Positions 1 through 64,000 of a stretch of DNA of 64,000 bases are shown piece after piece. Below the pieces are notes generated by a model. That model saw nothing but the letters and a program-made list of their open reading frames with translations. It was not told the DNA's origin and did not search any database. The stretch covers positions 2,395-66,394 of the forward strand of contig JAXMDT010000006.1 of NCBI GenBank assembly GCA_046348685.1, in the 5' to 3' direction. Origin of the DNA: Rickettsiales bacterium (GTDB lineage: Bacteria > Pseudomonadota > Alphaproteobacteria > Rickettsiales > UBA998). A program made the translations under genes and the position numbers. Position 1 is the first letter of the stretch, and every line of letters starts with the position of its first letter.

Positions 1-1
1 G

Positions 2-271
2 GCAAGGGACATACCGGCGCCGAGCAAAAATTTCGCCGAGCGCATCATTCTGGCCGCGCACAGCACGCCGCAGCGCCGTCCGCTCAGCGTCTGGAATTAT
101 ATCCGCGAGGCGTTCGCCGAGTGCCTGGTGCCGAAGCCCGCGTTCGTGCTGGCATCGATGCTGGCGTTAGGGCTGGTATTTGGTTTCAATGCCGCTAATA
201 TGCAGTCACCGGCGAAGACCAGCGTGCAGTATGTGCAGGATGCATGGAGCAATCAGGGGTGGGGCATATGA
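2..271 (+). CDS. C-terminal fragment of a single-pass membrane protein, possibly an anti-sigma factor (5' end outside the window)
   Basis: The frame-2 ORF is open from the window edge to TGA at 269-271. It has one hydrophobic span (AFVLASMLALGLVFGF). Its stop overlaps the next start (ATGA). The function is guessed only from shape and context. Confidence 0.35.
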   Translation, partial: ARDIPAPSKNFAERIILAAHSTPQRRPLSVWNYIREAFAECLVPKPAFVLASMLALGLVFGFNAANMQSPAKTSVQYVQDAWSNQGWGI

Positions 272-753
272 AGAAGATTCAGATCGTCATCGTTCTCTCG
301 CTCATCTTGAATATGGTGCTGGGCGGGATGCTTATTGGCATGAAAATGCACGATCGGCCTCACTCGCCGATGACGACGCTGAAAGTCTGGGGCAAGAACG
401 AGCTGCCCGCCGAAAAGCAGCAGGCGTTTAATGTCATGATGCAGAAGCTGGATACCGATACGCACGACCTCCGCCAGCAGGTGAAGGAAGCGCGGCGCGA
501 GATGCACCGCCAGCTGGCTGCAGAAACCTATGACAAAGCGGCGTACCTGAAAGCGGTCGATAATTTCCAGAAGCTGATGAAAGCGCAGATGCGCCAGTTC
601 GCCGGTTCGGTCGCGGATTTCGCGACGCAGCTTACACCGGAGGAACGCGCCTCGCTCGTCAAGATGCTGAGCCGCCGCCCACCGCCACCGGGTGAAAAAC
701 CGGCGGAGCAAAAGCCTGGCTCATCCGAACCTGCCAAGTCTGAAGCGCACTAG
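268..753 (+). CDS. periplasmic Spy/CpxP/ZraP-like (LTxxQ-type) stress or metal sensor protein
   Basis: I moved the start to ATG 268 (MKKIQIVIVLSLILNMVLGG signal/anchor). The body is helical and Q/K/E/R-rich with an LTPEE motif, followed by a Pro-rich tail. Confidence 0.5.
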   Translation: MKKIQIVIVLSLILNMVLGGMLIGMKMHDRPHSPMTTLKVWGKNELPAEKQQAFNVMMQKLDTDTHDLRQQVKEARREMHRQLAAETYDKAAYLKAVDNFQKLMKAQMRQFAGSVADFATQLTPEERASLVKMLSRRPPPPGEKPAEQKPGSSEPAKSEAH

Positions 754-3700
754 TTTTTAAGGCCTAGCTTTTTTTCCAGTTCTGGATCAAGGCTATAGAG
801 CGGAAGATCAACATGGCGCTGCAGATACGCGTCGAAATTACCGAGATTTGCTGCGTTATACATTTGCCGGTGCTCGATATCTTCCTGTGCAATCACCGCC
901 GATAAAATGGCCTGATTCATGATATAAACCGGAGGAAGTTGCGGCGTATCGGGTGTCCCAGGTATGCCAGGCGAAGGCGGCGCGGGCACACCAGGATCGG
1001 ACGGAACAGGAGTCGATCCCGTATTGAGAGAACCGCTGCCGCCGCCCGTTTTGACATCGCGTGAACTATTGAACGTGACGCCGGTTCCGGTCGTGCCGGT
1101 AAAATCGATATCGTAGAACGTGCGGGCAGGGCCGCTGAAGGTGATGGAGGCATTGGTGCCGGGAGCGCCGGTCTGGCTGCCCATAAGGTTGATCAGACCG
1201 TTCGGCCCGGTCTTGAATTCAACCGGTGCGTCCCACATGTGCTGATTGATGTTGATGAAACCACTGCTGTCGGCTCGCCCGATCACCAGGCTACCCGCAT
1301 CGATACTGTTTAAAAACGCTTCCGTCAGTTGCAGCGTGCCCGGAGCACCGGCGACGCCGATATCGGTCGATGTAGAGGTCGGCGCAACCGTCACTACGCC
1401 AGTCGTTTGAACAGTCACCAGATTGTTTGACATCGTATTGGTGTTGATCGTGATGTTGCCGGTCGATGTGTTTTTGCCGAGATAATTAGTCAGGTCACCC
1501 ATGGACGAAAATGCCGGAGCGATACCGTTGCTTGTCGCGTTGATCGCGATGTTGCCATCTCCCGTGGTCCACACTTCGGCTGGCACATCGGCAACACTCG
1601 TGGCATCGGATAACATATAAAATCCGTAATTACTGGCGCCCGATCCGGTGCCGCCTTTTCCAGTAATATCAATGTCGCCGTCGACGGAATGGATAAAGCC
1701 GGCAACTGCAATAACCACGCCATGATCATTATCCAGGCTGCTGCCCCCCGTACCCTTAATGGTGATGTTCGCTGCCGTCGGTCCCGTGCCGGTGGACTCC
1801 ACGCCTGCATATAAATTAAAGAGTACGCCGCGCGCACGGTCTTCTGTCCCTGTGCCGCCTGTTCCTTCCATCGTAATGTCCCCGTATCCCGAGCGGACAA
1901 CAGCGTAATCCTCCACGCGCAGTCCCACGGCGCTGTTGGTACCGGAACCGCCATATCCCTTCATTTCAATTTTTGCGGCATTAGCGGTTGTCCCTAAGGA
2001 TTCCACGACCACCTGATCCGTGACAATGATTCCAAAATTGTTGGCGCCAGGAGCATTGCCGCCTCTGCCTTCAATATAAATATCGCCATCAATAGAAGTG
2101 ATCGCTGTATCCTGATCATTCAGATGTACGCCTTGATTGGAACCGGTCGTGCTGGTTCCCGCAATTCCGGTCAGGCTGATTTTACCCGCTGACGCTCCGG
2201 TGCCCGCCGACGTAATTTTAGCACCTTGTATCACGCCGATGCCTAGAACGTTTCCCCCATTGGTTCCCGTGCCGCCGGTGCCGTGCAGGATAATATCGGC
2301 ATCCACCGTCGATATTTCCGTATTCGCATTCGTGAGATAGATGCCGCTTTGCGTATTTAAATCCGTGCCGCCGACTCCGGTTATCCGGATGTCGCCGACA
2401 ACGCCGGTTCCAGCAGAGCTTATTTTTGCGCCGGTGGCCATCACTACGCCGCGATCGCCATTGCTGGTACTTGTGCCGCCTTTACCATATACTGTGATTG
2501 CGCCGCTGGTAGTCGCAAGTTCGGTGCCGGCTCCGTCAAGTGAAACGCCGCGGTTGGTGCTCGTTCCGGTGCCGCCAAATCCTATCAGCTTCATGTTTCC
2601 CGACGTGCTCTGGATGGAAGAACCGCCTTCCATTCTGATTCCCATAAGGCTGGCAGAGGAAGTGGTTGCGCCCTGTCCAAGAATAGTAACGCTCCCGGCA
2701 CCGGTGGTAATATCGCTATTATTAATGCGTACGCCGCTGACCAAGGCGCTGGTGCCAAGCGCAAAGTGATCCGGCCTGCCATCATTCGCGGCTCCATCGT
2801 TCAGGACATTTCCTGCAGTATCTGTAATATCAAAACCGTCATCCGCGCCGCCGCCCACATAAAAATCACCGCCGTTGGTCGTGATATTCGTGTTTACAAG
2901 AGAAACAGCGCCGCCCTCCGTCGTATCATGCAATCCTGCATCCGCCCAGAAAACCGTATGCAGCTTGCCAGTGCCGGTAGCCGTGATGGTGTTATTGCCG
3001 GTTGAATTGATGTAGCTATCGGCTTTTAAGGTCAGCGTGACATCCGTGGCGGATGTACTGGTGATATCCGCCGTGCCTAACGTAATGACACCGCTTTGAG
3101 TGGTTCCGGTTGTTCCCGTGGTAATCGTCACGTTGTTTCCGGCCGAGAGGGCGACGCCTATGCTCTCAGCGCTGATGCGGTAACTATCGGAAGGAGCATT
3201 TACAACACCGCCTGTGCCCGGTACGTTATTCTCAGCACCTGGTTGCGCATTGTTCTGAATGGTGACATTGCGTGGATCGAGCAGCCATTCGCCCACCGTG
3301 CCCCATGCGGAGGAGGCGTCTGCAGAACCGGTGAGGCCAAGGTTAATTTTACCCGAGGTTTCGATATGGCCGCCATTGCCATCATTAGGCCCACCCTTGG
3401 CGAGGATGGTGCCGTCGAATTGCGTGGTCTCATCCGACCATACGGCAACGATACCGCCATTGCCATTATCCGTTGCGCTGGCATTGATACGTGCGCCGGT
3501 TTTCACCGTTGTATTTTTTGCATTCCTGATCGTGCCTTTACCCTGCCAGCCGCCACCGACCTTCACAATCCCGCCGCCGTCTTTGCCAGTCGCACGCAGT
3601 CGAGCATCGGTTTCGAGCGTGACATTGCGCGCGGTGACTTCGATCTTGCCGCCGAAGGTGAGCGCGCCGTTTTCTATTCTGGCATCGCTGGCATCGATAA

Positions 3701-4448
3701 TACCATCCACGTTCACGGTGCTGTCGACCAGGCTGGCGGCATCTGTGGCAGTCAATGCCACATACGAAGCTGCGATCGTGCCGGTATGTGTTATAGACGT
3801 TTCTTTTGCGGCATCGGTAACAGCGATAGATACCAATCCATCGCCGTAAAGATCCAACGTTGCCGTTTCTGCCCCAGCGAGTTGTGCCTTGCCAAGCTTG
3901 GCGGTGATGATGCCGTTGTTCTCGACGTTAGGCGCAAGTATCGCTACTAAGCCTGCGTCTTTTGCGGTGATGGAACCGTTCGCAATAATTTTTGCATCTG
4001 CATGACCCGGTATGGTCAGTTTAAGCGGCCCGTCCTGCAGGAATGCATCGTTACTGATATCTGCTGTCGTGGCGATAAGGCTACCGACATCGACCTTGGA
4101 ATTCTTGCTGAAGACCATGCCGCTTGGGTTGGAAAGGATCACCGTACCATTCGCCGTGATGCTGCCGAGAATCTGCGATGGATTCTGATCATGGATGCGG
4201 TTCAGTGTGATGGCACTGGTGGACGGCTGTTTGAAATCAACGCGCTCACCTGCACCAATGTTAAAACTATTCCAGTCAATCGCTGCGCGGTTCGTACTTT
4301 GCGTGACCGTCGTAATATTTGCTGTTTGCCCGATGATTGCGCTGCCTGCAGACACAGTCCCGCCCGCCGGTGCAGCCTGGACGGGAATGCAAGGCAGGCA
4401 GCACAATGCTGTCGAGGCAAGGAGCGTACGGTAAAAGAAGGACTGCAT
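750..4448 (-). CDS. TpsA-type filamentous haemagglutinin-like exoprotein (two-partner secretion passenger)
   Basis: A signal peptide is followed by a TPS/haemagglutination-activity domain (NRAAIDWNSFNIGAGERVDF...NRI...SQILGSITANGTVILSNPSGMVF). There are more than 8 tandem ~40-aa G-x-GG-(T/S) beta-helix repeats and a Pro-rich C-terminal region. Confidence 0.85.
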   Translation of the reverse strand: MQSFFYRTLLASTALCCLPCIPVQAAPAGGTVSAGSAIIGQTANITTVTQSTNRAAIDWNSFNIGAGERVDFKQPSTSAITLNRIHDQNPSQILGSITANGTVILSNPSGMVFSKNSKVDVGSLIATTADISNDAFLQDGPLKLTIPGHADAKIIANGSITAKDAGLVAILAPNVENNGIITAKLGKAQLAGAETATLDLYGDGLVSIAVTDAAKETSITHTGTIAASYVALTATDAASLVDSTVNVDGIIDASDARIENGALTFGGKIEVTARNVTLETDARLRATGKDGGGIVKVGGGWQGKGTIRNAKNTTVKTGARINASATDNGNGGIVAVWSDETTQFDGTILAKGGPNDGNGGHIETSGKINLGLTGSADASSAWGTVGEWLLDPRNVTIQNNAQPGAENNVPGTGGVVNAPSDSYRISAESIGVALSAGNNVTITTGTTGTTQSGVITLGTADITSTSATDVTLTLKADSYINSTGNNTITATGTGKLHTVFWADAGLHDTTEGGAVSLVNTNITTNGGDFYVGGGADDGFDITDTAGNVLNDGAANDGRPDHFALGTSALVSGVRINNSDITTGAGSVTILGQGATTSSASLMGIRMEGGSSIQSTSGNMKLIGFGGTGTSTNRGVSLDGAGTELATTSGAITVYGKGGTSTSNGDRGVVMATGAKISSAGTGVVGDIRITGVGGTDLNTQSGIYLTNANTEISTVDADIILHGTGGTGTNGGNVLGIGVIQGAKITSAGTGASAGKISLTGIAGTSTTGSNQGVHLNDQDTAITSIDGDIYIEGRGGNAPGANNFGIIVTDQVVVESLGTTANAAKIEMKGYGGSGTNSAVGLRVEDYAVVRSGYGDITMEGTGGTGTEDRARGVLFNLYAGVESTGTGPTAANITIKGTGGSSLDNDHGVVIAVAGFIHSVDGDIDITGKGGTGSGASNYGFYMLSDATSVADVPAEVWTTGDGNIAINATSNGIAPAFSSMGDLTNYLGKNTSTGNITINTNTMSNNLVTVQTTGVVTVAPTSTSTDIGVAGAPGTLQLTEAFLNSIDAGSLVIGRADSSGFININQHMWDAPVEFKTGPNGLINLMGSQTGAPGTNASITFSGPARTFYDIDFTGTTGTGVTFNSSRDVKTGGGSGSLNTGSTPVPSDPGVPAPPSPGIPGTPDTPQLPPVYIMNQAILSAVIAQEDIEHRQMYNAANLGNFDAYLQRHVDLPLYSLDPELEKKLGLKN

Positions 4449-4619
4449 GTCCTTGATATTACCAGACGTTTCTTAATAAAAAGGTATATGATATAAGCAT
4501 TTACCTTAAATATGATTTAGTCCGGCAAGCCATCGAAAAAAAAGAATATACGGCGGAGATTTTATACCATGTGGTCGTATCATGTGTGGGTCGGATGTCT
4601 GATCCGGAAAAGGATATGT

Positions 4620-5228
4620 ATGAAAACGTCTTTTGTTTTGATGATGGGATTGATCGGTGCGGCGCCTCTTGCCCTAGATGCGCATGCAGGAAATCATGTA
4701 TCGTTCGGCTATTCACAGTCGGTCACGACATACGACACGCCGCCGGTGGTTTATAACGCTCCGGCGCCAGTCGTCTATAATTCTGGGGTTCAGCCTTATT
4801 GCCGCGAATATAATGGCCAGGTGATTGTCGGCGGCCGCTACCAGCAAAGCTATGGCACAGCCTGCATGCAGCCGGATGGCGCGTGGCAGATTCAAACGCC
4901 GAATGGCGTCGGCACGCCGGTTGGCTATATCGCCCCTCCTGTCGTCCCCGCGCAGCCGGTTGGTTACTATTCGGGTACGACCTACTATCCGTCCACCTAT
5001 GGCGCGCCGACCTATTATACACCACCTGCTTATAACCGCTCATCGTTCAGCGTGTTTGTAGGGGGCAACGATTGGAACCGCGGGCATGGCTGGGGCGGAC
5101 GCAGCTTCAGAGGCCCGGACTGCGATGATAATCGTGGCTGGGGCGGGCATCGCGTCTACCGCGACGACTGGAACCGCGGGCATGGCTGGGGTCATGGCGG
5201 AAGGCACGGCGGCGGCCATTGGCGCTAA
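4620..5228 (+). CDS. secreted surface-antigen-like protein with a Gly/His/Trp/Arg-rich repeat tail
   Basis: ATG 4620 follows an AAGGA-like RBS. The signal peptide is MKTSFVLMMGLIGAAPLALDAHA. The core YCREYNGQ...GTACMQPDGAWQIQ resembles the COG4520-type surface antigen motif. The C-terminus carries DWNRGHGWG repeats. Confidence 0.5.
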   Translation: MKTSFVLMMGLIGAAPLALDAHAGNHVSFGYSQSVTTYDTPPVVYNAPAPVVYNSGVQPYCREYNGQVIVGGRYQQSYGTACMQPDGAWQIQTPNGVGTPVGYIAPPVVPAQPVGYYSGTTYYPSTYGAPTYYTPPAYNRSSFSVFVGGNDWNRGHGWGGRSFRGPDCDDNRGWGGHRVYRDDWNRGHGWGHGGRHGGGHWR

Positions 5229-5236
5229 TTAAATAA

Positions 5237-5358
5237 CCTTCTCCCTCATTGAGGGAGAAGGTAGGATGAGGGTGAAAGGCGTAAGCCTTTTTGAATCAAA
5301 CCGCTTACCCTCACCCGCTCGCAATGCTCGCACCCTTTCCCGCAATGCAGGAGAGGGT
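5237..5358. repeat. family A ('GEG-type') palindromic MITE-like element, ORF-less copy
   Basis: The left arm is ccttctccctcattgagggagaaggtaggatgagggtgaa. The right arm is ...ccctcaccc...accctttcccgcaatgcaggagagggt, in inverted orientation. The arm design matches the copies at 29682-29775 and 56989-57417. Confidence 0.7.
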
Positions 5359-5369
5359 TTTATTTGTCG

Positions 5370-5801
5370 CTATGCCTTCCTAAGTTTCTCCTGGAATTCC
5401 CGCGCGAGCTGATCGGCCCGTTCGTTCATGGGATTTCCATCATGGCCTTTCACCCAGTGCCAGCGCATTGTATGGCGCTGGGTGGCGGCCAGCAAACGCT
5501 CCCATAAATCGACGTTTTTCACTTTGCCTTTTTTCCAGTCGCTTTTGATCCAGCCGTGAATCCATTCGGTGATGCCGCGGCGAACATATTCGCTATCGGT
5601 ATAAAGATCGATCTCGCACGGCTCTTTCAAGCTTTCCAGCGCCATGATCGCCGCCATCAATTCCATGCGGTTGTTGGTGGTGGATTCCTCGCCGCCGCAT
5701 AAATCCTTTTCATGCTTGCCATAAATCAGCACCGCGCCCCAACCGCCGGGGCCAGGATTTCCGGAGCAGGCGCCGTCCGTGTAGATGGTGACGTGTTTCA
5801 T
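5370..5801 (-). CDS. rnhA: ribonuclease HI
   Basis: Motifs [20 protein letters not shown]...[11 protein letters not shown]...DSEYV...W.WVKGH.G...NERADQLA are present and the length is 143 aa. Confidence 0.95.
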
Positions 5802-5875
5802 AGTCGATAGTTGGTAGTCGTTAGTCGCTGGTGGAGCAATTATTTTATCGACTAACGACTAGGGACTATAGACTA
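5801..5875. repeat. family D ('TAGTCG') hairpin element exactly filling the thrB-rnhA spacer
   Basis: The arms are tagtcgatagttggtagtcgttagtcg (5801-5827) and cgactaacgactagggactatagacta (5849-5875). They match 23/27 as an inverted repeat. The terminal CTA is the thrB stop codon. Confidence 0.75.
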
Positions 5876-6835
5876 TAGTCCATACTCCCCCACACTTTTC
5901 ACGCGCTGGTGGAACTGCAATTTCTTCACATATTCCATCGGATTTTTGGGGGTGACGATGGCATTCGGGTCGTGGAAGACCATGTCGTGCGCCCGTGTCA
6001 GCAGGAAGCGCAGCGACGCGCCGCGTGCGAGCAGGGGCATGGCATCCATTTCCGCTTTGGTGAGGGGCTTTACCTGGTTATAGGCAGAGAGCAGCAATCC
6101 TGCTTTCGTGACGTTAAATTGCCCATGTTCGAAGCACCAGGCATTCATCGTGATGATAAGGTCGTAGATATAAAAATCCGTACAGGCGAAATAGAAATCG
6201 ATGAAGCCGGAGAGCGTACCATCACGATAGAACACGTTATCGGGAAATAGGTCGGCGTGGATCACCCCGCGCGGCAGATCGGTATCTTTCGGCCAATGCG
6301 CTTCGAGGTAGGCAAGTTCGTCCGCAATCATCGCTGCAAGCCCCGGCTGAATGTCATCCGCCCTGTTGCCGATTTTTTCAGTGAGCGTGTGCCAGCCTGA
6401 GACCGAAAGATCGTTGACGCGCGTGCCGGAAAATCCCTCCGATGTCAGATGCATCTTTGCCATCATCGCGCCAAGCGGTCGCATATGTTCGTTGCGAATC
6501 GCGGCCGGGCTTTTGCCTTCCAAAAACGTAACGATCGCCGCCTTCTTTTCGCCCAGCGCATAGGTGCTTTCGCCCGATGTCGTATGCAGCGGCAGCGGGC
6601 AGGGGATGCCATGTTCCGCGAGATGCTCCATGATGCCGAGGAAGAAGGGGATATCCTCCAGCCTCACGCGTTTTTCATAGATAGTTAAGATATATTTCGT
6701 TTCGCCGGTGGCGATCAGATAGTTGCTGTTTTCCACCCCTTCGGCGATGGCTTTTTTGTGCACAATTTTTCCCAGCGCATAGCTGTCAGCAATGCGCTGG
6801 ATATCGTCGTCGGTCAGGTGCGTGTAAACGGCCAT
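5873..6835 (-). CDS. thrB: homoserine kinase (type II, APH-fold ThrB)
   Basis: MAVYTHLTDDDI...GVENSNYLI...HADLFPDNVF...IDFYFAC is typical of the alphaproteobacterial ThrB family. The length is 320 aa. Confidence 0.85.
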   Translation of the reverse strand: MAVYTHLTDDDIQRIADSYALGKIVHKKAIAEGVENSNYLIATGETKYILTIYEKRVRLEDIPFFLGIMEHLAEHGIPCPLPLHTTSGESTYALGEKKAAIVTFLEGKSPAAIRNEHMRPLGAMMAKMHLTSEGFSGTRVNDLSVSGWHTLTEKIGNRADDIQPGLAAMIADELAYLEAHWPKDTDLPRGVIHADLFPDNVFYRDGTLSGFIDFYFACTDFYIYDLIITMNAWCFEHGQFNVTKAGLLLSAYNQVKPLTKAEMDAMPLLARGASLRFLLTRAHDMVFHDPNAIVTPKNPMEYVKKLQFHQRVKSVGEYGL

Positions 6836-6974
6836 GCACGACCCTTATGGGATTCGTGCATTTTTGTCACGCCTGATTCGCGTTCCAAAATCGGTTGACG
6901 CATGATATAATTGCGATTAAGCACAATAGATAACCCATAAAAAACGGTTCCCCGGCCAGCAAAGGAGAACACGC

Positions 6975-7613
6975 ATGTTTCGCCGCAAAGAAGATCTGCT
7001 TAACCCCGAAGAATACGATGCCGCCATCGATACAGGAGAAAAATCTATGTCCACCGCCACTGCACCCGCTCAACCCGCCGCCGCTAATACGAATGCCGCT
7101 CCCGCTGCATCGACGCCGGCAACCGCTCCGTCACCGTCCGCACCGGTAGGTCGCGCGCCGATGGCGCCCGCTACCCCGGCATTCCGTCCGCAAGGCGCGG
7201 GTATGGCGAAGCCGGGTGAAAACCGTGCATCCGCGCCGAGCGCGATTGCGAGCGGCAAGGGCAGCAAGCGTATACTGACGGTCGGTAACGACATCACCCT
7301 GAACGGTGAAATTGCCAGCTGCGATCGTATTGTGATCGAGGGCCGCGTCGATGCGATCCTGAAAGAAGTTCACACCGTGGAAATCGCCGAGAGCGGTTCC
7401 TTCAAAGGCAAAGCCGAAATCGAAGATGCAGAAATTTCCGGCGTGTTCGATGGCGAGCTCGTTGTGCGCAACCGCCTGACAATTTACTCCACCGGCAAAG
7501 TCCGCGGCAAAATCGCGTACGGTGAAATCGAGATCGAGCGCGGCGGTGAAATCACCGGCGAGATCGTCCACGGAGCAGCCGCCAGCGGTGCGAAGAAATC
7601 CGCTGCGGCATAA
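6975..7613 (+). CDS. bactofilin-family cytoskeletal protein
   Basis: An Ala/Pro-rich N-terminal tail precedes a bactofilin beta-helix core (ITLNGEIASCDRIVIEGRVDA...FKGKAEIEDAEISGVFDGELVV...GKVRGKIAYGEIEIERGGEITGEI). The start could instead be the internal ATG (MSTATAP). Confidence 0.85.
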   Translation: MFRRKEDLLNPEEYDAAIDTGEKSMSTATAPAQPAAANTNAAPAASTPATAPSPSAPVGRAPMAPATPAFRPQGAGMAKPGENRASAPSAIASGKGSKRILTVGNDITLNGEIASCDRIVIEGRVDAILKEVHTVEIAESGSFKGKAEIEDAEISGVFDGELVVRNRLTIYSTGKVRGKIAYGEIEIERGGEITGEIVHGAAASGAKKSAAA

Positions 7614-7620
7614 CTGACTT

Positions 7621-7672
7621 TGTCATCCCGGCCCCGTTCTTCAACGGGATAAACTCCGGCCGGGATCCACGT
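7621..7672. repeat. family C hairpin element (GTCATCCCGGC...GCCGGGATCCACG type)
   Basis: The sequence is tgtcatcccggccccgttcttcaacgggataaactccggccgggatccacg. It has the same termini as the copies at 24651, 58346 and 58764. Confidence 0.7.
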
Positions 7673-7681
7673 CTTATAAAT

Positions 7682-7716
7682 AAAAAAGGGAGCCAAACCT
7701 GGCTCCCTTTTTGTTT
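7682..7716. terminator. bidirectional rho-independent terminator
   Basis: An 8-bp stem gggagcca/tggctccc with loop aacc is flanked by an A-run and a T-run. It lies between convergent genes that end at 7613 and 7728. Confidence 0.75.
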
Positions 7717-7727
7717 TAGTATAAGAA

Positions 7728-8390
7728 TTATTTTGAGTTACCCTGTTTTTCTGCTCTACCTACGCATGTATTGAGACCGAATAATCCTGGCTCTAAATGG
7801 CCACCGTCTTTTATACACGCCACATCGCCACCTTTAGCGAGTGCTTCTGGGGCTTTACCGGCTGCACTCGCCGCACCTGCTATGCCATCGCGAGCCTTTG
7901 CAGCATATTCACCTAAAGTATCTGTTACGCGATCTTGAACAGCTGGCGTAGGCGTGTAAAACGATAAATCCACGCCTTTAACTGATTCAATTGCTCCGAG
8001 AAATTCGGGGGTACCAATCAAATGTTTTTGATCTGCTGAAATAACCGTATTTGGGTCAATGCCATTCGCTTTCGCAAATTCCGTTACGCCTGCCCGTGTT
8101 TTTGGTCCAACGGCACCTTGGCTTAAACCGAGTGCAGATTGTACTTCTTTCACTTCATTTGCGGTAAGTTCACGTGGCGCTTCTTCTCCGGTGATGGCAC
8201 GAAGAACAGAAGCTCCTGTTTCTTTTGCCTGATCATACCGACGAGCAGCTTCGTCTTTTAATTGCTGAGCGCGTCTATCGGCTTCTGCCTGTCCACCCGT
8301 AACTACGTCTTCGCCTTTTTGGAGCGCACCTGTTGGATCAGCTTTTTTAATTGCGCCCCAAAGTGCACCAAGTGGATTATCATCAGCCAT
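7728..8390 (-). CDS. hypothetical protein with a possible peptidoglycan-binding-like segment
   Basis: This 220-aa ORF has no signal peptide. The segment EVKEVQSALGLSQGAVGPKTRAGVTEFAKANGI resembles the PG_binding_1 pattern. The G+C is lower than the neighbours. Confidence 0.45.
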   Translation of the reverse strand: MADDNPLGALWGAIKKADPTGALQKGEDVVTGGQAEADRRAQQLKDEAARRYDQAKETGASVLRAITGEEAPRELTANEVKEVQSALGLSQGAVGPKTRAGVTEFAKANGIDPNTVISADQKHLIGTPEFLGAIESVKGVDLSFYTPTPAVQDRVTDTLGEYAAKARDGIAGAASAAGKAPEALAKGGDVACIKDGGHLEPGLFGLNTCVGRAEKQGNSK

Positions 8391-8698
8391 AATTTCCCCC
8401 TAAAATTAATACTAAATTAGTTATACTTAATGTTTGTGACGGTATGATGACGGGATTGAAAATATTTAAACATATGAAGTAATTCCATAATATTGGAATT
8501 ATGGTATTTGCGAATAGTCCCTTCCGGGAGATAATTTACTCATTATCATGAATTCTGACGTTGTTCCTGTCGCTCGCCCGGGCAGCAATGGATTTGGCAC
8601 GGCGTCAATGCAGCGTGAGGTCTCACCTGATCTCGCGCTGCCTGCCTTAACACGGCAGGTGGCGTGGGATAAATTTTTGAACGTTCCTATAAAACCAT

Positions 8699-8718
8699 AT
8701 CCCGCATTATTGCGGGAT
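8699..8718 (-). terminator. putative terminator hairpin downstream of ppdK
   Basis: The palindrome atcccgca-ttat-tgcgggat is followed on the minus strand by ..GGTTTTAT. Confidence 0.45.
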
Positions 8719-8773
8719 CGCTAGACCCCGCAACGAGTGCGGCGCACGTCTGAATCTTAGGTTCAGGCCATTT

Positions 8774-11467
8774 TTACTTCTTCTGAATCGCCGCTTGCGC
8801 TGCCGCCAGGCGTGCGATCGGTACGCGGTACGGAGAGCAGGATACATAATTAAGTCCGGCTTTCTGGCAGAAACTGATCGAGCGCGGATCGCCGCCATGT
8901 TCGCCGCAGATGCCGAGCTTAATGTCACTGCGCGTTTTCTTGCCGCGTTCCGCTGCGAGCTGGATCAGCTCGCCTACGCCGTCCTGGTCGAGCGAGACGA
9001 AGGGGTCTACCTCGACGATGCCTTGTTTCTTATAAGCCTCGATAAAATTGGCCGAATCGTCGCGGCTGATGCCGAAGGTCGTCTGCGTCAGATCGTTGGT
9101 GCCGAAGCTGAAGAACTGCGCAGACTCGGCAATCTCACCGGCACGTAATGCGGCACGCGGTAGCTCAATCATGGTGCCGACAAGGTAATCGATCTTCTTG
9201 CCTTTTTCCTGCATCACCGCTTCGGCGGTTTTGTCGATCAATGCCTTCAGGATTTTCAGCTCGCTATGAGTCATGATCAGCGGGATCATGATTTCCGGTA
9301 CAACGGGTGAGCCGTCAGTTGCATCGATCGCTGCTTCGAAAATCGCGCGCGCCTGCATCTCATAGATTTCCGGATAGGTGATCCCGAGGCGGCAACCACG
9401 GTGGCCAAGCATGGGGTTCGATTCCTTGAGTGCGCCCGAGCGTTGTTTCACATAGTCAACACTGACGCCCGCCGACTGTGCCACTTCTTTAATCTCGGCT
9501 TCCGAGTGCGGCAGGAATTCATGCAGCGGTGGATCGAGCAAGCGGATCGTCACCGGCAGGCCTTCCATGATTTTGAAAAGGTCGGTGAAATCCTGGCGCT
9601 GCATCGGCAGCAGTTTTGCGAGTGCGGCGCGACGCTGCGTTTCCGTTTCGGAGAGAATCATCTCGCGCATGCTGGAAATACGCGCAGCATCAAAGAACAT
9701 ATGTTCGGTGCGGCATAGACCGATGCCTTCGGCGCCGAACTCGCGCGCGGTTTTCGCATCGAGCGGAGTTTCGGCATTGGTGCGGACTTTCAGCGTGCGG
9801 ACTTCATCGGCCCACTGCATGAGCTTGGCGAAATCCCCAGAAAGGTTCGGCTGGATGGTCGGCACCTTGCCGAGCATGACTTCTCCCGTCGAGCCGTTGA
9901 TGGTGATGATCTCGCCTTCCTTGATCACTTTGCCGCCGGCTTTGAATTCGCCTTTCGCATAATCGATGGCAAGCTCTCCTGCACCGGAGACGCAGGGTTT
10001 GCCCATGCCACGGGCAACAACTGCAGCATGACTGGTCATGCCGCCGCGTGCGGTCAGGATGCCTTCGGAGACATGCATGCCGTGAATATCTTCCGGGCTG
10101 GTTTCAATGCGCACCAGCAAGACCGACTCGCCTTTCTTCGCCAGTTCCTCCGCCTTGTCCGAGGAGAAAATCACTTTACCGCATGCCGCGCCCGGTGAGG
10201 CAGGAAGGCCTTTGGCAACAATCGTTTTCGGCGCTTTCGGGTCGAGCGTCGGGTGCAGCAATTGATCGAGCGCCATCGGGTCGACGCGCATCACGGCTTC
10301 TTCCTTGGTGATGAGTTTTTCATCCATCATATCGACAGCGATTTTCACGCTCGCCGCGGCGGTGCGCTTGCCGTTACGGGTTTGAAGCATATAGAGCTTG
10401 CGGTTCTGCACCGTAAACTCAATGTCCTGCATGTCGCGGTAATGTTTTTCGAGTTTGTCGAAGACGGCTGCGAGTTGTTTATACACATCCGGCATGACTT
10501 CTTCCATCGATGGCAGGTCACCGCCTTCGGCTTTGCCTTTGATAGTCAGCGGCTGCGGCGTGCGGATACCGGCGACGACATCTTCACCTTGTGCATTCAC
10601 CAGATATTCGCCGTAATAGGCATGCTCGCCCGTCGAGGGGTTGCGCGTGAAAGCAACGCCAGTGGCGCAATCATCGCCCATATTGCCGAACACCATCGAC
10701 TGGACATTGACCGCCGTACCCCAGCTTTCCGGAATATTGTGCAGGCGGCGGTAGGTATTGGCGCGGGCATTCATCCAGGAGTCGAAAACGGCCTGGATCG
10801 CTCCCCAGAGCTGCTCGGTCGGATCGGAAGGGAAGTCCTTGCCGAGTTCTTCCGCGACTTTGTCTTTGTAAAGCTCAACGATTTCTTTTAAATCGTTGGC
10901 GGAAAGCTCGGTATCGAGCGAGACATCCTTATCGCGTTTCAGCTGCTCAAGAATTTCCTCGAAGTGATAATGATCGACGCCCAGCACCACATCCGAATAC
11001 ATCTGGATAAAGCGGCGGTAGCTGTCATACGCGAAGCGCGGGTTATTCGTTTTCTTGGCGAGGCCTTCCGTCGTCGCATCGTTGAGGCCAAGGTTCAGGA
11101 TCGTATCCATCATTCCTGGCATCGAGGCGCGTGCGCCCGAGCGCACGGAGACGAGAAGGGGATTAGCCGGATCGCCGAACGTATAGCCGGTGGAAGCTTC
11201 GATTTTTTTGAGGCCTGCCATGACTTGCTCATTCAGGCTTTCCGGCAACTTCTTGCCGTTAGCGTAATAGGCGACGCAGACTTCGGTGGTGATGGTGAAT
11301 CCAGGGGGAACAGGCAGGCCGAGCGATGACATCTCCGCAAGGTTCGCGCCTTTGCCGCCGAGCAGGTCGCGCATGTCGACCTTGCCTTCGGACGTGCCGT
11401 CGCCGAAACTGTAGACGTATTTCGCGGCGTCGCTGCTCATTTTTTTAGCGGCGTTCGTGGTAGCCAT
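8774..11467 (-). CDS. ppdK: pyruvate, phosphate dikinase
   Basis: The ORF is 897 aa. Motifs GGKGANLAEM, the GGMTSHAAVVARGMGKPCV phospho-His loop and a C-terminal PEP-utilising TIM-barrel motif (GLCRTEHMF) are present. Confidence 0.95.
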   Translation of the reverse strand: MATTNAAKKMSSDAAKYVYSFGDGTSEGKVDMRDLLGGKGANLAEMSSLGLPVPPGFTITTEVCVAYYANGKKLPESLNEQVMAGLKKIEASTGYTFGDPANPLLVSVRSGARASMPGMMDTILNLGLNDATTEGLAKKTNNPRFAYDSYRRFIQMYSDVVLGVDHYHFEEILEQLKRDKDVSLDTELSANDLKEIVELYKDKVAEELGKDFPSDPTEQLWGAIQAVFDSWMNARANTYRRLHNIPESWGTAVNVQSMVFGNMGDDCATGVAFTRNPSTGEHAYYGEYLVNAQGEDVVAGIRTPQPLTIKGKAEGGDLPSMEEVMPDVYKQLAAVFDKLEKHYRDMQDIEFTVQNRKLYMLQTRNGKRTAAASVKIAVDMMDEKLITKEEAVMRVDPMALDQLLHPTLDPKAPKTIVAKGLPASPGAACGKVIFSSDKAEELAKKGESVLLVRIETSPEDIHGMHVSEGILTARGGMTSHAAVVARGMGKPCVSGAGELAIDYAKGEFKAGGKVIKEGEIITINGSTGEVMLGKVPTIQPNLSGDFAKLMQWADEVRTLKVRTNAETPLDAKTAREFGAEGIGLCRTEHMFFDAARISSMREMILSETETQRRAALAKLLPMQRQDFTDLFKIMEGLPVTIRLLDPPLHEFLPHSEAEIKEVAQSAGVSVDYVKQRSGALKESNPMLGHRGCRLGITYPEIYEMQARAIFEAAIDATDGSPVVPEIMIPLIMTHSELKILKALIDKTAEAVMQEKGKKIDYLVGTMIELPRAALRAGEIAESAQFFSFGTNDLTQTTFGISRDDSANFIEAYKKQGIVEVDPFVSLDQDGVGELIQLAAERGKKTRSDIKLGICGEHGGDPRSISFCQKAGLNYVSCSPYRVPIARLAAAQAAIQKK

Positions 11468-11503
11468 GGGTCCCTCTCCAAGGTTGATTGTATTTTCTTG
11501 TTT

Positions 11504-13567
11504 TTATACGTCCGCTATCAACCCGAAATTGGCGATACTGTCAAGTAATCCACGCACTTCCGAGAGCAATTTCAAACGGTTTTCGCGTATTTTTTTATCC
11601 TCGGCATTAACCATTACGCCCACAAAAAACGCATCCACCGCAGGGCGCAGCGCCGCAACCCGTTGCATGACCTGAATATAATCTTCGTTTTTGAGTGAAG
11701 CGGCAATATCGCTGCGGGTTTTTTCGAGTTCCGTATGCAGGGTTTTTTCCGCTGGCTCTGTCAGCAGGCTGCTATCGACCTTGCCAACATATTGCGTTTT
11801 ATCTTTTTTCTCTTCTTTCTCGACGATGTTTACCGCGCGGCGGTAGCCCGCGAGCAGGTTTTTGCCGTCTTCCGTACCGATGAAGGACTGGATGGCGTTG
11901 GCACGGGCGATAAGGCGCACCAGATCGTCTTCCTTGCCGCCGTCAAAGATCGCCTCGATCAGGTCATGGCGCACACCTTCGGTTTTTAAAATCACCTTCA
12001 GGCGGTCGGAGAAGAAGGCAAGGAGTTCTTCAACCAATGCATCAGGCTTTGCTTGTTTGGCAAATGACGTGAGCGCAGTCTTTAGCATTTCACGCAGCGA
12101 CAGGCGCAGCTTATTATCCAGAATGATACGAATGATACCAAGCGCCGAACGGCGGAGCGCAAAGGGATCTTTCGAGCCGGTGGGTTTTTCGCCCGCCGCA
12201 AAAAGTCCGCACAGGCTATCGAGTTTGTCGGCCAGCGCGACTGTGATCGCCAGCTTACTTTGCGGCAGCGCATCTTCCGCGCCTTGCGGTTTATAATGAT
12301 CGCGAATCGCGTCGGCGATATCAGTGGGAAGTTTCTGTTCAAGCGCATAGTAGCGGCCCATGACGCCTTGCAATTCCGGGAACTCGCCGACCATGCCGGT
12401 GACTAAATCCGCTTTGCAGAGCGATGCTACTTGCTCCGCTTTTTTCGAATCAGCGCCGGTGATTTTGCTGAGCGATGCGCTGAGCGCGGTGATACGCTTT
12501 ACCTTCTCGCCCATGCTGCCGAGCTTGGCGTGGAACAGCATGTCATCAAGGCCCTTGTTCCACTCGCCAAGCGGTTTTTTCTTATCCTGCTCCCAGTAGA
12601 ATTTTCCATCTTCAAGGCGGGCACGGACGACGCGTTCATTGCCGGCGATGATCTTATTGCCATCGTCGCGGGCAATCATGTTGGCGGTGATGAGAAAGCG
12701 GTTGGAGAGCGAGCCGTCCTTGTTCAGGAGCGCAAAATATTTCTGGTGGTGGCGCATTTCCAGAATGGGCACTTCCGGCGGCAGCGCCAGAAATTCCTTA
12801 TCGAACGTTCCGACCAGCATGACCGGCCATTCGACGAGTCCGGTCACTTCATTCAGCAATCCTTCATCTTCTTTCAGCACAAGGCCGTGTTCATTCGCAA
12901 TGTGATTTGCTTCTTTCGCGATCCAGGCTTTGCGTTCTTCGGCGCTCGCAATCACGGACGCATGTTTCAACGCTTCGACGTACTCATTCGGATGCTTGAT
13001 GGTAATAGTTTCCTTCGAGAGGAAACGGTGGCCGCGTGTGGTATTGCCGGAGGTGACATGGCCGATAGTGAGCGGTACGACATCATGATCGAACAAGCAG
13101 ATGATGGAGCGTAGCGGGCGCACCCAGCTCATTGGAGTGGCTCCCCAGCGCATGGATTTCGGCCAGGGGAAATCTTTGAGCGCGTTTTCGATGAGGCTGG
13201 TCAGCGCTTCTTTGGTCGGCTGGCCTTTTTGCTCAATCACCGCGAAATAGACCTGCTGGCCTTTGATGTCGCGCTTTTCTAATTGATCAACCGAAAGTCC
13301 GGCCGATTTGCAAAAGCCTTCGATGGCCTGCGCCGGTGCTGAAACGTTCGGGCCTTTCTTCTCAACCGTCAGGTCAGGCTGCGCCGCGGGTACATCATGC
13401 GCGATAATGGCGAGACGGCGCGGCGTGACAAAACTTTCGATTTTAGACGGCTTTAAACGCGCATCTTCCAATGCCTTGCTAATACGCGACTGCAATTCGC
13501 CAATCGCCGCTGCCTGCATACGGGCAGGAATTTCTTCGGAGAATAATTCGAGGAGGAGGCTAGGCAT
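11504..13567 (-). CDS. glyS: glycine--tRNA ligase beta subunit
   Basis: I moved the start to ATG 13567 ([18 protein letters not shown], the canonical GlyS N-terminus). The 17 upstream codons in the ORF track (..[12 protein letters not shown]) are read-through of a family B repeat arm. Confidence 0.9.
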   Translation of the reverse strand: MPSLLLELFSEEIPARMQAAAIGELQSRISKALEDARLKPSKIESFVTPRRLAIIAHDVPAAQPDLTVEKKGPNVSAPAQAIEGFCKSAGLSVDQLEKRDIKGQQVYFAVIEQKGQPTKEALTSLIENALKDFPWPKSMRWGATPMSWVRPLRSIICLFDHDVVPLTIGHVTSGNTTRGHRFLSKETITIKHPNEYVEALKHASVIASAEERKAWIAKEANHIANEHGLVLKEDEGLLNEVTGLVEWPVMLVGTFDKEFLALPPEVPILEMRHHQKYFALLNKDGSLSNRFLITANMIARDDGNKIIAGNERVVRARLEDGKFYWEQDKKKPLGEWNKGLDDMLFHAKLGSMGEKVKRITALSASLSKITGADSKKAEQVASLCKADLVTGMVGEFPELQGVMGRYYALEQKLPTDIADAIRDHYKPQGAEDALPQSKLAITVALADKLDSLCGLFAAGEKPTGSKDPFALRRSALGIIRIILDNKLRLSLREMLKTALTSFAKQAKPDALVEELLAFFSDRLKVILKTEGVRHDLIEAIFDGGKEDDLVRLIARANAIQSFIGTEDGKNLLAGYRRAVNIVEKEEKKDKTQYVGKVDSSLLTEPAEKTLHTELEKTRSDIAASLKNEDYIQVMQRVAALRPAVDAFFVGVMVNAEDKKIRENRLKLLSEVRGLLDSIANFGLIADV

Positions 13568-13949
13568 CAACAGGTTCCAGGTTTCGGGTTTCAGGTTCCA
13601 GAGAGCGTAACAGTCCATTTAGCATGCGGCTAATCTCTGCTGTTTTATGAGTGAGTTCTTCCAATTTTTCACGAGATAAAAATTGAAGATCACAGGCTAA
13701 AATCAGTTGAGTTTCTAATTCAGCTAGAGAACCGGTGGCCACCCTTAGATGATATGTAAACTCTTTTTTAGATGAGCGGCATCTCCCTTCCGCAATATTG
13801 GATGGAATAGAAATAGCTGCTCGCTGAATCTGCTGAGTAAGTGCATATATTTCTGTTTTAGGAAAGTCCTGGGTAGCCAAATATACTTCTTTCACAAGTA
13901 ATCTGGATTTTTTCCATACATCTAAATCCTGATACGAAAGAATGGTCAT
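13560..13949 (-). CDS. four-helix-bundle protein (23S rRNA intervening-sequence protein / Avd-like family)
   Basis: [18 protein letters not shown]...[16 protein letters not shown]...[17 protein letters not shown] is characteristic of this family. The C-terminal [14 protein letters not shown] is encoded by the repeat arm. The ORF overlaps the panD stop (ATGA) and the glyS start. Confidence 0.85.
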
Positions 13950-13990
13950 TTTTTCTTTCCCTGGAACCCGGCACCTGAAACCCGAGACCT
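13571..13990. mobile_element. family B ('PETRN') element carrying a four-helix-bundle ORF
   Basis: The inverted arms are caggttccaggtttcgggtttcaggttccag (13571-13601) and ctggaacccggcacctgaaacccgagacct (13961-13990). They bracket ORF 13560-13949. Confidence 0.7.
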
Positions 13991-14329
13991 ATTCTTCTCA
14001 TCGACGAGCACAATCGTCGGCTTCCATTTTTTTGCAGTCTTTTCTTCCATGCGGCAGAAGGCGCAGATGATGACGAGATCACCTTTCTGCACGAGGCGGG
14101 CGGCGGCGCCATTGACGGTGATTTCGCCGGAACCGGATTTTTTCCCGGCAATCGCGTACGTCGTAAACCGTGCGCCGTTGGCGATGTTCAACACATCGAC
14201 CTGTTCATATTCCAGAATGCCGGAGGCTTTGAGAAGGGCAGGGTCAATCGTGATCGAGCCCTCGTAATTGAGATCACTACCCGTGACGGTGGCGCGGTGC
14301 AGTTTGGTTTTAAGCAACGTGAGATACAT
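13946..14329 (-). CDS. panD: aspartate 1-decarboxylase
   Basis: [29 protein letters not shown] contains the processing Gly-Ser site. The last ~14 codons ([13 protein letters not shown]) are encoded by a family B arm. Confidence 0.9.
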
Positions 14330-14331
14330 AA

Positions 14332-15279
14332 TTAGCTTCCAGCTGCCAGGTTTCGGGTTTCGGAAGGTATCGTGTTAGGCTCTTTTTCCTGGAACCCGGA
14401 ACCTGGAACCCGAATTCCATCTAACCAAGCAGAACAACACCCTTTAGCCAGCGCGCGCACGCGTCCTATATAAGCCGCACGCTCGGTGACGCCGATAGCG
14501 CCGCGCGAATCGAGCAGGTTGAAGAGATGGCTCGCCTTCAGGCAGTAATCATAGGCGGGCAGCGCCATGCCGCCAATATCGAGCAGGCGCGCGCATTCTT
14601 TTTCCACGTCGTTAAAATGGCGGAACAGCATTTCCGTGTTGGCATGCTCCAGATTGAAGCCGGAGAATTCCACCTCGTTGCGTTTGAAGACATCGCCGTA
14701 GGTTTTCTGCGGATAGCCTTCGGGCGGGTTATTCCATTTGAGATCGTAGACGTTATCGACGCCCTGGATATACATAGCGAGGCGCTCGATGCCGTATGTC
14801 AATTCACCAGAAACGGGGCTGCATTCAAAGCCGCCCACTTGTTGAAAATACGTGAATTGCGTTACTTCCATGCCGTCGCACCAGACTTCCCAGCCAAGCC
14901 CCCACGCGCCGAGCGTCGGGCTTTCCCAGTCATCCTCAACGAAGCGTATATCATGTTCATGCGGGTCGATGCCGAGTTCGACGAGGCTGCCGAGATACAA
15001 ATCCTGAATGTTGTCCGGGGAGGGTTTCAGGATCACCTGAAACTGGTAGTAATGCTGCAAGCGGTTCGGATTCTCACCATATCGGCCATCTTTTGGACGG
15101 CGGGATGGCTGCACATAGGCCACATTCCATGTTTCGGGGCCGAGGGTGCGCAGCGTCGTTGCGGTGTGGAAGGTGCCGGCCCCGACTTCCATATCATAGG
15201 GCTGCAAAATAACGCAGCCGCGATCTCCCCAATAGCGCTGGAGGGTTAAGATAATGTCCTGGAAGCTTTTAACCGTCAT
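14332..15279 (-). CDS. glyQ: glycine--tRNA ligase alpha subunit
   Basis: [12 protein letters not shown]...[19 protein letters not shown] is present. The ~25-aa C-terminal extension (..[25 protein letters not shown]) is encoded by a family B repeat. Confidence 0.95.
14346..14415. repeat. family B hairpin element inside the 3' end of glyQ
   Basis: The sequence is ccaggtttcgggtttcgga...tcctggaacccggaacctggaacccgaa. Confidence 0.7.
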
Positions 15280-15361
15280 CGAGAAGCCGTGTGAATTACG
15301 CGGCTTGTTTTAGCGGAAACCAGAGATACTGCAATGGTTTTTAGGAACAAAAAGGAGATTA

Positions 15362-15982
15362 TTACGCGTGGCCGACGATGGGGGAAAAGCGCCACATATC
15401 GACGCCAAGGGCTTTCGCGCTCACCGTCCATTTCATATCATCGGGCGTATGGAAGAGCAGTTCCGGCGTGGCGGGAACGGTGATCCAGCTGTTGGCTTCG
15501 ATTTCGGCTTCCAGCTGACCCGGCGCCCATCCCGAATAGCCAATGCAGAGCAACGCTTTATCCGGACCTTTTCCAAGAGCCATATCGCGCAAAATTGCGG
15601 CGCTTGAAGTAACAGCGATATTCGAATCCTGCTCGACGGAGTCTTCCGACTTATAATCGTTGCTGTGAATGACGAAGCCGCGGGTTTCTTCCACCGGGCC
15701 GCCATGGTAGATGCCGATCGGCTTGGTTTCCGGCGTCAGGTCGATGCCGACTTGCTCGAACAGCGAGGTATAATGAATCGTATCGAGCGGCTTGTTGATG
15801 ACAACGCCCATGGCTCCACTCGCATTATGCGCGAAAAGGTAGATGACGGACTGCTGAAATACCGGCCCGCCGACCGTCGGCGTGGCGACCAGCAGGCGGC
15901 CTTCGAGATAGCCCTCATGATTGACGCGGCGTTGTTCTGTGAGATAGGGACTGGCGTTTAAAATGATGCGATCGATACTCAT
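15362..15982 (-). CDS. YqgE/AlgH family protein (UPF0301)
   Basis: LLVATPTVGGPVFQQSVIYLFAHNASGAMGVVINKPL is the family signature. Confidence 0.85.
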   Translation of the reverse strand: MSIDRIILNASPYLTEQRRVNHEGYLEGRLLVATPTVGGPVFQQSVIYLFAHNASGAMGVVINKPLDTIHYTSLFEQVGIDLTPETKPIGIYHGGPVEETRGFVIHSNDYKSEDSVEQDSNIAVTSSAAILRDMALGKGPDKALLCIGYSGWAPGQLEAEIEANSWITVPATPELLFHTPDDMKWTVSAKALGVDMWRFSPIVGHA

Positions 15983-16074
15983 GTGGTATCCAATATAGGA
16001 TGAATCGGCGCCGAATCAATAGCTCATCATAGCACAAGCGGATATTTCTGTCACGGAGCCTATAAGAGATTGTT

Positions 16075-16140
16075 TAGTCATTAGTCTTCAGTCGAGAGCC
16101 GATAGCCAAATAACGACTAACGACAAAGAACTATCGACTA
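16075..16140. repeat. family D ('TAGTCG') hairpin element, second copy
   Basis: The sequence is tagtcattagtcttcagtcg...cgactaacgacaaagaactatcgacta. Its right arm matches the 5801-5827 arm at 24/27 when inverted. The terminal CTA is the ygfZ stop codon. Confidence 0.7.
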
Positions 16141-17022
16141 TATATGCCATTCCGGAAAGGTGATGACTAGCGGCACGCCGCCGGCGGTGGGCACATGCCC
16201 CGTGTTCATGGCGAGTTGCCACTCCTCGATGCGTATCACGCCAAGACCGACATGGCCGCAGGAGGAACGCATCTCGCCGAGCGGGATATCGCCGGCAATG
16301 ATTTCGGTGCCGAGCGGCGGCAGGTTCTGGTCTGCCGAAATGCAGAATAATTTTTTCCGCACCACGCCGCGATGGGTCGTGCGCGCAATAACCTCCTGGC
16401 CGACATAGCAGCCTTTTTTATAATCAATGCCATTAAGTTCGTCATAGCCGGTTTCAAGCACGATGGTGCGATCAATAATCGCATCCTTGCTGCCTTCGGG
16501 AATACCGTGCAACAAGCGAATCCGTTCGTAATTTTCCAGCCCCGCTTCGAGCGTCGGCACCGGCAGGATATCTTGCGTCGCATAGGCGGGCGTGATCATG
16601 CGTACGCCCATCGGCAGCCAGCGCGGATCGGCATAAACGATGCTGTCGCCAAGAGTTTTGGTGTCGCCCGCTTTATCGGAAAGCCCCATCGTCGTATGCG
16701 CCGATTCGTTGAGCAGGGCGACGACTTTTTTATCGCTGCGCGCTATGTTCACTTTGGCACGGAGTTTATACATGCCGAGTTTCTTGATAAGCTCATCGGC
16801 TCGCGGCGCTTCGGTGTCGAGCAGGTATCCATCCGCTTTTTTCGCAATGAAGAAATCGAAAAGAAATTTTCCCTGTGGCGCGAGCAAGGCGGCAAAGATC
16901 GTCTGCTCCGGCGTTGCCTTTTCAATATCGTTGGTAATCAGTCCCTGCAAAAAGGACGCAGCATCCTCGCCCGTGATGTCCACCACGGCTCGGTCGGTCA
17001 GGGGTATCCACGAAAGCACCAT
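16138..17022 (-). CDS. ygfZ: folate-binding protein YgfZ (CAF17 family)
   Basis: A GcvT-like fold is suggested by DRAVVDITGEDAASFLQGLITNDI and the KKGCYVGQEVIART motif. Confidence 0.85.
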   Translation of the reverse strand: MVLSWIPLTDRAVVDITGEDAASFLQGLITNDIEKATPEQTIFAALLAPQGKFLFDFFIAKKADGYLLDTEAPRADELIKKLGMYKLRAKVNIARSDKKVVALLNESAHTTMGLSDKAGDTKTLGDSIVYADPRWLPMGVRMITPAYATQDILPVPTLEAGLENYERIRLLHGIPEGSKDAIIDRTIVLETGYDELNGIDYKKGCYVGQEVIARTTHRGVVRKKLFCISADQNLPPLGTEIIAGDIPLGEMRSSCGHVGLGVIRIEEWQLAMNTGHVPTAGGVPLVITFPEWHI

Positions 17023-17045
17023 GCGCCTAACCTAGGTGTATGGGC

Positions 17046-18107
17046 TTAACTGTCAAGCGCTTCAGCGTGATTGATGGGAATCATGCCGCATACCTCGCGT
17101 AGGACAAGGTCGATGCGCTGGGAGACGAATTCCATGGAATAACGGGTTTTTACCGTGTCATAGGCATGGCGGGCCATCTCGCGGGCTTCGTCCTCTTGTG
17201 AAATCATCGTCTGCAGCGCACCTGCCAATGCTTCCGGTTGATTGCGTGGTACGAGGATGCCGCTTTCGCCGTTTTTTAAGATCTCGCGTGGGCCTTCGCT
17301 GTCGGTCGCCACGATCGGCAGTTTGGCCGCCATCGCTTCCAGCAGCACAATGCCGAACGGCTCGTGGCGTGAGGGCAGGCAGAAAATATCGACCGTTTTT
17401 AAAAAGGCGCGCGGGTCTTCGATCCATCCCGGAAAGGAGACAAAATTTTCAAGATCGTGCCGCGCCACCTGGTGGCGAAGATTGGTTTCCTCCTCGCCCG
17501 CGCCGCCGAGAACCGCCTGAAAGGGGATTTCACGGTCTCTCAGCAGGCGAAGCGCTTCAATGAAAAGATCGAACCCTTTTTTCTTCTCGAACCTGCCTAA
17601 CGTGCCAATGACAGGCTTTTGATTCCAGGTGCGGCGGATGAAGCCATGATCGAGCGTGATCATGTTCGGCACCTCGATGATCTTGTCTTCTGAAATACCG
17701 TAAGCAATCAGCTTTTCCACCATATCGCGCGTGACGGCGAAAATGGCATCGGCCTCAGCAAGGGCGCTGCAGAAACGGTAATTATGGGAGACGGCGATGA
17801 CTTTTGCATCGCCTTTTGCTTTTGCTGCGAAGGTAATGGCGCGGCTGCCATGCGCGATGATGCAATCAACCGGATAATGCTTCAGCAGAGAGCGCAGCTT
17901 ACTTGGCGCAAACGGATCCCATGGACCCATATTGGTGAAGACCTGAAAGGGAATGTTCGTCTGTGTGAGCTCATGATTAATGGCGGCATCGGGATCGCTG
18001 ATCATATAGACGTCATTACCCATGTGACGCTGGCCGAGCGCATAATCGATGCTGGAGCGTTCGATGCCCCCCAGTTTCTTCCCCAGCATGATGTTCGCTA
18101 TCCGCAT
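17046..18107 (-). CDS. glycosyltransferase family 4 (GT-B fold)
   Basis: RFEKKKGFDLFIEA...PSRHEPFGIVLLEAMAAKLPIVATDSEGPREIL contains the E-x7-E region. Confidence 0.85.
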   Translation of the reverse strand: MRIANIMLGKKLGGIERSSIDYALGQRHMGNDVYMISDPDAAINHELTQTNIPFQVFTNMGPWDPFAPSKLRSLLKHYPVDCIIAHGSRAITFAAKAKGDAKVIAVSHNYRFCSALAEADAIFAVTRDMVEKLIAYGISEDKIIEVPNMITLDHGFIRRTWNQKPVIGTLGRFEKKKGFDLFIEALRLLRDREIPFQAVLGGAGEEETNLRHQVARHDLENFVSFPGWIEDPRAFLKTVDIFCLPSRHEPFGIVLLEAMAAKLPIVATDSEGPREILKNGESGILVPRNQPEALAGALQTMISQEDEAREMARHAYDTVKTRYSMEFVSQRIDLVLREVCGMIPINHAEALDS

Positions 18108-18269
18108 GGCGATCCAGTATCTTTTCTTCCTCTCGCCTGCAAGTAGTAAAAAGTTTATGCCTCAAAACCGAAGCGTTAAATATTTGCAAAACGGCAGGCA
18201 GTTTGTATGGTTGCGAAGCCTAAGCTTGGGTTTGCTTAAGTCTCGCATATATTTTTAAGGTTTGCACGT

Positions 18270-18956
18270 ATGAAACACGTGGCGTTGTTCCTGATACTAT
18301 TATTGCCGGCATTCTGCCTGGCCGAGGAGAGCTTGCCCGCACGGGAGGCAAATCTCATCCTGAACTGGCTGGCGGCTACTTCGGAAACCAATGCGCACCA
18401 GATGAATGGCGCAGCAGAAAACAAGCTATGGGTATCACAGAATGGCCTTTGCGAAGCAGTGCACGACAAAGACGGCAAGCTAGTGCAGGACGGGGTGAAC
18501 GATGGTTCATTCAATTATTTCCACCCTGCAGAGCAGCCCGCCGACCATTTTATTTACGATGTGCTGCCGTGGATCGAGTACGGAAACAGCGCTTCCGATA
18601 AGACCGCGGAAAATGACCGCATCAATGCTTATATCCGCGATTTGAGCGGTGGATTATTCAAGGCCGCGCATGCACTGAAAAAAACCTTCGACCTGACAAC
18701 GTTGACGAATGACCAGAAATCCGTTTTGCAGGCGTTTGTGACGACGATTCGCGATGTGAAACTGACCGGTCTTTATGATTATCTCGAAAACCCGGAAGCA
18801 CAGGCAAAAGAGCTGAAGCCGCTGCTTACCGGCTTGTTCGAGCCGATGAAGGCAACCTTGCGCAAACTGGCGCAGCAGCCATTCGATATGAATTATTTGA
18901 TGGCGCGTAAAGCGAAGCTGGAAAGCCGGTCAAGCGGCAAGAACGCCTGTCAATAG
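18270..18956 (+). CDS. hypothetical secreted protein
   Basis: The signal peptide is MKHVALFLILLLPAFCLAEE. I recognise no family. Confidence 0.5.
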   Translation: MKHVALFLILLLPAFCLAEESLPAREANLILNWLAATSETNAHQMNGAAENKLWVSQNGLCEAVHDKDGKLVQDGVNDGSFNYFHPAEQPADHFIYDVLPWIEYGNSASDKTAENDRINAYIRDLSGGLFKAAHALKKTFDLTTLTNDQKSVLQAFVTTIRDVKLTGLYDYLENPEAQAKELKPLLTGLFEPMKATLRKLAQQPFDMNYLMARKAKLESRSSGKNACQ

Positions 18957-18958
18957 CT

Positions 18959-19240
18959 CTAATGAATGCGGATAACGCTGCTGAGGTTATGATACTCGGC
19001 TGCTTTGACGAGTTCGCAGCTGGTAACCTTCACGGAAAATAATTTTCCTTCGATTTCCTTTTCCCAGAAATGGAGGAATTTTTTAAGCACGGGGAAATCC
19101 GGGGTGAGATCGAGGTCCTGCCACACATAGGTTTGCAGCAGTGATGGATGATCGGGGAAGCGGTAGAGAATTTCAGCGGTCGCCAGCCGGTAGTCCTCGA
19201 TCAGGATGCGTTTGAGGTCAGAAATACGTTTTCCTCCCAT
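18959..19240 (-). CDS. Usg family protein
   Basis: LATAEILYRFPDHPSLLQTYVWQDLDLTPDFPVLKKFLHFWEKEIEGKL matches the Usg-like family pattern. Confidence 0.8.
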   Translation of the reverse strand: MGGKRISDLKRILIEDYRLATAEILYRFPDHPSLLQTYVWQDLDLTPDFPVLKKFLHFWEKEIEGKLFSVKVTSCELVKAAEYHNLSSVIRIH

Positions 19241-19298
19241 AACGCGTCATTTTAAGACGCTTTCCTTTTTTTTCAATATAGCATAATCCAAAAGCAGA

Positions 19299-20234
19299 AT
19301 GTATCGTTTTTTGATTGTTTTCTGCCTGTTGGCGATATCGGCCTGCACACCCAGCGAACAGGATTTTGCAGCGCGCAATAAACCGCCGGTTTTAAAGGAT
19401 AAATGTATCCAGACCGGCGATCTTGCCGACCTGCCGCTGCGTAAATGGCTGCCGGACAAGAAAGTCCAGGCAGTGGTGCTGGCCATTCACGGCTTCAATG
19501 ATTATTCCAACGGGTTCGATGCGGCGGGAACCTATTTCGCGGAGCATGGTATTGCGATCTATGCTTACGACCAGCGTGGTTTTGGAAAAGCGCCGCACTG
19601 GACGACATGGCCCGGGGAGGCAAACCTGACTGCCGATGTTATCGACGCGGTGAAAGCGCTGCATGTGTTTTATCCCGGCACACCGCTTTATATCATGGGC
19701 GAGAGTATGGGCGCGGCGGTGACGATCCTGACGCTCGCCCGTCATGAGGTGCCGGAAGTGCAGGGCGCGGTGCTTGTTTCACCGGCGGTCTGGGGCGATG
19801 ATGCCATGCCGTTTTACTACAAAGGCGGCCTGTGGTTCGCGGCGCATACCGTGCCGCAGATGCGTGTCTCCGGTAAGGGACTCAACCGCTGGCCGTCGGA
19901 CAATATCGAAATGCTGCGCGCCTTGGGGCGCGATCCGCTCATCATCAAACATACGCGCATCGATGCGATTTATGGCCTCGTGCATCTGATGGGCAATGCG
20001 CGGCGGGAAATCAGTAAGGTGCAAACTCCGATGCTGGTTCTCTATGGTGAGAACGACCAGATCGTGCCGCCACCGGCGATGGCGAGCCTCGATGATTTGA
20101 TCAAGGCACCGCACCGGATGATCCATTACAACACCGGCTATCACATGTTGCTGCGCGATCTGAAAGGCGAGCGCGTGATGAAGGACGTGGTGAAGTGGAT
20201 TGAAGACTCGGATAAGGCATCCCATGCTGACTAA
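19299..20234 (+). CDS. alpha/beta hydrolase (lysophospholipase-like), probable lipoprotein
   Basis: A lipobox is present (LLAISAC). The oxyanion region is HGFNDYS and the nucleophile elbow is GESMGAA. Confidence 0.75.
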   Translation: MYRFLIVFCLLAISACTPSEQDFAARNKPPVLKDKCIQTGDLADLPLRKWLPDKKVQAVVLAIHGFNDYSNGFDAAGTYFAEHGIAIYAYDQRGFGKAPHWTTWPGEANLTADVIDAVKALHVFYPGTPLYIMGESMGAAVTILTLARHEVPEVQGAVLVSPAVWGDDAMPFYYKGGLWFAAHTVPQMRVSGKGLNRWPSDNIEMLRALGRDPLIIKHTRIDAIYGLVHLMGNARREISKVQTPMLVLYGENDQIVPPPAMASLDDLIKAPHRMIHYNTGYHMLLRDLKGERVMKDVVKWIEDSDKASHAD

Positions 20235-20865
20235 ACCAAAAATCGAAGACTTATTCACGCGGTTTGAAAAACACGAGCCACATCCGAAAACGGAGCTGGT
20301 AGCGCCGAATGAATTCTGCCTGCTGGTGGCGATCGTGCTCTCGGCGCAGGCGACGGATGTCTCGGTGAACAAGGCGACGAAAGCGCTTTTCAAAGTGGCA
20401 GACACGCCGCAGAAAATGGTAAAGCTCGGCGAAGCGAAACTGAAAGAGTATATCAAGACGATCGGGCTTTTTAATGCGAAGGCGAAGAATGTCATCGCGC
20501 TTTCCAAGGCGTTGATCGAAACCTATGGCGGCACGGTTCCGGAGAACCGGGATGATCTGCAAACATTGCCGGGCGTGGGGCGCAAGACGGCGAATGTCTG
20601 GCTCAATTGCGCACGCGGCGAGCCGACGATTGCGGTCGATACGCATGTGTTCCGCGTGGCGAACCGGCTGGGTCTGACCAAAAGCAAAAACCCCCTGGAG
20701 ACGGAGTTACAACTCGAGAAAAAAATCCCGCTGCATTTTAAGACGCATGCGCATCACTGGCTCATTTTACATGGACGCTATGTCTGCAAAGCACGCAAAC
20801 CCCAATGCTGGCGGTGCATGGTGGTGGATATTTGTGAATTTACAGAAAAGAATCTGAAGCCTTAG
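20224..20865 (+). CDS. nth: endonuclease III
   Basis: I moved the start to ATG 20224 (MLTKPKIEDLF). HhH-GPD is present (LPGVGRKTANVW), as is the 4Fe-4S cluster loop C..ARKPQCWRCMVVDIC. Confidence 0.9.
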   Translation: MLTKPKIEDLFTRFEKHEPHPKTELVAPNEFCLLVAIVLSAQATDVSVNKATKALFKVADTPQKMVKLGEAKLKEYIKTIGLFNAKAKNVIALSKALIETYGGTVPENRDDLQTLPGVGRKTANVWLNCARGEPTIAVDTHVFRVANRLGLTKSKNPLETELQLEKKIPLHFKTHAHHWLILHGRYVCKARKPQCWRCMVVDICEFTEKNLKP

Positions 20866-21188
20866 TTATTATCCTTTGAACGGAACCGGCGTTTCATTTG
20901 CGGGCCGAAGGTGCCGTCCGGCCAGATGGCAAAGACATCCTTTTCACGGCCAACAAGTTCGGAGCCGCTTCCATTTGCCGTTAGCAGCGTCATCTTCGCC
21001 TCGGGAAAAGCGCTAAGATAATAAGTTTGACCTGCAGGAATATCGACAATTGTAGTGTGGTTTCCGGACATGCGTACCGACACCTGATGCGGGACATTCG
21101 CTAAGTTGACAATGCTTAAGGCATGAGCTTCCTGTTGAAAGATAAAGAAAAGCGAAGCAAAAGTGAAAAGCTGTAACAAAAGCTTCAT
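20862..21188 (-). CDS. hypothetical small secreted protein
   Basis: The signal peptide is MKLLLQLFTFASLFFIFQQEAHA. The ORF is 108 aa. Confidence 0.5.
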   Translation of the reverse strand: MKLLLQLFTFASLFFIFQQEAHALSIVNLANVPHQVSVRMSGNHTTIVDIPAGQTYYLSAFPEAKMTLLTANGSGSELVGREKDVFAIWPDGTFGPQMKRRFRSKDNN

Positions 21189-21319
21189 AATCTGAGCCTA
21201 CACTAAGTGGTACGGTGCGGTAATGCCGCAAGTTTAGTATTTGTATATAAAATAACAACAAGGTTTTGTGGTTTTGATTCAGGCACGCAATTTGCTGTGT
21301 TAGGAATTGAAGTAGAATA

Positions 21320-22348
21320 ATGATAAAAATTTGGGCTTTAGGAGTGGTTGCCATAAGCATATCCCTGGGATGTGCAGCCGCTGCGCGCGCCGATGATACT
21401 AATATCAATCAGGAAGCCATGCTGCGCAATGCCCGTTACTGCACGCAATATTTTTCCCGCTACGAGCGAACGAACGGTATTCCGAAGAACCTGCTGATGG
21501 CAATTTCCTCCACGGAGTCAGGCCGTTATAACGAGCGCGTGAAAATGACGCTGCCCTGGCCGTGGACGATCAACGTGGACGGGCAGGGAAAATATTTTAA
21601 TACCATGCATGAAGCCGTGGTCGCCACCCGCAATGCGCTCAACAGCGGCGCAAACAACGTGGATGTCGGTTGCATGCAGATCAGCCTGAAACACCATCCC
21701 GACGCTTTCGTCAGCCTGACCGATGCCTTCAGCCCGGAAAAAAATGTCGCGTACGGCGCGAAGTTCCTGCGCGAAAAATACGATGAAGAACGTTCCTGGA
21801 AAAAGGCGATTGCGGCCTATCACTCCAAGACAACGAGCTACGGACAGAAATATTACGCAAGTATCATCCGCACCTGGCGCAATGTGCTCTCCGCCCTCGG
21901 CAACGGATTCGATGTTTCGCCTTCGAGCACGTACGTGATCGACGTGGCAAGCAACGAACGCACGCTCGGCGGCCTGGTGCGCTCTCGTGAAGGGTTGTTT
22001 GATGAAAAAGCGGCATCGCGCAGGCCGAAGGCAGGGGCATCCATGCCGACGATGAAAGTGATTCAGGTGACAACCCGCGCGGATCAGGCGAAGCGTCCCG
22101 AGGTGCTGGTCATTCGTCCGGCAAGCGCTGTGGTGGAACCAAACGTCAAAGTGGCATCGAACACCGTGCTGAATAATAAGCCGGGACTGAACAAGCCAGG
22201 CTTCGATTTTGTCATGGATGTCGGTGAAAGGCAGGAAGCCGATGTCTCGGAGACCATTGCCAAAGTAGAGCCTAAAGTTTCCACGCCTGCCAGCGTGCAG
22301 CGCGTCTCCTCGCCGAAGCGCGGCCCCAACTTCATATTTGCCGAATAG
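21320..22348 (+). CDS. lytic transglycosylase (SLT domain) protein
   Basis: A signal peptide is followed by LLMAISSTESGRYN (catalytic Glu), WPWTINVDG and VDVGCMQI. Confidence 0.8.
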   Translation: MIKIWALGVVAISISLGCAAAARADDTNINQEAMLRNARYCTQYFSRYERTNGIPKNLLMAISSTESGRYNERVKMTLPWPWTINVDGQGKYFNTMHEAVVATRNALNSGANNVDVGCMQISLKHHPDAFVSLTDAFSPEKNVAYGAKFLREKYDEERSWKKAIAAYHSKTTSYGQKYYASIIRTWRNVLSALGNGFDVSPSSTYVIDVASNERTLGGLVRSREGLFDEKAASRRPKAGASMPTMKVIQVTTRADQAKRPEVLVIRPASAVVEPNVKVASNTVLNNKPGLNKPGFDFVMDVGERQEADVSETIAKVEPKVSTPASVQRVSSPKRGPNFIFAE

Positions 22349-22393
22349 CAATCACGGGTTGCAGACTGCGAATTTTTATCCTATCTAAGGGAT

Positions 22394-22573
22394 ATGAAAA
22401 TATCCGTCGCCCCGACCACGCCGTTTGAGATCATCAAGGTCGATCATTCCGAAGTCGCCTGTGATGGCGGCACGCTCGGGCATCCGAAAGTGTACCTGCA
22501 TATCGAGCGCGAAACGGGCGAAGTGACCTGCCCGTATTGCAGCCGTACTTTTGTCCTGAAGAACGGGCATTAA
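22394..22573 (+). CDS. zinc-finger (zf-CHCC, NDUFS6-like) protein
   Basis: This 59-aa ORF falls below the ORF-track cut-off. The sequence is MKISVAPTTPFEIIKVDHSEVACDGGTLGHPKVYLHIERETGEVTCPYCSRTFVLKNGH. Confidence 0.75.
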   Translation: MKISVAPTTPFEIIKVDHSEVACDGGTLGHPKVYLHIERETGEVTCPYCSRTFVLKNGH

Positions 22574-22574
22574 T

Positions 22575-22781
22575 ATGAACCTTGCGATTATTCTCATCAT
22601 TGCGCTCATGGCGGCGACGTTCGTCGTGCTTCTGCTGGGTATCGTGCAGATGGCAAAAGGCGGCAAAGGCAATGCGCTGGAACAGGGCGAGCGTTCAAAT
22701 AAGCTCATGGTCTGGCGCGTGACGCTGCAGGGCGCAGCACTGCTCATCGCATTCCTCGTCATGTATGCGATGAAAAAATAG
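22575..22781 (+). CDS. twin-transmembrane-helix small protein (HIG1 domain)
   Basis: Two TM helices have an intervening loop KGGKGNALEQGERSNKLMVWRV. The ORF is 68 aa. Confidence 0.75.
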   Translation: MNLAIILIIALMAATFVVLLLGIVQMAKGGKGNALEQGERSNKLMVWRVTLQGAALLIAFLVMYAMKK

Positions 22782-22879
22782 CTTTATTTCAATGACGCAG
22801 CGCAACAGTTAAGACATCATTAACCAGTCTTTGTTGAAATAAAACCCATAGCGCAGTGCGTCAGCCCGTAAGGAAAACG

Positions 22880-23629
22880 ATGAAGATTCTTGTCCCTGTT
22901 AAACGCGTTCTCGATTACACGATTAAAGCGCGCGTCAAGCCGGATGGCTCAGGTGTCGATCTTTCGAATGTCAAGATGTCGATGAACCCCTTCGACGAAA
23001 TCGCGGTAGAAGAGGCATTGAAACTCAAAGAAAAAGGTGTGGCGGCGGAAGTCATCGTGCTTTCCATCGGCACGGATGCCGTCGTGGAAACGTTGCGCAC
23101 CGGACTTGCCATGGGCGCCGACCGCGCGATTCACATTAAGACGGACCAGCTGATCCAGCCGCTTGCCGCAGCAAAACTCATCAAGCATGTCGTGGAAAAA
23201 GAATCGCCGCAGATCGTGATCCTCGGAAAGCAGGCGATCGATGACGATGCCAATCAAACCGGCCAGATGCTGGCAGCGTTGCTTAACTGGGGGCAGGGAA
23301 CCTTTGCCTCGAAAGTGGACATCGGGGATGGCACTGCGAACGTGACGCGCGAAGTCGATGGCGGACTGATGCGTGTTTCGCTGAAACTGCCATGCGTTAT
23401 CACGACCGATCTACGCCTCAACCAGCCGCGCTATGCGTCGCTGCCCAATATCATGAAAGCGCGTTCGAAACCGGTGGAAGCGATCGATGCGGCCAGCCTC
23501 GGCATTGATCTCGCGCCGCGCCTTTCGGTGCAGAAAGTAGAAGAGCCGCCAAAGCGCAAAGGCGGCGGCAAAGTGAAATCAGTGGAAGAGTTGGTCGATA
23601 AACTGAAGAACGAGGCGAAGGTACTTTAG
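22880..23629 (+). CDS. etfB: electron transfer flavoprotein beta subunit
   Basis: I moved the start to ATG 22880 ([13 protein letters not shown]). The sequence is typical ETF-beta throughout. Confidence 0.95.
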
Positions 23630-23630
23630 C

Positions 23631-23717
23631 GTCATCCTGAGCGTAGCGAAGGATCTAGATTCTTCGCCTTCGGCTCAGAATGACAATAACTGGATTCCAG
23701 CTTTCGCTGGAATGACG
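23631..23717. repeat. two family C hairpins between etfB and etfA
   Basis: They are gtcatcctgagcgtagcgaaggatctagattcttcgccttcggctcagaatgaca (23631-23685) and ctggattccagctttcgctggaatgacg (23690-23717, the 'WIPAFAGMT' unit). Confidence 0.8.
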
Positions 23718-23725
23718 AGGACAAG

Positions 23726-24649
23726 ATGACGATACTAGTCTTAGCAGAACAGCACAGCGGCGCGATCACGCCAGCCACGCGCGCGACGGTGACGGCGGGC
23801 GTGCAGCTGGGTGGCGGCGTGCATATATTGGTAATCGGCAACGATATTTCCGGCGTTGCGGCGACGGCGAAATTAAATGGCGTTGAAAAAATCCTGACGC
23901 TGGACGGTGCGCCGTATGAGCATGGGCTTTCGGAAAATATCGCGCCAGCGGTTGCAGGCATCGCTAAAAATTATTCGCATGTGATTGCCGCGGCGACGAC
24001 GTTCGGCAAAGATGTGCTGCCGCGTATCGCGGCACTGCTCGATGTGGCGCAGGTCTCGGATGTGATTCGCATCGTTTCTCCCGATACGTTCGTGCATCCT
24101 GTCTATGCCGGTAACGTGCTCGAAACGGTGCAGGCGAAAGACGCGATTAAAGTGCTGACGATTCGCCCCACCAGTTTTGATAAAGCAGCCGATGGCGGCA
24201 GTGCAGTAGTGGAAGCTGTTAGCGCTGGAAGTGACAGCGGGCTTTCAAGTTTCGTGAGTCTGGAGGAAAGTAAATCGGCGCGGCCTGAATTGACCTCGGC
24301 GCGCGTCGTGATTTCCGGCGGACGCGGTTTAGGTTCGGCAGAAAATTTTAAATTGCTGGAGAAGATTGCCGATAAATTGAATGCGGCGATTGGCGCTTCG
24401 CGCGCGGCAGTGGATGCGGGTTATGTTCCGAACGACTACCAAGTGGGACAGACCGGCAAAGTTGTTGCGCCCGAGCTTTATATCGCAATCGGGATTTCCG
24501 GCGCCATCCAGCACTTGGCGGGCATGAAAGACAGCAAGATCATCGTCGCCATCAACAAGGACGAAAACGCCCCGATCTTCGAAATCGCCGACTATGGGTT
24601 AGTAGGCGATTTATTCGAGATACTGCCGAAGTTAGAGCAAACTATATGA
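23726..24649 (+). CDS. etfA: electron transfer flavoprotein alpha subunit
   Basis: MTILVLAEQ...[36 protein letters not shown] contains the FAD-binding signature. Confidence 0.95.
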
Positions 24650-24650
24650 T

Positions 24651-24678
24651 CGTGGATCCCGGCCTTCGCCGGGATGAC
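24651..24678. repeat. family C hairpin (CGTGGATCCCGGCCTTCGCCGGGATGAC)
   Basis: The unit is near-identical to the copy at 58764-58791. Confidence 0.8.
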
Positions 24679-24698
24679 CACATCAATTAAAAAATTTA

Positions 24699-25547
24699 TT
24701 ACAGCCTTACGATAATCGAACGCAGTGACTTGCCGACGCTAACGGTGGTATCCGCCGTGTTGCCGTCCAGTTCTGCGTGGATTTTGTAGGTGCCGGGTTT
24801 CAGGCGGGCAAGCAGGATCGGCCCGTCGGTTGCCTGATTGTAGAGCGTATTGCCTTCCTTATCGGTGATGCTGGCATTGACGATCGCCAGATAATCACCG
24901 TTCTTGCCGGCGAACAGCACTTTCAGCGTGTAATCTTTTTCAATCGACTGCATGCGCGCCTGATCGGAACTGCCGACACCACCACTCACAAAATCTCCAT
25001 TCGTATTGGAGTCAGGAGCCTGTCCCATCGGAGCGGAGTATCCGACGCCCGGAGGTGCGGCATTGCCACCGAACGGCTGAGGGCTGAACCCTTGTTGAGG
25101 TGCAGGTGCCGCGTTATTGTAGCTCGGTGCGGGTGGTGGAGGAGGTGGCGGCGGTGGTGAAGGCACGTTGTAGCCGCCGGTAAAACCTATAGCAGGTGCT
25201 TGATACCCTGCAGCGGGTGCAGCGCCATTATAGCTGGGCGCCGGAGCGGGTGGCTGCACGGGCGGGGAATAATTCGGATCCGGGTTAGGAGCATAAACTG
25301 GAGCTGCCTGTTGATTATAGGCAGGCTGGCCGTATCCGGAAGTCGAAGGATTGGAATAGGCCGAATTCGATGAACCGCCATAATAGCTTCCAGAGGAAGC
25401 CGTATTGGATGTCGGCTGCTGCGACGGGGCGGAGCCGATGCTGGGGACGTAATGATCCGGCGGGGTCTGATTGAGATATTGGGCAAGAGCCGGTGAAGCA
25501 GCGAGAACGCTGACGGCCACAACGGTTACAAATGGGGCAAACAACAT
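24699..25547 (-). CDS. secreted Pro/Ala/Gly-rich protein with a C-terminal carboxypeptidase-regulatory-like domain
   Basis: I moved the start to ATG 25547, preceded by AAAGGAGGA. The signal peptide is MLFAPFVTVVAVSVLAASPALA. A PPPPPPPPAP run is present. The C-terminal beta-sandwich-like segment is ASITDKEGNTLYN...RLKPGTYKIHAELDG. Confidence 0.6.
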   Translation of the reverse strand: MLFAPFVTVVAVSVLAASPALAQYLNQTPPDHYVPSIGSAPSQQPTSNTASSGSYYGGSSNSAYSNPSTSGYGQPAYNQQAAPVYAPNPDPNYSPPVQPPAPAPSYNGAAPAAGYQAPAIGFTGGYNVPSPPPPPPPPPAPSYNNAAPAPQQGFSPQPFGGNAAPPGVGYSAPMGQAPDSNTNGDFVSGGVGSSDQARMQSIEKDYTLKVLFAGKNGDYLAIVNASITDKEGNTLYNQATDGPILLARLKPGTYKIHAELDGNTADTTVSVGKSLRSIIVRL

Positions 25548-25611
25548 GATATCCTCCTTTAGAGGTTGAGTGCGAGAGTAATATAGTGCAAAAGAACGAA
25601 ATAAAAAGTCT

Positions 25612-27255
25612 ATGATGCAACTATACCTTTCACAGATAAATCCTATTGTGGGCGACCTCAAGGGAAACCATGAAAAACTTTGCTCTGCGTGGAAAAAAGC
25701 AAAGGAAATGGGCGCTGATCTCATTGTTTTTCCGGAGCTTGCCATTACAGGTTATCCACCCGAAGACCTGGTGCTAATGCCATCTTTCCAGCAGGCGGCG
25801 ATGCAGGCAGTCGAAAAGCTGGCCAACGAAACGGTGGATGGCCCTGCCATCATTACCGGCGGAATCTGGCACGACGGCACACAGCTTTATAATTCCGCGT
25901 TTCTGATTGAAGAAGGGAATATCGCCCGCATCCAGTTCAAGCATCATCTGCCGAATTATGGCGTATTTGACGAAAAACGCGTCTTTGCCTGCGGCCCGCT
26001 GCCGGAGGTTGTCGAATGGAGAGGAATCAGAATCGGCCTGCTCGTCTGCGAAGACATGTGGGGCGATGAATCGGTTGCGCACGTGGCGAAACAAAATCCG
26101 GATGTGCTGATTTCCATTAATGCTTCCCCCTATGAACGCGGTAAAATGAGCGCGCGAGAAGAGGTGGCGCGCGATGCGGTATCCACCTGCCGTGCGCCGC
26201 TGTTTTATGTGAATACGGTCGGCGGGCAGGATGAAATCGTCTTTGACGGCCGTTCATTTGTGATGGATGCATCCGGTGAGGTATGCGGCAAGTTCAAGGC
26301 ATTCGAAGAGCAGGTTTCGGGTTTCGGGTTTCAGGTTTCGGGAAAAGAAATTGAATTACTCTCCCCTGACAGCTGGAACCTGGAACCTAAAGCGTTAGAG
26401 CTGCTCTACCTCGCCATGATGACCGGCGTGCGGGATTACGTGGAAAAAAATAATTTTCCCGGCGTGGTGATCGGGCTGTCGGGGGGAATCGATTCGGCAT
26501 TGACGGCGTGTGTGGCGGTGGATGCGCTCGGGCCGGAGCGGGTGCATTGCGTAATGATGCCCTCGAAGTATACCTCCGATATCAGTGTCGTCGATGCGAC
26601 TAAACTTGCCACCGAACTTGGCGTGACCTACAACATCGTCACCATCGCGCAAGGCATGGAAGCGGTGGAGGGTATGCTGGCCGGTATACGCGATCAGCTG
26701 ACCTCGCTGGCGATGGAAAATATCCAGCCGCGGATTCGCGGATTGCTGTTGATGGCGATCAGCAATTCCACCGGTAAAATCCTGCTGACGACCGGTAATA
26801 AATCCGAAATGGCGACCGGTTATGCCACGCTTTACGGGGATATGTGCGGTGCATTCAATGTATTGAAAGACCTTTATAAAATGGAAGTCTATGCGCTCTC
26901 CGAATGGCGCAATATGTCGATGCCGCAAGGTGCGAAAGGGCCGGAAGGTGCGGTGATTCCAGAGAGGATTATATCCCGCCCGCCCAGCGCCGAACTGAAG
27001 CCGGACCAAACTGATCAGGATACACTGCCGCCCTATGCGACACTCGATGCGATCCTGAAAGGGCTGGTGGAGGAACGCTTGTCTGTAGAGGATCTGACCG
27101 CGCGCGGATTTGAAAAAACGATGATCGAACAGGTGGCTGGCATGCTGTTTCGCTCGGAATATAAACGCCGGCAAGCCCCGCCGGGGGTCAAACTCTCCTC
27201 GATGAGCTTTGGCCGCGATCGGAGATACCCGCTGACCAACGGGTTTAAACTCTAA
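25612..27255 (+). CDS. nadE: glutamine-dependent NAD+ synthetase
   Basis: An N-terminal CN-hydrolase domain (FPELAITGYPPEDL...LVCEDMW) is followed by a C-terminal synthetase domain (GLSGGIDSAL). The two are separated by a 26-codon repeat insertion. Confidence 0.95.
   Translation: MMQLYLSQINPIVGDLKGNHEKLCSAWKKAKEMGADLIVFPELAITGYPPEDLVLMPSFQQAAMQAVEKLANETVDGPAIITGGIWHDGTQLYNSAFLIEEGNIARIQFKHHLPNYGVFDEKRVFACGPLPEVVEWRGIRIGLLVCEDMWGDESVAHVAKQNPDVLISINASPYERGKMSAREEVARDAVSTCRAPLFYVNTVGGQDEIVFDGRSFVMDASGEVCGKFKAFEEQVSGFGFQVSGKEIELLSPDSWNLEPKALELLYLAMMTGVRDYVEKNNFPGVVIGLSGGIDSALTACVAVDALGPERVHCVMMPSKYTSDISVVDATKLATELGVTYNIVTIAQGMEAVEGMLAGIRDQLTSLAMENIQPRIRGLLLMAISNSTGKILLTTGNKSEMATGYATLYGDMCGAFNVLKDLYKMEVYALSEWRNMSMPQGAKGPEGAVIPERIISRPPSAELKPDQTDQDTLPPYATLDAILKGLVEERLSVEDLTARGFEKTMIEQVAGMLFRSEYKRRQAPPGVKLSSMSFGRDRRYPLTNGFKL
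26311..26388. repeat. family B hairpin element inserted in frame in nadE
   Basis: The sequence caggtttcgggtttcgggtttcaggtttcggg...agctggaacctggaacct is 78 bp (26 codons) and encodes QVSGFGFQVSGKEIELLSPDSWNLEP. Confidence 0.8.
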
Positions 27256-27258
27256 TAT

Positions 27259-27393
27259 GTCATACCGGCCTTCGCCGGTGCGATATTATCTCAGTAACGA
27301 AGTTTTGTTGTAATTCCCGCTCCTGGCCTTTATATCGTCATCCTGAGCGCTGCGAAGGATCTGGAGATTCTTCGCCTACGGCTCAGAATGACA
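27259..27393. repeat. family C hairpins in the gltX leader
   Basis: They are gtcataccggccttcgccggtgcgat (27259-27284) and gtcatcctgagcgctgcgaaggatctggagattcttcgcctacggctcagaatgaca (27337-27393). Confidence 0.75.
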
Positions 27394-27400
27394 AAAGAAT

Positions 27401-28744
27401 ATGACCCAAAAAATTAAAGTCCGTTTTGCCCCATCCCCTACGGGATATCTCCATGTCGGTAACGTGCGCACGGCGCTCGTCAATTGGCTGTTCGTGAAAA
27501 AACACGGCGGCACGTTTTTGCTGCGCATCGATGATACGGATATGGAACGCTCCAGGGTGGAGTATGAGGAAGCCATCGCCGAAGACCTCACCTGGCTCGG
27601 ACTAAACTGGGATGAGGGTGCAAAGCAATCCGACCGCATGAACCGCTATGAACTCGCCAAGCAAAAGCTGGTGGATTCGGGAAGGCTTTATCCTTGCTAC
27701 GAAACGCAGGAAGAACTGGACGTGCGCCGCAAGCTCCAGGTCTCGCGCGGCAAGCCGCCGATCTACGACCGCGCCGCGCTGGAAATGACCGACGAGCAGA
27801 AGCAAAAATACGAAGCGGAAGGCAGAAAACCGCACTGGCGCTTCAAGCTGGAAAATAAAAGCATCGTCTGGGACGACATGGTGCGCGGCAAGTGTGAGTT
27901 TCACGGTACGCATGTGAGCGATCCGGTGCTGGTGCGCGAAGACGGCGTGCCGCTTTATACGCTTTCTTCCGTCGTCGATGACGGCGAGATGAATATCACG
28001 CATATCATTCGTGGTGAAGACCATGTGAGCAATTCGGCCGTGCAGGTGCAGCTGTTTGAGGCGCTTGGATTCGCCGTGCCGCAGATGGCGCATATCGCGC
28101 TGCTCAAAATGAAAGACGGAGAACTTTCCAAACGCAAAGGCGGCGGCGACATTCGCTCCATGCGCGCCAAGGGCATTTTCCCGATGGCGATCAATTCGCT
28201 GCTCGCGGCGATCGGAACATCCGATGCGGTGGAATTGGCGCCGTCGCTGGATGTGCTGGCGGACAAGTTCGACTTCAAAAAATTCGGCCGCGCCGTTGCG
28301 CAATATGATGAAGACGAACTGCTCCGCCTCAATACGAAATTGCTGCATTCGCTTTCTTACGCAGAGGTGCATGACAAGCTCGAAGCACTGGACCTGCATC
28401 ATATTCCTGAAAATTTCTGGCTCGCCATCCGCGAGAACCTGACGACGCTGCCGGAAGCGAAAGTCTGGTGGGAACTCGTGCAATTGCCGCTGACGCCGGT
28501 GATCCAGGATGCGGATTATCTTTCCAAAGCAGCAGAACTGCTGCCGAGCGGCGAGTGGGATGCAACGACGTGGAAGAGTTTCACGGAAGCCGTGAAAAAC
28601 GCCACCGGTCGCAAGGGAAAAGATCTTTTCATGCCTCTGCGACTTGCGCTGACGGCACGCGAAGACGGCCCTGACCTCAGCAAAGTCTTCCAGCTACTCG
28701 GGCGCGAAAAAGCTGAACAACGGATGCTGGGTAAAGCGGCATAA
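27401..28744 (+). CDS. gltX: glutamate--tRNA ligase
   Basis: RFAPSPTGYLHVGNVRTAL contains the HIGH motif. ELSKRKG is the KMSKS-like motif. Confidence 0.95.
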   Translation: MTQKIKVRFAPSPTGYLHVGNVRTALVNWLFVKKHGGTFLLRIDDTDMERSRVEYEEAIAEDLTWLGLNWDEGAKQSDRMNRYELAKQKLVDSGRLYPCYETQEELDVRRKLQVSRGKPPIYDRAALEMTDEQKQKYEAEGRKPHWRFKLENKSIVWDDMVRGKCEFHGTHVSDPVLVREDGVPLYTLSSVVDDGEMNITHIIRGEDHVSNSAVQVQLFEALGFAVPQMAHIALLKMKDGELSKRKGGGDIRSMRAKGIFPMAINSLLAAIGTSDAVELAPSLDVLADKFDFKKFGRAVAQYDEDELLRLNTKLLHSLSYAEVHDKLEALDLHHIPENFWLAIRENLTTLPEAKVWWELVQLPLTPVIQDADYLSKAAELLPSGEWDATTWKSFTEAVKNATGRKGKDLFMPLRLALTAREDGPDLSKVFQLLGREKAEQRMLGKAA

Positions 28745-28747
28745 ACT

Positions 28748-28840
28748 GAATTCCAGATTGCGATGCCTTCGGCATCTTGTCTGGAATGACAATTATAAAA
28801 TGTTAGTGTATGCGTCATTCCAGCGAAAGCTGGAATCCAG
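28748..28840. repeat. family C hairpins upstream of GIY-YIG gene 1
   Basis: They are gaattccagattgcgatgccttcggcatcttgtctggaatgac (28748-28790) and cgtcattccagcgaaagctggaatccag (28813-28840). Confidence 0.8.
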
Positions 28841-28849
28841 GTCTTAATC

Positions 28850-29137
28850 ATGCAGCAGTCATATGTTTATATCATGGCTAGCAAGCGAAATGGGACGCTT
28901 TATATCGGCGTTACATCCAATCTTACTCAGCGAGTCTATCAGCATAAAGAAGGTTTGGCTGATGGCTTCACCAAAAAGTATAATATCAAACTGCTGGTTT
29001 ATTATGAAATTCACGAAGAAATAGAGCAAGCTATCCTCCGGGAGACACAGATGAAGGCATGGCAGCGAAAATGGAAGCTGGAATTGATAGAAAAGTTCAA
29101 TCCGGACTGGAAAGATTTATATGAAACCATTATTTAG
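28850..29137 (+). CDS. GIY-YIG nuclease family protein (UPF0213/COG2827-like)
   Basis: YVYIMASKRNGTLYIGVTSNLTQRVYQHKEG...KLLVYYE...A..RE.Q.K.W.R.WK is present. The ORF is 95 aa. Confidence 0.9.
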   Translation: MQQSYVYIMASKRNGTLYIGVTSNLTQRVYQHKEGLADGFTKKYNIKLLVYYEIHEEIEQAILRETQMKAWQRKWKLELIEKFNPDWKDLYETII

Positions 29138-29220
29138 TCTGGATTCCAGCTTTCGCCGCCGCCACGGTGGCTGGAATGACGACCTAACTCTACTGGATTC
29201 CAGCTTTCGCTGGAATGACG
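29138..29220. repeat. family C hairpins downstream of GIY-YIG gene 1
   Basis: tctggattccagctttcgccgccgccacggtggctggaatgacg (29138-29181) and ctggattccagctttcgctggaatgacg (29192-29220) are inverted relative to 28813-28840. Confidence 0.8.
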
Positions 29221-29227
29221 TTTTTAA

Positions 29228-30802
29228 ATGACCATCTCCCTCTATAACACGCTCACCCGCCAGAAAGACGCCCTTGTTCCTGAGAATGAGAAGAATGTCC
29301 GCATGTATGTGTGCGGGCCGACGGTGTATGACCGGGCGCATCTGGGTAATGCGCGCTCGGTGGTGGTGTATGATGTGCTCTACCGGCTGCTGCGGCATGT
29401 GTACGGCGAAAAGCAGGTTACCTATGTGCGCAACATCACCGATGTCGATGACAAGATCAACAAGGCCGCCGTTGAGCGCGGCATCACGATTCAACAGCTG
29501 ACGCAGGAAGTCACCGGCTGGTTCCATGCCGATATGGAAGCGCTGAATTGCTTAGAGTTGCCGGAAAAAAATCAGCCGCGTGCAACACAGTATATTAAAC
29601 AAATGATCAAGATGATCGAAAGCCTGATTGCGAATGGCAATGCTTACGTGGCCGAAGGGCATGTTTTGTTTGATGTAAACACCTCCCCCAGTAGGGGGGA
29701 GGATGGGAGGGGGGCGTTGGATGCTCAGAGTTCCCAAAGCCCCCACCCTAACCTTTCCCCTACTGGGGTGGGAAATTGGTATTATGGCATGCTTTCGGGA
29801 CGTTCGCTGGATGATCTGATTGCCGGGGCGCGGGTGGAAGTTGCGCCGTACAAGAAAAGTCCCGGTGATTTTGTGCTGTGGAAACCCGCAGCGGCGACCG
29901 ACGATGCATCGAGCAAATTTGAATCCCCCTGGGGAGTAGGGCGTCCCGGCTGGCATATCGAATGCTCGGCGATGGCGACGGAACTTCTCGGCGATACTTT
30001 CGATATACATGGCGGCGGCGCGGATTTGATGTTCCCGCACCATGAGAACGAAATCGCGCAGGCCTGCGCCGCCAATCCCGGATCACGCTTCGCGAAGATG
30101 TGGGTGCATAACGGATTCCTCACCGTGCATGGCGAGAAGATGAGCAAATCGCTCGGCAATTTCATCACCGTGCGCGATTTGCTGGATAAGGGCGTGCATG
30201 GCGAAGTGATCCGCTTCGCGCTGCTCTCAACGCATTACCGCAAACCGCTCGACTGGACGGACAAGCTGGTTGAAGAAGCTTTTTTTGATCTCAAGTATTT
30301 TGCTCAATATCTATGGCAGAATCAGGGTTTTAAATTTGATAAATTTGAAAAAGAATGGAAAACATTTTCACGCGAACCTGAAGCACAAATTTATCTTTCA
30401 AGATTTTACGAGAGCTTAGAAAGCGATCTCAACTTTAGTGTTGCAAAAACTGTTATTTACGATGTTATTGATGAAATTAAAAAACATGTTTTTAATTTAG
30501 AAGATAAAGAAGACAATCAAGAAAATGAAAAAAACTATTTCATTTATCGTTCAACATTACGGGAAATGTGTGAATTTCTGGGATTATGTACTGTCAACTT
30601 TGTTGAGTGGCAAAAGCAGGAAGAAGCCAACAAAAATAGCGGTAGCGATGTAGAAGCGATTCAAAATCGCATCGGAGCGCGGAAAGCAGCTAAGCTTGCC
30701 AAGAACTGGGCGGAGGCAGACCGCATACGCGATGAACTAAAAGCCGAGGGCATCCTGCTCGAAGACAAGCCGGGTGATGTGACGGAGTGGAGAAGGCTTT
30801 AA
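29228..30802 (+). CDS. cysS: cysteine--tRNA ligase
   Basis: [18 protein letters not shown] contains the HIGH motif and KMSKSLGN is present. At 524 aa it is longer than usual because of a ~30-codon repeat insertion. It contains a strongly AT-rich internal segment. Confidence 0.95.
29682..29775. repeat. family A ('GEG-type') MITE-like element in frame in cysS
   Basis: cctcccccagtaggggggaggatgggagggggg...cccccaccctaacctttcccctactggggtgggaaa encodes [31 protein letters not shown], between FDV and YGMLSG. Confidence 0.75.
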
Positions 30803-31698
30803 TGGCTAGCCTTCTTGAATACTTCTACAATGATTTTTGGCGATATAGAGCGTATGGATCAAATTGGCCTTTAGCCCTCTTTTTAGGTGAAAAATATCCT
30901 TCACCTAGTTTATCAGGGTCAAGCTTTTTAGGGTTACCAGAATTACAAGAGCACAGCTTTTTATATGCTCATAGATACGACGAAGCTACCCGAAGCTTTC
31001 CATTAATTTTCTATATTCCAGCAATTGAAGAACATGAGATTCTAATTATAAGAATATTAGAAAACCTACATTACTTCTTAGATCATGGACTTCTAAAAAC
31101 AGGCCCTATATTCAATGAAAAAATACTAAATGAAGAGTTGGATTTTAGCGGAACAATATATTTTTATTCAGAAAATATTATCGGCGTTGAAACGCAAAAG
31201 AAACTGGAAGAATATGCGGGTTTACGAATTATAATTAGAGAAAAACTTTACGCTGAAGAAAAATCTAAAGTTGAAAAACCAGTTGCATTTATTTCCTATG
31301 ATAATCGCGATAAAGAAGTTGCTGAGCAGATAGTCTTTGGACTCCAAAAAATGAATTTTCCTGCACCAATATGGTTTGATCAATATTCCCTTAAGTGGGG
31401 CAATAATATGAGAAAGACTATTGAAGATGGCTTAAAAAGATCAAAAAAATGCATAGTTGTTCTATCTCAAAATTATATGGAAAACAGAAGCTGGGCTGCA
31501 GAAGAATTTGAAAGCGCCTACCAAAAAGGTTTGCACGAAAAAGAAGATATTTTTCTTCCGATATGGAAAGGCGTTACAGAAAAAGAAGTTTATGAATTTT
31601 CACCTAAGCTTAAAAATGTAAAAGGCATTATTTGGAGCGAAGATAATAAAGATAAAAATATGCGTAACGTATTCGATGTTCTAAAAGAGTTACTATGA
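30802..31698 (+). CDS. TIR-domain protein with an uncharacterised ~165-aa N-terminal domain
   Basis: The C-terminal TIR pattern is VAFISYDNRDKEVAE...IWFDQYSLKWG...KKCIVVLSQNYMENRSWAAEEFE...IFLPIW. The gene is strongly AT-rich. Its start overlaps the cysS stop (TAATG); a GTG at 30787 is an alternative start. Its stop overlaps the next start (ATGA). Confidence 0.8.
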   Translation: MASLLEYFYNDFWRYRAYGSNWPLALFLGEKYPSPSLSGSSFLGLPELQEHSFLYAHRYDEATRSFPLIFYIPAIEEHEILIIRILENLHYFLDHGLLKTGPIFNEKILNEELDFSGTIYFYSENIIGVETQKKLEEYAGLRIIIREKLYAEEKSKVEKPVAFISYDNRDKEVAEQIVFGLQKMNFPAPIWFDQYSLKWGNNMRKTIEDGLKRSKKCIVVLSQNYMENRSWAAEEFESAYQKGLHEKEDIFLPIWKGVTEKEVYEFSPKLKNVKGIIWSEDNKDKNMRNVFDVLKELL

Positions 31699-32324
31699 AC
31701 AAAGGAAAACTGACCATTGTCGGGTCACTGACCAGCCCGTTTGTGAGGGTGGTGCGGACGGTGTGCGAGGAACTGCAGCTGCCCTACGACATGGATTTGA
31801 CCGTCTTTTTCGCCAAGCAGGATGAAGCGGCGAAAGAACATCTCTCGCAGCACAATCCCTTGATGCGGGTGCCGGTGCTGATCGACGGCGAAAAACATAT
31901 ACTCGATTCGCGGATTATTCTCAGCTATCTGCTGAAGCATCCGGACGCCAAACCGCTCACCGATTTCCGCGCGGATTTTCCGCGGGGACTGGAAGACGAA
32001 AACCGCCTTTCGGTGCTTTATGGGATCGTCGATGCCGGGGTGCTGTACTTCATTATGCGCAACCTTCACCCGGAAGTAAAACCGGACACAGGCTACCTGG
32101 TGCAATCCCAGCGCCGCATCCGGCAGGGGCTGGAGTGGCTAGATAAAGATAAGGAGCTAGGCGAAGGTTTCGGGATTCCGGAACTGGTTCTCCTCTGCGG
32201 GCTGGAATGGTTCAAGAAGAGGGAAGTGGTTGAATGGACAGGATATTCGCATCTTAGAGCCGTCCATGCGCGTTACCATGAGCGGCCATCTCTCGTAAAA
32301 ACATGTATTCCGGAAAACGCTTAA
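31695..32324 (+). CDS. glutathione S-transferase family protein
   Basis: The thioredoxin-like N-terminal domain reads SPFVRVVR...HNPLMRVPVLIDGEKHILDSRIILSYL. The G+C is normal. Confidence 0.7.
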   Translation: MNKGKLTIVGSLTSPFVRVVRTVCEELQLPYDMDLTVFFAKQDEAAKEHLSQHNPLMRVPVLIDGEKHILDSRIILSYLLKHPDAKPLTDFRADFPRGLEDENRLSVLYGIVDAGVLYFIMRNLHPEVKPDTGYLVQSQRRIRQGLEWLDKDKELGEGFGIPELVLLCGLEWFKKREVVEWTGYSHLRAVHARYHERPSLVKTCIPENA

Positions 32325-32371
32325 TTCCCGCTTTCGTAATAGCAGCAATTCTATTAGAACATTTAAAAGAA

Positions 32372-32420
32372 ACTGGATTCCAGCTGTAGTTTATCCCGGC
32401 GAAGGCCGGGACGGGAACGA
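32372..32420. repeat. family C composite hairpin
   Basis: The sequence is actggattccagctgtagtttatcccggcgaaggccgggacgggaacga. Confidence 0.6.
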
Positions 32421-32432
32421 CAAAAGGCACGC

Positions 32433-34019
32433 ATGACAGACCGCGTTTATCTTTATGATTCGACCTTACGCGACGGCTCGCAGGCGCGCGGGGTGGATTT
32501 CACGCTCGCCGACAAGCTGGCGATTGCGAAGGCGCTCGACGCATTCGGAATTGATTACATCGAAGGTGGCTGGCCCGGCGCGAACCCGAAAGACGATGCG
32601 TTTTTTGCGGAAAAGCCCGCGACTAAAACATCGAAGATTTCTGCGTTCGGCATGACGCGAAAGAACGGCCGCTCGGCCGATAACGATCCGGGGCTGGCAG
32701 CACTGCTGCAAACGGAAACGCCCTCCATCTGCATCGTCGGCAAGACGTGGGATTTTCATATTGAGAAAGCGCTCGAGATCACGGCGGAAGAAAACCGCAA
32801 AATGATCGAGGACTCGGTGAAGTACCTCGCCAAGCACAAACGCGAAGTGCTGTTCGACGCCGAGCATTTTTTTGATGGTTATAAACATAACAAGCCGGTG
32901 GCGCTGGAGATGATCAAGGCGGCGCACGATGCGGGCGCGCGGTGGATTGTCCTTTGCGATACGAACGGCGGCACGCTGCCGCACCAGATCGGCGAGATCG
33001 TGCGCGACGTGACGCAGCATGTTCCGGGCGCGCATCTCGGCATCCATTGCCATAACGATACGGAGAACGCGGTGGCCAATTCGCTGGCGGCGGTGCTGGC
33101 GGGCGTGCGGCAGGTGCAGGGGACGATCAACGGGATTGGCGAGCGCTGCGGCAATGCCAACCTGATTTCGATTATTCCGAACCTGATGCTGAAGATGGGA
33201 TTCGATACCGGTATTTCGCATGACAAGCTGACAGAGCTGACAAAGCTGTCGCGCCTGATCGACGAGCGGCTGAGTAAAACGCCGAATATGCATGCGCCGT
33301 ATGTCGGCCCTGCGGCTTTCGCGCACAAAGGCGGGCTGCATGTATCGGCGATGGCGAAGGATACCGCATCCTACGAACATATCGAGCCGGAAGCGGTGGG
33401 CAATGAACGCACTATTCTGGTTTCCGATAAAGCAGGCAAATCGAATATCGTGGCGCGGCTGAAGCAGCTGGGACTGGAAGCGGAAGCGAACAGCGATCAC
33501 ATCGAAAAACTTGTCGAGATCGTGAAGGAACAGGAAACGCAGGGCTATGCGTATGAAGGCGCCGATGCCAGTTTTGAATTGCTGGCGCGCAGGCTGCTGA
33601 CTGGCGTTCCGGCCTTCTATGACATCAGCAGTTTTCGTGTGATGGACGAGCGCCGCTGGAACGCGAAAGGTACATTGGTGACGGTGTCGGAAGCGACAGT
33701 GAAACTTTCGGTAAACGGCGAAAAAGTGATGTCCGTCGCCGAAGGAAACGGGCCGGTAAATGCCCTCGACGGCGCGATCCGGAAAGCCTTAGTCGCACAT
33801 TATCCGGTGCTCGCCGACATCAAACTCACCGACTATAAAGTACGCATCCTCACACCGCAGGAAGGTACCGGCGCGATGACGCGCGTGCTGATCGAGAGCC
33901 GCGATTCCACCGGCAAGGTGTGGAACACGATCGGCGTTTCCCACAACGTGATCGATGCATCCTTCAATGCGCTGAATGATTCGCTGACCTACAAGTTGAT
34001 TCACGCCGCTGTTCACTAA
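32433..34019 (+). CDS. cimA: citramalate synthase (LeuA/CimA family)
   Basis: LYDSTLRDGSQARGVDF...HCHNDTENAVANSLAAV is followed by a LeuA-dimer-type C-terminal regulatory domain. The ORF is 528 aa. Confidence 0.75.
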   Translation: MTDRVYLYDSTLRDGSQARGVDFTLADKLAIAKALDAFGIDYIEGGWPGANPKDDAFFAEKPATKTSKISAFGMTRKNGRSADNDPGLAALLQTETPSICIVGKTWDFHIEKALEITAEENRKMIEDSVKYLAKHKREVLFDAEHFFDGYKHNKPVALEMIKAAHDAGARWIVLCDTNGGTLPHQIGEIVRDVTQHVPGAHLGIHCHNDTENAVANSLAAVLAGVRQVQGTINGIGERCGNANLISIIPNLMLKMGFDTGISHDKLTELTKLSRLIDERLSKTPNMHAPYVGPAAFAHKGGLHVSAMAKDTASYEHIEPEAVGNERTILVSDKAGKSNIVARLKQLGLEAEANSDHIEKLVEIVKEQETQGYAYEGADASFELLARRLLTGVPAFYDISSFRVMDERRWNAKGTLVTVSEATVKLSVNGEKVMSVAEGNGPVNALDGAIRKALVAHYPVLADIKLTDYKVRILTPQEGTGAMTRVLIESRDSTGKVWNTIGVSHNVIDASFNALNDSLTYKLIHAAVH

Positions 34020-34020
34020 T

Positions 34021-34130
34021 CCTTATCGCTTGCTGCAAGCAACGGATTACTGCTTCCGTTGCTCACGTACTAAACGTACGCTCCGCTACGGTTCTCATAA
34101 TCCGCCGCTTTCACTGACGCGCTAAGAATT
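34021..34130. repeat. family E long imperfect palindrome (probable terminator) after cimA
   Basis: Arms ..cttatcgc..agcaacggatta..ccgttgctcacgta / tacgctccgctacgg..taatccgccgct..gcgctaag are present. The TGCTCACGTA...TACGCT core is shared with 57503-57620. Confidence 0.45.
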
Positions 34131-34162
34131 AGTTTAAGATGCCGTTATTTATATAAAAATGT

Positions 34163-34178
34163 TGTCATAAAAGCTTCA
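34163..34178 (+). promoter_or_regulatory. conserved upstream motif copy 1 (TGTCATAAAAGCTTCA)
   Basis: It lies 46 nt upstream of ATG 34225. A TAAAAT -10-like hexamer follows 24 nt downstream. Confidence 0.55.
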
Positions 34179-34224
34179 TTGGTAGTGGTAAGAAGTGTCG
34201 CGTAAAATAAGCATAGGAAATTCT

Positions 34225-34998
34225 ATGCTTTTTTTGATTCCACTTGCTGCTGAAGGAATCGCCGCCTTGTTTGGCGGCGGCGCGGCTGCGGCTGCCGGTA
34301 CGGCGGCGGTCGTGGGAACGGAAGCGGCCATCGGAACGGCAGCTGCCGTTGGCACCGCTGCCGTGGCAACCGAAGCGGCCGCTGTAGCAGCAGGTACGAC
34401 GGCTGCCGTCGGCGGCACGGCGGCAAGCGCCGGATTGCTGGCAAGCGTGGGGCTTTGGGGTAGCCGCTTGATTGCGCCGGCACGGTGGGCATTTAGTGCC
34501 TTGCGTTCGGGCGGATTAGTCCGCGGTGGAAAGATTGGATTGGAAGCAGCTGAAAAAGTTGCAACGAGCGGTGGCGCGCGAACCGCACTGACAAAAGTCG
34601 GATTAGCAGGCGGTGGCGCGGCGCTCGGCGCGACGGGCGCTACAGCGACATGGGCGGCATCGACTGCGATTACTCTGTCAATTTTTGCGGGGATCGCCCT
34701 TGCCGTTGCCATTGGCGGATTTGCGCTTTACCGCGCGTTTGCCAGCCCAAGTGACGTCTCGGAAAGCACAATGCGTGAAAAACCGCGGGATATTCCCCAG
34801 CCGGCGATGCAGGTGCCGCAGCAGCAGGTCATGATGCAGCCGCAGCAACAGCAACCCGTCATAATGATGCAGGCGCCGCAGCCGCAAGGCTACTGGGTGC
34901 AGCGCGTCGCCACACCGCAGATACAGCAGCAATCCTTCGCCGCTGCCGAAGACCAACGCCGCCAGCAGGCAGCCTTAGCGCAGAACGTTGTCCAATAA
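34225..34998 (+). CDS. Gly/Ala/Thr-rich membrane protein with a Q/P/M-rich C-terminal tail
   Basis: I prefer ATG 34225 (RBS AGGAAA) over GTG 34195. A low-complexity GTAAAVG-type region and TM helices are followed by the tail PQQQVMMQPQQQQPVIMMQAPQPQGYWVQ. Confidence 0.55.
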   Translation: MLFLIPLAAEGIAALFGGGAAAAAGTAAVVGTEAAIGTAAAVGTAAVATEAAAVAAGTTAAVGGTAASAGLLASVGLWGSRLIAPARWAFSALRSGGLVRGGKIGLEAAEKVATSGGARTALTKVGLAGGGAALGATGATATWAASTAITLSIFAGIALAVAIGGFALYRAFASPSDVSESTMREKPRDIPQPAMQVPQQQVMMQPQQQQPVIMMQAPQPQGYWVQRVATPQIQQQSFAAAEDQRRQQAALAQNVVQ

Positions 34999-35073
34999 GG
35001 TTTCAGCTTTCAGGTTTCAGGTTTTAGTATATTTATAAACCATGCTGACACCTGAAACCCGGCACCTGAATCC
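34999..35073. repeat. family B hairpin element spanning the methyltransferase start codon
   Basis: The sequence is ggtttcagctttcaggtttcaggtttt-agtatatttataaaccATGctgaca-cctgaaacccggcacctgaatcc. Confidence 0.75.
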
Positions 35074-35776
35074 CCCCACCGTCATTCTCGATCGCCCGCA
35101 GATGGGCGAAAACATCGGCGCGGTGGCGCGCGCGATGATGAATTTCGGCATGCGCGAATTGCGGCTGGTGAACCCGCGCGACGGCTGGCCGAATCCGAAG
35201 GCGCATGAGATGAGCGCCAATGCCGATGTGATCATCGAGGCGGCACGCGTATACGATACGTTTTCCTCGGCGCTTGCCGATTGCCATTTCGTGATTGCGG
35301 CGACCGCCCGAAAACGCGAATTGGAAATTCCGACTTACACGCCGCGCGAATCGGCTTCTCTGCTGCTCGAAAAAATGCGCGATGGCGAAAAGGTAGGCAT
35401 CGTGCTCGGCGGCGAGCGGGCGGGACTTGCCAATGAAGATATCGTTCACTGCCAGGCGATCTGCACGATCCCTACCGACCCTGCCAATGCCTCGCTGAAT
35501 ATCGCACAGAGCATGGTGATTTTAGGCTATGAATGGTGGATGGCCACTCTGCAGGACGCAGAGCATAGCGGCCCGGAGATGGCCCATGCCACCAACGGCG
35601 AGCGGCAGGCGCTCTACGAGCACCTCGTCTGGGCGCTCGATAATAGCCAGTATTTCCAACACGAGGGCAGGGCGCTCGTCATGCAGCGCAACCTTCGTTC
35701 CATGCTGGCGCGGCTTCCTCTAACATCCCAGCAAATACAGTCGCTTAGGGGCATGATTCGGGCGCTGATGTCTTAA
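35042..35776 (+). CDS. TrmH/SpoU-family RNA methyltransferase (TrmJ/LasT-like, group 1)
   Basis: VILDRPQMGENIGAVARAMMNFGMRELRLVNPR...VLGGERAGLANED...IPTDPANASLNIAQSM is present. The first ~10 codons (MLTPETRHLNP) come from the repeat. Confidence 0.8.
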   Translation: MLTPETRHLNPPTVILDRPQMGENIGAVARAMMNFGMRELRLVNPRDGWPNPKAHEMSANADVIIEAARVYDTFSSALADCHFVIAATARKRELEIPTYTPRESASLLLEKMRDGEKVGIVLGGERAGLANEDIVHCQAICTIPTDPANASLNIAQSMVILGYEWWMATLQDAEHSGPEMAHATNGERQALYEHLVWALDNSQYFQHEGRALVMQRNLRSMLARLPLTSQQIQSLRGMIRALMS

Positions 35777-35790
35777 TATTTTTACGTATT

Positions 35791-35806
35791 TGTCATCGAA
35801 GCTTCA
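35791..35806 (+). promoter_or_regulatory. conserved upstream motif copy 2 (TGTCATCGAAGCTTCA)
   Basis: It lies 53 nt upstream of ATG 35860. TATAAT at 35830-35835 follows 23 nt downstream. Confidence 0.6.
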
Positions 35807-35859
35807 TACATAATCGGCGGGAAGCGGCGTATAATACTCATATAAAATAGGATCATCGC

Positions 35860-36222
35860 ATGAGCATTTTAGGAACCGCCTGGAATACTGTTACCGCCCC
35901 AATCAGGGGTATTTTTTCCGGTCTGGCGACCTGGAGCGATGTATCGACGGCGACTCTTGTCCCACTTATGGTCGTTGGCGGTGCCGTTGGGCTTTTTTTT
36001 GGTCCGGGAGCGGCGCTTGTCGGCGTTGCAGGAGGCGCGCTTGCCGCTGCGGGGTTAGGAATGGTAGCGGGTGCGGGAGACGCGGCGATTTCAACGACGA
36101 CCAATGTGGCCAGCGCTGTTTTTGGCGGCAGCAGTGAACAGACAGCCAGCGCCGGTGAAGAACAGGCTGTGGAATCCGGCCTGCCGGCAAAAGGCAAAGA
36201 ATCAGGCGGGAGAACGGTTTAA
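35860..36222 (+). CDS. small glycine-zipper membrane protein
   Basis: The 120-aa ORF contains VVGGAVGLFFGPGAALVGVAGGALAAAGLGMVAGAG (GxxxG-rich) and an acidic/Ser-rich tail. Confidence 0.55.
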   Translation: MSILGTAWNTVTAPIRGIFSGLATWSDVSTATLVPLMVVGGAVGLFFGPGAALVGVAGGALAAAGLGMVAGAGDAAISTTTNVASAVFGGSSEQTASAGEEQAVESGLPAKGKESGGRTV

Positions 36223-36235
36223 CAAGAAATTAAAT

Positions 36236-36251
36236 GTCACAGAAGCTTAAC
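36236..36251 (+). promoter_or_regulatory. conserved upstream motif copy 3 (TGTCACAGAAGCTTAA)
   Basis: It lies 54 nt upstream of ATG 36306. TATAGT at 36275-36280 follows 23 nt downstream. Confidence 0.6.
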
Positions 36252-36305
36252 ACACAGGACAAAGCAAATCCCCTATAGTTAGGGTGTAATAATAGAGAAA
36301 AACTT

Positions 36306-36809
36306 ATGGCAAACTATCGTGACTCTTATGAACCATCCGGCGCCCGCGTTGCTGCAACAGCAGCAAGCGAAACGGCACGCGGTGTTGGAATTGGGCTAGC
36401 ACTGACTGGCGCGTTGCTGATTGGCACGCCGATTGTTGCTTTCTGGGCAGGCGCTCCCATCATCGGTGCAATCGCAACGGCTGTGGCGATTGGCGCAGCA
36501 ATATTCGCGCCCGTGGTTTTTGGTATCGCAGGCGTTGCTGGTGCTATCTCAGGATTCAAAAAAGGCACGGAGAAAATCGATAACGATTATGCCCGTGCAC
36601 ATGAAATTCAAAAAGCCCAATCCGTACTGACATCTCAGGAGCGTGAAATGGGCCGTGCGGAAGCTTACGCTGAAATGAATCAGCCTCGCTCCGCTTTCAT
36701 GGCACAGGCTCCGGTCTATGTTTCGACGGGTGAATGCCCACATTGCAAGGTAAACAGCATGAATTACCAGGGTCAAGCCGTTGCCCTGCAACATGGAATT
36801 GCGAGCTAG
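36306..36809 (+). CDS. glycine-zipper membrane protein with a C-terminal CPHC and YQGQ motif
   Basis: The 167-aa ORF has TM/Gly-Ala region GVGIGLALTGALLIG...GAIATAVAIGAAIFAPVVFGIAGVAGAISG. The tail reads ...FMAQAPVYVSTGECPHCKVNSMNYQGQAVALQHG. Confidence 0.55.
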   Translation: MANYRDSYEPSGARVAATAASETARGVGIGLALTGALLIGTPIVAFWAGAPIIGAIATAVAIGAAIFAPVVFGIAGVAGAISGFKKGTEKIDNDYARAHEIQKAQSVLTSQEREMGRAEAYAEMNQPRSAFMAQAPVYVSTGECPHCKVNSMNYQGQAVALQHGIAS

Positions 36810-36818
36810 GAGTAAGTT

Positions 36819-38282
36819 ATGGCACGTTGGTGGAATAAGACGAAAAAGGCTGTAGGAAACGCTACGATTGGCGAGCAGGCACGTTATAACCGGCTAAACG
36901 CTGCTGTGGGCGCAACAGAAGACGAGCTGAGCAGACTTGAGACTGGGACCGGGGGTACAAGGGGTCTCCTCGACCTCGAGCATGAGCATGAGGAAGCTGT
37001 TGCTAAACATGCTGAAGCGGCAGCCGCGCATGCAGAAGCAAAAGACGCATTTACCCCAATTGATATTCAGCAGAAAAAACTACAAGCGGAAGTTACAGGT
37101 GCGAAAACGCGCCTTGAGGCACTTCAAAAAGCTCATGAAGCTGCAGAAAAGGCCCATGCCGATCATCAAGCGAAAATTAGCGATATTGAAAGCCGTGTCG
37201 GTTCGGCTTCGGTTGAAGACCTTGCGCAAGCTAGGCAAGATGCCGAAATTGCCCGTGCTCAGGCACGTCACCCACTTAAAAAACTCGAGACTACGTTGCC
37301 TGGTGGAAGTACAGGTAATATTGATGAGTACTTTAAAAATGAACGGGAGAGATATAAAGAAGCCAAGCGTAAAATTAAATCCGCTTTAGGCACGCCTCGT
37401 GAAGAGACTGCAATAAAAGAGTTTAATGAAGCAAGAGCAAATCTTGTTGAAGCCCGAAAGATTCGACGTGGTACTGAAGAATACAGGGTATGGAGCGCAG
37501 CTAACAACGAGTACCTTGCAGCAGAAGCACTGCATGAGGAAGCAAAAGCCCTTGGCGGACTCCGAGCGAAATCAGATGGATTGAAAAAAGCAGCTGATCA
37601 AGCAGAAGCAAAACTCACAGGGAGTCCTGATCATGTGAAGCTTAAGGAAGCAGAAGCGGCATTGGAGACTCACACAACGGAAGTACATACACCTGCTGCA
37701 AACAGGTTGGCATTAGCAAAAGAGGCAGTTGAAGGCGGATCCGTTACAGGCACTCGCGAAGCAATGAAAAACGCTGAGCATGCACTTAAATCGACAACCC
37801 GCCGCCAGGAATTACTGGAAGGCCGACTTGAGCGCCAAACAAAACGCTTGGAGCAGGTCGGCGAAAAATGGCGGATCGGCAAGTCTGGTAAGATTGTGAC
37901 GGGTCCAATGAAATTTGCTGGAAAAACGTTGAAATGGGGTGGTCTTGGTGTGTTGGCAGCCGGCGCTGGCGCTTTGGCTTACAATGCGCTAAAGCCTTCA
38001 AATCGCGGTTCTGATGAGGCGCTGCAAGGTCTGAAAGACCAGATCGCCGAAAATGAAGCGAAGCTGACGGCGATTCAGACGATGCAGCCGCAGCAGCCGG
38101 TGATGCAGCAGCCGATCATGGTTGCCGCGACGCCGCAAGGCCCGGTCGCAACGCAATATCCGCCCGTAATGATGGTTCCGGCGAACAGCAATGTTCCAGC
38201 AACCTCGATTACCAGCGCCGGCCTGCAGTACCAGGGTCAGCTGATAGCGAATCAAGGCCAGATGATGGGAGCGCCTGCGTAG
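36819..38282 (+). CDS. coiled-coil protein with a C-terminal TM anchor and Q/P/M-rich tail
   Basis: This 487-aa ORF starts 9 nt after the previous stop. Long heptad-like Ala/Glu/Lys helices are followed by TM WGGLGVLAAGAGALAYNAL. The tail is MQPQQPVMQQPIMVAATPQG...LQYQGQLIANQGQ. Confidence 0.6.
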   Translation: MARWWNKTKKAVGNATIGEQARYNRLNAAVGATEDELSRLETGTGGTRGLLDLEHEHEEAVAKHAEAAAAHAEAKDAFTPIDIQQKKLQAEVTGAKTRLEALQKAHEAAEKAHADHQAKISDIESRVGSASVEDLAQARQDAEIARAQARHPLKKLETTLPGGSTGNIDEYFKNERERYKEAKRKIKSALGTPREETAIKEFNEARANLVEARKIRRGTEEYRVWSAANNEYLAAEALHEEAKALGGLRAKSDGLKKAADQAEAKLTGSPDHVKLKEAEAALETHTTEVHTPAANRLALAKEAVEGGSVTGTREAMKNAEHALKSTTRRQELLEGRLERQTKRLEQVGEKWRIGKSGKIVTGPMKFAGKTLKWGGLGVLAAGAGALAYNALKPSNRGSDEALQGLKDQIAENEAKLTAIQTMQPQQPVMQQPIMVAATPQGPVATQYPPVMMVPANSNVPATSITSAGLQYQGQLIANQGQMMGAPA

Positions 38283-38292
38283 GCTTCATCCC

Positions 38293-38347
38293 CAGCTTTC
38301 AGGTTTCAGGTTAATCGGGTTCAGCATGCTGAACCCGATTTTCTTTT
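38293..38347 (+). terminator. repeat-derived rho-independent terminator
   Basis: A family B half-arm cagctttcaggtttcaggtt is followed by the hairpin aatcgggttcagc/gctgaacccgatt and TTCTTTT. Confidence 0.7.
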
Positions 38348-38402
38348 AGCGACAGGGCGTTGCAATAACACGTAACCCGTTGCGGGAAACCTACCTTAGT
38401 GT

Positions 38403-38430
38403 TTGACAAACGCGAAAATCCGGCTATATT
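38403..38430 (+). promoter_or_regulatory. sigma-70-like promoter of rpsD
   Basis: TTGACA (38403-38408), a 16-nt spacer and TATATT (38425-38430) lie ~35 nt upstream of the GTG start. Confidence 0.6.
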
Positions 38431-38463
38431 CCCCATTCTTTCAAAGAGATATGAGGCAAAACA

Positions 38464-39081
38464 GTGTCTAAACGTCTGGATTCAAAATATAAAATCAGCC
38501 GCCGCCTGGGTGAAAATCTGTGGGGCAGAGCGAAAGATCCCGTGCTGAAACGCGATTACGGCCCAGGCCAGCATGGTCCGGCTCGCCGCCGCAAACTGTC
38601 GGACTACGGTCTGCAGCTGCGTGCGAAGCAAAAACTGCGCGGCTACTATGGCAGCATCAATGAGCGCCAGTTCCGTAAGATTTATCAGGAAGCCGTGCGC
38701 CGCAAAGGTGATACGTCGGAAAACCTGGTTGGCATTTTAGAAAGCCGCCTCGATGCATTCGTATTCCGTATGGGCGTCGTGCCGACTGTATTCGCGGCGC
38801 GTCAGTTCATTAACCACGGCCATATCACGCTGAACGGCAAGAAAGCCAACATCAGCTCCATCCAGCTGAAAGAAGGCGATGTCGTGCAGGTGAAAGAAAA
38901 ATCCCGTCAGATGAACATGGTTCTGGAAGCGATGAAAAACGCCGAGCGTACCGTGCCGGATTATATCGAGATGGATAACGATAACCTGAAGGGTAAATTT
39001 ATCCGCGTTCCGAAATTCATGGAAATCCCATATCCGGTGAAAATGGAACCGAACCTCGTCATCGAATTTTACTCTCGCTAA
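38464..39081 (+). CDS. rpsD: 30S ribosomal protein S4
   Basis: The start is [23 protein letters not shown]...[11 protein letters not shown]...[10 protein letters not shown] contains the S4 domain. Confidence 0.95.
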
Positions 39082-39103
39082 GCGGGACTATCTGAATTTT
39101 AAA

Positions 39104-39130
39104 GGGAGCTTCGGCTCCCTTTTTTATTTT
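39104..39130 (+). terminator. rho-independent terminator of rpsD
   Basis: The stem gggagc-ttcg-gctccc is followed by TTTTTTATTTT. Confidence 0.8.
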
Positions 39131-39149
39131 AAAGACCTATATTACTTCC

Positions 39150-39668
39150 ATGGCTTCAAATGACGATACCACCGATGCACGCTTTCTGAGCGAGGCGGAA
39201 TCCGACCAGTTCAAAACCTTTGAACAGGAGATCGCCAAGCTTGCCGAGCGGGCTGCGGCGGGTGCGGAAAACATCGATATGGAACTGGCCAACCTGCTGG
39301 TTGGCGTGCCTGATTCCGTGCGCAATGAAGCGGTGGCCCAGTTTCGCGCGCTGGTCAAAGAGATGCAGCAGGAAAAGGGCCAAAGCGCCGTTCTCTCGCC
39401 GGAGCAGGAAAAACAGATGACGCTGCTCAAAGAACAGGAGCGCCAATTTCTTGCGCACTGGCTTTCAGATAAAACGCTAAAGAAGCTGCGTGAGGCGATT
39501 CTTTCCAACCCGCTATTTATGTCGCAGGTGATGAATATCGGCGATGAGCTTTACAAACGCGGCGTGTTTGTGACGCTGGATAAAGATATGCCGCAAACTG
39601 GCCAGCAGGTCACCGCGCAGCCGGTGATTGCCCCGGGCCACGAGCGTGGCGAGGGCCGGAAGCGCTGA
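39150..39668 (+). CDS. hypothetical protein
   Basis: This 172-aa helical, E/Q/K-rich ORF belongs to no family I recognise. Its 3' end overlaps the convergent ORF 39610-41166 by 59 nt, so one of the two ends may be mis-set. Confidence 0.45.
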   Translation: MASNDDTTDARFLSEAESDQFKTFEQEIAKLAERAAAGAENIDMELANLLVGVPDSVRNEAVAQFRALVKEMQQEKGQSAVLSPEQEKQMTLLKEQERQFLAHWLSDKTLKKLREAILSNPLFMSQVMNIGDELYKRGVFVTLDKDMPQTGQQVTAQPVIAPGHERGEGRKR

Positions 39669-41166
39669 TATGTTCTTCACCTGATTTAAGCCGTGCTAAC
39701 AATTCATCAAATGGCTTACTGTTTTTCGCTGCCTCATAAAGTGCATGCTCATCTACCGTACCATGAGCAAACAATTCCTGCTCAATTGCCTGGATAATTG
39801 GTCTGTTCATTGCGTCGGCATTTTCTCCTACGTAAAAACCGATCTGCAAAAGCGCATTACGCGCTTGAGCTGCCCTTTCCGCTATCACATGGTGTTTTGC
39901 GATTGCATCTTCCAGTGCTTCCTGAAGTGGTTGCCAAGCAGCTTCATATGCTGTGGCAAATCCTTTTATATAGTGTGTTGCTAAGGCATGGTCATACAGA
40001 TGATTTTGAATAAGGCTCTGCTGAATCTGAAAATCATTTTTGCCTTCATAATGTTTTCTAAAAATAGCTAGAGAGTCTGCATCGATAAAAACAGGCAGGC
40101 GGTGTGGATCGACAGCGGTATCAAACTGAATTGTCAATGGCTTGTTGGGGTGCTTTTCATGGTCAGCGAGTAAAACAGCGGCATTGCTAACACTAAAATT
40201 GGGATTCGGTTTACCTGGAATGGCTTCCTGAAGTTCAAACGTCAGCGGGCTTACCACAACTGTGCTGGGCTCTGCGTAGCCGCCTAGGATATCTGCGGAA
40301 ATAATATCAACATTCTTTTGAGATAAATAACTCAGGACGTTTTCCAAATTTGCGTGGGAGCGTGGGTTACTGTCGAAACGTGCGCCAATCAATCTAACTT
40401 GTAGTTTTCGATCGCCAAACCGCTTGAAGAAGCTATCGAGGCTTTGCGTATCCGATTCGTAATTTAAATGTACGATACCTGTTTTCTTAGTAGCCGGATC
40501 GCGTGCGATAATAGTGACGCATTCCCCGATATTGTCCGTGCCAATACAGGTTTTATTAGAAAAACCGGCTTCGCCTTCTTCAACGCGCTTTGCGGTAACA
40601 TCTGTATTGCCTCCAGATTGCATATGCCGAGACATGCGCAAAGCTTGCTCCTGGACACCGGCCAATCTTTCTTGATAGCGTCTCGCGGTAGAGGGGGCGC
40701 TTCCAGCATAATGGGAGATCGTCTTGCCTAAAGCACTGTAGAGATAATCGATATCACGAAAGGCATGGTCTGTGCGTCCTAAATTTTCATGAATATCGAC
40801 TGCCTTTTGTAATAGCGGAATGCCATATTCTGCAGCAGGTTTTCCGTCTACATCGCCCTCTATGTTCAAGCATGACTGCCCTGCCATGGAATATGTATTA
40901 CCTTGTTCAACATATTTTCCCTCGTGCCCATATGCATCTCCGGCTAGCTTATGTGACAGAATGCTTTCAGGTATATTTCCAGAGTTGAATGCATCATAAC
41001 CTTTTTGCTCCGCAGCACCTGCGGTAGAGTTTATATTTAAAACATATTGCAGGTTGGATTGCACGCGAGTGCGCGTGTTGAAACCGGATGGAAGCTTCAT
41101 CAAGCGATCAATGAGATCGTTGAAAGCCGTAGATGTAATGGGTTCACCTTGGATAGAAAATGACAT
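39610..41166 (-). CDS. hypothetical 518-aa protein with a CheD/CNF1-like Thr-Cys-His motif (candidate deamidase or effector)
   Basis: The central segment CIGTDNIGECVTIIARDPATKKTGIVHLNYESD has Thr at -6 and His at +17 relative to the Cys. G+C is lower than in the flanks. There is no signal peptide and no chemotaxis context. Confidence 0.5.
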   Translation of the reverse strand: MSFSIQGEPITSTAFNDLIDRLMKLPSGFNTRTRVQSNLQYVLNINSTAGAAEQKGYDAFNSGNIPESILSHKLAGDAYGHEGKYVEQGNTYSMAGQSCLNIEGDVDGKPAAEYGIPLLQKAVDIHENLGRTDHAFRDIDYLYSALGKTISHYAGSAPSTARRYQERLAGVQEQALRMSRHMQSGGNTDVTAKRVEEGEAGFSNKTCIGTDNIGECVTIIARDPATKKTGIVHLNYESDTQSLDSFFKRFGDRKLQVRLIGARFDSNPRSHANLENVLSYLSQKNVDIISADILGGYAEPSTVVVSPLTFELQEAIPGKPNPNFSVSNAAVLLADHEKHPNKPLTIQFDTAVDPHRLPVFIDADSLAIFRKHYEGKNDFQIQQSLIQNHLYDHALATHYIKGFATAYEAAWQPLQEALEDAIAKHHVIAERAAQARNALLQIGFYVGENADAMNRPIIQAIEQELFAHGTVDEHALYEAAKNSKPFDELLARLKSGEEHISASGPRHARGPGQSPAAR

Positions 41167-41223
41167 ATCTAAATTCTTATTATTGGACGACGGATCGTCA
41201 TATTCAGATATATCAATAGTTTG

Positions 41224-41239
41224 TTACGCTTTTATGGCA
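41224..41239 (-). promoter_or_regulatory. conserved upstream motif copy 4 (TGCCATAAAAGCGTAA on the minus strand)
   Basis: It lies 57 nt upstream of ATG 41166. It matches the copies at 34163, 35791 and 36236 at 13-14 of 16 positions. Confidence 0.5.
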
Positions 41240-41251
41240 GCGATTAAAAAT

Positions 41252-41584
41252 CTAAGCGGCTGATTTAATGCCTTTTTCGGCGAGAAGGCTTTGCAGTTCG
41301 CCTGATTCATACATTTCGCGGACGATGTCGCAGCCGCCGAGAAATTCGCCTTTGACGTAAAGCTGCGGGATCGTCGGCCAGTTGGCGAAGTCCTTGATAC
41401 CTTGACGAATATCGGGATCAGTAAGGACGTTCACATCATAGACATCCACGCCAAGGCGCTCCATAATGCTGGCAACCGCCGCAGAAAACCCGCACTGCGG
41501 CAGTTTTTTGCTGCCCTTCATGTAGAGTACGACGTCGTGGCTCGAAATGTCGTTCTGAATGCGGTCGAAAACGGGGTTGCTCAT
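41252..41584 (-). CDS. grxD: monothiol glutaredoxin (Grx4 family)
   Basis: VVLYMKGSKKLPQCGFS...WPTIPQLYVKGEFLGGCDI is present. Confidence 0.95.
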   Translation of the reverse strand: MSNPVFDRIQNDISSHDVVLYMKGSKKLPQCGFSAAVASIMERLGVDVYDVNVLTDPDIRQGIKDFANWPTIPQLYVKGEFLGGCDIVREMYESGELQSLLAEKGIKSAA

Positions 41585-41641
41585 AAGTTCTGATGTAGTG
41601 ATTTCTGCCGCAAAAGCAAGTGAAACGCTTCGTAACGGCGA

Positions 41642-41878
41642 TTATGCAGGCCTGGTGACGGTTTTAAAGCTGAATGCATGCAGCGTGGTCCCCATGTCGG
41701 TGCCCAAGGCATCGTAAATCAGCTGATGCTGCCTGACGCGGGGAAGACCGGAAAATGCGGAAGAAACAATGGTCGCCTGCCAATGATCGCCATCGCCCGC
41801 AAGATCAGTGAAATCGATTTCGGCATCTGGCAGCTTCGCTTTGATGCGCCGCGCGATTTCTTCCGAAGACATGGGCAT
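41642..41878 (-). CDS. BolA family protein
   Basis: GDGDHWQATIVSSAFSGLPRVRQHQLIYDAL...LHAFSFKT is present. The ORF is 78 aa. Confidence 0.9.
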   Translation of the reverse strand: MPMSSEEIARRIKAKLPDAEIDFTDLAGDGDHWQATIVSSAFSGLPRVRQHQLIYDALGTDMGTTLHAFSFKTVTRPA

Positions 41879-43227
41879 TATTTCTTCGCCGTGCGCTTCA
41901 AGCTATTCGCATGCAAAACATCAGGTGTCACGTATGCCGGAACAGATGAATGGCGCAAGAAAACAATATCATGAGCGCGCAAATCTTTATAAAGTTGTTT
42001 AAAATGCCTACTTACTTCTTCGCGAGATAGATTCATTCGCTGGCTTACTTCATCTAAAATATTGCCAATTGTACGATTACCATCCATGGCCAAAACAAGT
42101 GCTGCTGTTGATGGAAAAATATCTACGATAATTGGGTCGTTCATCATGGGATTCATAAACATGATGTTGTTGCCTTCCGCAGTCAAAACCATTTTCAAGA
42201 ACGGCTTCATGTGAGCCGAAAAGCTATAATTAACAACAGGAATAAAATTCTCATCCGTTTCATCTGGTTCTGTAAGATCATAACGCGCGGCGTAAAATGT
42301 GTGCATTATTATATTACAGGACAAATTTTCCGCCAATGCCTGCTTTTCAATAGGCGTTAGACTTTCAATTTCTGACTGAAGCGCTTCATTTAAAATAAAG
42401 TGCGAAGGGTCGTAAATGCGGGCACCGCTTGTAAAGGGATGCTGCAGGCTAATCGATTTTAAACCTGCCGATGCTACAAATTCGTAAAGTTCGGGAATAG
42501 TATAGGCTCTGTCTTGAGGGTGTAAAAGCAAATCAAAGATTCCGCTATCGGTCGCTAAATCCTCCCGAAACATTTTTTGGGCGAACATAAACCAATTACC
42601 CAAAGGTAAGTTGCTTAGCAGATCACGCGTCATTTTGATTTTTTTTGCTCGTGAATCCACATTACGTAACATAGTGCGAAGAGCATCCTGAAGTGGATAC
42701 ACTCCTAATCTTCCATATTTTCCGTATACCATAAGACACATAACGCCTTCCGGCGATAGCACGGATGTTAACGATGCAAGTCCTTCTTCTGGGTCATTCA
42801 AATGGTGAAGGACACCGGAGCAGTTGATATAGTCAAATTTGCCAAGGCCCATTTTAGGAATGTCAAGAAGAGATGCATGTAGAAAAGTGATGTTATTTTT
42901 CAGTCCGCGAATTTCGGCGCGCTCCTTCGCTATGGCAATAGATGCTTTACTCAAGTCTACATGTACGACTTCGGCGCCAAGAGTTCCATACTGTTCAGCT
43001 GTGTAAATTGTCGTATCACCCGTACCACCACCAGCAACAAGAATTCTAAAATTTTTATCAAACTGTTTTTTCCCACCAAAACAATAGTGATTAAGTCTAT
43101 CCGGCATCTCTACGTAAGGTGCCATTATACCAATTTTTTCAGATTGCGGATCGCGCGGCGGGTACGGATAATCCTCGTACTGCTCTTTTACTTCCTGCAG
43201 AAAATTCGCCTTATTCGCTTTTGCCAT
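41878..43227 (-). CDS. class I SAM-dependent methyltransferase with a ~250-aa uncharacterised C-terminal region
   Basis: ILVAGGGTGDTT (motif I)...VHVDLS...INCSGVLHHLNDPEEGLASLTSVLSPEGVMCLMVYG is present. G+C is lower than in the neighbours. TAATG overlaps occur at both ends. Confidence 0.75.
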   Translation of the reverse strand: MAKANKANFLQEVKEQYEDYPYPPRDPQSEKIGIMAPYVEMPDRLNHYCFGGKKQFDKNFRILVAGGGTGDTTIYTAEQYGTLGAEVVHVDLSKASIAIAKERAEIRGLKNNITFLHASLLDIPKMGLGKFDYINCSGVLHHLNDPEEGLASLTSVLSPEGVMCLMVYGKYGRLGVYPLQDALRTMLRNVDSRAKKIKMTRDLLSNLPLGNWFMFAQKMFREDLATDSGIFDLLLHPQDRAYTIPELYEFVASAGLKSISLQHPFTSGARIYDPSHFILNEALQSEIESLTPIEKQALAENLSCNIIMHTFYAARYDLTEPDETDENFIPVVNYSFSAHMKPFLKMVLTAEGNNIMFMNPMMNDPIIVDIFPSTAALVLAMDGNRTIGNILDEVSQRMNLSREEVSRHFKQLYKDLRAHDIVFLRHSSVPAYVTPDVLHANSLKRTAKK

Positions 43228-45440
43228 TACGCATTGCCTTTCATGTAGGTGGGCATCCAGGTTTCGTTGAGCTGGCGCAGCGCGGTTATAGATTCCGCAA
43301 ACACGCCATCCAGTTTCAGCTGATCGCCGCCGGTTTTGCCAATCTCTGCAATTGCGATGCCAGCTTTTTTAGCCTCAGATAATACTGTATTTTTTGCGTG
43401 CTGTTTGACGGCCAGGATATAGCGGGCTTGGTCTTCTCCAAATAGAAACGCGGTGTCCATGCCGCAGGCGAGGGAAGCGCCAATGCCGCTGCCAAGGCAC
43501 ATTTCGGCGATGCTAATCAGTAGGCCGCCATCCGATATATCATGACAGGCGGCGATAGTTCCAGACTGAATCTGGGCGCGAACGAAATCACCATTTTTCT
43601 TTTCCGCAGCGAGGTCGACCGGCGGCGGCGCGCCTTCTTCGCGACCATGGATTTCACGCAAGTAGAGCGATGCACCGAGATGCCCTTTTGTCTCGCCAAC
43701 GAGAAACAGCGCGAGGTTTTCTTCCTTGATCACATGCGAGACATGTTTCGTTGAATCTTTAAGGATGCCAACACCTCCAATCGCGGGCGTGGGCTGAATA
43801 CCGCTGCCGTTGGTTTCATTGTAAAGCGAGACGTTGCCGCTGATGATGGGGTAATTGAGCGCCGTGCATGCTTCGGCCATACCTTGCAGGCAGCCGACGA
43901 TCTGTCCCATGATTTCCGGCTTTTCCGGATTGCCGAAATTGAGGCAGTTGGTGATGGCGAGCGGCGATCCGCCAACGGCGGTGATGTTACGCCAGGTTTC
44001 GGCAACGGCTTGCTTGCCGCCTTCGACCGGATCGGAATAGCAATAACGCGGCGTGCAGTCCGTACTAATGGCGAGCGCTTTTTTGGTGCCATGGACGCGC
44101 ACGAGCGCGGCATCGCCTCCCGGCTTGATGACCGTATCGTTCATCACCTGATGGTCGTACTGTTCCCAGATCCAGCGCTTGGATGCGAGGTCTGGGCAGC
44201 CGAGCAATTTTTTCAGCGAAAGGGCAATGTCGGGATGCGAGTCAATCTTCGGGGATGCTGATTGATCGCCACGCTTCTTCACTTCGTACGGGCGCTGGTA
44301 AACAGGAGATTCAGATGAAATCGGTGCAACGGGCATATCGCCAACGACTTCGCCATTCATCTTGAGGACGAGGCGGCCAGTGTCGGTGAGATGGCCGATG
44401 GTCGCGAAATCAAGCTCCCATTTTTTGAAAATCTCTTCGGCCATTTTGGTGCGCTCGGGCTTCAGCACCATCAGCATGCGCTCCTGCGATTCGGAGAGCA
44501 TGATTTCATACGGCGTCATGTTTTCCTCGCGCTGGGGCACATGCTCCAGATTAAGCTCGATGCCGAGATTCCCTTTACCCGCCATTTCGAGCGAGGAGCA
44601 GGTAAGGCCCGCTGCGCCCATATCCTGAATGGCGATGATGGCATCGGTCTGCATCAATTCGAGGCACGCTTCAATGAGGAGTTTTTCGGTGAACGGATCG
44701 CCAACTTGCACGGTGGGGCGTTTTTCTTCGGTGCCCTCGGAGAATTCAGCGGATGCCATCGTTGCGCCGTGAATCCCGTCACGGCCGGTTTTCGAGCCAA
44801 CATAGACGACCGGATTGCCGACGCCAGCTGCGGCGGAATAAAAAATCTTGTCCTGATCGGCGAGACCCACCGTCATCGCGTTGACGAGGATATTCCCGTT
44901 GTAGGAGGGATGGAAAATACATTCGCCGCCAACTGTTGGCACGCCAACGCAATTGCCATAAAATCCGATGCCGCTGACGACGCCGGAAATCAGGTGGCGC
45001 GTTTTTGGGTGATCCGGCGAGCCGAAGCGCAGCGCGTTCATGTTGGCGATCGGACGCGCGCCCATCGTGAACACATCGCGGAGAATACCGCCGACACCAG
45101 TGGCCGCGCCCTGAAACGGTTCGATGAAGGAGGGGTGGTTGTGCGATTCCATTTTAAAGATCGCGGCCTGGTTATCACCAATGTCAATAACCCCTGCATT
45201 CTCGCCGGGACCGCAAATGACCCACGGCGCTTTTGTCGGCAGTTTGGAGAGCCAGGGGCGTGTGGTTTTATAGGAGCAGTGCTCGCTCCACATGACGGAG
45301 AAAATGCCAAGCTCGACGAGGTTCGGCTCGCGGCCCATGATGTCTAGAATTTTCTGGTATTCTTCAGAGGTCAGCCCGTGCTCTTTAACAACGTCCGGAG
45401 TGATGGCTGATTGTGTTTTGGAAATAGCGGCTTGCTGCAT
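43227..45440 (-). CDS. purL: phosphoribosylformylglycinamidine synthase subunit PurL
   Basis: The 737-aa ORF contains [15 protein letters not shown] and the duplicated AIRS-type domains. Confidence 0.95.
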
Positions 45441-45490
45441 GAAAGCAGCGTATAAAGCATAATTCTTAACGGGTCAAATGGTTGAACGTG

Positions 45491-46519
45491 CTATCCAACC
45501 TGCACGCTATCCACCTTGCTGGCCTGGAATTCCTGCTGGGCGACCTGCGCATTCCGAATTGTCGGCGAGCCATGTTCGGCATGATGGGCATCGGCCACTT
45601 CCATCATACCCGAAACCAGGCCAGATTTTGCTAGCAAGGCTTTTATTTCGGCCGCCTTCTCAAAGGCGGCCATTTCTGACGTTTTCGTATGACCAGTGGG
45701 CGATTCCCATTTGTACGTTGCAGGAAGCAAATTTTCTGACAATACGATTTGATCTTCCACAGCAGCAATGCGTTCTTGAGTGGTTCGCTCTGGAACTGGT
45801 TCAGCTTTCGCCAGCACTGCTTCCTGGCCGTCAGGTACTTTACCATCGCGGTCTTTCTCAGCTGTTTTTTTCGCTTCCAATTCCTCTGCACCGCGCTCTC
45901 TTTCCTGATCGCGCTGGGCGACTTCAGCAACCTTAGTGGCTTCCTGCTGTTCGGCTGTTTCGCGTTTGCCTGAATCCTCTCTTTGCGCAGCTTCTGATTC
46001 AGCTTTTTTGGCATCGCTTTCAGGATGATCTTTGTCAGCTTCTGCGGCAGATTTTTCTTTAGGTTTTTGTTCTGTCAGCATCTGATGTGCAATATCACCA
46101 TCTAGGTCTGCTTGTGCAACAACGGGCTGTGTGCCCGCGGTATCCAAATCGTTTTCTTTTCCTTCCGCTACGACTTCGGAATCATCTCCCGATTCGGCGT
46201 CCGCGGTTTGCGTTTCTCTTTCCGTTTCGGCGGCAGCGCGAGCGTTATGTTCGTGTTCTGCTTGTGCGGCAATAGCATCCGCCATCCGCTGCTCCTGCAC
46301 ATTTTCAAGGGCAGTCTTGGCCTGCTCCGCTTCCATTTGCTGCTGGGCTGCCAGTACGCAATCTTCGTTGGGATGCAGCAAACCAAGCCAAGTCGCCTTG
46401 ATAGCGTTTTCAAGCTCGGCCGCATCGAATTTGCCTGCCCCATATTCCTTGGCGCAGCCCGTGGCCTCGCTAAAGGAAATAGCCGTTTTCATTGGATCGA
46501 AGCTAATATCATCCGTCAT
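45491..46519 (-). CDS. hypothetical acidic protein with a long E/A/K/Q-rich, probably disordered centre
   Basis: The ORF is 342 aa. Structured-looking N- and C-terminal ends flank a ~200-aa low-complexity acidic region. I recognise no family. Confidence 0.45.
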   Translation of the reverse strand: MTDDISFDPMKTAISFSEATGCAKEYGAGKFDAAELENAIKATWLGLLHPNEDCVLAAQQQMEAEQAKTALENVQEQRMADAIAAQAEHEHNARAAAETERETQTADAESGDDSEVVAEGKENDLDTAGTQPVVAQADLDGDIAHQMLTEQKPKEKSAAEADKDHPESDAKKAESEAAQREDSGKRETAEQQEATKVAEVAQRDQERERGAEELEAKKTAEKDRDGKVPDGQEAVLAKAEPVPERTTQERIAAVEDQIVLSENLLPATYKWESPTGHTKTSEMAAFEKAAEIKALLAKSGLVSGMMEVADAHHAEHGSPTIRNAQVAQQEFQASKVDSVQVG

Positions 46520-46583
46520 GCTTTGAGAATACTAAGCAAGTGTTAACAAACAGTAATAATTATAGCAGAATAGCGGATTTTTT

Positions 46584-46865
46584 CTAGGAAAGATCAGGTT
46601 CCAGTGTCCCTGCCGCTTCATAGGATGACTGTCCGCTGAAGACAATTCCTGCCAATTCAGACGCTCTAAGAAATAAGGCGGCTTTTTCTCCGGCATCAAT
46701 CAAATTATAAGTCGCGAGGTCGTAATGATTCGTAAGTTCAATGAGTTGCTTAAAAACCGAGCTAGCGATTTCAGCTTCTAAGTAGCGCTTAGAGCTAGTC
46801 TGTGACTCAGCCAGGTAATGCGCAAGGCAGGTTTCCGAGTCATTTTTTGTCCATGAATCCAGCAT
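46584..46865 (-). CDS. hypothetical small protein
   Basis: This 93-aa helical ORF sits immediately upstream of 45491-46519 on the same strand. Confidence 0.4.
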   Translation of the reverse strand: MLDSWTKNDSETCLAHYLAESQTSSKRYLEAEIASSVFKQLIELTNHYDLATYNLIDAGEKAALFLRASELAGIVFSGQSSYEAAGTLEPDLS

Positions 46866-46951
46866 TGCTTAACTATAACAGATACAGCGTCCTGCAAAAT
46901 TGAAGAAATAATTACAAAACAATTAATTACAGTTTTGTTACAACGGAATAT

Positions 46952-47665
46952 TCAGGCAGCGAGCAGGCTTAAAAATACCCCTTTGCCGTCCGTGCCGCCA
47001 GTAGCGATGTCGCAGACACGTTCTGGATGCGGCATCATACCAAGGACGTTTTTTTCCTTATTGAAAATGCCCGCGATGTGATTAAGCGAGCCATTCGGAT
47101 TATAGCTAACGGCCAGTTTTCCTTCAGGGGAGCAGTAACGGAATGCGACCTGCGCGTTATCCTCGATGGCTTTGATCGTATCGCTATCCGCCGTATAATT
47201 GCCGTCATGGTGTGCGACCGGCACTTCCAGCACCTGATCTTTTTGATACTGGCTGGTGAAGACGGTTTGGTTGTTTTCCACCCTCAAATGAACATGTCTG
47301 CAAACGAAGGAAAGGCCTGCATTGCGCATCAGCGTGCCAGGCAGCAGCCCGGATTCGGTAAGAATCTGGAAGCCGTTGCAGATGCCCATGACGTAGCGGC
47401 CTTCGGACGCATGTCTCTTGATCGCGGCCATGATGGGCGAGCGTGCGGCCATGGCGCCACTGCGGAGGTAATCTCCGTACGAAAACCCACCGGGAACAAT
47501 CACCAGATCGAGTTTGGGCATTGACGTATCGCGGTGCCAGATATAGCTGGCTTCGCCCTTGGCATTGGCAGCTTCTGCCCATGCGCCGGAAAGCAAGGAT
47601 TTTGAGGTGCTTAATGCATCCCGATCGCAGTTAGAGCCGGGGAATTGAATGACGCCTATTTTCAT
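46952..47665 (-). CDS. purQ: phosphoribosylformylglycinamidine synthase subunit PurQ (glutaminase)
   Basis: MKIGVIQFPGSNCDRD...GICNGFQIL...MPHPER is present. Confidence 0.95.
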   Translation of the reverse strand: MKIGVIQFPGSNCDRDALSTSKSLLSGAWAEAANAKGEASYIWHRDTSMPKLDLVIVPGGFSYGDYLRSGAMAARSPIMAAIKRHASEGRYVMGICNGFQILTESGLLPGTLMRNAGLSFVCRHVHLRVENNQTVFTSQYQKDQVLEVPVAHHDGNYTADSDTIKAIEDNAQVAFRYCSPEGKLAVSYNPNGSLNHIAGIFNKEKNVLGMMPHPERVCDIATGGTDGKGVFLSLLAA

Positions 47666-47905
47666 TTATGCGATTTCGACTTTGTAATTCTCGATAACCG
47701 TATTGGCGAGCAGCTGATCGCACATGGATTTCAGCTTCTGCTCAGCTTTGGATTTGTCTTTTTCGTTTACTTCAACTTCGATGAATTTACCGACACGGAC
47801 ATTTTCGACTTCGCTGAAGCCAAGGCTATGGAGCGCATTATTAATGGCTTTACCTTGCGGGTCTAAAACACCATTTTTCAAAGTGATATGGACAGTGGCT
47901 TTCAT
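47666..47905 (-). CDS. purS: phosphoribosylformylglycinamidine synthase subunit PurS
   Basis: MKATVHITLKNGVLDPQGKAI is present. The ORF is 79 aa and abuts purQ. Confidence 0.9.
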   Translation of the reverse strand: MKATVHITLKNGVLDPQGKAINNALHSLGFSEVENVRVGKFIEVEVNEKDKSKAEQKLKSMCDQLLANTVIENYKVEIA

Positions 47906-47986
47906 AATCTATAAATATTAAAATAACTTAACTTTAATCTATTTTTGCGTTATACTACCGATCTAGTCAACAAAAAAGGAAATAAT

Positions 47987-48205
47987 ATGGCCGAAGATTT
48001 AACTCCAGAACGGTTTGCTGAACAAGAGGCTCACCCCGAACAGGCAAAGCCTGCGTTTACTGCAGAACAATTTGCTGCAATATTAAATAAGGCAGGTCAC
48101 CGTAAACCACAGGGAGTTTCAGACCCGCAACACGCATCTGACCATGGTGCGCCGAATTCAGTGGGTGGGAAAACCGCTACAAAAGGCGACCTTCCACCAC
48201 ACTAA
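47987..48205 (+). CDS. hypothetical small protein
   Basis: ATG 47987 follows AAAGGA. A TATACT -10-like box lies at 47951-47956. The 72-aa product is polar with no recognisable domain. Confidence 0.35.
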   Translation: MAEDLTPERFAEQEAHPEQAKPAFTAEQFAAILNKAGHRKPQGVSDPQHASDHGAPNSVGGKTATKGDLPPH

Positions 48206-48210
48206 CATTA

Positions 48211-48978
48211 CTAATCTTCCTTTTTAGCCGGTTCCAACTCAGCGACTTCCGCGCTAGGGAGCACTCCAAGGCGCCGCGCGACTTCCTGATACGCTTCTTC
48301 GATATCGCCTAAATCACGGCGGAAGCGATCCTTGTCCAGCTTCTCATTGGTTTTGACATCCCACAGGCGGCAAGAATCCGGGCTGATTTCATCAGCGAGC
48401 AGAATACGCGAACGCCCATCTTCCGTGTAGGAACGGCCAAATTCAATTTTGAAATCAACAAGCTTGATACCGACGCCGAGGAACAGGCCGGACAGGAAAT
48501 CATTGATGCGCAAAGTCATCATACGGATTTCCTCAACTTCCATCGGATCGGCGATGTCGAACGCAAAGATCAGCTCTTCGGAAATAAATGGATCACCCAG
48601 CTTATCGTTCTTCAGGCAATATTCAACGATCGGCATTTTAAGCGCCATGCCTTCATCCAGCCCAAAGCGCTCGGCGAAACTACCCGCCGCTACATTGCGC
48701 ACAATGACTTCCAGCGGAATGATCTCCACGGCGCGGATCAGCTGCTCGCGCATATTGAGCGTGCGGATGAAGTGGGTCGGAATGCCCATATCGCCAAGAC
48801 GGGTCATGAAGAATTCGGAAATGCGGTTATTAATCACGCCCTTGCCGCGGATCGTGCCTTTTTTCTTATTGTTGAACGCAGTCGCATCATCCTTGAAATG
48901 CTGGATAAGCGTACCCGGTTCCGGGCCTTCAAAGAGTTGCTTTGCCTTGCCCTCATAGATCGGAATTTTTTTGGCCAT
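48211..48978 (-). CDS. purC: phosphoribosylaminoimidazole-succinocarboxamide synthase
   Basis: I moved the start to ATG 48978 ([18 protein letters not shown]). The sequence is a typical SAICAR synthetase. Confidence 0.95.
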
Positions 48979-49190
48979 ACGTGGATTTTGCCCTAATTTA
49001 TGCAACATATGCTTTTCTCTTACTGAAGTTTGCCGCCGAGAGCAATGATATATAGGCCGGAGATGTAAAATTTAAAGCCAGAAGGTCAAAAAGGTTGATT
49101 TGCCTTAAGCTACTGGCAAGGTAAGGTATTTTCATAAATCAGTTGCTCGGCCTTCACACCTATATTACATACACCCGCAAACTGGAGGAA

Positions 49191-49517
49191 ATGATGACCA
49201 CATTCGACGACCGCGACCGCGCTTTTGAAAACAAATTCGCCCACGACCAGGAACTGCAATTCAAGGTCCTTGCTCGTCGCAACAAGCTGCTCGGGCTATG
49301 GGCGGCAGCGCAGCTCGGTAAGTCCGGTGAAGATGCGACGGCCTATGCGAAAGAAGTCGTCCTTGCCGATTTTGAGGAAGCGGGCGACGGAGACGTGCTG
49401 CGCAAAGTACTGGGTGATCTGGGGAAAGCCGGCATCAAAATGAGCGATGTGGAATTACGCGCTAAAATGGACAGTCTCCTTGATGAAGCCAAAAAGCAGG
49501 TCATGGCGGAAGTTTAG
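49191..49517 (+). CDS. DUF1476 protein (F1-ATPase inhibitor zeta-subunit-like)
   Basis: I moved the start to ATG 49191, after GGAGG. DRDRAFENKFAHDQELQFKVLARRNKLLGLWAA...ADFEEAGDGDV is present. Confidence 0.8.
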   Translation: MMTTFDDRDRAFENKFAHDQELQFKVLARRNKLLGLWAAAQLGKSGEDATAYAKEVVLADFEEAGDGDVLRKVLGDLGKAGIKMSDVELRAKMDSLLDEAKKQVMAEV

Positions 49518-49604
49518 TGTCATTCCGGTATAGACCGTTATTCACGATTTTTTCTGGAACTAGAAATTAAGTAAGCCGTAGACCCCGGTCTGCGCCGAGG
49601 TGAT
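49518..49604. repeat. degenerate family C hairpins
   Basis: They are gtgtcattccggtatagaccg...tctggaac and ccgtagaccccggtctgcgccgaggtgat. Confidence 0.5.
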
Positions 49605-49607
49605 ATC

Positions 49608-50957
49608 TTAAGTGGTTTTGAATCTAATTTCGACGCCAAGCCCGGGCTGTTTATCTCTGAAAGACATTTCTGCATTGTGAAGCTTTAAAATCGCATCGAC
49701 GACGCTGAGACCAATGCCGGTGCCCGGTGTGGTTCGGCTTTCCTCGAGCCGGAAAAAGCGCTCTTTTACTTTGTTATGATAGGCATTCGGAATGCCCGGG
49801 CCGCGATCTTCAATAGTGAGAATGATCGTATCATTATCCGCCACGGCTTTGAGCATGACACTCCCCTTAGCGGGCGAAAATTTGATGGCGTTGTCGAGCA
49901 GGTTGGCAATTGCCTGGGTAAGCAGCTGGCGATCGCCAGTGATATGCAATCCGGGTGACACATGCGAGGTGATGGCAACCTGCTTTTCTTCCGCCAGCGG
50001 CAAATAAAAATCGAGCACATCATCCAGTATATCGGAAAGCGCGATATCGGAAAAATGATCCGCTTCCACGCGCGACTCCGCACGCGAGATGACAAGCAGC
50101 GCATCGCACAGATCGCGCAGGCGGTCGATTTCGGCAATGGCTTCGGATAGCGGCTGGCGCATATTATCCGGAGTGGCCGGCAGTGCCAGCATATGTTCGA
50201 GGCGCAGGCGATGGCGATTAAGTGGTGTGCGAAGATCATGCGCCATATTGTCCGAGGTGGCGCGCACGTTATCGATCAGTTCATTGATGCGGCCGAGCAT
50301 ACGGTTGAAGTTTTCACCCAGCTGATCGAATTCGTCATGGCTGCCGGTGACCGGCACGCGTGCGGAAAGATCGCCCTCCATGAGGATGCGGCATGTATGA
50401 TTTACCTGGCGCAGCTTGCGCGTGATGAAAAGCGTAATCAGCGTGCTGCAGAAAATAGCGGCGGCGAGGGAAAGCAGGAAGTCGGTAAACAGGCGGCTGA
50501 TAACGATCTGCTCAATCTTCCGTACATGTTTTAAGCTGTATCCAATGATAAACTGGCCGCCTTCGGAATAGCGATGGTATCGGATAAGATATTCATCGCC
50601 CCCCATATGGAGCCTATAATATTTTTCACGCTTTTCCGGCATATGCGGAATATAATCCAGATTGCCTTCCAGCTTGCGCCCATGCGGGTCAAAATAGGCG
50701 ATGATGAATAAATTTTCTTCATCATTATCCAGCAATGCACTGATAAGGTTTAGCGCGCGCGGCGTGAGATTGTGGCCAAGGGCGGAATCGACTTCGCTAT
50801 ATTCCTGCTCGACAATTCCCCGCACCTCACGCAGCGCTTCCTGTACGGTGCCATAATAAATCAAAGTGCGCAGCACCAGCAGCACCACGAAAAATGCCAG
50901 AAAGCACAGCATTGTCAGCCTGAAGCTATAAGACTTGAGTACGGGCTTATGCCACAT
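49608..50957 (-). CDS. sensor histidine kinase (two TM segments, HAMP, HisKA, HATPase_c)
   Basis: I moved the start to ATG 50957 (MWHKPVLKS..). The H-box is MAHDLRTPLNR and the G-boxes are DRGPGIP and GTGIGLS. It overlaps the regulator stop. Confidence 0.85.
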   Translation of the reverse strand: MWHKPVLKSYSFRLTMLCFLAFFVVLLVLRTLIYYGTVQEALREVRGIVEQEYSEVDSALGHNLTPRALNLISALLDNDEENLFIIAYFDPHGRKLEGNLDYIPHMPEKREKYYRLHMGGDEYLIRYHRYSEGGQFIIGYSLKHVRKIEQIVISRLFTDFLLSLAAAIFCSTLITLFITRKLRQVNHTCRILMEGDLSARVPVTGSHDEFDQLGENFNRMLGRINELIDNVRATSDNMAHDLRTPLNRHRLRLEHMLALPATPDNMRQPLSEAIAEIDRLRDLCDALLVISRAESRVEADHFSDIALSDILDDVLDFYLPLAEEKQVAITSHVSPGLHITGDRQLLTQAIANLLDNAIKFSPAKGSVMLKAVADNDTIILTIEDRGPGIPNAYHNKVKERFFRLEESRTTPGTGIGLSVVDAILKLHNAEMSFRDKQPGLGVEIRFKTT

Positions 50958-51621
50958 CGAGCTTGTATCCCACCCCGCGTAGCGTATGGATGAGGGGCTT
51001 TTCAAAACCTTTGTCGATTTTCTGACGCAACCGGCTGATCTGCGCATCGATCAGGTTGGTCTGCGGATTGAAGTGGAAATCCCATACGCCTTCGAGCAGC
51101 ATCGTGCGCGTGATGACCTGTCCGGGGCGACGCATCATGTATTCAAGGAGGCGGAATTCACGGTTGAGGAGCGCAATCTCCTTTCCCGAGCGCATGACTT
51201 TCCGGTGCAGCAGATTAAGCTCGAGGTCGGAAAATTTAAGCACTGTCTGCTCGGTGGGCGACGCGGTGCGGCGTACCAAGGCTTCGACACGGGCCAGCAG
51301 TTCGGCAAAGGAAAACGGTTTGGTGAGATAATCGTCGCCGCCGGAGCGCAGTCCTTTGATGCGTTCTTCAACCTGATTCAGCGCGCTCAGCACCAGGGCA
51401 GGGGTGTGGTTGCTTGACTGGCGGAGCGTCTGTATCATGGCGAGGCCGTCGATCTTCGGCAACATGCGGTCAACGACAAGTGCATCGTATATGCCCTCCG
51501 TTGCCATATAGAGGCCTTCCATGCCATCTTTCGCCCAGTCAGCATTATGGCCCGCTTCTTTCAGGCCATCGGTTATGTACTGGCCGGTAACCTCATCATC
51601 CTCTACGATCAATATGTGCAT
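50947..51621 (-). CDS. OmpR-family response regulator
   Basis: The receiver reads MHILIVEDDE...DALVVDRMLPKIDG...LTKPF. The winged-helix region reads ..RGVGYKL. Confidence 0.9.
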   Translation of the reverse strand: MHILIVEDDEVTGQYITDGLKEAGHNADWAKDGMEGLYMATEGIYDALVVDRMLPKIDGLAMIQTLRQSSNHTPALVLSALNQVEERIKGLRSGGDDYLTKPFSFAELLARVEALVRRTASPTEQTVLKFSDLELNLLHRKVMRSGKEIALLNREFRLLEYMMRRPGQVITRTMLLEGVWDFHFNPQTNLIDAQISRLRQKIDKGFEKPLIHTLRGVGYKLDVA

Positions 51622-51658
51622 TGCTCTACTATGCCGGTAAAATATTCAGTCGCTGCAT

Positions 51659-51704
51659 CGAAAAAAGGAATGCCGTGGGATAGGGAGCATTCCGCACGGC
51701 ATTC
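51659..51704 (-). terminator. rho-independent terminator (minus strand)
   Basis: On the minus strand, the stem gaatgccgtg/cacggcattc is followed by CTTTTTTT. It lies ~150 nt downstream of the 51852 stop. Confidence 0.5.
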
Positions 51705-51851
51705 TAGCTGAAAAGGGATTGTGTAAAAGGGATAATTTTCACAATTATCGCCAGGGGCGCTCAGATTCCTGCACATTGGGATGATGGCGTAATGGCACTA
51801 ACAGCTCTCATCCATTAGAATCATGCGCGCGCCCGGCGTAATTGCTACACG

Positions 51852-52112
51852 CTAGTTGGTCTTGGTCGTGCCAGTCCCTTCCGCGCATTTCAGATATTGG
51901 GCGTGATCGTTCGGATATTGCTTCATGCATTTATCCTGCAGCGCTTTTTTAGCTGCCGCCGTGTTCGATGCGACTACATGCGATTTCGCTGTAGCGCTGG
52001 CGGTCTTTGCAGGCGTGGTGGTATGAACGGTTTTTGCAGGCTCGGCCGCAACTGCGCCCATCGCCAGCATAGCGACTGCTAAAAAAGCAGGAACGGATTT
52101 CGTGAAAGTCAT
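51852..52112 (-). CDS. hypothetical small secreted protein
   Basis: The signal peptide is MTFTKSVPAFLAVAMLAMGAVAA. An Ala/Thr-rich linker precedes a two-Cys C-terminus. Confidence 0.5.
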   Translation of the reverse strand: MTFTKSVPAFLAVAMLAMGAVAAEPAKTVHTTTPAKTASATAKSHVVASNTAAAKKALQDKCMKQYPNDHAQYLKCAEGTGTTKTN

Positions 52113-52249
52113 AGTGAATCTCCTATTTGTGTATGTGGTTATTCGCCACGAGCCGGATCATGGCACAGCCCTTCTTTCGTGACTGTGACAGGGACGTGAA
52201 ATCGACGTAATGTTTGACGCAGGGATTCTTTGCCCTCATAAACGGGACC

Positions 52250-53437
52250 ATGTCAGAAACAAGAGCAACGAACCCATTCAAAAAATTCTTCGCGCTGGAA
52301 TCGGCGGGAGGCATTGTCCTTTTTCTGGTGGCGGTGCTGGCGCTGCTGTGTGCTAATAGCCCGCTCGCCGAGGCGTATCATGCATTTGTACACTTCCCTC
52401 TCGGTATTTCTCTAGGCGGAATCGGATTTTCCGCTCCACTGGAATTATGGATCAATGATGGATTGATGGCCATTTTCTTTTTGCTCGTCGGCATGGAAAT
52501 CAAACGCGAATTGCTGGAAGGCGAGCTTTCGTCCCTCGGGCAGGCGGTTCTGCCATTTTTCGCGGCAGTTGGCGGTGTAGCACTGCCTGCGGTCATTTAT
52601 GTCTGTTTTAACTGGGAACATCCCGAAAACATGCGGGGCTGGGCTATTCCCACGGCAACCGATATTGCGTTTTCCATCGGCGTGCTGGCGCTTTTCGGCT
52701 CGCGTTTATCGCTGGGCCTGAAAGTGTTCCTGACGGCGGTAGCGGTGATCGATGACCTGATTGCGATTGTTGTGATTGCAGTGTTCTACACAAGCGAAAT
52801 TTCAGAGCAAAATCTCCTGATGGCAGCGTTATGCCTGCTGGCGCTTGCCGTTTTCAATCGGCGAAAAGTCAACCTCTACTGGCCGTATTTGCTGGTGGGA
52901 GCGCTCATGTGGTATTTCACGCTGAAATCCGGTATCCATGCCACTATCGCCGGTGTGATGCTTGGCGCGATGATGCCTCTGAAACTGGAACGGCATGGTA
53001 GCGGCTCCATGCTAAAGTATCTTGAGCATCTGCTGCAGCCTTGGGTTGTTTTTTTCATTATGCCTATTTTTGCTTTCGCTAACGCGGGTATCAATTTTGA
53101 AGGAATTACCTTGGCGAGTCTTGCCGACCCGGTGCCGGCAGGAATCGCTGTAGGATTATTCGCCGGTAAGCAGATCGGTATTTTCACGACAGCGCTCATC
53201 CTGATTAAACTGGGAATAGCGCGCCTGCCAGAAGGCGCTACATGGGCGCAGTTTTATCTTGTCTGCATGATCGCCGGTATCGGCTTCACGATGAGCCTTT
53301 TTGTCGGCGGCCTGGCATTCCAGGACGCGCAGCATGCAACTTCAATACGCTTGGGCGTCATGCTAGGCTCGCTTGCTTCCGCCATCGTTGGCGGTGCGCT
53401 CCTTCATTTTACACTTAGAAAGCCTAAAACCTTGTGA
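52250..53437 (+). CDS. nhaA: Na+/H+ antiporter NhaA
   Basis: I moved the start to ATG 52250. FFALESAGGIVL...WINDGLMAIFFLLVGMEIKRE...PTATDIAF is present. Confidence 0.95.
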   Translation: MSETRATNPFKKFFALESAGGIVLFLVAVLALLCANSPLAEAYHAFVHFPLGISLGGIGFSAPLELWINDGLMAIFFLLVGMEIKRELLEGELSSLGQAVLPFFAAVGGVALPAVIYVCFNWEHPENMRGWAIPTATDIAFSIGVLALFGSRLSLGLKVFLTAVAVIDDLIAIVVIAVFYTSEISEQNLLMAALCLLALAVFNRRKVNLYWPYLLVGALMWYFTLKSGIHATIAGVMLGAMMPLKLERHGSGSMLKYLEHLLQPWVVFFIMPIFAFANAGINFEGITLASLADPVPAGIAVGLFAGKQIGIFTTALILIKLGIARLPEGATWAQFYLVCMIAGIGFTMSLFVGGLAFQDAQHATSIRLGVMLGSLASAIVGGALLHFTLRKPKTL

Positions 53438-54453
53438 TCGACGCGCGACAACGCGAGGGCAGAAATATCGTCCCGCGTGTACCAGTTCGGCGAGTTTTTC
53501 TTCTGCGGAATCTCCAAGAGATAAATGTCGCCCTTTAAGCGAAAATGCGAATAAACCTGGGTTATCTGCCCAAGCTTTTTTAAAGACTTTAGAGGGTATG
53601 ACGTATCCTGAAAGGACAGGGATGAAGCGATCTCGTATTGCGGGAAACCATAAAGCCCCCCGAGAAGTTTTTCGCCGCGAGTTTCCAAGAATAATTTCCC
53701 TGCAGCGTCGCGCGCTACAAGCACTATGCGTTCGCGTGTAGGAACGGCAGGTTTCTGTTTTGGCAGAGGATATGTTTCAGGCGCCGCTTTACCTTTGCAG
53801 CCTGTAGCGAGCGGACAAATAAAACATTTCGGCGCTTTCGGCGTGCAGATCATCGCGCCGATATCCATCATGGCCTGGTTGTGCGTGAATGGGTCGTGAC
53901 GATCGAGCAGGCTGTCCGCCGCCTGCCAGAGTTCATCAGTCGAAAGGCCCTTGCTGGCATGCAAACGGTGCAGGACGCGTTTCACATTCGCTTCCATCAC
54001 CGGCACCGGCAGATGGTAAGCAAATGCCGCTACTGCATGCGCGGTGTTACGGCCAATGCCGGGCAGCGCCATAAGCTCCTCTACAGTTTTCGGCAGGGCG
54101 GGGGCCGCTGCTTTCGCCGCCGCATGCAGATTGCGCGCCCGGCTGTAATATCCCATACCTTCCCAGGCCTTTAATACTTTTTCCTGCGGTGCGTCTGCCA
54201 GGGCCTGCAGGGTTGGAAACTGCTCGAGAAATGGACGGTAAAAACGCTCAAGGACAGTTTTCACCTGCGTCTGCTGCAGCATGATCTCGCTGATGTAAAT
54301 AGCGTAAGCGTCCTCAGTGTTGCGCCAGGGCAGGTCTTTGCGGCCATGTCGGGCATACCATTCAGAAAGATGCACGGCAGCATTGTTTAGAGCGCCCGCA
54401 GACGCTATATTAGTATGTGAGCCTGTTTTGCGCAGGCGGGAGGATCGTTTCAT
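53404..54453 (-). CDS. mutY: A/G-specific adenine DNA glycosylase
   Basis: LPWR...AYAIYISEIMLQQTQV and HhH LPGIGRNTA are present, with the 4Fe-4S loop C.PKAPKCFICPLATGC and a NUDIX-like C-terminus. Confidence 0.9.
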   Translation of the reverse strand: MKRSSRLRKTGSHTNIASAGALNNAAVHLSEWYARHGRKDLPWRNTEDAYAIYISEIMLQQTQVKTVLERFYRPFLEQFPTLQALADAPQEKVLKAWEGMGYYSRARNLHAAAKAAAPALPKTVEELMALPGIGRNTAHAVAAFAYHLPVPVMEANVKRVLHRLHASKGLSTDELWQAADSLLDRHDPFTHNQAMMDIGAMICTPKAPKCFICPLATGCKGKAAPETYPLPKQKPAVPTRERIVLVARDAAGKLFLETRGEKLLGGLYGFPQYEIASSLSFQDTSYPLKSLKKLGQITQVYSHFRLKGDIYLLEIPQKKNSPNWYTRDDISALALSRVDHKVLGFLSVK

Positions 54454-55081
54454 GCGCGCACGTTTTATTGTTTCTCTCCTGGTATGGGTATTTCTGGCCG
54501 TATCGTCAACCCCGGCTTTCGCGGGGCCAACGGTTAGAATTACTATCTTCGGCGACGATCTAACCAGCGGCTACGGCATCAGCAATCCGGATGACAAGTT
54601 GCAAGCGATATTATCGGCCAAACTTAAAAAAGATGCCTTGAATGCTACGGTCACGAATTTGAGCCTTGATGGGGAAACCACTTCCACTGCGCTCAAACGT
54701 CTTCCCCAAATTGCTGCAAATCCCACAGAGATTCTTATTTTAGCGCTGGGTAATAACGATGCGCTCCGCCAGACCGATCCCGAAATCATACGTAATAATC
54801 TAGACCAGATTTTGACTCAGATGGAAGGCCGGTCTTATACGTTGTTTACAGGTGCACGGGCACGCCCTGGATCCGGAACGGAATATGCCTTGCATTTTAA
54901 CAACGTTTTCCCCGAGCTCTCCGAGCATCATAAAGTTATATTTTATCCATTCCTGCTCGAGGGTATCGCAGGTAAAACTGAGTATTTCCAGCGCGACGGC
55001 GTTCATCCTAATGAAGAGGGTGTCCAAGAGATGGCGGATAAATTATACCCCGTCATGGTGCAGATGGTTCGCAAATACTAA
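54452..55081 (+). CDS. SGNH/GDSL hydrolase (arylesterase/TesA-like), secreted
   Basis: I moved the start to ATG 54452. After the signal peptide come FGDDLTSGYG (block I), LGNNDA (block III) and DGVHPN (block V). Confidence 0.8.
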   Translation: MRARFIVSLLVWVFLAVSSTPAFAGPTVRITIFGDDLTSGYGISNPDDKLQAILSAKLKKDALNATVTNLSLDGETTSTALKRLPQIAANPTEILILALGNNDALRQTDPEIIRNNLDQILTQMEGRSYTLFTGARARPGSGTEYALHFNNVFPELSEHHKVIFYPFLLEGIAGKTEYFQRDGVHPNEEGVQEMADKLYPVMVQMVRKY

Positions 55082-55175
55082 GTTATTTACTTTTTTGCAC
55101 GCTTTAAAAATTCGCTGATTGCGCTTGCGCTGACCTAAAAAAAGCCTAGGCTCTCCCTGCAATAAAAAGGAGTAG

Positions 55176-57497
<2,322 letters not shown>

Positions 57498-57502
57498 AAC
57501 TG

Positions 57503-57620
57503 TGCGCCTTTCATTTTTTCCGTATGCGTCGTTATCCTTCGGTCTCGCAATGCTCACGTAGCGCTGCTACGCTGCGCTCACTCACCTCGGCTGCCTCGCC
57601 TACGAAAATCTGAAAGACGC
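57503..57620. repeat. family E long imperfect palindrome after thiC
   Basis: The arms are gcgcctttcattttttccgtatgcg... and ...cgcctacgaaaatctgaaagacgc. The core is tgctcacgtagcgctgctacgctgcgctca. Confidence 0.55.
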
Positions 57621-57624
57621 TTAT

Positions 57625-58293
57625 ATGGCTAACTATATTGTTCATTCGGAAATACAGGATTTCAAAAAAGTTAGAGAAACTGATCCATTTCAATTAGAGC
57701 TGAAAAAAGATCCATTAAAACAGGCAATCACTTTATTGCAGCTTGCGGATAACGACTATCTATCAGCAAGAATATTATTATTAAACGGCCTATGGCAAAC
57801 TGGAATACCTAAAGCAAATGAAGTGATAGAAAAAGTTTTAAAGGCAATTCTTATTTTGAGAGCTGTAGAGTTAGACCAGCTTGAAAAGCTAAGCCTAAAA
57901 TCCTATTACCACGACACGCCTAAATTATTTGAGGAATTAAAAAAATATTTGAATATTAAGGAAGGGGATTTTCAAAGAGAAAATAGTATCCTTAGTAATT
58001 ACTATCTATGTTATGAGCGCAGATATGAAAATTGGCTCTCGCATGGCATTACTTGTATGGATGCGTCAGTAAATTCAACCGATAGAATATATACTTTTTT
58101 AAGGAATTTTTTTGTTTCCAAAATTCCTGATTCTTTAAGAGAAGAAGCGAAAGTATTTGGCTTTTATCTATCTCCGCTTAACTCCTATGAAAAGAATCAC
58201 CCAGAGCGAAGAAAAATAAATAATTTAAAAGAACAAAATGCGGTCTTTTCTGCCTTGGAGATCAATCAAGAAAAATTAGAAAAATTATTATAG
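57625..58293 (+). CDS. hypothetical AT-rich protein, possibly HEPN-like
   Basis: This 222-aa ORF is very AT-rich. The N-terminal helices AITLLQLADNDYLSARILLLNG...ANEVIEKVLKAIL resemble HEPN. A candidate R-x6-H lies in ERRYENWLSH. The assignment is weak. Confidence 0.35.
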   Translation: MANYIVHSEIQDFKKVRETDPFQLELKKDPLKQAITLLQLADNDYLSARILLLNGLWQTGIPKANEVIEKVLKAILILRAVELDQLEKLSLKSYYHDTPKLFEELKKYLNIKEGDFQRENSILSNYYLCYERRYENWLSHGITCMDASVNSTDRIYTFLRNFFVSKIPDSLREEAKVFGFYLSPLNSYEKNHPERRKINNLKEQNAVFSALEINQEKLEKLL

Positions 58294-58345
58294 TTCATGG
58301 ATCTAATCCTTTTCCTCCATTTCCTCATTTGGCTTGCGGTTAGAG

Positions 58346-58433
58346 GTCATCCCGGCGAAGGCCGGGATCCACGAATTACTTTTTCCTCGACGCTTATATA
58401 ATAAGACGTAGACCCGGCCTACGCCGGGGTGAC
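58346..58433. repeat. family C hairpins upstream of GIY-YIG gene 2
   Basis: They are gtcatcccggcgaaggccgggatccacg (58346-58373) and cgtagacccggcctacgccggggtgac (58407-58433). Confidence 0.8.
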
Positions 58434-58477
58434 ATTAGTAGTTGTGCTGAAGGCTTTATAACGTAATTAGATAAACT

Positions 58478-58762
58478 ATGCCTTACTGGGTTTACATCGT
58501 CACCAATAAGCCGAATGGCATTCTGTATATTGGGGTGACGAATGATATTGCACGGCGAAGTTATGAGCATCGTGAAGGGCTCATTGAAGGCTTTACGAAA
58601 AAATATGGTCTGAAAATGCTTGTTTATGCAGAAGAATATGCCACGATTGAAGAAGCGATTCATCGTGAGAAGTGCATGAAAGAATGGAAGCGTGCATGGA
58701 AAATCAGGCGTATTTTAGAGGCAAATCCTGATTGGCATGACTTATTTGAAATCTTAGTGTAA
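58478..58762 (+). CDS. GIY-YIG nuclease family protein (second copy)
   Basis: YWVYIVTNKPNGILYIGVTNDIARRSYEHREG...KMLVYAE...REK.MKEWKRAWK is present. The ORF is 94 aa and is a clear paralogue of 28850-29137. Confidence 0.9.
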   Translation: MPYWVYIVTNKPNGILYIGVTNDIARRSYEHREGLIEGFTKKYGLKMLVYAEEYATIEEAIHREKCMKEWKRAWKIRRILEANPDWHDLFEILV

Positions 58763-58763
58763 A

Positions 58764-58791
58764 CGTGGATCCCGGCCTTCGCCGGGATGAC
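58764..58791. repeat. family C hairpin immediately after GIY-YIG gene 2
   Basis: cgtggatcccggccttcgccgggatgac starts 2 nt after the stop codon. Confidence 0.8.
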
Positions 58792-58793
58792 AT

Positions 58794-59717
58794 ATGTACA
58801 ATTTCATTTTATTTTTGCATCTCCTCATCTGGCTTTCGGCGGGGATTATTTATTCCAAGGTCAGCGGGTGGCCGTTTGAGCTGTTTACGCACTGGATCGT
58901 GACGTGGATTGTAACAGCTGCGATACTTTTGGGAGTAGCGATAGGCGAGAAACAATGGGTATACAGCATTTCGGCGTTGATACTGACGGTCGCGCTGAGT
59001 GCAAAACTGCTCACAGGCTATGCGTATGATACGGCCTGGTCGGACGCGAAGCCAGAGCACCCGGTCACACTCGCGCAGTGGAATATCTATAACGGCAATG
59101 ACTATGTCTTCCGCTGGATTGAATCGCTGAAGGGCGTCGATGTCGTCGTGCTAAACGAGGTGAAGCCTTGGGTGCGCGACCGGATTGCGGACAATCTGCC
59201 GGAGTATCCTTATAAATTGCTGCCGGAAGGGCTGGCGCCGGATACGGTCATCATCAGCAAGCTGTCGCTGCTGAATACGAGCATCACGCCCATCGAAGGC
59301 TCGCCACGTTTTATCCTGAAGGCAGAGATTGAGGAGGACGGCAAGCGTTTCGTCCTGCTTGCGGCGCATACGACCTCGCCGAGCCGTCCGGCACGCTACG
59401 CACGACGGGTAGCGGAACTGAAAGCCATCACCGCCGCGGTGCAGGCGGAAACGCTGCCGGTGGCCGTTGTTGGGGATTTGAATATCACGCCGTATTCGCC
59501 GGACTTCAAAAAACTCATGCAGGAAACGCAACTCGCATTGCCAGCCGCGCCGCTGGCATTACCGGTGACCTGGCCAAGCATCCTCGCGCTACCGGGATTT
59601 GGCCTGCCGATTGACCACATGCTCTCGAAAGGGCTGGCGGTTTATAGCCGCGCCGCGCCGGATTTTCTTTGCTGCTCTGACCACCGGCCGGTAGTGACGC
59701 GCTTTAAAATTAATTAG
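58794..59717 (+). CDS. endonuclease/exonuclease/phosphatase (EEP) family protein with an N-terminal membrane anchor
   Basis: Three N-terminal TM helices are followed by LAQWNIYNGN...VVVLNEV...VVGDLNITPYS...PIDHML...SDHRPV. Confidence 0.8.
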   Translation: MYNFILFLHLLIWLSAGIIYSKVSGWPFELFTHWIVTWIVTAAILLGVAIGEKQWVYSISALILTVALSAKLLTGYAYDTAWSDAKPEHPVTLAQWNIYNGNDYVFRWIESLKGVDVVVLNEVKPWVRDRIADNLPEYPYKLLPEGLAPDTVIISKLSLLNTSITPIEGSPRFILKAEIEEDGKRFVLLAAHTTSPSRPARYARRVAELKAITAAVQAETLPVAVVGDLNITPYSPDFKKLMQETQLALPAAPLALPVTWPSILALPGFGLPIDHMLSKGLAVYSRAAPDFLCCSDHRPVVTRFKIN

Positions 59718-59751
59718 CTGTTTTCGTTAAGGAATATTGTATAATTCGCGC

Positions 59752-60657
59752 ATGGTACATCTTTCCGCAACTCCTTTTGAGCCGCATCCTTTTGCGTCGA
59801 TTGTATCCAGCATTCCACCGGAATCAGGTTTTACCGAAGAGCTTTATAATAGCCAGATTGCACGTCTACACGCGCAGAGCGATATTATTGCTTCACGCAT
59901 TACTTATAAATCCGATGGATTCAACATAACTGGCGTACGTGTTCTACCGAAGTTGCTGGCTGGCCAGAAGGTGCCCATGGTGATTTACAATCGAGGGGGT
60001 AACCGGGAATTCGGCAAACTTGCCGTCGGCCAAATTTTATTTATGAGCCGTCTGATCAAGGCGTTTCCTGCGGGAATATTAGCCAGCAATTACCGTGGAA
60101 ACGATGGTGGTGAAGGAAAAGATGAATTCGGCGGCAGCGATATTCATGATGTCCTAGACCTGATTGAAGCAGGTAAAAAAGAGCCATGGTGGGATGGCAA
60201 AAATATATTTATGGTCGGAGGATCTCGTGGCGGGATGATGACTTATCTAGCGATTAAGCATGGCGCTCCGCTTAATGCGGCAGTGGCATGGGCGGGGCCA
60301 ACCGACCTGTTCGCCGCCGGAAAAGAAAGGCCCGAAATGGAAGAGAACGTACACAGTAAGATTATTCCGGGTGGACCTGAGGCACGTGATGCCGAGTATC
60401 GGGAACGCTCTGCAATATTTTGGCCGGAAAAACTGGATAAGCCATTGCTTATTCTCCATGGAGATGCGGATTGGAGAGTCGATGTTCACCACGCGCGCGA
60501 CTTAGCAAAAAAGCTAAAGGAATTGAAAAAACCTTATAGTTATATTGAATTCTCAGGCGATGATCATTTCCTGACAAAAAATAAAGATCAGGTTATCCCC
60601 TTAATAGCTGATTGGTTCCGCTCCCATTTGAAACAAAAAGATTCTCCTCAACGCTAA
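59752..60657 (+). CDS. alpha/beta hydrolase (S9 peptidase / dienelactone hydrolase-like)
   Basis: GGSRGGMMT is the nucleophile elbow. LILHGDADWRV and ...GDDHF are present. A TTG at 59737 is an alternative start. Confidence 0.75.
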   Translation: MVHLSATPFEPHPFASIVSSIPPESGFTEELYNSQIARLHAQSDIIASRITYKSDGFNITGVRVLPKLLAGQKVPMVIYNRGGNREFGKLAVGQILFMSRLIKAFPAGILASNYRGNDGGEGKDEFGGSDIHDVLDLIEAGKKEPWWDGKNIFMVGGSRGGMMTYLAIKHGAPLNAAVAWAGPTDLFAAGKERPEMEENVHSKIIPGGPEARDAEYRERSAIFWPEKLDKPLLILHGDADWRVDVHHARDLAKKLKELKKPYSYIEFSGDDHFLTKNKDQVIPLIADWFRSHLKQKDSPQR

Positions 60658-61061
60658 TGGCTTCTTTCTGGAAAACGACCCCGATGGAGAAGATGACGCA
60701 GGCGCAGTGGGAGTCTCTGTGCGATGGTTGTGGGTTGTGCTGCCAGATACGGGTAGAGGATATCGATACGGGTGAGCTGGCGGTCTCGAACGTGGCGTGC
60801 AAGATGCTCGATTTATGTACGCATCAGTGCATGTCGTATCCTAACCGGCACGACCTGGTGCCCGATTGCGTCAAGGTGACGCCGCAGAATGTGCGCGAAC
60901 TCTATTGGCTGCCTGCGACCTGTGCGTACCGGCTTGTGGCGGCGGGAAAGGATTTACCGTCGTGGCATTATCTGAAATGCGGCGACAAAACCCGCGTGCA
61001 CAAAAAAGGCCCGTCGATGATGGGATCGCTCATCTCTGAAGACGAAGCGGACTGGGAATGA
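60657..61061 (+). CDS. YcgN family cysteine-cluster protein (UPF0260)
   Basis: I moved the start to ATG 60657, which overlaps the previous stop (TAATG). WESLCDGCGLCC...CKMLD..TH.C..Y..R...VPDC is present. Confidence 0.85.
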   Translation: MASFWKTTPMEKMTQAQWESLCDGCGLCCQIRVEDIDTGELAVSNVACKMLDLCTHQCMSYPNRHDLVPDCVKVTPQNVRELYWLPATCAYRLVAAGKDLPSWHYLKCGDKTRVHKKGPSMMGSLISEDEADWE

Positions 61062-61129
61062 CGAGTCATAAGAAAAGGGCGGACATTGCTGCCCGCCCTA
61101 CCGAAGTCTAACCTGTAGTGCAATTTCGT

Positions 61130-64000
61130 CTAGCCAAAGTGGAAGTCCGCCGCGTTCCAGATATGGCCGTTATCTTCGGCGACGATGGCTTCATAACCCG
61201 CCGTCCCGTTCTTGAAGATAATGGTATCCGTACCGAAGCCGGTGACGACATCCGTGAGTTTATAGTTTGTCTGAATGATATCGCCTGCGGTGAAATCGTG
61301 GATCGCATCGACGCCGGAGCCTTTGTTGAAGACAAAGGTATCGTTGCCCGCACCGCCGTAGAGATGATCGCCCACGGTGACGTGGAAGGTGTTTTCCAAC
61401 ATATCGACCTTGACGCTGCGCACCATGAAATCGCTGCTGTCCTTGGCATTAGCGGTACCTAATGCTTTACCAGCCGCGCTTGACTGATTCGCATTCAGGC
61501 CATCGTACTGCTTGGCGCTGAGGACCACTTTATCGAAGCCGCCGGACGTCGAGAAATCGAGGGTCAGCAGGGATTCATTATTGCCGCTGCCGATCGTGGA
61601 TAATGTTGCGTGGTCTGTGTTATTTGTATCGTTGACGCCTGCAACGAAATCGCCCTGGCCGACAAGGATGCCGTCTTTATAGGCTTCCCAGTGTCCAACC
61701 TCGCTGTATTTCGTTCCGCCCAGATTATCCGCCCCGTTTGCTTTCGAGAAGAAAGCTGTCAGGTCAAACGCTGCCTTCGACATCAATTCGCCTTTGGAAT
61801 CGAAGACCAGTTTCTCGGATTGTTGCGTGCGTGGGTCGTAGCCAATTTCCTGATTAAGCGTTCCACCCAGATTCGCTTTGCCATCGGTACCAATACCGTT
61901 GGCATGCGCGTTGCCAGTGGTATTGTCAAACGACGGAATGCTCGAGGAAAATTTGTAACCCGTTGCTTCCGTTTCGCCGATACCTACTGCCGTAATATTG
62001 AACAGCGGCGTATATTGGCCCCAGGCCTTCGACCAGCCGATGGTGCTGGCGTTGCTGTCGGTATCCTTGGCAATGAGCGTCTCGCTGGTTTTCGTGCCGA
62101 GGAAGTAAGATACCTTCTCAACGGTAACGCAGCCTTTGTCGTCCCCGCCGGTGATCGTATCGTTGCCGGCACCACCTTTGAGTGTATCGTTTTTACTGGT
62201 GCCGTTGATAACTTTACCGCTCGATTTAACGGTGATATTGACATCCGCTGTATCGGTCGCACCGCTCGCATCCTTGATGCTGTAGGTGAATTTATCCGCA
62301 CCCGCATAACCGCTGGCTGCCGTATAGGTCAGCGTGCCATTGCCGTTGTTGACAACGGTGCCGTGCGCCGCAGCGACAGTGATGGAGTTGAAGTTGAACG
62401 TATCATCGACATCCTTATCGTTTGCAAGGAGGCTTGCGATGCTGATCACAAGCGGTGTGCCGGAGCTTGCTTCCAGCGTATCGTCACCCGCTACCGGGGC
62501 ATCGTTAACGCCGGTGACTTTCATGGTGACGGTGGCGGTGGACGTCGCCCCCGCTGCATCCTGCATGGTATAGGTGAAGGTTTCGGTGACGAGCTGGCCA
62601 GCCTTGAGCGCGTCGGCAGCATCCTTATCCGCAGCGTACACGAGGGATTGCGTCGCCGCGTTGAAAGTAACCGTGCCATAAATCAAACCAGCCGCATTGA
62701 CGGAGGCGATAGATTTCGTATCGCCCGCATCCGGATCGGTATCATTCGCAAGCAGGGTAGCGGTGAGATTTGCCGTCGTTGCATCTTCCTTGATATTAAC
62801 CGTATCGTTTACGGCTTTCGGACCATCATTGACGCCGGTCACGGTCACGGTAACTGTCGCCGTCGACGTCGCACCTGAACTATCTTTCATGGTGTATTTG
62901 AAGGTATCGGTCGCGGTCTGGCCAGCGCCCAGCGAGGTGAAGGCTGCATTATCCGCTTTGTAGGTGAGCGATTGCGTACCGGCGTTGAAGCTGACAATGC
63001 CTTTGGTGCCGGTTGTGTTGACCGAAGCGATGGCTTTCGTATCGCCGATATCGAGATCGGTATCGTTGCTGAGCAATGTACTGGTGATGTTCGCCGTGGT
63101 CGCGCCGGTAGCGATCGAGAATGCGTCGTTCACTGCCGTTGGGGTATCGTTGACCCCGACAACCGTCATAGTAACGGTGGCGGTAGATGTAGCGCCCGCC
63201 GCATCCTTCATGGTGTAGGTGAAGGTATCGGTTGCGGTTGCGCCTGCTTTCAAGCTATCGGCAGCTGCTTTGTCCGCAGCATAGGTGAGGGTCTGCGTGC
63301 CGGCGTTGAAGTTAACCGTGCCGAGCGTCGTGCCGCCTGCATTGACGGAAACGATTGACTTGGTGTCGCCTGCATCCGGGTCGGTATCGTTGGCAAGGAG
63401 CGCTGCCACGAGGTTCGCGGTGGTGGCATCTTCGTTGACACTCGCCGTGTCATTGACAGCGGTCGGGCCGTCATTGACACCCGTGACGGTGACAGTAACG
63501 GAAGTTTCGGAGGTCGCGCCATGCTCATCCGCCACGGTGTATTTGAAGGTGTCGGTTGCGGTCTGGCCCGCGCCAAGCGCGGTAAAGGCTGCGCTATTGG
63601 CGGCGTAGCTGAGCGTATGTGCTGCCGCATTGAAGGCAACGGTGCCTTGCGTACCGGTGGTATTGACAGACGCCACGTTCAGGATCGCGCCGTGATCGAT
63701 ATCGGTATCGTTACTGACAAGTGATGCATGGATGTTGCCGGTGGAAGCTCCTGCGTTGACCGCTGCCGTATCAGCGGTGGCAACCGGGCCATCGTTGGTG
63801 CCGGTAACGGTAATTGTCGCCGTGGCGGTCGAGGTCTCGCCGCTCGGATCCTTGATCGTGTAGGTAAAGGTTTCGGTTGCAGTTTCGCCTTCGGCCAGCG
63901 CATCTGCGGTCGCATTGTTCGCATGATAAACGAGAGTTTGCGCCGCTTCGTTGAAGGTAAGCGTGCCCAGCGTAATCGCGCTATTATCAACCGCGGTGAC
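61130..64000 (-). CDS. giant adhesin with VCBS/cadherin-like tandem repeats and a C-terminal RTX-type region (5' end outside the window)
   Basis: My hand translation shows the reading frame stays open upstream of the track's GTG (63676) to position 64000. At least 6 repeats of ~100 aa are present (VNDGP.AVNDT....TANL...LLANDTDPDAGDTK...TDTFTYT..D..GATSTATVT.TV.GVND). GGAGNDT nonapeptide-like motifs lie near the C-terminus. Confidence 0.85.
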   Translation of the reverse strand, partial: VTAVDNSAITLGTLTFNEAAQTLVYHANNATADALAEGETATETFTYTIKDPSGETSTATATITVTGTNDGPVATADTAAVNAGASTGNIHASLVSNDTDIDHGAILNVASVNTTGTQGTVAFNAAAHTLSYAANSAAFTALGAGQTATDTFKYTVADEHGATSETSVTVTVTGVNDGPTAVNDTASVNEDATTANLVAALLANDTDPDAGDTKSIVSVNAGGTTLGTVNFNAGTQTLTYAADKAAADSLKAGATATDTFTYTMKDAAGATSTATVTMTVVGVNDTPTAVNDAFSIATGATTANITSTLLSNDTDLDIGDTKAIASVNTTGTKGIVSFNAGTQSLTYKADNAAFTSLGAGQTATDTFKYTMKDSSGATSTATVTVTVTGVNDGPKAVNDTVNIKEDATTANLTATLLANDTDPDAGDTKSIASVNAAGLIYGTVTFNAATQSLVYAADKDAADALKAGQLVTETFTYTMQDAAGATSTATVTMKVTGVNDAPVAGDDTLEASSGTPLVISIASLLANDKDVDDTFNFNSITVAAAHGTVVNNGNGTLTYTAASGYAGADKFTYSIKDASGATDTADVNITVKSSGKVINGTSKNDTLKGGAGNDTITGGDDKGCVTVEKVSYFLGTKTSETLIAKDTDSNASTIGWSKAWGQYTPLFNITAVGIGETEATGYKFSSSIPSFDNTTGNAHANGIGTDGKANLGGTLNQEIGYDPRTQQSEKLVFDSKGELMSKAAFDLTAFFSKANGADNLGGTKYSEVGHWEAYKDGILVGQGDFVAGVNDTNNTDHATLSTIGSGNNESLLTLDFSTSGGFDKVVLSAKQYDGLNANQSSAAGKALGTANAKDSSDFMVRSVKVDMLENTFHVTVGDHLYGGAGNDTFVFNKGSGVDAIHDFTAGDIIQTNYKLTDVVTGFGTDTIIFKNGTAGYEAIVAEDNGHIWNAADFHFG

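What the first reader, a model, noticed from the sequence alone, without database searches (positions are those of the whole stretch)
5237..58791. System-level pattern: three palindromic repeat families, each with a cognate small ORF
Within one 64-kb window:
- Family A (GEG-type arms) has a DUF559-bearing copy plus two short copies.
- Family B (PETRN-type arms) has a copy bearing a four-helix-bundle ORF plus at least four short copies.
- Family C (WIPAFAGMT and CCCGGC hairpins) has two GIY-YIG-bearing copies plus at least ten short copies.

Short copies sit in intergenic terminator positions or in frame in essential genes (thiC, cysS, nadE, glyQ, panD, trmH-like). The logic parallels REP elements and their RAYT transposases, but the candidate trans-acting proteins here are not known transposases. 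As far as I know, these associations have not been characterised functionally.
Basis: inference. Interest (0 to 1): 0.85.

Follow-up and report, generated by a model that had tools for sequence, protein, structure and literature searches.

The report
Three palindromic repeat–protein gene modules
This stretch of an uncultured bacterium's genome holds three unrelated small genes, each bracketed by its own kind of folding DNA repeat that also lies scattered nearby without the gene; one pairing was characterised in 2025, one is a known ribosomal-RNA insert found outside rRNA, and the third (a DUF559 nuclease with triplex-forming repeats, sometimes inserted in frame into essential genes) seems undescribed.

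Summary
In the window and in about 215 loci from other genomes, each protein family is flanked by inverted copies of one repeat class only.

- **GIY-YIG with CGTCAT-hairpin-ATCCAG units:** 52 of 74 loci.
- **DUF559 with CCCTCTCC…GGAGAGGG…GGGTGAGGG units:** 61 of 75 loci.
- **PF05635 four-helix-bundle with arms of tandem 7-nt repeats:** 15 of 20 arms have a 7-nt period, against 0 of 106 arms in the other two classes.
- **Off-diagonal cells:** 2 or fewer.

The claim that none of this is characterised is only partly right.

- **Family C** is the NTS/SRM–Ssn system. Ssn is a site-specific ssDNA nuclease (Chenal et al. 2025), and those authors already drew the REP/RAYT parallel.
- **Family B** is the 23S-rRNA intervening-sequence element (S23p ORF, heptamer repeats), here outside rRNA. 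It has been kept for a long time in a glyQ–panD–glyS cluster.
- **Family A arms** are the known intrastrand triplex motif (TMECO). I found no paper linking them to DUF559. The link holds in E. coli ycjD, Deinococcus and cyanobacteria.

DUF559/TM elements sit in frame inside ThiC, HrpA-type helicases, Mur ligase and radical-SAM enzymes.

My best mechanism is that each protein acts on its own folded single-stranded repeat. This is shown for Ssn and inferred for the other two.

The parts
56988..57418 (+). Family A element in frame in thiC. Left TM unit 56988-57027, DUF559 domain about 57042-57365, right inverted TM unit 57379-57418.
   Evidence: Inverted repeat I1. PF04480 E=1e-38 at aa 622-729 of the ThiC ORF. 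The closest ThiC homologues lack the insert.
29682..29768 (+). Family A short copy: two inverted TM units with no ORF, in frame in cysS.
   Evidence: I4. TM regex hit 29682-29714. 28-aa gap against E. coli CysRS 1li5. ssDNA fold -29.7 kcal/mol, z=-4.4.
5236..5357 (+). Family A short copy: an inverted pair of TM units, intergenic, upstream of the rnhA 3' end.
   Evidence: Sequence. 12-bp hairpin at 5236-5262. Fold z=-5.5.
13560..13990 (-). Family B element: heptamer-repeat arms (GGTTTCR)n at 13571-13599 and 13956-13990, around the PF05635 four-helix-bundle ORF 13560-13949. Its stop codon overlaps the true glyS start (ATG at 13567).
   Evidence: I7. PF05635 E=4e-38 and TIGR02436. Junction read.
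14340..14417 (-). Family B ORF-less copy at the glyQ|panD junction. It encodes the last ~26 aa of GlyQ. Relatives carry the full 4HB element at this same junction.
   Evidence: It shares 30 nt at 90% with the 5'-UTR side of the full element (D10).
26311..26387 (+). Family B-derived sequence in frame in the nadE interdomain linker.
34997..35073 (+). Family B short copy. Its right arm supplies the first ~11 codons of the SpoU-family methylase ORF 35042-35776.
   Evidence: I6..
38286..38340 (+). Half of a family B arm (38286-38312) followed by an unrelated 12-bp hairpin, downstream of ORF 36819-38282 and upstream of rpsD.
28813..29220 (+). Family C element 1: SRM unit 28813-28840, ssn-type GIY-YIG ORF 28850-29137, degenerate unit 29139-29177, inverted SRM unit 29193-29220. 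It lies immediately upstream of cysS.
   Evidence: I3. PF01541 E=2e-16. R1 hits E=9e-11.
58345..58792 (+). Family C element 2: SRM unit 58345-58372, extra unit 58408-58434, GIY-YIG ORF 58478-58762, inverted SRM unit 58765-58792. The stem variant is ATCCCGGC/GCCGGGAT.
   Evidence: I2. PF01541 E=9e-16. R1 hits.
23630..23717 (.). Family C ORF-less copies between etfB and etfA: a variant arm pair at 23630-23685 and a solitary canonical unit at 23690-23717(-). The solitary unit is identical to the right arm of element 1.
24652..24679 (-). Solitary family C unit just after etfA, identical to the right arm of element 2.
   Evidence: E=7e-9.
27265..27390 (.). Weak or variant family C units between nadE and gltX: 27265-27278 partial, and 27336-27390 an arm pair of the GTCATCCTGAGCG…GAAGGATCT type.
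   Evidence: E 0.09-1.7. Weak on their own.
32393..32412 (+). Partial family C hairpin upstream of the leuA-like gene.
   Evidence: E=0.0016.
5800..5876 (.). ORF-less palindrome made of a different heptamer (TAGTCGN)n, between rnhA and an APH-family gene. It looks like a second B-type family.
   Evidence: I5.. Fold -18 kcal/mol, z=-7.6.

Best explanation
The window carries three independent modules with the same logic. In each, a small single-domain protein gene is bracketed by inverted copies of the structured DNA repeat that the protein acts on. ORF-less copies of the same repeat (single units or arm pairs) are scattered nearby.

**C: an Ssn/SRM module.** The 94-95-aa GIY-YIG protein binds the CGTCAT-hairpin-ATCCAG unit only as single-stranded DNA and cuts a few nucleotides 5' of it. 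This was shown for Neisseria SsnA and is inferred here by homology and architecture. The reported cut position lies just outside the sharp element boundary that I observe.

**A: the same logic with a different nuclease fold.** DUF559 has a Vsr-type PD-(D/E)XK fold and is flanked by intrastrand triplex motifs (pyrimidine, purine and mirror-purine segments). I infer that DUF559 recognises and nicks next to the folded single-stranded TM. Together they would form an IS-like or homing-like unit. Its arms read as Gly/Glu/Ser/Pro-rich, stop-free linkers, so the unit can survive in frame inside essential genes.

**B: the intervening-sequence type of element.** A pentameric, Avd-like four-helix-bundle protein is flanked by arms of tandem heptamers. 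As RNA the arms form a long stem. That stem is cut by RNase III in the Coxiella 23S IVS (shown there, inferred here). The protein probably binds the heptamer array (inferred).

Short copies are partly deletion derivatives. The copy at 14340-14417 keeps the 5'-UTR side of the full element. The modules behave as selfish elements that can become long-term or domesticated residents.
For: **Flanking inverted repeats against shifted controls**
- GIY-YIG: 40 of 79 loci against 1 of 423 controls.
- 4HB: 25 of 41 against 0 of 212.
- DUF559: 56 of 91 against 1 of 350.

**Specificity**
- Matrix: GIY with C in 52 of 74 loci; DUF559 with A in 61 of 75; off-diagonal cells 2 or fewer; controls 0-1.
- A 7-nt period occurs only in 4HB arms: 15 of 20, against 0 of 106.
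- The SRM model gives 281 hits in 314 kb of ssn loci and 0 in 354 kb of the other loci.
- TM units: 151 in DUF559 loci, 4 in ssn loci and 0 in 4HB loci.

**Family C elements**
- Ends are sharp (GTCAT…ATGAC). Median length is 370 bp. There is no target duplication in 39 of 40.
- The stem covaries: 5 of 8 pairs change on both sides.
- Protein divergence and stem divergence correlate (r=0.21, p=0.012).
- Ssn biochemistry and the NTS consensus CGTCATTCCCGCGMAVGCGGGAATCYRG come from PMC11893778.

**Family A**
- TM orientation relative to DUF559 is consistent (34+34 against 9+7).
- The third segment covaries as a mirror of the second (0 of 500 permutations reach the observed value).
- 81 of 84 DUF559 copies are intact, with invariant E19, D48, E59, D61, H65, D74 and R77.
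- PDB relatives are 3hrl and, weakly, the homing endonuclease I-Bth0305I (3r3p).
- In-frame insertions occur in ThiC, HrpA-type helicases, Mur ligase, radical-SAM enzymes and others.
- Insert-bearing ThiCs do not form a clade.
- E. coli ycjD abuts a TMECO. Deinococcus, Azospirillum, Neisseria and cyanobacterial DUF559 genes have TM-like units adjacent, on both sides in all but Azospirillum.

**Family B**
- Coxiella IVS has heptamer repeats and RNase III excision.
- In the glyQ-panD-glyS cluster the junctions are full, ORF-less or empty in different genomes.
Against: - No biochemistry exists for DUF559 or PF05635 on these repeats. Their roles are inferred from association only.
- The four-helix-bundle protein has no nuclease motif, so it cannot itself cut DNA.
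- The window's B element is orthologous and syntenic in relatives whose GlyQ is only 64-75% identical. That argues for long vertical residence, not recent mobility.
- I obtained no precise empty/filled site pair between close strains for any family. Exact-sequence look-ups of two window proteins (the 4HB protein and RpsD) found nothing on record, so no close relatives could be reached that way.
- In Neisseria the demonstrated role of Ssn is restriction of transforming ssDNA, not transposition.
- About a third to a half of homologues lack a detectable flanking inverted repeat.
- My hairpin alignment was pre-filtered for pairing, so its 99% pairing is partly by construction.
Confidence: 0.6

Rival explanations
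1. The repeats are autonomous host elements (REP-like terminators, mRNA stabilisers or recombination sites). The small ORFs are passengers that preferentially land in the centre of pre-existing palindromic pairs, as some IS elements and the Neisseria Nf phages target REP or dRS3. The proteins then have nothing to do with how the repeats spread.
For: - ORF-less arm pairs with only 3 nt between the arms exist and could be empty sites (23631-23684, 27337-27390).
- Many short copies sit right after stop codons, like terminators.
- The TM study found no mobility genes near E. coli TMECOs.
Against: - Arms and protein travel together across more than ten phyla, with the same arm class for the same protein and none of the other classes.
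- Arm stems co-vary with the protein.
- Ssn binds its hairpin with nanomolar affinity.
- The copy at 14340-14417 keeps part of the 5' UTR of the full element, which marks it as a deletion derivative rather than an empty target.
Confidence: 0.15
2. The repeats act purely at the RNA level. The arms form double-stranded RNA stems that RNase III cuts, or they act as intrinsic-terminator-like hairpins that shape operon expression. The ORFs are relics with no activity on the repeats.
For: - In Coxiella the IVS stem is cut by RNase III, and S23p appears untranslated and decaying.
- All elements fold stably.
- B copies sit at gene junctions in the glyQ-panD-glyS operon.
Against: - SsnA does not bind RNA at all.
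- DUF559 and Ssn ORFs are overwhelmingly intact with invariant catalytic residues.
- The 4HB protein is as conserved as the neighbouring housekeeping proteins (62% against 48-75%).
- In-frame copies inside cysS and thiC would destroy the mRNA if they were cleaved.
Confidence: 0.15
3. The pattern is chance, low-complexity sequence or a metagenome-assembly artefact.
For: The window comes from a metagenome-type contig. The arms are G/C-rich and simple.
Against: - Expected chance counts are near zero.
- The same architectures recur in isolate genomes, including E. coli K-12, Deinococcus, Azospirillum and Sphingomonas.
Confidence: 0.01

Closest known systems
NTS/SRM-Ssn system (SsnA of Neisseria meningitidis; Chenal et al., Nat Commun 2025, PMC11893778)
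   Same: - Family C has a 94-95-aa single-domain GIY-YIG protein with the catalytic Tyr, Tyr and Glu conserved.
- The gene is flanked by inverted oriented hairpins that match the NTS consensus, apart from compensatory stem changes.
- Solitary copies lie nearby.
   Different: - The host is an uncultured alphaproteobacterium-like organism.
- Two diverged Ssn/SRM pairs coexist: the proteins are 53% identical, the stems are ATTCCAGC and ATCCCGGC, and each pair has its own exact solitary copies.
- Activity was not tested here.
Intrastrand triplex motifs, TM/TMECO (Holder et al., NAR 2015, PMC4666352)
   Same: - Family A arms have the same three-segment motif (CCCTCTCC-loop-GGAGAGGG-TYR-GGGTGAGGG).
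- They occur singly and as inverted pairs.
- They are associated with local variability.
   Different: - That study reported no associated mobility genes and does not mention DUF559.
- Here the motif brackets DUF559 in a fixed orientation, and it lies inside coding sequences. In E. coli it was reported as always intergenic.
23S rRNA intervening sequences encoding S23p (Coxiella, Leptospira; PMC4990558)
   Same: - Family B has a PF05635 ORF.
- The flanking inverted repeats form a long stem.
- The arms contain tandem heptamers (GACAGAT in Coxiella, GGTTTCR here).
   Different: - It is not in rRNA. It lies between protein genes, and short copies lie in or at the ends of coding sequences.
- The ORF is intact and conserved, not decaying.
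- RNase III processing was not tested.
REP/REPIN-RAYT and IS200/IS605
   Same: - One protein gene is flanked by inverted copies of a hairpin repeat that is dispersed in many ORF-less copies.
- There are no target-site duplications.
- The substrates are single-stranded DNA hairpins.
   Different: None of the three proteins is an HUH/Y1 transposase. The folds are GIY-YIG, Vsr-type PD-(D/E)XK and a four-helix bundle.
Rickettsia palindromic elements and inteins or free-standing homing endonucleases (for example I-Bth0305I)
   Same: - Palindromic or nuclease-bearing inserts are tolerated in frame in housekeeping proteins.
- DUF559 is a distant sequence relative of a PD-(D/E)XK homing endonuclease.
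   Different: - There is no Hint or splicing domain, so the insert stays in the mature protein.
- Unlike RPEs, the full element encodes a nuclease domain.

Membership tests
Ssn/SRM (NTS) system | Single-domain GIY-YIG protein of about 94 aa with the catalytic Tyr, Tyr and Glu | tested here: met
   The ORFs are 95 and 94 aa, and among Pfam domains only GIY-YIG passes its cut-off. Y7, Y18 and E65 are invariant in 28 homologues, matching Y6, Y17 and E64 of SsnA. Assignment to CDD cd10448 could not be checked.
Ssn/SRM (NTS) system | Gene flanked on both sides by inverted, oriented SRM hairpins (CGTCAT…hairpin…ATCCAG) | tested here: met
   28-nt arms, 100% complementary, in both elements. A covariance model built from other genomes scores them at E<=7e-9.
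Ssn/SRM (NTS) system | Many solitary SRM copies in the same genome | tested here: inconclusive
   In 64 kb there are 2 strong, 2 moderate and about 5 weak extra units. The rest of the genome is not available.
Ssn/SRM (NTS) system | Binds the hairpin only as ssDNA and cuts a few nucleotides upstream | not testable with these tools
   This needs EMSA and nuclease assays.
Intrastrand triplex motif (TM/TMECO) | Pyrimidine segment, complementary purine segment and a mirror-repeat purine third segment, separated by short loops | tested here: met
   Window units at 56989-57027 and 29682-29714. 84 units flanking DUF559 elsewhere. Mirror covariation exceeds all 500 permutations. They match the TMECO sequences of Table 1.
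Intrastrand triplex motif (TM/TMECO) | Forms a triplex in vitro | not testable with these tools
   Only the hairpin part can be folded computationally.
DUF559 (Vsr-type PD-(D/E)XK nucleases) | Profile match and conserved acidic and His residues | tested here: met
   PF04480 scores 131.9 bits against a cut-off of 20.6. PDB 3hrl matches at E=7e-24. D48, E59, D61 and H65 are invariant in 84 sequences.
23S rRNA intervening sequence (S23p type) | PF05635 ORF between inverted repeats that contain tandem heptamers | tested here: met
   Coxiella description.
23S rRNA intervening sequence (S23p type) | Located in helix 25 or 45 of a 23S rRNA gene | tested here: not met
   There is no Rfam family in the window. 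The element lies between panD and glyS. None of 20 other PF05635 loci is in rRNA.
23S rRNA intervening sequence (S23p type) | Stem excised by RNase III | not testable with these tools
   This needs RNA 5'/3'-end mapping.
REP/RAYT (REPIN) and IS200/IS605 | HUH/Y1 transposase | tested here: not met
   Pfam and NCBIfam give GIY-YIG, DUF559 and PF05635 only.
Classical IS/MITE | Target-site duplication flanking terminal inverted repeats | tested here: not met
   No direct repeat of 2 nt or more in 39 of 40 Ssn elements. None is evident at the window elements.
Intein | Hint/splicing domain around the in-frame nuclease | tested here: not met
   No Hint or intein family appears in ThiC-DUF559 or in ten other host-DUF559 fusions.

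The most novel reading that the evidence does not exclude
DUF559 is a second, convergent family of repeat-guided single-strand DNA nucleases, analogous to Ssn but with a Vsr fold. Its cognate site would be the folded intrastrand triplex motif. This would explain the origin and instability of the widespread TM/TMECO repeats. DUF559/TM units would also be mobile elements able to settle in frame, without splicing, inside essential proteins such as ThiC, CysRS, HrpA and Mur ligases. PF05635 proteins with heptamer-array arms would be a third such pairing, of which the rRNA 'intervening sequence' is merely the best-known insertion site.
Probability: 0.4. Interest if true: 0.8.

Novelty: new variant of a known kind. 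Interest (0 to 1): 0.6.

Why it matters
- **Generalising a 2025 discovery.** If DUF559 and PF05635 each act on their own structured repeat, then Ssn (a tiny protein guided by a DNA hairpin) is one instance of a broader principle, realised by at least three unrelated folds.
- **Function for two large orphan families.** DUF559 includes E. coli YcjD. PF05635 is the family misnamed 'S23 ribosomal' or 'IVS' protein.
- **A cause for the triplex repeats.** It would explain where the conserved triplex-forming repeats of bacteria come from and why the loci around them are unstable.
- **New ssDNA tools.** It would add candidate sequence- or structure-specific ssDNA nucleases to the toolbox that Ssn opened.
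- **Annotation.** In-frame, non-spliced nuclease inserts in ThiC, CysRS, helicases and Mur ligases can be misread as functional domain fusions. They also bear on how proteins tolerate large insertions.

Tried and rejected
- **Rfam and tRNA scans.** No family and no tRNA gene in the window. The repeats match no curated RNA family.
- **Close relatives.** Exact-sequence look-ups of the 4HB protein and RpsD found nothing. I therefore could not make empty/filled site comparisons between strains.
- **ThiC relatives.** The contigs of P0005 and P0008 were fetched. They are not syntenic with the window, so they served only as insert-free ThiC alleles.
- **Target-site duplications.** Searched for and absent.
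- **Intein reading of the ThiC insert.** Rejected, because there is no Hint domain.
- **'Net insertion' in nadE.** Rejected, because its length equals that of PDB 5kha.
- **My first heptamer detector.** It was too strict (8 of 41 loci). I replaced it with arm autocorrelation.
- **Literature.** Searches for DUF559, ycjD, TMECO, PF05635/TIGR02436 and Ssn follow-ups found no paper that links DUF559 to TM repeats or PF05635 to heptamer arms outside rRNA. The library is not exhaustive.
- **Sinorhizobium.** The DUF559 locus I fetched has a different palindrome (CATCTCCCCC…GGGGGAGATG) and not a clear TM.

Full report
**1. What is in the window**

The window looks like a contig of an uncultured alphaproteobacterium. 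The best named ThiC relatives are alphaproteobacterial MAGs, and the source contig is 98,789 bp.

- **A.** Arms 56988-57027 and 57379-57418 (40 nt, 85% complementary) enclose a DUF559 domain (PF04480, E=1e-38). The domain has no start codon of its own. It is read in frame inside a 772-aa ThiC.
- **B.** Arms 13579-13599 and 13970-13990 enclose a 129-aa PF05635/TIGR02436 four-helix-bundle ORF on the minus strand.
- **C.** Two pairs of perfect 28-nt arms enclose GIY-YIG ORFs of 95 and 94 aa.

Neighbouring genes were confirmed as glyS, panD, glyQ, etfB, etfA, nadE, gltX, cysS, a leuA-like gene, a SpoU methylase, rpsD and thiC.

**2. Short copies and chance**

- **Family B.** The pattern (GGTTTCR)2GGTT with up to 3 mismatches gives 18 matches at five loci, against 0.12 expected.
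- **Family A.** A strict three-segment regex gives two hits, against none in 30 first-order Markov simulations of the window. By eye the partner arms and the pair at 5236-5357 belong to the same motif.
- **Family C.** I built a covariance model only from arms found next to GIY-YIG genes in other genomes. In the window it finds the following:
  - six units at E<=7e-9, which are the four element arms plus solitary units at 23690-23717 and 24652-24679;
  - two units at about 1e-3;
  - about five weak variants.

  Each solitary strong unit is identical to the right arm of one of the two elements.

All elements fold stably as single strands, with z-scores from -1.9 to -7.6.

The coding-sequence contexts are these:

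- The cysS copy is a net 28-aa in-frame insertion relative to E. coli CysRS.
- The thiC insert is about 140 aa relative to the closest ThiCs.
- glyQ and panD end in arm-encoded tails. The SpoU methylase begins in an arm.
- The nadE copy occupies the interdomain linker without a net gain in length.

**3. Is each repeat really cognate to its protein?**

I fetched homologous loci from other genomes:

- 80 GIY-YIG loci from named genomes of more than ten phyla, at 56-69% aa identity;
- 42 PF05635 loci;
- 92 DUF559 loci.

| Test | GIY-YIG (C) | PF05635 4HB (B) | DUF559 (A) |
|---|---|---|---|
| Flanking inverted repeat, score >=14 | 40 of 79 loci | 25 of 41 loci | 56 of 91 loci |
| Same score in shifted controls | 1 of 423 | 0 of 212 | 1 of 350 |
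| Source | | | |

The arm class follows the protein class:

- GIY-YIG goes with GTCAT-hairpin units in 52 of 74 loci. DUF559 goes with the triplex-type motif in 61 of 75. Off-diagonal cells are 2 or fewer, and controls are 0-1.
- PF05635 arms differ in sequence from locus to locus but are always tandem short repeats. Fifteen of 20 have a 7-nt period, against 0 of 106 for the other two classes.
- The SRM model gives 281 hits in 314 kb of GIY-YIG loci and none in 354 kb of DUF559 and PF05635 loci.
- Triplex-motif units number 151, 4 and 0 in DUF559, GIY-YIG and PF05635 loci.

**4. Family C is already known**

The unit is the Neisseria NTS. The published consensus is CGTCATTCCCGCGMAVGCGGGAATCYRG. 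It extends the dRS3 repeat and is generalised as the 'Ssn-related motif' (SRM). The protein family is Ssn.

Chenal et al. (PMC11893778) reported the following:

- SsnA is 94 aa. It binds the hairpin only as ssDNA (Kd about 4.5 nM) and cuts a few nucleotides upstream. It does not act on dsDNA or RNA.
- It lowers transformation by NTS-containing DNA.
- 42% of homologues are flanked by SRMs on both sides.
- The NTS-ssnA-NTS layout resembles IS elements and REP/RAYT.

My own analysis adds the following:

- The element ends are sharp (GTCAT…ATGAC). Median length is 370 bp. There is no target duplication in 39 of 40. The boundary coincides with the reported cut position, which is my inference.
- The stem covaries (with the caveat that I pre-filtered for pairing).
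- Protein divergence and stem divergence correlate weakly (r=0.21, p=0.012).
- The window holds two diverged pairs (proteins 53% identical), each with its own exact solitary copies.

**5. Family A: a known repeat with an apparently undescribed protein partner**

The arms are the intrastrand triplex motif of Holder et al. (PMC4666352). One example is the E. coli TMECO CCCTCGCCCCTTTGGGGAGAGGGTTAGGGTGAGGGG. That paper shows triplex formation in vitro and raised variability at TMECO loci. It states that no mobility functions were found nearby. It never mentions DUF559.

My evidence for the link is as follows:

- **Orientation.** The motif has a fixed orientation relative to DUF559 (34 upstream-forward plus 34 downstream-reverse, against 9+7).
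- **Triplex covariation.** The third segment covaries as a mirror of the second.
- **E. coli K-12.** The 3' end of the DUF559 gene ycjD overlaps a TM-like hairpin. A canonical TMECO lies about 170 nt downstream.
- **Other named organisms.** TM-like units flank DUF559 on both sides in Deinococcus aetherius, Neisseria gonorrhoeae, Synechocystis and Picosynechococcus, and lie upstream only in Azospirillum brasilense. A Sinorhizobium locus has a different palindrome.
- **The protein.** It is intact in 81 of 84 copies, with invariant acidic and His residues. It matches PDB 3hrl strongly and the PD-(D/E)XK homing endonuclease I-Bth0305I weakly.

About 16 of 85 copies lie in long open frames. Pfam shows DUF559 inside or fused to these hosts:

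- ThiC
- two HrpA-type helicases, between the DEAD and Helicase_C domains
- a YgiQ-type radical-SAM protein
- a Mur ligase
- a nucleotidyl transferase
- MmeI/Eco57I-type methylases
- EPSP synthase
- a SPASM radical-SAM protein

These hosts are functionally unrelated. That points to insertion rather than designed domain fusion.

Four insert-bearing ThiCs share the same linker site but do not form a clade among insert-free ThiCs. That means repeated gain or precise loss. No Hint domain is present, so these are not inteins.

No paper in the searchable library links DUF559 or ycjD to these repeats.

**6. Family B: the intervening-sequence element outside rRNA**

PF05635 proteins (PDB 2gsc, a five-chain assembly) are Avd-like. 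They are known from the 23S rRNA IVS of Coxiella and Leptospira. There the inverted repeats form a stem cut by RNase III, and tandem GACAGAT heptamers precede the ORF.

Here the element is not in rRNA. Neither are 20 other loci. On the coding strand the upstream arm has more G than C in 17 of 20 loci.

The closest homologues of the window's protein are orthologues in the same gene cluster:

- glyQ-4HB-panD(-glyS) in several metagenomic relatives;
- panD-4HB-glyS in the closest relative, as in the window.

In the window, the glyQ|panD junction holds an ORF-less copy that keeps the 5'-UTR side of the full element. Relatives carry the full element at that junction. The panD|glyS junction is filled in the window and empty in L220.

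The 4HB protein is as conserved (62%) as GlyQ, PanD and GlyS (48-75%). This copy is therefore an old, maintained resident that has been rearranged locally. Dispersal is shown only by the other short copies in the window.

**7. Mechanism**

What is shown elsewhere:

- Ssn acts as a hairpin-guided ssDNA nuclease.
- RNase III cuts the IVS stem.
- TM sequences form triplexes in vitro.

What I infer:

- The window's Ssn proteins behave likewise.
- DUF559 recognises and nicks beside the folded single-stranded TM.
- The PF05635 pentamer binds the heptamer arrays.
- A gene flanked by its own targets is a minimal selfish unit, which may be domesticated. Its ORF-less derivatives persist as dispersed targets.

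Rivals (passenger ORFs in host repeats, purely RNA-level roles, artefact) are weighed in the Rival explanations section.

**8. Verdict**

One third of the pattern is already explained (C). One third is a known element in a new setting (B). One third combines a known repeat with an apparently unrecognised nuclease partner and a notable habit of in-frame insertion (A).

Noticed in passing
window 5800-5889: An ORF-less palindrome built from a different heptamer (TAGTCGA TAGTTGG TAGTCGT TAGTCG and its complement) lies between rnhA and an APH-family kinase gene. It has the best fold z-score of all (-7.6). It looks like a second PF05635-type family whose ORF-bearing copy is not in the window.
   Followed up: partly
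window 13560-13567: The mechanical glyS ORF starts at 13618, inside the B arm. The conserved GlyS N-terminus [18 protein letters not shown] starts at ATG 13567. It overlaps the stop codon of the four-helix-bundle ORF (ATGCCTAG).
   Followed up: yes
window 30000-32000 (ORF 30787-31698): A low-GC island (41% against about 53%) directly after cysS encodes a TIR-domain protein. This may be a horizontally acquired defence-type gene.
   Followed up: no
window 57625-58293: A 222-aa ORF with a weak HEPN-domain match (E=1.4e-4) lies between thiC and the second Ssn element.
   Followed up: no
window 61130-63990 and 750-4448: Very large minus-strand ORFs. One contains at least five tandem 321-324-nt repeats at 64-76% identity. 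They look like a repetitive surface or adhesin-type protein.
   Followed up: no
L026, L056, L045, L067 (loci): Next to some ssn genes there are arrays of 10-30 SRM units at regular spacing of about 110-160 nt and in alternating orientation. They resemble Neisseria NIME arrays. The hosts are a Thermodesulfobacteriota MAG, Shewanella litoralis, a Phycisphaerales MAG and a Dehalococcoidia MAG.
   Followed up: no
L217 5250-5480 (E. coli K-12, downstream of ycjD): The last ~40 nt of ycjD (GGAGACGGTGCTGGAGAATATTC…CTGAACCG) are repeated about 95 nt downstream, before the TMECO. This looks like the remnant of a second DUF559 3' end, or of a duplication at the arm.
   Followed up: no
L223 715-755: In the closest relative, the glyQ|panD junction carries tandem GGCGAGA heptamers, a different heptamer from GGTTTCR. 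The window has its ORF-less B copy at that junction.
   Followed up: no
window 23631-23684 and 27337-27390: Two arm pairs of a distinct hairpin type (GTCATCCTGAGCG-N4-GAAGGATCT and a partner) score only weakly with the SRM model. They may belong to a third Ssn/SRM specificity whose gene lies outside the window.
   Followed up: partly

Follow-up and report, generated by a model that had tools for sequence, protein, structure and literature searches.

Where rRNA intervening sequences (IVSs) and the conserved ORF that they carry come from, and what they do, has been an open question since the early 1990s. Among other small repeat elements, the Correia elements (CREE/NEMIS) of Neisseria and similar MITEs are short terminal-inverted-repeat elements that lie at gene junctions and are co-transcribed with operons. 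Correia hairpins are cut by RNase III and affect how stable the adjoining mRNA is. Each element is bounded by fixed terminal repeats of 26 nt and a TA target duplication; Correia elements contain no heptamer arrays and have no known protein-coding master copy. The Rickettsia palindromic elements (RPEs) are in-frame palindromes of 100-150 bp in alphaproteobacterial protein genes, to which they add peptide segments. They do not consist of heptamer repeats and are not known to accompany PF05635 genes.

The 23S IVS of Coxiella has a 28-bp stem and three tandem copies of GACAGAT 5' of the S23p ORF (PMC4990558). The copy number of this heptamer differs between strains, and RNase III cleaves the IVS inside the stem; the idea that IVSs are mobile was reviewed, and left unresolved, by the same authors (PMC4990558). 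Heptamer simple-sequence repeats are over-represented in some bacteria, and the X. campestris genome carries 186 GGGAATC arrays, with 70 convergent pairs, that have been read as G-quadruplex motifs (PMC4692102). One of these arrays lies 6 nt downstream of bccP and extends over the start of XCC0516 (supplement of PMC4692102), a gene whose product belongs to the protein family discussed below; the link between the GGGAATC arrays and PF05635 was not made in that paper. Genes for IVPs, the proteins of this family, have been reported from the interval between cmr3 and cmr2 and from other cas operons (PMC3936711), and also from insertions in the 16S and 23S rRNA genes of CPR bacteria (10.1101/2024.02.27.582315). 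In the literature searched, no paper was found that recognises PF05635 cassettes with heptamer arms as a class of elements in mRNA operons.

The window (the whole 64,000-nt stretch of DNA that was analysed, to which all coordinates refer) contains a single IVP gene, which forms the loop cargo of a cassette bounded by inverted arms. This cassette lies in an operon with the order glyQ-panD-IVP-glyS-ppdK, in which every gene is on the minus strand: glyQ (14332-15279), panD (13946-14329; aspartate 1-decarboxylase, PF02261 E-value: 1.5e-48), the IVP ORF (13560-13949), glyS (11504-13567) and ppdK (8774-11467). The mechanically called glyS ORF extends over 11504-13618, but the family profiles begin at its residue 21 (TIGR00211 and PF02092) or 20 (NF011499), and the true glyS ATG is therefore placed at 13567-13565. 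The cassette is co-directional with the operon and joined to it by start/stop overlaps on both sides, exactly as had been described in the original prediction: the panD stop and IVP start overlap as ATGA, and the IVP stop and glyS start overlap by 8 nt (ATGCCTAG). No promoter-like or terminator-like sites were found inside the cassette, and the sole terminator-like site downstream of the operon on the minus strand is located after ppdK (8718-8699).

IVP is a 129-aa protein that was originally assigned to the four-helix-bundle family of 23S rRNA intervening sequences, and profile searches bear this out. It has the conserved domain PF05635 (E-value: 3.9e-38; 130.4 bits against a cut-off of 33.8), with residues 7-112 aligned to profile positions 1-106 of 106, and also matches TIGR02436 (E-value: 1.8e-36; 124.7 bits against a cut-off of 24), such that the curated cut-offs of both families are exceeded over the full domain. 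PF05635 is a very large family: in one search, 7,966 of 8,000 scored candidates had E-values of 1e-5 or lower. The nearest solved relative of IVP is XCC0516 of Xanthomonas campestris (PDB 2GSC; E-value: 1.9e-20, residues 6-116), and by homology to this protein IVP is predicted to adopt a four-helix-bundle fold and to assemble as a pentamer. The family motif RxxxSxxxNxxE is found in the translation, whereas the upstream Gly of the longer motif GxxRxxxSxxxNxxE (PMC3936711) is an Ala in IVP (YALTQQIQR). Based on its homology with the nucleic-acid-binding pentamers XCC0516 and Avd, IVP probably recognises its own heptamer arms or the stem that they form. It has no known catalytic motif, no transposase is associated with the cassette, the PADLOC defence-system models gave no family at an E-value of 0.01 or below, and an exact look-up of the protein in public assemblies returned no record. 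Comparisons of IVP with its homologues give dN values of 0.29-0.49 with saturated dS; for the window IVP against those of two of the related loci described below, dN is 0.29-0.33 and dS is undefined. Because dS is saturated, dN/dS is not computable, and purifying selection on the IVP ORF is concluded in a qualitative sense only.

Each arm of the cassette consists of four tandem heptamers of the type GGTTYCR. The 5' arm (mRNA sense; 13957-13994, minus strand) contains GGTCTCG, GGTTTCA, GGTGCCG and GGTTCCA; it encodes the tail of PanD and terminates in the SD-like sequence AGGGAAAG 5' of the IVP ATG. The 3' arm (13568-13605, minus strand) contains GGAACCT, GAAACCC, GAAACCT and GGAACCT; it encodes the IVP tail EPETRNLEP and spans the region immediately 5' of the glyS ATG. 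In a repeat search the inverted arms were detected at 13569-13604 and 13958-13993; they are 36 nt long and 75% complementary, and complementarity reaches 90% in a core of 21 nt (13579-13599 and 13970-13990). As an RNA duplex, 13994-13957 would pair with 13605-13568 to give a stem of 32 bp (15 GC, 12 AU and 5 GU; -50.8 kcal/mol). The two arms are paired with each other in the minimum-energy fold of a 461-nt RNA (z=-4.4), and none of 100 shuffled sequences was as stable. The inverted arms of ~30 nt proposed in the original prediction are thus present, are predicted to pair stably and encode the C-termini of both PanD and IVP.

When an 891-nt RNA that includes a neighbouring hairpin of the same type (see below) is folded, the four arms re-partner in the minimum-energy structure, and arms can be swapped between the cassette and this hairpin (A:B' -41.1 kcal/mol, A':B -30.8 kcal/mol). 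The pairing of the arms is robust; the choice of partner is not, and varies with the length of RNA folded. Since the arms are translated, one as the last codons of panD and the other as the last codons of IVP, ribosomes should often melt the stem. Stem mismatches at 43 loci comprise 58 sense-strand G-U and 56 A-C mismatches, with 163 others, such that there is no G-U excess and no claim of selection specifically for an RNA stem is made. Although synonymous sites in the ORF are saturated, the window cassette and that of the related locus L003 (see below) share 25 identical nucleotides in a row in their 3' arms; the arms are therefore either constrained at the nucleotide level or being homogenised.

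The cassette shares its protein family and much of its design with the 23S IVSs of Leptospira, Coxiella burnetii, Xanthomonas and Brucella. In both, the ORF is located in the loop of a terminal stem of ~30 bp formed by inverted repeats, the 5' arm upstream of the ORF is made of tandem heptamers, and there is no promoter other than that of the host transcript. The cassette resides in a protein-coding operon, between panD and glyS, and not in an rRNA gene (helix 9, 25 or 45 of 23S, or 16S in CPR bacteria); it is therefore not a 23S IVS, although it is IVS-like in design. A scan of the window with Rfam detected neither rRNA nor any other family. Unlike those of 23S IVSs, the arms of the cassette have been absorbed into reading frames (the tails of PanD and IVP). 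The IVP ORF appears to be translationally coupled and under purifying selection, whereas the Coxiella ORF has been reported to be decaying and is probably untranslated. The original prediction of an IVS-like stem-plus-ORF unit inside a polycistronic operon is supported, and the analogy gains strength from the Coxiella IVS, in which heptamers precede the ORF and RNase III cuts in the stem (PMC4990558).

The heptamer motif is not restricted to the cassette. GGTTTCGGGTTTC occurs 18 times in the window with two or fewer mismatches, compared to 1.5 expected occurrences, and three further hairpins with heptamer arms and a loop of ~30 nt, but without an ORF, were identified. The first (14340-14414, minus strand; -31.3 kcal/mol, z=-3.1) is located where the 3' end of glyQ meets panD (the glyQ|panD junction). 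Its arms share 90-91% identity with those of the cassette, and GlyQ is read through the entire hairpin. The second (26310-26390, plus strand; -35.7 kcal/mol, z=-3.4) is in frame in nadE (25612-27255). The third (34999-35075, plus strand; -29.5 kcal/mol, z=-5.6) is at the start of a SpoU-family methylase gene (35042-35776). In all four elements (the cassette and the three hairpins) the G-rich arm is 5' relative to host transcription. Four hairpin elements with alignable arms in 64 kb constitute a MITE/REP-like pattern, and no direct repeats indicative of a target-site duplication were seen on inspection of their flanks. The cassette is similar to Correia elements in having terminal inverted repeats and in lying at a gene junction, but differs from them in its heptamer arrays and in encoding its own ORF. 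The GGGAATC arrays of Xanthomonas and the STRR/GGGGAYT repeats of cyanobacteria (PMC4692102) are, like the GGTTYCR arrays, tandem 7-nt repeats that are dispersed and mostly found at gene ends, and those of Xanthomonas are often convergent pairs able to form hairpins, as are the window elements. These repeats have been interpreted as G-quadruplexes and are unlinked to PF05635, whereas the GGTTYCR repeats of the window are not G4-prone. The loops of the ORF-less hairpins have no significant similarity to the leader and tail of the cassette (p~0.12), and for the 35-kb hairpin no similarity was found. By eye, some likeness of the loops to the leader and tail can be seen (GGRAAAGAAA... and TTAC-CTCTC).

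The closest IVP homologues (at loci L001, L003, L088 and L090) all have arms of the window type, which agrees with the expectation that arms should also flank the ORF in relatives. L001 (IVP 69% identical at the amino acid level) has the order glyQ-panD-IVP-glyS, and the use of the panD|glyS junction, the arms and the 8-nt overlap are the same as in the window. In L003 (63%) and L088 (62%) the order is glyQ-IVP-panD. The IVP gene of L090 (56%) is in another housekeeping operon, glyA-IVP-nrdR-ribD. There, the junction that follows the cassette is occupied by an ORF-less hairpin (3842-3940), and glyA is preceded by a solo array; an ORF-less hairpin thus adjoins the cassette in both the window and L090. 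The glyQ|panD junction, which is the site of the 14340-14414 hairpin in the window, holds an IVP cassette in L003, L084 and L088.

Further relatives were reached by means of PanD homologues, and these include the empty sites that had been sought. L084 has a PanD that is 91% identical to that of the window, but its IVP is only 49% identical, has GGGGATC-type arms and is encoded at glyQ|panD; panD is separated from glyS by a gene for a C92 peptidase, and the site at the 3' end of panD is empty. L086 (PanD 80% identical) and L087 (83%) have a clean glyQ|panD junction, normal PanD C-termini and no arms, and unrelated small ORFs precede glyS in both. In L213 (PanD 93% identical), which like L086 and L087 has an empty site, panD is outside the operon and has no arm-derived tail. 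Presence/absence polymorphism at orthologous sites is therefore seen across L001, L003, L084, L086, L087, L088 and L213, which are relatives at the species or genus level and not strains. The disparity in L084 between PanD (91%) and an IVP (49%) at the other junction indicates that the window and L084 IVPs are not vertical orthologues, and from these protein identities and positions the IVPs of this operon are not simple vertical orthologues among the relatives. The recurrence of IVP with glyQ, panD and glyS in five relatives could reflect long residence instead of repeated insertion. The PanD and IVP homologues come from sources named as Alphaproteobacteria, Rickettsiales and Rhodospirillaceae, and together with the glyQ-glyS-ppdK gene order this points, indirectly, to an uncultured alphaproteobacterium as the probable source of the window.

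IVP genes were also scanned using one genome per species. This returned 80 loci with IVPs 44-58% identical to the window IVP, from Acidobacteriota, Bacteroidota, Bacillota, Planctomycetota, Desulfobacterota, CPR bacteria and others. An inverted repeat scoring at least 30 is present in the flanks of 36 of the 78 testable IVP ORFs (46%) and of 8 of the 553 other ORFs at the same loci (1.4%). The best period is 7 at 29 of the 36 armed loci, with a heptamer that varies by locus (GGTGAAC, AGTGGTT, GGATTCA, GGTTTTC, CAGTTGT, GGGAATG and others). The arms keep the same polarity (G/T-rich on the 5' side, C/A-rich on the 3' side), and the arms and the protein co-vary across loci (Mantel rho 0.22, p=0.001). 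At 14 of the 36 loci, further copies of the arm of that cassette are found in the surrounding ±4 kb (29 places, versus 3 in a cross-locus control). Both neighbouring genes are co-directional at 54 of 70 loci and are separated from the IVP ORF by median gaps of 73 and 48 nt, based on a crude ORF-based call. These gaps are similar in size to an arm. A metagenome scan with the exact 22-nt 3' arm also returned 80 loci: 21 are short hairpins, 4 have longer loops and the rest are solo arrays. An IVP gene is adjacent to the arm at none of these 80 loci, and so arrays often occur without a gene nearby and far outnumber it. No match to GCGTAATAGCTCAC, a conserved 23S motif, was found in the 87 loci searched for a 23S context, although this is a weak test. 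Judged from these comparisons of sequence, the cassette at glyQS exemplifies an architecture that is common and apparently under-described, and is not a one-off regulatory invention of this operon. The tandem heptamers, the three ORF-less hairpins and the occurrence of this architecture across PF05635 genes go beyond what had been originally predicted.

The proposed model for the cassette is as follows. It probably belongs to a widespread class of IVS-type cassettes that are selfish and promoterless and in which a PF05635 ORF is enclosed by inverted tandem-heptamer arms, with the 23S rRNA IVSs representing the special case that resides in rRNA. This copy would have settled at the panD|glyS junction of the glyQ-panD-glyS-ppdK transcription unit. 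To be expressed it would rely on transcription by the host and on translation coupled to that of panD, and the initiation of glyS would in turn be coupled to the translation of IVP. On untranslated RNA, pairing of the arms would form the 32-bp helix, a plausible substrate for RNase III as in rRNA; a cut there would sever the transcript between panD and glyS and free the IVP message. Such cleavage of the cassette stem is plausible, but an RNase III-dependent or regulatory role for glyQ/glyS, as suggested in the original prediction, is weakened because both arms are translated and the mismatches lack a G-U bias. Over evolutionary time, the arms and ORF may move or be exchanged between the junctions of housekeeping operons. 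Candidate routes for this movement are recombination or gene conversion between arrays that serve as portable homology, the action of a host enzyme, and an RNA intermediate. The ORF-less hairpins and solo arrays may be decay products of cassettes or their non-autonomous relatives.

Several other explanations were weighed against this model. The stem might be a host-beneficial device, in which cleavage at an RNase III site determines how stable, or how well translated, the glyQ/panD and glyS/ppdK parts of the mRNA are relative to each other, and the ORF is incidental. A long stem is indeed predicted, the glyS start region is in or beside the 3' arm, the arrangement is kept in L001 and the equivalent stem in rRNA is excised by RNase III (PMC4990558). 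We nevertheless consider this explanation unlikely. Close relatives do without the device: in L086 and L087 the arms are missing and the site holds other cargo, L084 has its cassette at the other junction, and the same type of cassette is present in unrelated operons (glyA|nrdR in L090 and cmr3|cmr2, PMC3936711). In addition, the purifying selection on the ORF implies that it is not incidental, and the unbiased stem mismatches and translation of both arms also count against such a device. The same selection, together with the tight coupling of IVP to its neighbours, would suit a resident host gene, i.e. a small nucleic-acid-binding protein inherited vertically, with arrays that are autoregulatory binding sites or translation signals and not the termini of an element. 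The recurrence of IVP in the glyQ-panD-glyS operon of five related metagenomic lineages and the conservation of arm sequence beyond synonymous saturation are consistent with this proposal. It does not explain why the junction varies among relatives, why the L084 IVP is so much more divergent than its PanD, why there are empty sites, why the same type of arm is found at glyA|nrdR, why the best matches at 50-58% identity come from unrelated phyla or why ORF-less hairpins are dispersed in unrelated genes, and a resident gene accordingly seems improbable.

The arrays and the gene might also be unconnected, if slippage during replication produced heptamer microsatellites at gene junctions and a small gene of no relation to them lay between two by chance. 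Heptamer repeats are over-represented in some bacteria (PMC4692102), and most occurrences of the arm in metagenomes have no adjacent IVP. However, the enrichment of inverted arrays around IVP ORFs over controls at the same loci (46% versus 1.4%), the conserved polarity of the arms and their co-variation with the protein make a coincidence very improbable. A last candidate was a DGR remnant, in which an Avd accessory gene has lost its reverse transcriptase. IVP and Avd belong to a homologous four-helix-bundle fold family, Avd being a pentameric nucleic-acid-binding cofactor, and IVP weakly matches both bAvd (PF22296, 42 bits) and the DGR Avd equivalog NF033474. The latter score (45.8 bits) is under the cut-off of 80, however, and those for PF05635 and TIGR02436 are far higher. 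The genomic logic is also different: the neighbours are glyQ, panD and glyS, and there is no adjacent reverse transcriptase, template repeat or variable repeat. This candidate was rejected on the basis of the Avd score and the missing reverse transcriptase, and its chances are minimal.

The model of a selfish cassette can be extended to a joint reading that we put forward tentatively, as it may well not hold as a whole. Heptamer-armed PF05635 cassettes would be a ubiquitous, unrecognised class of mobile, operon-embedded elements; the 23S and 16S IVSs would be copies that landed in rRNA; and ORF-less hairpins and arrays (GGTTYCR, GGGAATC of Xanthomonas and STRR of cyanobacteria) would be non-autonomous derivatives. 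The pentameric protein would recognise its cognate arms for spread or maintenance, possibly via RNA released by RNase III, in a manner that echoes Avd and its reverse transcriptase. If IVS-type cassettes mainly inhabit ordinary operons, three puzzles that have been described separately (rRNA IVSs, multi-copy "four helix bundle protein" genes, and over-represented heptamer repeats and hairpins) would become one testable system. By linking rRNA IVSs, PF05635 genes and heptamer hairpins, the comparative pattern makes the nature of IVSs experimentally approachable. The "association" of IVP genes with CRISPR or other operons may, by the same reasoning, be mere selfish insertion.

Parts of essential proteins (GlyQ, PanD, NadE and SpoU) are also supplied by the arms, including tails, linkers and even a start codon. 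In PanD, the last ~9 codons come from the 5' arm and the PF02261 profile stops at residue 114 of 127; the PanD proteins of relatives end in ...KNKAKK or ...NKPTGK and lack this arm-derived tail. The PF02091 profile stops at residue 287 of the 315 in GlyQ, whose C-terminal ~26 residues are encoded by the ORF-less hairpin. Relatives have no such tail, and the GlyQ proteins of the empty-site relatives L086 and L087 stop soon after CCxAW. In the SpoU-family gene the ATG is in the hairpin loop and the first 12 codons (MLTPETRHLNPP) come from the 3' arm, while the nadE hairpin encodes part of the linker between the glutaminase and synthetase domains. The GlyQ tail, NadE linker and SpoU N-terminus are the counterparts in the window of the peptide segments added by RPEs. 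In a comparison with the structure of Acinetobacter NadE (5KHA), the linker lengths do not differ, and the nadE hairpin may be either an insertion or a replacement. At such sites, annotation pipelines will place the ends of genes wrongly. Many IVP homologues have 7-aa-periodic C-terminal tails (e.g. PETRNLE and PDPRPLT), a periodicity that results from the translation of a heptamer array.

The gene-less hairpin at the 3' end of glyQ (14340-14414) is built from the same heptamers as the arms of the IVP cassette and is translated in its entirety. The complete hairpin encodes a C-terminal extension of GlyQ of approximately 26 amino acids; in relatives with empty sites, the protein terminates soon after the CCxAW motif. 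An essential tRNA synthetase subunit therefore tolerates a translated palindrome. Two further heptamer hairpins in the window also contribute to proteins. The hairpin at 26310-26390 lies within nadE (25612-27255), is translated in frame (…QVSGFGFQVSGKEIELLSPDSWNLEP…) and falls in the linker of NAD+ synthetase that joins its glutaminase domain to its synthetase domain, with no net change in length relative to the homologue 5KHA. At the hairpin at 34999-35075, a gene for a SpoU-family methylase (35042-35776) has its start codon in the loop. The 12 initial codons of this gene (MLTPETRHLNPP) derive from the 3' arm of the hairpin, and the Pfam domain extends from residue 13 onward. At 38295-38345, the window also contains a solo half-array (GCTTTCA GGTTTCA GGTTAAT) that lacks a partner arm. 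It is located after the ORF at 36819-38282, and immediately beyond it are CGGGTTCAGCATGCTGAACCCG and a T-run, which together resemble a terminator hairpin.

The cassette stem and the adjoining glyQ-end hairpin together supply four arms (A, A', B and B') within 13540-14430, and folding predicts that the arms of the two elements are interchangeable. The calculated energies of cross-element pairing are -41.1 kcal/mol for A:B' and -30.8 kcal/mol for A':B, and in the minimum-energy fold of this 891-nt region the arms are re-partnered such that panD and the IVP gene are looped out. The two elements also share direct repeats (A/B, 30 nt, 90% identity; A'/B', 22 nt, 91% identity), through which panD or the IVP gene could be deleted at the DNA level.

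Similar elements are found in other loci. In L090 (glyA-IVP-nrdR-ribD), a gene-less hairpin of the same heptamers (3842-3940) is located at the next junction, nrdR|ribD, where it extends over the start of ribD; upstream of glyA there is a solo array (1547-1560). The window pattern of a cassette with a neighbouring gene-less hairpin recurs in this locus. At the glyQ|panD junction of L001 (715-760) there is one array of another heptamer (GAGAGGC GAGAGAC GAGAGTC), followed by GGAGAAGCGGCATGA, which is joined directly to the panD start and is similar to the L084 cassette leader (GGGAGAAGCAGCGTGA). This array looks like a solo 5' arm remaining after loss of the IVP gene and 3' arm. In L213, the locus of the nearest PanD relative (93%), panD does not adjoin glyQ, and a mini-hairpin upstream of panD (325-362; GGTTTGGTTCCGGCC…GGCTGGGAAACC) resembles the heptamer family. 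In X. campestris, a GGGAATC array (622956-622983) is recorded 6 nt past bccP (XCC0517), with a 17-nt overlap into the start of XCC0516 (PMC4692102, supplement); PMC4692102 gives no inverted partner for it. XCC0516 is an IVP homologue with a crystal structure (2GSC).

In the clade of L084, L086, L087 and L001, the gap between panD and glyS is a site of variable cargo. This gap encodes a C92 peptidase in L084 and a 154-amino acid ORF with no assigned identity in L087. In L086 it contains two small ORFs that are rich in Cys and have N-termini that are hydrophobic and signal peptide-like. L001 carries a SET-domain gene and one unidentified ORF at the glyS|ppdK junction. The placement of panD within a glyQS operon is in itself an unusual synteny.

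Follow-up and report, generated by a model that had tools for sequence, protein, structure and literature searches.

A 95-aa GIY-YIG nuclease is encoded between gltX and cysS of a Rickettsiales bacterium, in a spacer occupied by inverted hairpins, which raises the question of whether gene and hairpins belong together and, if so, what kind of unit they form. An earlier note on this DNA had proposed a minimal cassette, that is, a nuclease with its cognate hairpin ends. The window, i.e., the whole 64,000-nt stretch of DNA analyzed here, comes from the 1.97-Mb, 22-contig assembly GCA_046348685.1 (hereafter, G000). The nuclease gene is denoted P1 and the hairpin variety found around it subtype A; the relevant features are as follows.

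23690–23717, minus strand: dispersed subtype A unit, gene-less, adjoining another CGTC-type hairpin at 23660–23686
27401–28744, plus strand: gltX, the left neighbor, with a C-terminus that aligns with those of relatives
28746–28790, minus strand: long-loop variant of subtype A, with an ATTCCAGA stem and a nested 6-bp hairpin, 2 nt past the gltX stop codon
28813–28840, plus strand: upstream subtype A hairpin, CGTCATTCCAGCGAAAGCTGGAATCCAG, head pointing away from P1, 9 nt before the ATG
28850–29137, plus strand: ssn paralog P1, an open reading frame for a 95-aa single-domain GIY-YIG protein (Pfam PF01541) assigned to the Ssn family
29139–29181, minus strand: subtype A unit in which 15 nt are inserted between loop and 5′ stem arm, 1 nt past the ssn stop codon
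29193–29220, minus strand: downstream subtype A hairpin, a perfect reverse complement of 28813–28840, head pointing away from P1
29228–30802, plus strand: cysS, the right neighbor of the insertion site
32372–32413, strand not assigned: 13-nt left half of the subtype A unit (CTGGATTCCAGCT), followed by a subtype-B-like hairpin, ATCCCGGCGAAGGCCGGGAC

The 483-nt spacer between gltX and cysS thus consists of the P1 gene and four hairpin units, the last of which (29193–29220) stops 7 nt short of the cysS ATG. This anatomy agrees closely with what had been read from the letters alone. The open reading frame lies between the two housekeeping genes at the coordinates given for it and matches PF01541; the hairpin described as ending 9 nt upstream of the ATG is CGTCATTCCAGCGAAAGCTGGAATCCAG; the inverse unit noted right after the stop codon is the insertion-bearing copy at 29139–29181; and the inversion of the ‘WIPAFAGMT’ hairpins holds exactly for 29193–29220, the plus strand of which translates as WIPAFAGMT. 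Two variant units, at 28746–28790 and 29139–29181, are present in addition to the perfect inverted pair. Among the copies claimed elsewhere in the window, the one at 23690–23717 is exact and the one at 49518 is, as described, a heavily degenerate subtype A copy, whereas position 32372 turned out to hold merely the 13-nt half unit. Zero matches to the exact subtype A unit are expected in the window, as estimated from 100 shuffles.

The subtype A unit is laid out as a CGTC head, the stem arm ATTCCAGC, a GAAA loop, the complementary arm GCTGGAAT, and a CCAG tail. When folded as single-stranded DNA, the hairpin units of the window form an 8-bp stem with a 4-nt loop (-7.8 kcal/mol, z-scores of -3.2 to -4.8), in which the head CGTC and the tail CCAG are unpaired; the long-loop unit at 28746–28790 reaches -10.8 kcal/mol (z-score of -4.3). 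Hairpins of this kind are abundant throughout the genome: those anchored on GTCAT number 77, compared to 1–29 for ten control 5-mers, with C preceding GTCAT in 20 of the 27 subtype A copies and T or G occupying this position in subtypes B and C, which are introduced below. A covariance model, R1, recovered 62 hairpin matches in G000; the loops of 5 of its 15 seed sequences had been trimmed by hand, and R1 was therefore used for counting alone and not as structural evidence. Although approximately 89% of the genome is coding, 58 of 64 hairpins are located outside long open reading frames. When hairpins are neighbors, 13 of the 18 pairs are arranged in (+,-) orientation with the heads outward, and the inner sequences of the dimers in G000 are all unique. 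No replication-strand bias was detected, either for all units (26:30) or for singlets (12:16). As a separate observation, hairpin units often directly follow stop codons.

P1 matches the Pfam GIY-YIG profile PF01541 over residues 4–77 (E = 2e-16), and residues Y7, Y18, G20, R28, H32, E65, and N84, invariant in an alignment of 27 homologs, are, judging from that alignment, the canonical GIY-YIG catalytic set. The AlphaFold2 model consists of one compact domain with the GIY-YIG fold (pLDDT 95), and the solved structures nearest to it are those of the UPF0213 proteins 1zg2 and 1ywl as well as Slx1. A sequence search of the PDB with P1 yielded a best match with an E value of 0.004 and no solved structure of an Ssn protein. 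UPF0213/YhbQ and Slx1 share the GIY-YIG fold with P1, but their sequence similarity to it is marginal (E values of 0.004–0.02, 22–25% identity), and we know of no cognate hairpin repeat for UPF0213/YhbQ-type proteins or Slx1. A GIY-YIG homing endonuclease of the I-TevI type was considered and rejected, given that P1 comprises only 95 aa and scores 19 bits against TIGR01453, with a cut-off of 56. The size of P1 is under the 150-aa limit of the Ssn family, and the protein contains no added DNA-binding domain. It is 66% identical, over residues 3–95, to a homolog from Uruburuella suis (Neisseriaceae), which serves here as a proxy for comparison with SsnA of Neisseria meningitidis, and 63% identical to a homolog from Ca. 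Megaera (Rickettsiales); CGTC-type hairpins flank both genes. The exact P1 protein was not found in other assemblies on record.

Two bodies of literature bear on the identity of this locus. The first, from 2025, describes a small GIY-YIG gene partnered with a repeat (Chenal et al., Nat Commun 16:2388; PMC11893778), the Ssn proteins being site-specific nucleases of single-stranded DNA whose genes typically lie between their target hairpins. The N. meningitidis nuclease SsnA, a single-domain GIY-YIG protein of 94 aa (cd10448) with the catalytic residues Y6, Y17, and E64, binds the motif NTS, CGTCATTCCCGCGMAVGCGGGAATCYRG, as single-stranded DNA alone, with a Kd in the nanomolar range, and makes its cut a few nucleotides upstream of the motif; it does not bind RNA and is inactive on the reverse strand, double-stranded DNA, and RNA (PMC11893778). 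[quoted passage not shown] The corresponding motif, SRM, is found nearby in 71% of homologs and on both sides in 42%, and among genomes containing over 200 SRMs, 81% have a gene for a homolog; the authors likened the NTS-ssnA-NTS arrangement to an insertion sequence and to REP/RAYT (PMC11893778). The second body of work concerns the CGTC-tagged REPs (Di Nocera, De Gregorio & Rocco, BMC Genomics 2013; PMC3733652), defined by a CGTC or TGTC head, an 8–9-bp stem starting with AT, a 4–5-nt loop, and a CCA tail. These repeats are common in Alphaproteobacteria and intergenic, and they mostly form dimers whose units have opposite orientations; dRS3 of Neisseria and RPE-4/RPE-6 of Rickettsia belong to this class, many members of which were argued to be transcribed (PMC3733652). 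They “apparently lack a dedicated transposase”, and GIY-YIG proteins are not mentioned in that paper (PMC3733652), which, in turn, is not cited in the 2025 Ssn paper (PMC11893778).

The locus shares several features with the Ssn/SRM system. The protein is a single-domain GIY-YIG of about 94 aa, with matching catalytic residues (Y7, Y18, and E65 in P1); a hairpin of about 28 nt, with a CGTC head, an 8-bp stem starting with AT, a 4-nt loop, and a CCAG tail, is inverted about the gene; and the framing motif is dispersed between genes throughout the genome. The unit fits the published SRM pattern (searched as HGTCWYN(0-2)YYVSBRHN(0-5)WNVSBRGN(0-2)RNCYNB), which has 48 matches in the genome compared to 4–11 in ten simulated first-order Markov genomes. 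Both 28813–28840 and 29193–29220 match this pattern, so that an SRM is present in the 5′ as well as the 3′ flank of P1. Relative to NTS, the stem differs by a compensatory replacement of C-G with A-T at position 6 (TTCCAGC/GCTGGAA in G000 versus TTCCCGC/GCGGGAA). Other differences are that G000 carries four paralogs with their own subtypes in 2 Mb, that two of these subtypes, C and D (cognate to paralogs P3 and P4), fall outside the published pattern, and that copy numbers are in the tens rather than hundreds. Subtype A likewise resembles the CGTC-REPs in its head, AT-start 8-bp stem, 4-nt loop, and CCA tail, and the G000 hairpins in general do so in their intergenic position and dimers of opposite orientation with heads outward (13 of 18 neighboring pairs, compared by orientation and not by the “HH” label of that paper); the difference is that the G000 subtypes frame resident nuclease genes, three of them on both sides and subtype D on one side. 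Thus, the open reading frame at 28850–29137 very probably encodes an Ssn-family nuclease, the cognate motif of which (SRM/NTS, identical with CGTC-tagged REPs) is provided by the hairpins on its flanks and elsewhere in the genome. The anatomy of the locus, the pairing of genes with hairpins, the dispersal of the latter, the insertion at the junction, and membership in the family can be read from the sequences themselves. Given that the Ssn/SRM system has already been published, the gltX-cysS locus is a new example of a known system.

The REP/RAYT system offers a further comparison. REPtrons combine GTAG-tagged REPs with IS200/IS605-like Y1 (HUH) transposases. They share with the G000 system a small nuclease gene framed by inverted copies of a dispersed hairpin, repeat families specific to individual paralogs, dimers resembling REPINs, and recognition of the hairpins as single-stranded DNA. 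However, the head is CGTC in G000 and GTAG in REPs, and the enzyme is a GIY-YIG hydrolase rather than an HUH/tyrosine transposase. The Y1 transposase family PF01797 has no member in G000 or in any of eight relatives, whereas control genomes were positive, which rules out a RAYT/IS200 mobilizer in these genomes.

Searching the genome with tblastn revealed four GIY-YIG paralogs, which are 54–61% identical to one another and each of which pairs with its own hairpin subtype.

P1: subtype A, ATTCCAGC-GAAA, about 30 copies, on both sides of the gene
P2: subtype B, ATCCCGGC-GAAG, about 10 copies plus 4 of ATACCGGC, on both sides of the gene
P3: subtype C, ATCCCGCA, about 5 copies, 2 of them framing P3, on both sides of the gene
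P4: subtype D, long form ATTCCCYGAATTT...GGGGAAT, about 5 copies, overlapping the stop codon, none upstream

The second pair also lies within the window.

24652–24679, minus strand: dispersed subtype B copy, gene-less (C6:27050-27072)
58345–58372, plus strand: upstream hairpin of P2, subtype B (GTCATCCCGGCGAAGGCCGGGATCCAC)
58478–58762, plus strand: ssn paralog P2, 94 aa, 54% identical to P1
58765–58792, minus strand: downstream hairpin of P2, subtype B, inverted copy

Hairpins of the own subtype, in inverted orientation, frame three of the four paralogs. Among random 288-nt intervals, 0.016% are flanked by hairpins on both sides, so that the framing of three paralogs out of four corresponds to P of about 2e-11. 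The genome-wide co-occurrence suggested earlier as a check is therefore found, with hairpins present at all four paralogs; the opposite outcome, GIY-YIG paralogs elsewhere in the genome lacking flanking hairpins, was named in the earlier note as the one that would count against the proposal, and it is not what the genome contains.

The association extends to relatives and well beyond the order. A small GIY-YIG gene is present in 22 of 41 genomes of the same order, in 0–7 copies per genome, and at least three R1 hairpins were counted in 20 of the 22 genomes that have the gene, as well as in 6 of the remaining 19. Four of these six (G006, G009, G015, and G024) carry 21–115 hairpins with UvrC as the sole GIY-YIG protein; hence, the repeats can persist without the nuclease gene, and a strict dependence of the hairpins on ssn is ruled out. 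A scan of genomes from 185,579 species yielded 584 relatives of P1. The best 80 of these, 56–70% identical to P1, come from Alpha-, Gamma-, and Deltaproteobacteria, Thermodesulfobacteriota, Chloroflexota, Planctomycetota, Verrucomicrobiota, Nitrospirota, several CPR lineages, Legionella, Francisella, and Rickettsiales, and in almost all of these 80 homologs hairpins with a CGTC or TGTC head adjoin the gene. In a survey of 112 homologous loci, taken from relatives and from many phyla, a hairpin was found within 250 nt of the gene in 96, and outward-facing copies were present on both sides in 62. The upstream and downstream stem arms are the same in 31 of these 62 loci (mean of 9.9 and maximum of 16 for shuffled pairings), and protein distance correlates with the distance between hairpin arms (Mantel r = 0.33, a value reached by 0 of 2000 permutations). 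Taken with the paralog pairing in G000, this survey supports the proposed minimal cassette of a nuclease with cognate hairpin ends. Binding and cleavage of the hairpin in vitro, which the earlier note had also suggested as a check, are on record for SsnA and three further homologs (PMC11893778).

Does this cassette move? Of 30 relatives, 14 have gltX next to cysS, and the spacers between the two genes, a comparison likewise suggested before, show the following states.

Junction empty, spacer of 1–5 nt: G033, G030, G023
Junction with a short spacer of 73–83 nt: G040, G036
Junction with an ssn cassette: G000, G016, G017, G032, and G007, the latter on a truncated contig
Junction with other small cargo: G034 (a BrnT/BrnA-like pair), G022, G028
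Junction with one NTS-type hairpin and no gene: G001

As gltX and cysS are separated by 1–5 nt in G033, G030, and G023, the ssn cassette at this junction represents an insertion. The cassettes occupying the junction differ in their hairpins, with TTCCAGC in G000 and G032, TTGCGAG in G016 and G017, and TCCTCGGG in G007. Furthermore, the identity of ssn is discordant, as measured by sequence, with that of host markers: compared to G032, ssn is 67% identical but the gltX C-terminus 41%, and compared to G017, the corresponding values are 62% and 60%.

These data can be accommodated by a selfish reading, in which hairpin-ssn-hairpin is an active IS-like or homing-type element and any host benefit is secondary; Ssn nicks at the outward heads would cause the cassette to be copied or excised, along with the gene-less singlets and dimers, which would be non-autonomous derivatives similar to MITEs or REPINs. 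The insertion relative to the tight junctions, the alternation of hairpin types at one junction, and the discordance between ssn and host identity all speak for it, as do the presence of homologs 56–70% identical across phyla, the patchy distribution among relatives (0–7 copies), the prevalence of head-outward dimers, and the lack of a Y1 transposase that could mobilize the hairpins. In addition, hairpin dimers have a constant spacing in G022 and G010, and in G022 the sequence inside the dimers is conserved as well, in either orientation, a REPIN/MITE-like trait; the IS-like architecture has also been remarked on for SsnA (PMC11893778). Against it stand several observations. The paralogs are merely 54–61% identical, so that a recent duplication of the cassette within G000 is not apparent; among 20 dimers inspected, no consistent direct repeats corresponding to target-site duplications were present at the ends; the inner sequences of the G000 dimers are unique, and those of G022 are unlike the subterminal parts of the ssn cassette of the same genome; and hairpins persist in genomes devoid of ssn. 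Moreover, GIY-YIG nucleases hydrolyze DNA without a covalent intermediate, and, for this reason, such an enzyme cannot rejoin DNA alone. On balance, we consider an active selfish element possible but somewhat doubtful. Two narrower candidates were rejected: a classical insertion sequence or MITE, on account of paralog divergence and the lack of consistent target-site duplications, despite the presence of terminal inverted repeats, and an origin of the dimers by internal deletion of the cassette, in view of the inner sequences in G022 and G000.

Far less probable is the view that the hairpins are mainly RNA-level or structural DNA elements, such as terminators, mRNA stabilizers, or supercoiling sites, and that ssn genes merely happen to reside in repeat-rich spacers. 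The intergenic location of the units, often right after stop codons, would fit such a role, and the unit at 29197–29216 precedes a T-run and scores as terminator-like; many repeats of this type have been argued to be transcribed (PMC3733652), and in four relatives they persist without ssn. Yet this view would leave unexplained why the hairpins around each paralog belong to a rare subtype of its own (2 of the 5 subtype C copies frame P3), why the architecture is conserved across phyla, and why protein and hairpin covary, and it sits poorly with the characterized SsnA, which binds its motif as single-stranded DNA at nanomolar Kd and not as RNA (PMC11893778). A chance meeting of a repeat and a small open reading frame, which the abundance of the repeat alone would favor, is scarcely credible considering that both-sided hairpins occur around 0.016% of random 288-nt intervals but at three of four paralogs, that shuffled windows yield zero expected matches, and that outward-facing hairpins occupy both sides in 62 of 112 homologous loci.

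An Ssn nuclease with its cognate motif thus remains the preferred reading, and its probable mode of action can be outlined by analogy with SsnA. A unit exposed as single-stranded DNA would fold into the 8-bp/4-nt hairpin, which P1 is predicted to bind by reading the stem sequence as well as two unpaired elements, the head CGTC and the tail CCA(G). We infer that P1 would cut the hairpin-bearing strand 5′ of the head, at a distance of a few nucleotides, and leave duplex DNA and RNA untouched. Since both heads of the cassette face outward, the predicted cuts fall just beyond its two ends, with the top strand cleaved on the left and the bottom strand on the right. Together, P1 and its two hairpins form an IS-like cassette that was inserted into an otherwise tight gltX-cysS junction, and the approximately 30 gene-less subtype A copies mark intergenic regions across the chromosome. 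Single-stranded DNA carrying subtype A would then be cut beside the hairpin, be it transforming DNA entering the cell or DNA that repair or recombination has exposed, with four such pairs running in parallel, each nuclease presumably acting with its own subtype. In the host, P1 could serve to restrict incoming single-stranded DNA beside the repeats or to propagate the repeats themselves. The G000 genome encodes ComEC and DprA; however, both are too widespread to be informative on a role in transformation.

How each nuclease might distinguish its hairpin is hinted at by covariation. Every protein column was compared with every arm position in 89 loci with a callable stem arm, and the highest mutual information, 0.83 bits, links residue 70 (P1 numbering) with arm position 6 (0.57 bits for the next pair and a permutation maximum of 0.39), in a sample chosen by similarity to P1 and with a statistic that ignores shared ancestry. 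In P1, this position is preceded by K69, which is invariant, and followed by an aromatic residue, 71, that is nearly so. Lys70 accompanies base-6 C in 38 of 40 CCG arms, Glu70 accompanies base-6 G in 9 of 13 CGG arms, and Ala70 accompanies base-6 A in both CAG arms and is also found with 3 of 5 TGA arms, whereas Phe70 occurs with both TGG arms. The four paralogs of G000 display the combinations Ala/A (P1), Glu/G (P2), Arg/G (P3), and Lys/C (P4). Separately, longer motifs around residues 69–76 were seen to track the hairpin class: proteins with GSRxKK are paired with TTGCGAG hairpins, and those with KYTRxAK are paired with hairpins of the long CCCGAAT class. We regard the covariation between residue 70 and stem base 6 as a sequence-based lead and not a result. 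That the four pairs are mutually orthogonal, with specificity set in part by a contact between position 70 and stem base 6, is a tentative proposal, which we would at present rather bet against than for.

Taken alone, the gltX-cysS locus is one further Ssn/SRM example. The coexistence of four nuclease-hairpin pairs in one genome, the lack of a cassette in some relatives, in which the gltX-cysS junction is tight, the existence of hairpin-rich relatives without ssn, and the covariation of position 70 with stem base 6 are stated in neither PMC3733652 nor PMC11893778. The locus connects the 2013 paper on CGTC-REPs, in which no dedicated enzyme was found (PMC3733652), with the 2025 paper on Ssn nucleases (PMC11893778), and the filled and empty states of a housekeeping junction bear on whether the cassettes move. 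Four pairs in one small genome provide a handy natural set for studying the cross-specificity of enzymes that have been proposed as tools for single-stranded DNA. If position 70 is a direct read-out of the stem, the recognition code of Ssn nucleases would be partly predictable and could be re-programmed. Should the four pairs indeed be orthogonal in this way, the turnover of cassettes at the gltX-cysS junction would reflect competition between mobile pairs, and Ssn would be the long-missing mobilizer of the CGTC-REPs.

In an alignment of 89 loci of ssn, the small GIY-YIG nuclease gene, residue 70 of the protein (numbered as in P1, the paralogue between gltX and cysS) covaries with base 6 of the stem arm of the flanking CGTC-type hairpin, lysine being paired with C, glutamate with G, alanine with A and phenylalanine with TGG. 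When all combinations of protein column and arm position were compared, this pair ranked first.

Several ssn reading frames run into the downstream hairpin, where they stop at the TGA within ...GGATGAC or at a stem codon and thereby acquire short hairpin-encoded protein tails, such as GVDPALNAG or MDPE(T/S)SSG. Frames ending in this way are:
G000 (the genome of the window) C8:47099-47130, paralogue P3
G000 C11:11741-11778, paralogue P4
L015 and L018, two further ssn loci

At the Francisella sp. 19S2-4 locus (L106), the start of a second ssn-like ORF lies some 200 nt beyond the first ORF on its downstream side and is preceded by one more hairpin, of identical subtype; the arrangement looks like tandem cassettes. 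At locus L029, a whole hairpin dimer is located immediately upstream of the ssn gene, and the downstream hairpin is absent. Dimer spacing is constant in two relatives, at about 103-107 bp for G022 (L073-L086) and about 70-80 bp for G010 (L087-L092). The inner sequences of the G022 dimers are conserved and found in both orientations, in which respect they resemble REPINs or MITEs. Hairpins of different subtypes also form a mixed cluster at 23660-23717 of the window, where a subtype A copy (23690-23717) is abutted by:
23660-23686, reverse strand, CGTC-type hairpin of a subtype other than A, GTCATTCTGAGCCGAAGGCGAAGAA

The gltX-cysS junction, occupied by ssn in the window, carries a BrnT/BrnA-like toxin-antitoxin pair in G034 (L052), a 166-aa ORF with a CGTC-hairpin dimer in G022 (L068) and a 206-aa ORF in G028 (L051), and the spacer is 1-5 nt in G033, G030 and G023. 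Across these relatives the junction looks like a hot spot for insertion. Next after cysS is:
30787-31698, AT-rich ORF of 303 aa, overlapping the cysS stop codon

The C-terminal half of its product reads like a putative TIR domain (FISYDNRDKEVAEQIV...WFDQYSL...).

Four relatives (G006, G009, G015 and G024) contain 21-115 CGTC-type hairpins per genome; no small GIY-YIG gene was found in them, UvrC being the sole GIY-YIG protein, and Y1 transposase was absent from those tested. No resident nuclease accompanies these repeat families.

Composite units, in which a conserved insert of 41-46 nt with its own hairpin sits inside a stem of subtype A or of sequence TTCCGGA, are present in G000 at:
C1:41634-41694
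C2:37977-38036
C18:8396-8460
C2:130339, C7:85164 and C13:48775/48856 (further units)

Each composite form has several copies. The repeat evidently takes up a second module in its loop, and the composite spreads afterwards.

Follow-up and report, generated by a model that had tools for sequence, protein, structure and literature searches.

A divergent member of a widespread two-domain TIR family, encoded between cysS and a GST gene, as a candidate stand-alone anti-phage protein

A 298-aa protein encoded at 30802..31698 of the window (the whole 64-kb stretch of the Rickettsiales contig analysed here; all features below lie on its + strand) is a divergent member of a widespread, unstudied two-domain TIR family whose proteins most likely act alone as NAD-degrading anti-phage sensors, in the manner of SpbK or the candidate PDC-S66 but with another sensor module. 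TIR proteins make up a major class of the NAD-based immune enzymes of bacteria, and little is known about how most of them detect infection. The family described here spans phyla and joins a TIR domain of the AbTir type to an undescribed N-terminal module of about 155 residues, with no partner gene. The copy in the window is a divergent singleton, and the family therefore matters more than the locus.

Domain architecture and protein family

The first-pass annotation had proposed a C-terminal TIR domain from the motifs FISYDNRD, VVLSQNYMENRSWAAEEFE, and IFLPIW, each of which was found in the translation. Profile searches bore this out: Pfam TIR_2 (PF13676) matched aa 163–257 with 58.2 bits (cutoff 28) and Pfam TIR (PF01582) scored 38.4 bits (cutoff 21.3), both above the gathering thresholds. 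Together with Foldseek and the family profile, these matches delimited the domain to aa ~159–298 (31276..31695). The W-x3-E active-site motif, W231-A-A-E-E235, lies at 31492..31506, with the putative catalytic Glu, E235, at 31504–31506. W231, E235, and G200 were invariant in 57 aligned relatives, and W231 and E235 aligned with the W and E of the AbTir WTNYE motif (W204/E208). The E208A variant of AbTir lacks activity, and W204 is a residue informative for cyclase activity (bioRxiv 10.1101/2022.05.07.491051). The Glu suggested by the annotation was thus retained.

An AF2 model built from the 57 sequences (mean pLDDT 84.7) comprised two domains; it replaced a single-sequence AF2 model of poor quality (pLDDT 50.8). 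The modeled TIR domain has the flavodoxin-like five-strand, five-helix fold and superposes on solved TIR domains with TM-scores of up to 0.78. The best Foldseek matches were PdTIR, TcpB/BtpA, BtTir, and AbTir, with TM-scores relative to the target of 0.64–0.78 (mostly 0.73–0.78) and 27–33% identity to the TIR domain of the window protein. TcpB/BtpA from Brucella and PdTIR from Paracoccus, both alphaproteobacterial, ranked at the top (E ~6e-9, TM-score 0.73–0.78) and were matched by the family profile at E values of 1e-30 to 1e-32. The same profile matched AbTir at 1.3e-39 and BtTir at 5.5e-37, both of them NADases by biochemical proof, giving a range of 1e-39 to 1e-30 for the clade, and the next match was Cat1 at 3e-06. 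These profile and fold matches assign the TIR domain to the AbTir/BtTir/TcpB/PdTIR clade.

The closest TIR domains by profile and fold were those of AbTir (Acinetobacter baumannii) and BtTir (Bacteroides thetaiotaomicron) (PDB codes: 7UWG, 7UXU, 8G83, and 7UXR), which share the W-x3-E motif. As in the window protein, the TIR domain of both is C-terminal, and both are orphan genes without an adjacent Thoeris effector. The TIR domain of BtTir (residues 156–287, E230; bioRxiv 10.1101/2022.05.07.491051) has nearly the layout found here (~160–298, E235), the comparison with BtTir being confined to its TIR part. However, the TIR domains are only 27–33% identical, the BB loop differs, and the N-terminus of AbTir is a coiled coil, whereas our model predicts a five-stranded alpha/beta module.

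This N-terminal module (aa 1–158, 30802..31275) is family-specific, and we propose that it serves as a sensor or oligomerization domain. It carries the conserved motifs MA[ST]LxEYFxxDF, FYIP, and RIYxYxE as well as R146, and the window protein retains the family residues M1, L4, Y7, F8, D11, Y122, E124, and R146. In the AF2 model, strands are predicted at residues 16–23, 52–60, 65–72, 114–123, and 142–146, and helices at 78–99, 129–139, and 148–157. The N-terminus is thus conserved and predicted to be structured, and it has no signal-peptide-like sequence. Pfam and PDB sequence-profile searches with the module gave noise only, and Foldseek with the full-length model gave TIR domains only among the matches listed (PDB and BFVD). 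The N-terminal ~165 aa, which the first-pass annotation could not place, can nevertheless be assigned: they correspond to the conserved module of a large uncharacterized family.

That family was recovered by an exhaustive HMMER search; a word-indexed single-protein search returned the window protein only. It comprises hundreds of proteins of ~280–300 aa, mostly from Bacteroidota and also from Planctomycetota and Armatimonadota (in the indexed set, E values lie below 1e-30 for 76 clusters formed at 50% identity and below 1e-20 for 384 proteins). The window protein aligns over its full length with members of 276–311 aa and combines the N-module motifs with a C-terminal TIR domain at the family length, which identifies it as a member. 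Its closest homolog, P0002, is 41% identical over residues 1–294.

The window copy is nevertheless the most divergent member seen and a singleton in the word-indexed search of 5.8 billion proteins. Substitutions affect 19 of the 65 conserved columns, and every one of these lies within the TIR domain; other members have a median of 3 and a maximum of 7. The changes H166Y, L203M, S206T, and K233A affect positions that are 100% conserved elsewhere, and its BB loop reads WGNNM versus VGDSL in the family. As the BB-loop substitutions G174A and S176A abolish AbTir activity (bioRxiv 10.1101/2022.05.07.491051), these changes could have altered or eliminated activity in the window copy.

We then considered the neighborhoods of 11 family members. 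No recurrent neighbor and no SIR2, SLOG, STING, Macro, or ThsA-like gene was observed within 5–6 kb (less on short contigs), and no SIR2, SLOG, STING, or Macro partner gene was found in the 64-kb window, in agreement with the first-pass annotation. Its description of a single-gene or novel configuration stands as regards the partner gene; the two-domain layout, however, is family-wide rather than unique. Four of the 11 loci lie in defense or mobile islands, which contain GmrSD, a CoiA-nuclease, and HipA; integrases and SocA; HD-CE/HATPase and TIR-COR-Roc; and an integrative element with integrases, ArdC, and AAA_13, respectively. The other seven are not obviously defense islands. At 10 of the 11 loci the family gene is richer in AT than its flanks, and the family is scattered across phyla; both features are typical of mobile defense genes.

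PADLOC gave PDC-S66 (PDLC05062), a single-gene defense candidate, as the best match for all 22 members tested. With E 8e-30 for the window protein, PDC-S66 is of the same size (282 positions) and likewise has an N-terminal domain followed by a C-terminal TIR domain. However, only profile positions ~136–282, the TIR part, align, and the N-terminal 135 positions never do so in the window protein or six further members, so that the match to PDLC05062 is not full-length. The literature yielded PDC-S66 in PADLOC output lists only, with no experimental validation, and the candidate is a computational one. Models for retron/RT-TIR (type XII), SAVED-TIR, TIR-NLR, and TIR-pAgo systems likewise matched the TIR part only, and sequence-profile searches revealed no RT, SAVED, NLR, or Argonaute module in the N-module.

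Gene junctions, composition, and origin of the locus

The TIR gene is flanked by cysS (29228..30802, 524 aa; TIGR00435, 466 bits; Pfam tRNA-synt_1e, 361 bits) and a GST gene (31695..32324, 209 aa; GST_N_3, E 1.3e-11), the neighbors named in the first-pass annotation. The open reading frame list has an entry at 30787–31698 that opens at a GTG codon upstream of ATG 30802. Because the family N-terminus MA[ST]LxEYF aligns with MASLLEYF, the alignment indicates that ATG 30802 is the true start. Both overlaps described earlier were read in the sequence: TAATG at 30800..30804 (cysS TAA, 30800–30802; TIR ATG, 30802–30804) and ATGA at 31695..31698 (GST ATG, 31695–31697; TIR TGA, 31696–31698). As no terminator or promoter was predicted on the + strand between cysS and the GST gene, the TIR gene is embedded as claimed, and cysS, TIR, GST, and cimA are probably co-transcribed.

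A Shine–Dalgarno-like element, GGAGAAGG (30789..30796), lies within the final cysS codons TGG AGA AGG, 5 nt before the TIR ATG. Native genes use AGR for only 5% of their Arg codons, but such purine-rich codons are common at this position at the cysS end in relatives. In three relatives (L001, L003, and L009), the cysS stop likewise overlaps the next gene. Judged from these sequences, the stop/start overlap at the cysS end is ancestral to the locus, and the TAATG overlap alone is therefore no sign that the TIR gene has resided there for long. On the same two grounds, GGAGAAGG is taken to be an ancestral coupling signal now used by the inserted TIR gene; evolution of AGA AGG as a Shine–Dalgarno sequence after the insertion was rejected.

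The TIR gene has a GC content of 0.329 and a GC3 of 0.244, whereas neighboring genes span a GC3 of 0.62–0.70, with 0.643 in the GST gene (native composition), 0.703 in cimA, and 0.665 in gltX. The edges of the AT-rich block match the ends of the TIR coding sequence to ~15 nt, that is, the foreign block and the complete coding sequence have the same extent. The contrast with both neighbors drawn in the first-pass annotation holds for the TIR gene itself, but cysS is not evenly GC-normal and carries an AT-rich patch of its own.

Horizontal acquisition is the best reading of the TIR gene. Relatives of the host have the order gltX-(GIY-YIG)-cysS-cimA without a TIR gene, which indicates that the gene is an insertion and shows that it is not a conserved cysS neighbor, a possibility raised earlier. 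The closest cysS in GTDB genomes reaches only ~53% identity across its whole length, and the closest in metagenomes ~65% across the N-terminal 340 aa; the insertion is therefore deduced from synteny in distant relatives only. The GST gene had no tblastn match in the loci of 80 relatives and is absent from the position after cysS there. No empty site was found in a close relative, and a GST query of metagenomes gave no match.

As for the route of acquisition, no meaningful direct or inverted repeats flank the TIR gene and no tRNA or Rfam element was detected in the 64-kb window, which rules out a mobile-element signature at the gene. No support emerged for an origin from phages or plasmids, as the curated phage and plasmid sets gave TIR-only matches; full-length relatives are rare on phage or plasmid records, with a few in IMG/VR at or near contig ends (L166 and L168). 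A donor in which cysS adjoined the TIR gene also found no support, cysS being nearby in 0 of the 11 family loci. At this locus, a bare foreign coding sequence occupies precisely the junction at which an essential gene was already translationally coupled to the next.

Proposed function and competing explanations

We propose, with about an even chance of being right, that the gene was acquired by horizontal transfer and encodes a self-contained anti-phage sensor-effector that needs no second gene. The N-module would recognize a sign of infection, a multimeric phage protein being the most plausible one, and its binding would gather TIR domains into composite active sites. The TIR domains would then cleave NAD+, with E235 as the catalytic residue, into nicotinamide and ADPR and/or a cyclic ADPR isomer, the expected cyclic product being 2'cADPR by analogy with AbTir and BtTir. 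The resulting depletion of NAD+ would abort the infection. In such a scenario, the bare coding sequence would have inserted behind cysS, at a junction with translational coupling, and expression would probably be constitutive and low within the cysS-TIR-GST-cimA transcript. Should the family prove to act in abortive infection on its own, its N-module would be a new infection-sensing domain, and TIR NADases of the AbTir/BtTir type would gain a defined biological role in the carriers.

SpbK, encoded by ICEBs1 of Bacillus subtilis, supplies this mechanism and provides a tested precedent for sensor-triggered TIR clustering. Docking of the phage portal on the N-terminal domain of this single TIR protein clusters the TIR domains and thereby switches on the NADase (PMC12847820), which yields ADPR and N1-cADPR. 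Like the window protein, SpbK has no partner gene, and it is carried on horizontally moving DNA. However, SpbK has a four-helix bundle of 94 residues at its N-terminus, in contrast to the modeled alpha/beta module of ~158 residues in the window protein, and SpbK was absent among the sequence and fold matches of the window protein and its family.

Three other explanations were weighed against the stand-alone sensor-effector. The one that deserves most attention, although we consider it improbable, is that the gene is a decaying or drifted passenger, recently acquired and under relaxed selection, with little or no NADase activity and no current role. The protein is an outlier in that 19 of its 65 conserved TIR columns are changed, some of them in the BB loop. 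This would fit such a passenger, as would its singleton status in the protein index and the unameliorated composition of the gene. On the other hand, the reading frame is intact, has exactly the family length, and aligns with the family termini at both ends, and all family-invariant residues are retained, including W231, E235, G200, and R204. Moreover, some of the deviations (I190, S230, and A232) recur in P0002, which suggests that part of the divergence is specific to a subclade rather than a product of decay. Somewhat less probable still is a ThsB-like signal generator in a split Thoeris-type system, in which a cADPR signal would activate an effector encoded elsewhere (ThsA-like SIR2-SLOG or Macro). 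ThsB, the TIR protein thought to sense infection in Thoeris, is represented in PADLOC by the ThsB1 model PDLC00417, which matched all 22 members with E values from 7.6e-15 for the window protein (aa 111–271) to 6e-30 for the best family match. AbTir-type TIR proteins make 2'cADPR, and 2'cADPR and 3'cADPR activate SIR2-SLOG ThsA effectors (PMC11204291 and PMC13232231). The partner search covered 64 kb of the 98.8-kb contig, which leaves room for a distant effector. However, the adjacent ThsA (SIR2-SLOG or Macro/TM) of Thoeris is absent here and at the 11 family loci, with no SIR2, SLOG, or Macro gene in the window or within 5–6 kb of those members, and Pfam ThsB_TIR (PF08937) scored 18.9 bits, below its cutoff of 21.2. 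The authors of the AbTir study concluded by comparative genomics that AbTir works separately from Thoeris, and they found AbTir and BtTir to be closer to PdTIR and TcpB than to BcThsB (bioRxiv 10.1101/2022.05.07.491051).

We regard as more doubtful again a host-targeting effector of the TcpB/BtpA/TcpC type, which would deplete NAD+ or disturb TIR-dependent signaling in a eukaryotic host. Brucella TcpB/BtpA and Paracoccus PdTIR are among the nearest solved structures, the closest cysS relatives come from MAGs labeled Rickettsiales, and a TPS-domain exoprotein as well as an RTX/cadherin adhesin are among the products encoded in the window. However, TcpB/BtpA is described as an animal-host effector with a different N-terminal region, whereas the present family is found mostly in environmental non-pathogens; free-living marine Bacteroidota, Planctomycetota, and Armatimonadota commonly carry it, and some copies lie in defense or mobile islands. 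The conserved, structured N-terminus lacking a signal-peptide-like sequence also argues against such an effector, and the purine, thiamine, and NAD biosynthesis genes kept in the window indicate that the genome is not obviously of the reduced obligate-symbiont type.

An AT-rich segment within cysS

The essential cysS gene beside the TIR gene itself holds a compositionally foreign internal segment. This second AT-rich patch, recognized by GC3, covers aa ~342–468 (30250..30630), the variable helical/DALR anticodon-binding segment. Across codons ~345–465, GC3 falls to 0.13–0.25 versus ~0.7 on both sides. A tblastn search against cysS of 80 relatives gave no match to the patch, whereas the parts on either side of it are 50–67% identical in the best matches. 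Its identity to the relatives' segment is 15–29%, against 27–59% among the relatives themselves, and it is ~30–45 residues longer. It gave only a marginal match to the CysRS DALR motif and a marginal PDB match, and a donor search of the indexed protein database gave no match even at E ≤ 10. The cysS gene is therefore a compositional mosaic, and the patch is possibly linked to the TIR insertion. A far more speculative idea, to which we attach very little credence, is that the two AT-rich patches, 170 nt apart, arrived together and cooperate. The TIR N-module would then dock on or monitor the foreign CysRS segment or tRNA-Cys charging, an immune sensor would thereby guard CysRS, a housekeeping aminoacyl-tRNA synthetase, and the stoichiometry of the two proteins would be set by translational coupling to cysS.

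The TIR gene and its protein family

The first-pass annotation had described an open reading frame with a C-terminal TIR domain between cysS (29228–30802 +) and a GST gene (31695–32324 +). This gene, at 30802–31698 (+), is present as described: its 298-aa product (the window protein) scored 58.2 bits against Pfam TIR_2 (cutoff 28; aa 163–257) and 38.4 bits against Pfam TIR, and the identities of both neighbours were upheld by Pfam. The ORF listing begins the call at an upstream GTG (30787–31698). The family's conserved N-terminal motif MA[ST]LxEYFxxDF aligns at the ATG at 30802, and we therefore regard this ATG as the true start. The stop/start overlaps noted on both sides were read directly in the raw sequence, with TAATG at 30800–30804 containing the cysS stop and the TIR start, and ATGA at 31695–31698 containing the GST start and the TIR stop. 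The TIR gene has a GC content of 0.329 against a window background of 0.53, and a GC3 of 0.244, compared with 0.64 for GST, 0.70 for cimA and 0.67 for gltX; this composition switch matches the ends of the CDS to ~15 nt. The reported AT-richness relative to both neighbours therefore holds for GST but needs qualification for cysS, which is itself a mosaic (GC3 0.13–0.25 over codons ~345–465). The observation is confirmed, and the interpretation placed on it is supported with refinements.

A word-indexed search of 5.8 billion proteins matched the window protein to itself alone. When 1.84 billion cluster representatives were searched exhaustively with HMMER, 6060 matches fell below 1e-3, 629 below 1e-10 and 76 below 1e-30; the best of these were 276–311 aa long, several aligned over nearly the full length, and the closest homologue (P0002) was 41% identical across residues 1–294. 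Two alignments, A1 (22 sequences) and A2 (57 sequences), defined a family of two-domain proteins. The N-terminal module of ~150 residues carries the motifs MA[ST]LxEYFxxDF, FYIP and RIYxYxE and an invariant Arg (R146), and the TIR consensus in both alignments is AFISHDSRDK...W[YF]DE[YF]SLKVGDSLRESIEKGLK..KKCILILSPNFL.N.GWTK.EF.SIF...LPIW. In an indexed database, a profile search retrieved 384 proteins below 1e-20, annotated solely as hypothetical or TIR-domain proteins. Sources given by name are the Bacteroidota Nonlabens, Flagellimonas, Flavobacterium and Sinomicrobium, as well as Planctomycetes and Fimbriimonadaceae MAGs.

The AlphaFold2 model built from A2 was confident (mean pLDDT 84.7, pTM 0.79). 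It predicted an alpha/beta N-terminal module (strands 16–23, 52–60, 65–72, 114–123 and 142–146; helices 78–99, 129–139 and 148–157) followed by a canonical TIR fold. The N-terminal domain, previously called unplaceable, indeed has no significant sequence match in Pfam or PDB, but is now placed as a conserved module of a large family. The window copy is a singleton that diverges from the rest of this large and so far unstudied family. It is a candidate single-gene TIR defence protein, and its N-terminal module is undescribed. We consider this family and the adjacent cysS mosaic more noteworthy than the TIR locus itself.

TIR active site and divergence of the window copy

By fold, the TIR half is nearest to PdTIR, TcpB/BtpA, BtTir and AbTir (Foldseek E ~1e-8, 27–33% identity; TM-score relative to target 0.64–0.78, mostly 0.73–0.78). 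Sequence-profile matches were strongest to the same proteins (AbTir 1.3e-39, BtTir 5.5e-37, BtpA 2.5e-32, PdTIR 3e-31), and the next, Cat1, reached only 3e-06. The Glu proposed earlier as catalytic, E235, is family-invariant, as is W231, and the two align with the E and W of the WTNYE motif of AbTir, the TIR NADase of Acinetobacter baumannii. In AbTir, E208A is inactive and W204 is highly informative for cyclase activity; 2'cADPR is the product of AbTir and of BtTir from Bacteroides thetaiotaomicron (bioRxiv 10.1101/2022.05.07.491051). The layout of BtTir, with TIR residues 156–287 and catalytic E230, is near-identical to that of the window protein.

The window protein retains all family-invariant residues. 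At 65 columns that are each at least 85% conserved among the other 56 A2 sequences, it departs 19 times, compared with a median of 3 and a maximum of 7 for the other sequences. All 19 departures fall in the TIR domain, a few are common to P0002, and they include H166Y, L203M, S206T and K233A, at positions 100% conserved elsewhere. The BB loop reads WGNNM instead of the family VGDSL. Activity was lost in the AbTir BB-loop mutants G174A and S176A (bioRxiv 10.1101/2022.05.07.491051); the window protein retains the Gly (G200) but has Asn at the Ser equivalent. The ORF is intact and encodes a full-length protein, but one whose activity may be modified.

Defence associations and possible modes of action

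In PADLOC, the window protein (E 8.3e-30) and each of the 22 A1 members matched best to PDC-S66 (model PDLC05062), a single-gene phage-defence candidate that the searchable literature names only within PADLOC output lists. For the window protein and six further members, the alignment was confined to profile positions ~136–282; therefore, the family has the same TIR subtype and layout as PDC-S66 but a different N-terminal module. NCBIfam held no curated model for the family, giving weak TIR-part matches only. Neighbours were inspected at 11 distinct family loci, which had no recurrent neighbour and no cysS. Four of the 11 are defence or mobile islands, containing an HD-CE/HATPase pair and a TIR-COR-Roc protein (L083), GmrSD, a CoiA-type nuclease and HipA/HTH (L180), SocA and two integrases (L182/L183), or ArdC, RadC, AAA_13, TrwB and integrases (L187/L188). 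At L085, part of a GC-rich metagenomic genome, the family gene (6001–6843) is flanked by ribF and thiS; its stop overlaps the thiS start and its GC is 0.12 below that of its flanks, making it a second case, after the window, of a bare CDS in a housekeeping row. The family gene is AT-shifted by 0.04–0.18 relative to its flanks in 10 of the 11 loci, and the window copy shows the largest shift (0.33 vs 0.53). Curated phage and plasmid collections yielded TIR-only matches and no full-length relatives; IMG/VR has a few full-length relatives, at or close to the ends of their contigs (L166, L168).

Defence is assigned through guilt by association: some family genes sit in defence or mobile islands, and the family as a whole is patchily spread across taxa, differs in composition from its surroundings and matches a PADLOC candidate. 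The best-supported reading, to which we give about an even chance, is a stand-alone sensor and TIR NADase acting by abortive infection. The N-terminal module would recognize a phage component, the TIR domains would then cluster to form composite active sites, and these would cleave NAD+. This scheme is borrowed from SpbK, the TIR protein of Bacillus subtilis ICEBs1, whose N-terminal domain has been shown to bind the SPbeta portal, which brings the TIR domains together and turns on the NADase (PMC12847820); the enzymology is inferred by analogy with the AbTir/BtTir clade.

The next PADLOC matches were the ThsB1 model (PDLC00417) and the TIR portions of the RT-TIR, SAVED-TIR and pAgo-TIR models. 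The first of these would fit a ThsB-like protein generating a signal for an effector encoded elsewhere. As noted earlier, no SIR2, SLOG, STING or Macro partner is adjacent; Pfam and PADLOC revealed no defence partner gene in the 64-kb window, and none of these four occurs at the 11 family loci. We regard this alternative as improbable. The similarity to TcpB/BtpA would suit an effector targeting a host, which appears distinctly improbable beside the defence islands. A drifting passenger whose activity is lost or altered would account for the 19 departures, and the full-length frame and retained invariant residues speak against it; we consider it unlikely, though the likeliest of these three alternatives.

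The insertion site and AT-rich patches of the window

The window is an ordinary alphaproteobacterial chromosome (PPDK, glyQS, ETF, nadE, gltX, cysS, cimA, purLQC, thiC, a two-component pair, nhaA and mutY), in which no tRNA genes or Rfam matches were detected. The nearest cysS among 185,579 species genomes was just ~53% identical over its full length, and the nearest in JGI metagenomes was ~65% identical over the N-terminal 340 aa; both sets of relatives are MAGs labelled Rickettsiales or Alphaproteobacteria. Their gene order is gltX-(GIY-YIG)-cysS, followed by cimA directly or after a small lineage-specific ORF, and both the TIR gene and GST are absent from their cysS locus. The cysS–cimA junction differs between lineages, and the absence of the TIR gene from these loci indicates that it is an insertion. 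A conserved cysS neighbour of native composition was not seen, as the relatives lack the gene and its GC3 of 0.244 is foreign. Neither a plus-strand terminator or promoter consensus between cysS and cimA nor flanking repeats marking a mobile element around the TIR gene were found. The GIY-YIG gene (28850–29137 +, 95 aa, GC 0.40) between gltX and cysS occupies the same position in two relatives (L001, L007; 63–67% identity) and is therefore an old resident despite its lower GC.

The 3' end of cysS, TGG AGA AGG, gives GGAGAAGG, a purine-rich stretch 5 nt upstream of the TIR ATG. AGR makes up only 5% of Arg codons in native genes, and the AGA AGG was considered as an adaptation to the insertion; this was dropped, as relatives also use AGR there. 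Since the cysS stop also overlaps the next start in L001, L003 and L009, the inserted CDS took over an ancestral translational-coupling site.

The AT-rich patch of cysS, an essential gene, (nt ~30250–30630; aa ~342–468) covers the variable helical/DALR anticodon-binding region, and the codons before it and the last ~55 codons have a GC3 of ~0.6–0.75. In tblastn against cysS of 80 relatives, the patch had no match, whereas the flanking parts were 50–67% identical in the best matches. It is 15–29% identical to relatives, which are 27–59% identical among themselves in this segment, and is 30–45 residues longer. The patch is barely recognizable as CysRS (DALR_2 E 1.2e-5; Coxiella CysRS E 0.33), and a search of the indexed protein database returned nothing. 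Codon usage in the patch correlates with that of the TIR gene and two other AT-rich patches of the window (r 0.58–0.64; native genes 0.01–0.18), mainly reflecting a common AT3 bias. Only ~4 strongly AT-rich patches occur in the window, and 170 nt separate this one from the TIR insertion downstream, which suggests a link between the two; the patch may have come in with the TIR gene or on its own, or may reflect some local process. In a Rickettsiales MAG (L003, ~4366–4566), cysS shows a weaker drop in GC3 over the corresponding segment (0.28 vs 0.57 and 0.56), a hint that the segment may be prone to replacement or unusual evolution in the clade. Elsewhere in cysS, a ~35-residue insertion of native GC (29678–29797; aa ~151–190) in the CysRS catalytic domain is missing from all 14 aligned relatives.

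A second AT-rich solitary gene (57625–58293 +; 222 aa, GC 0.32–0.34) directly follows thiC. It has a borderline Pfam HEPN match (22.5 bits, cutoff 22) and no PADLOC match, and may be another small foreign toxin/defence-type gene beside a housekeeping gene. The ThiC ORF itself (55179–57497 +; 772 aa) comprises a normal ThiC and a C-terminal DUF559 (aa 622–729, 132 bits), which has a Vsr-like endonuclease fold; no TPP riboswitch was detected upstream at Rfam gathering thresholds. An intragenic AT-rich patch (41941–42380, GC 0.38) occupies the 3' third, encoding the C-terminal part, of a 449-aa SAM methyltransferase ORF (41878–43227 −) that overlaps purL by 1 nt; its methyltransferase domain matches PADLOC mad2 (E 4e-16), probably through generic methyltransferase similarity. 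Two ORFs had no Pfam family, 36819–38282 (+; 487 aa), with a weak and probably meaningless PADLOC LmuB match (E 8e-5, 20 bits), and 39610–41166 (−; 518 aa). Two large proteins that are secreted or surface-exposed are also encoded in the window: an exoprotein of 1232 aa with a TPS (two-partner secretion) domain (750–4448 −) and an 848-aa cadherin/Big_9/RTX-repeat adhesin (61130–63676 −).
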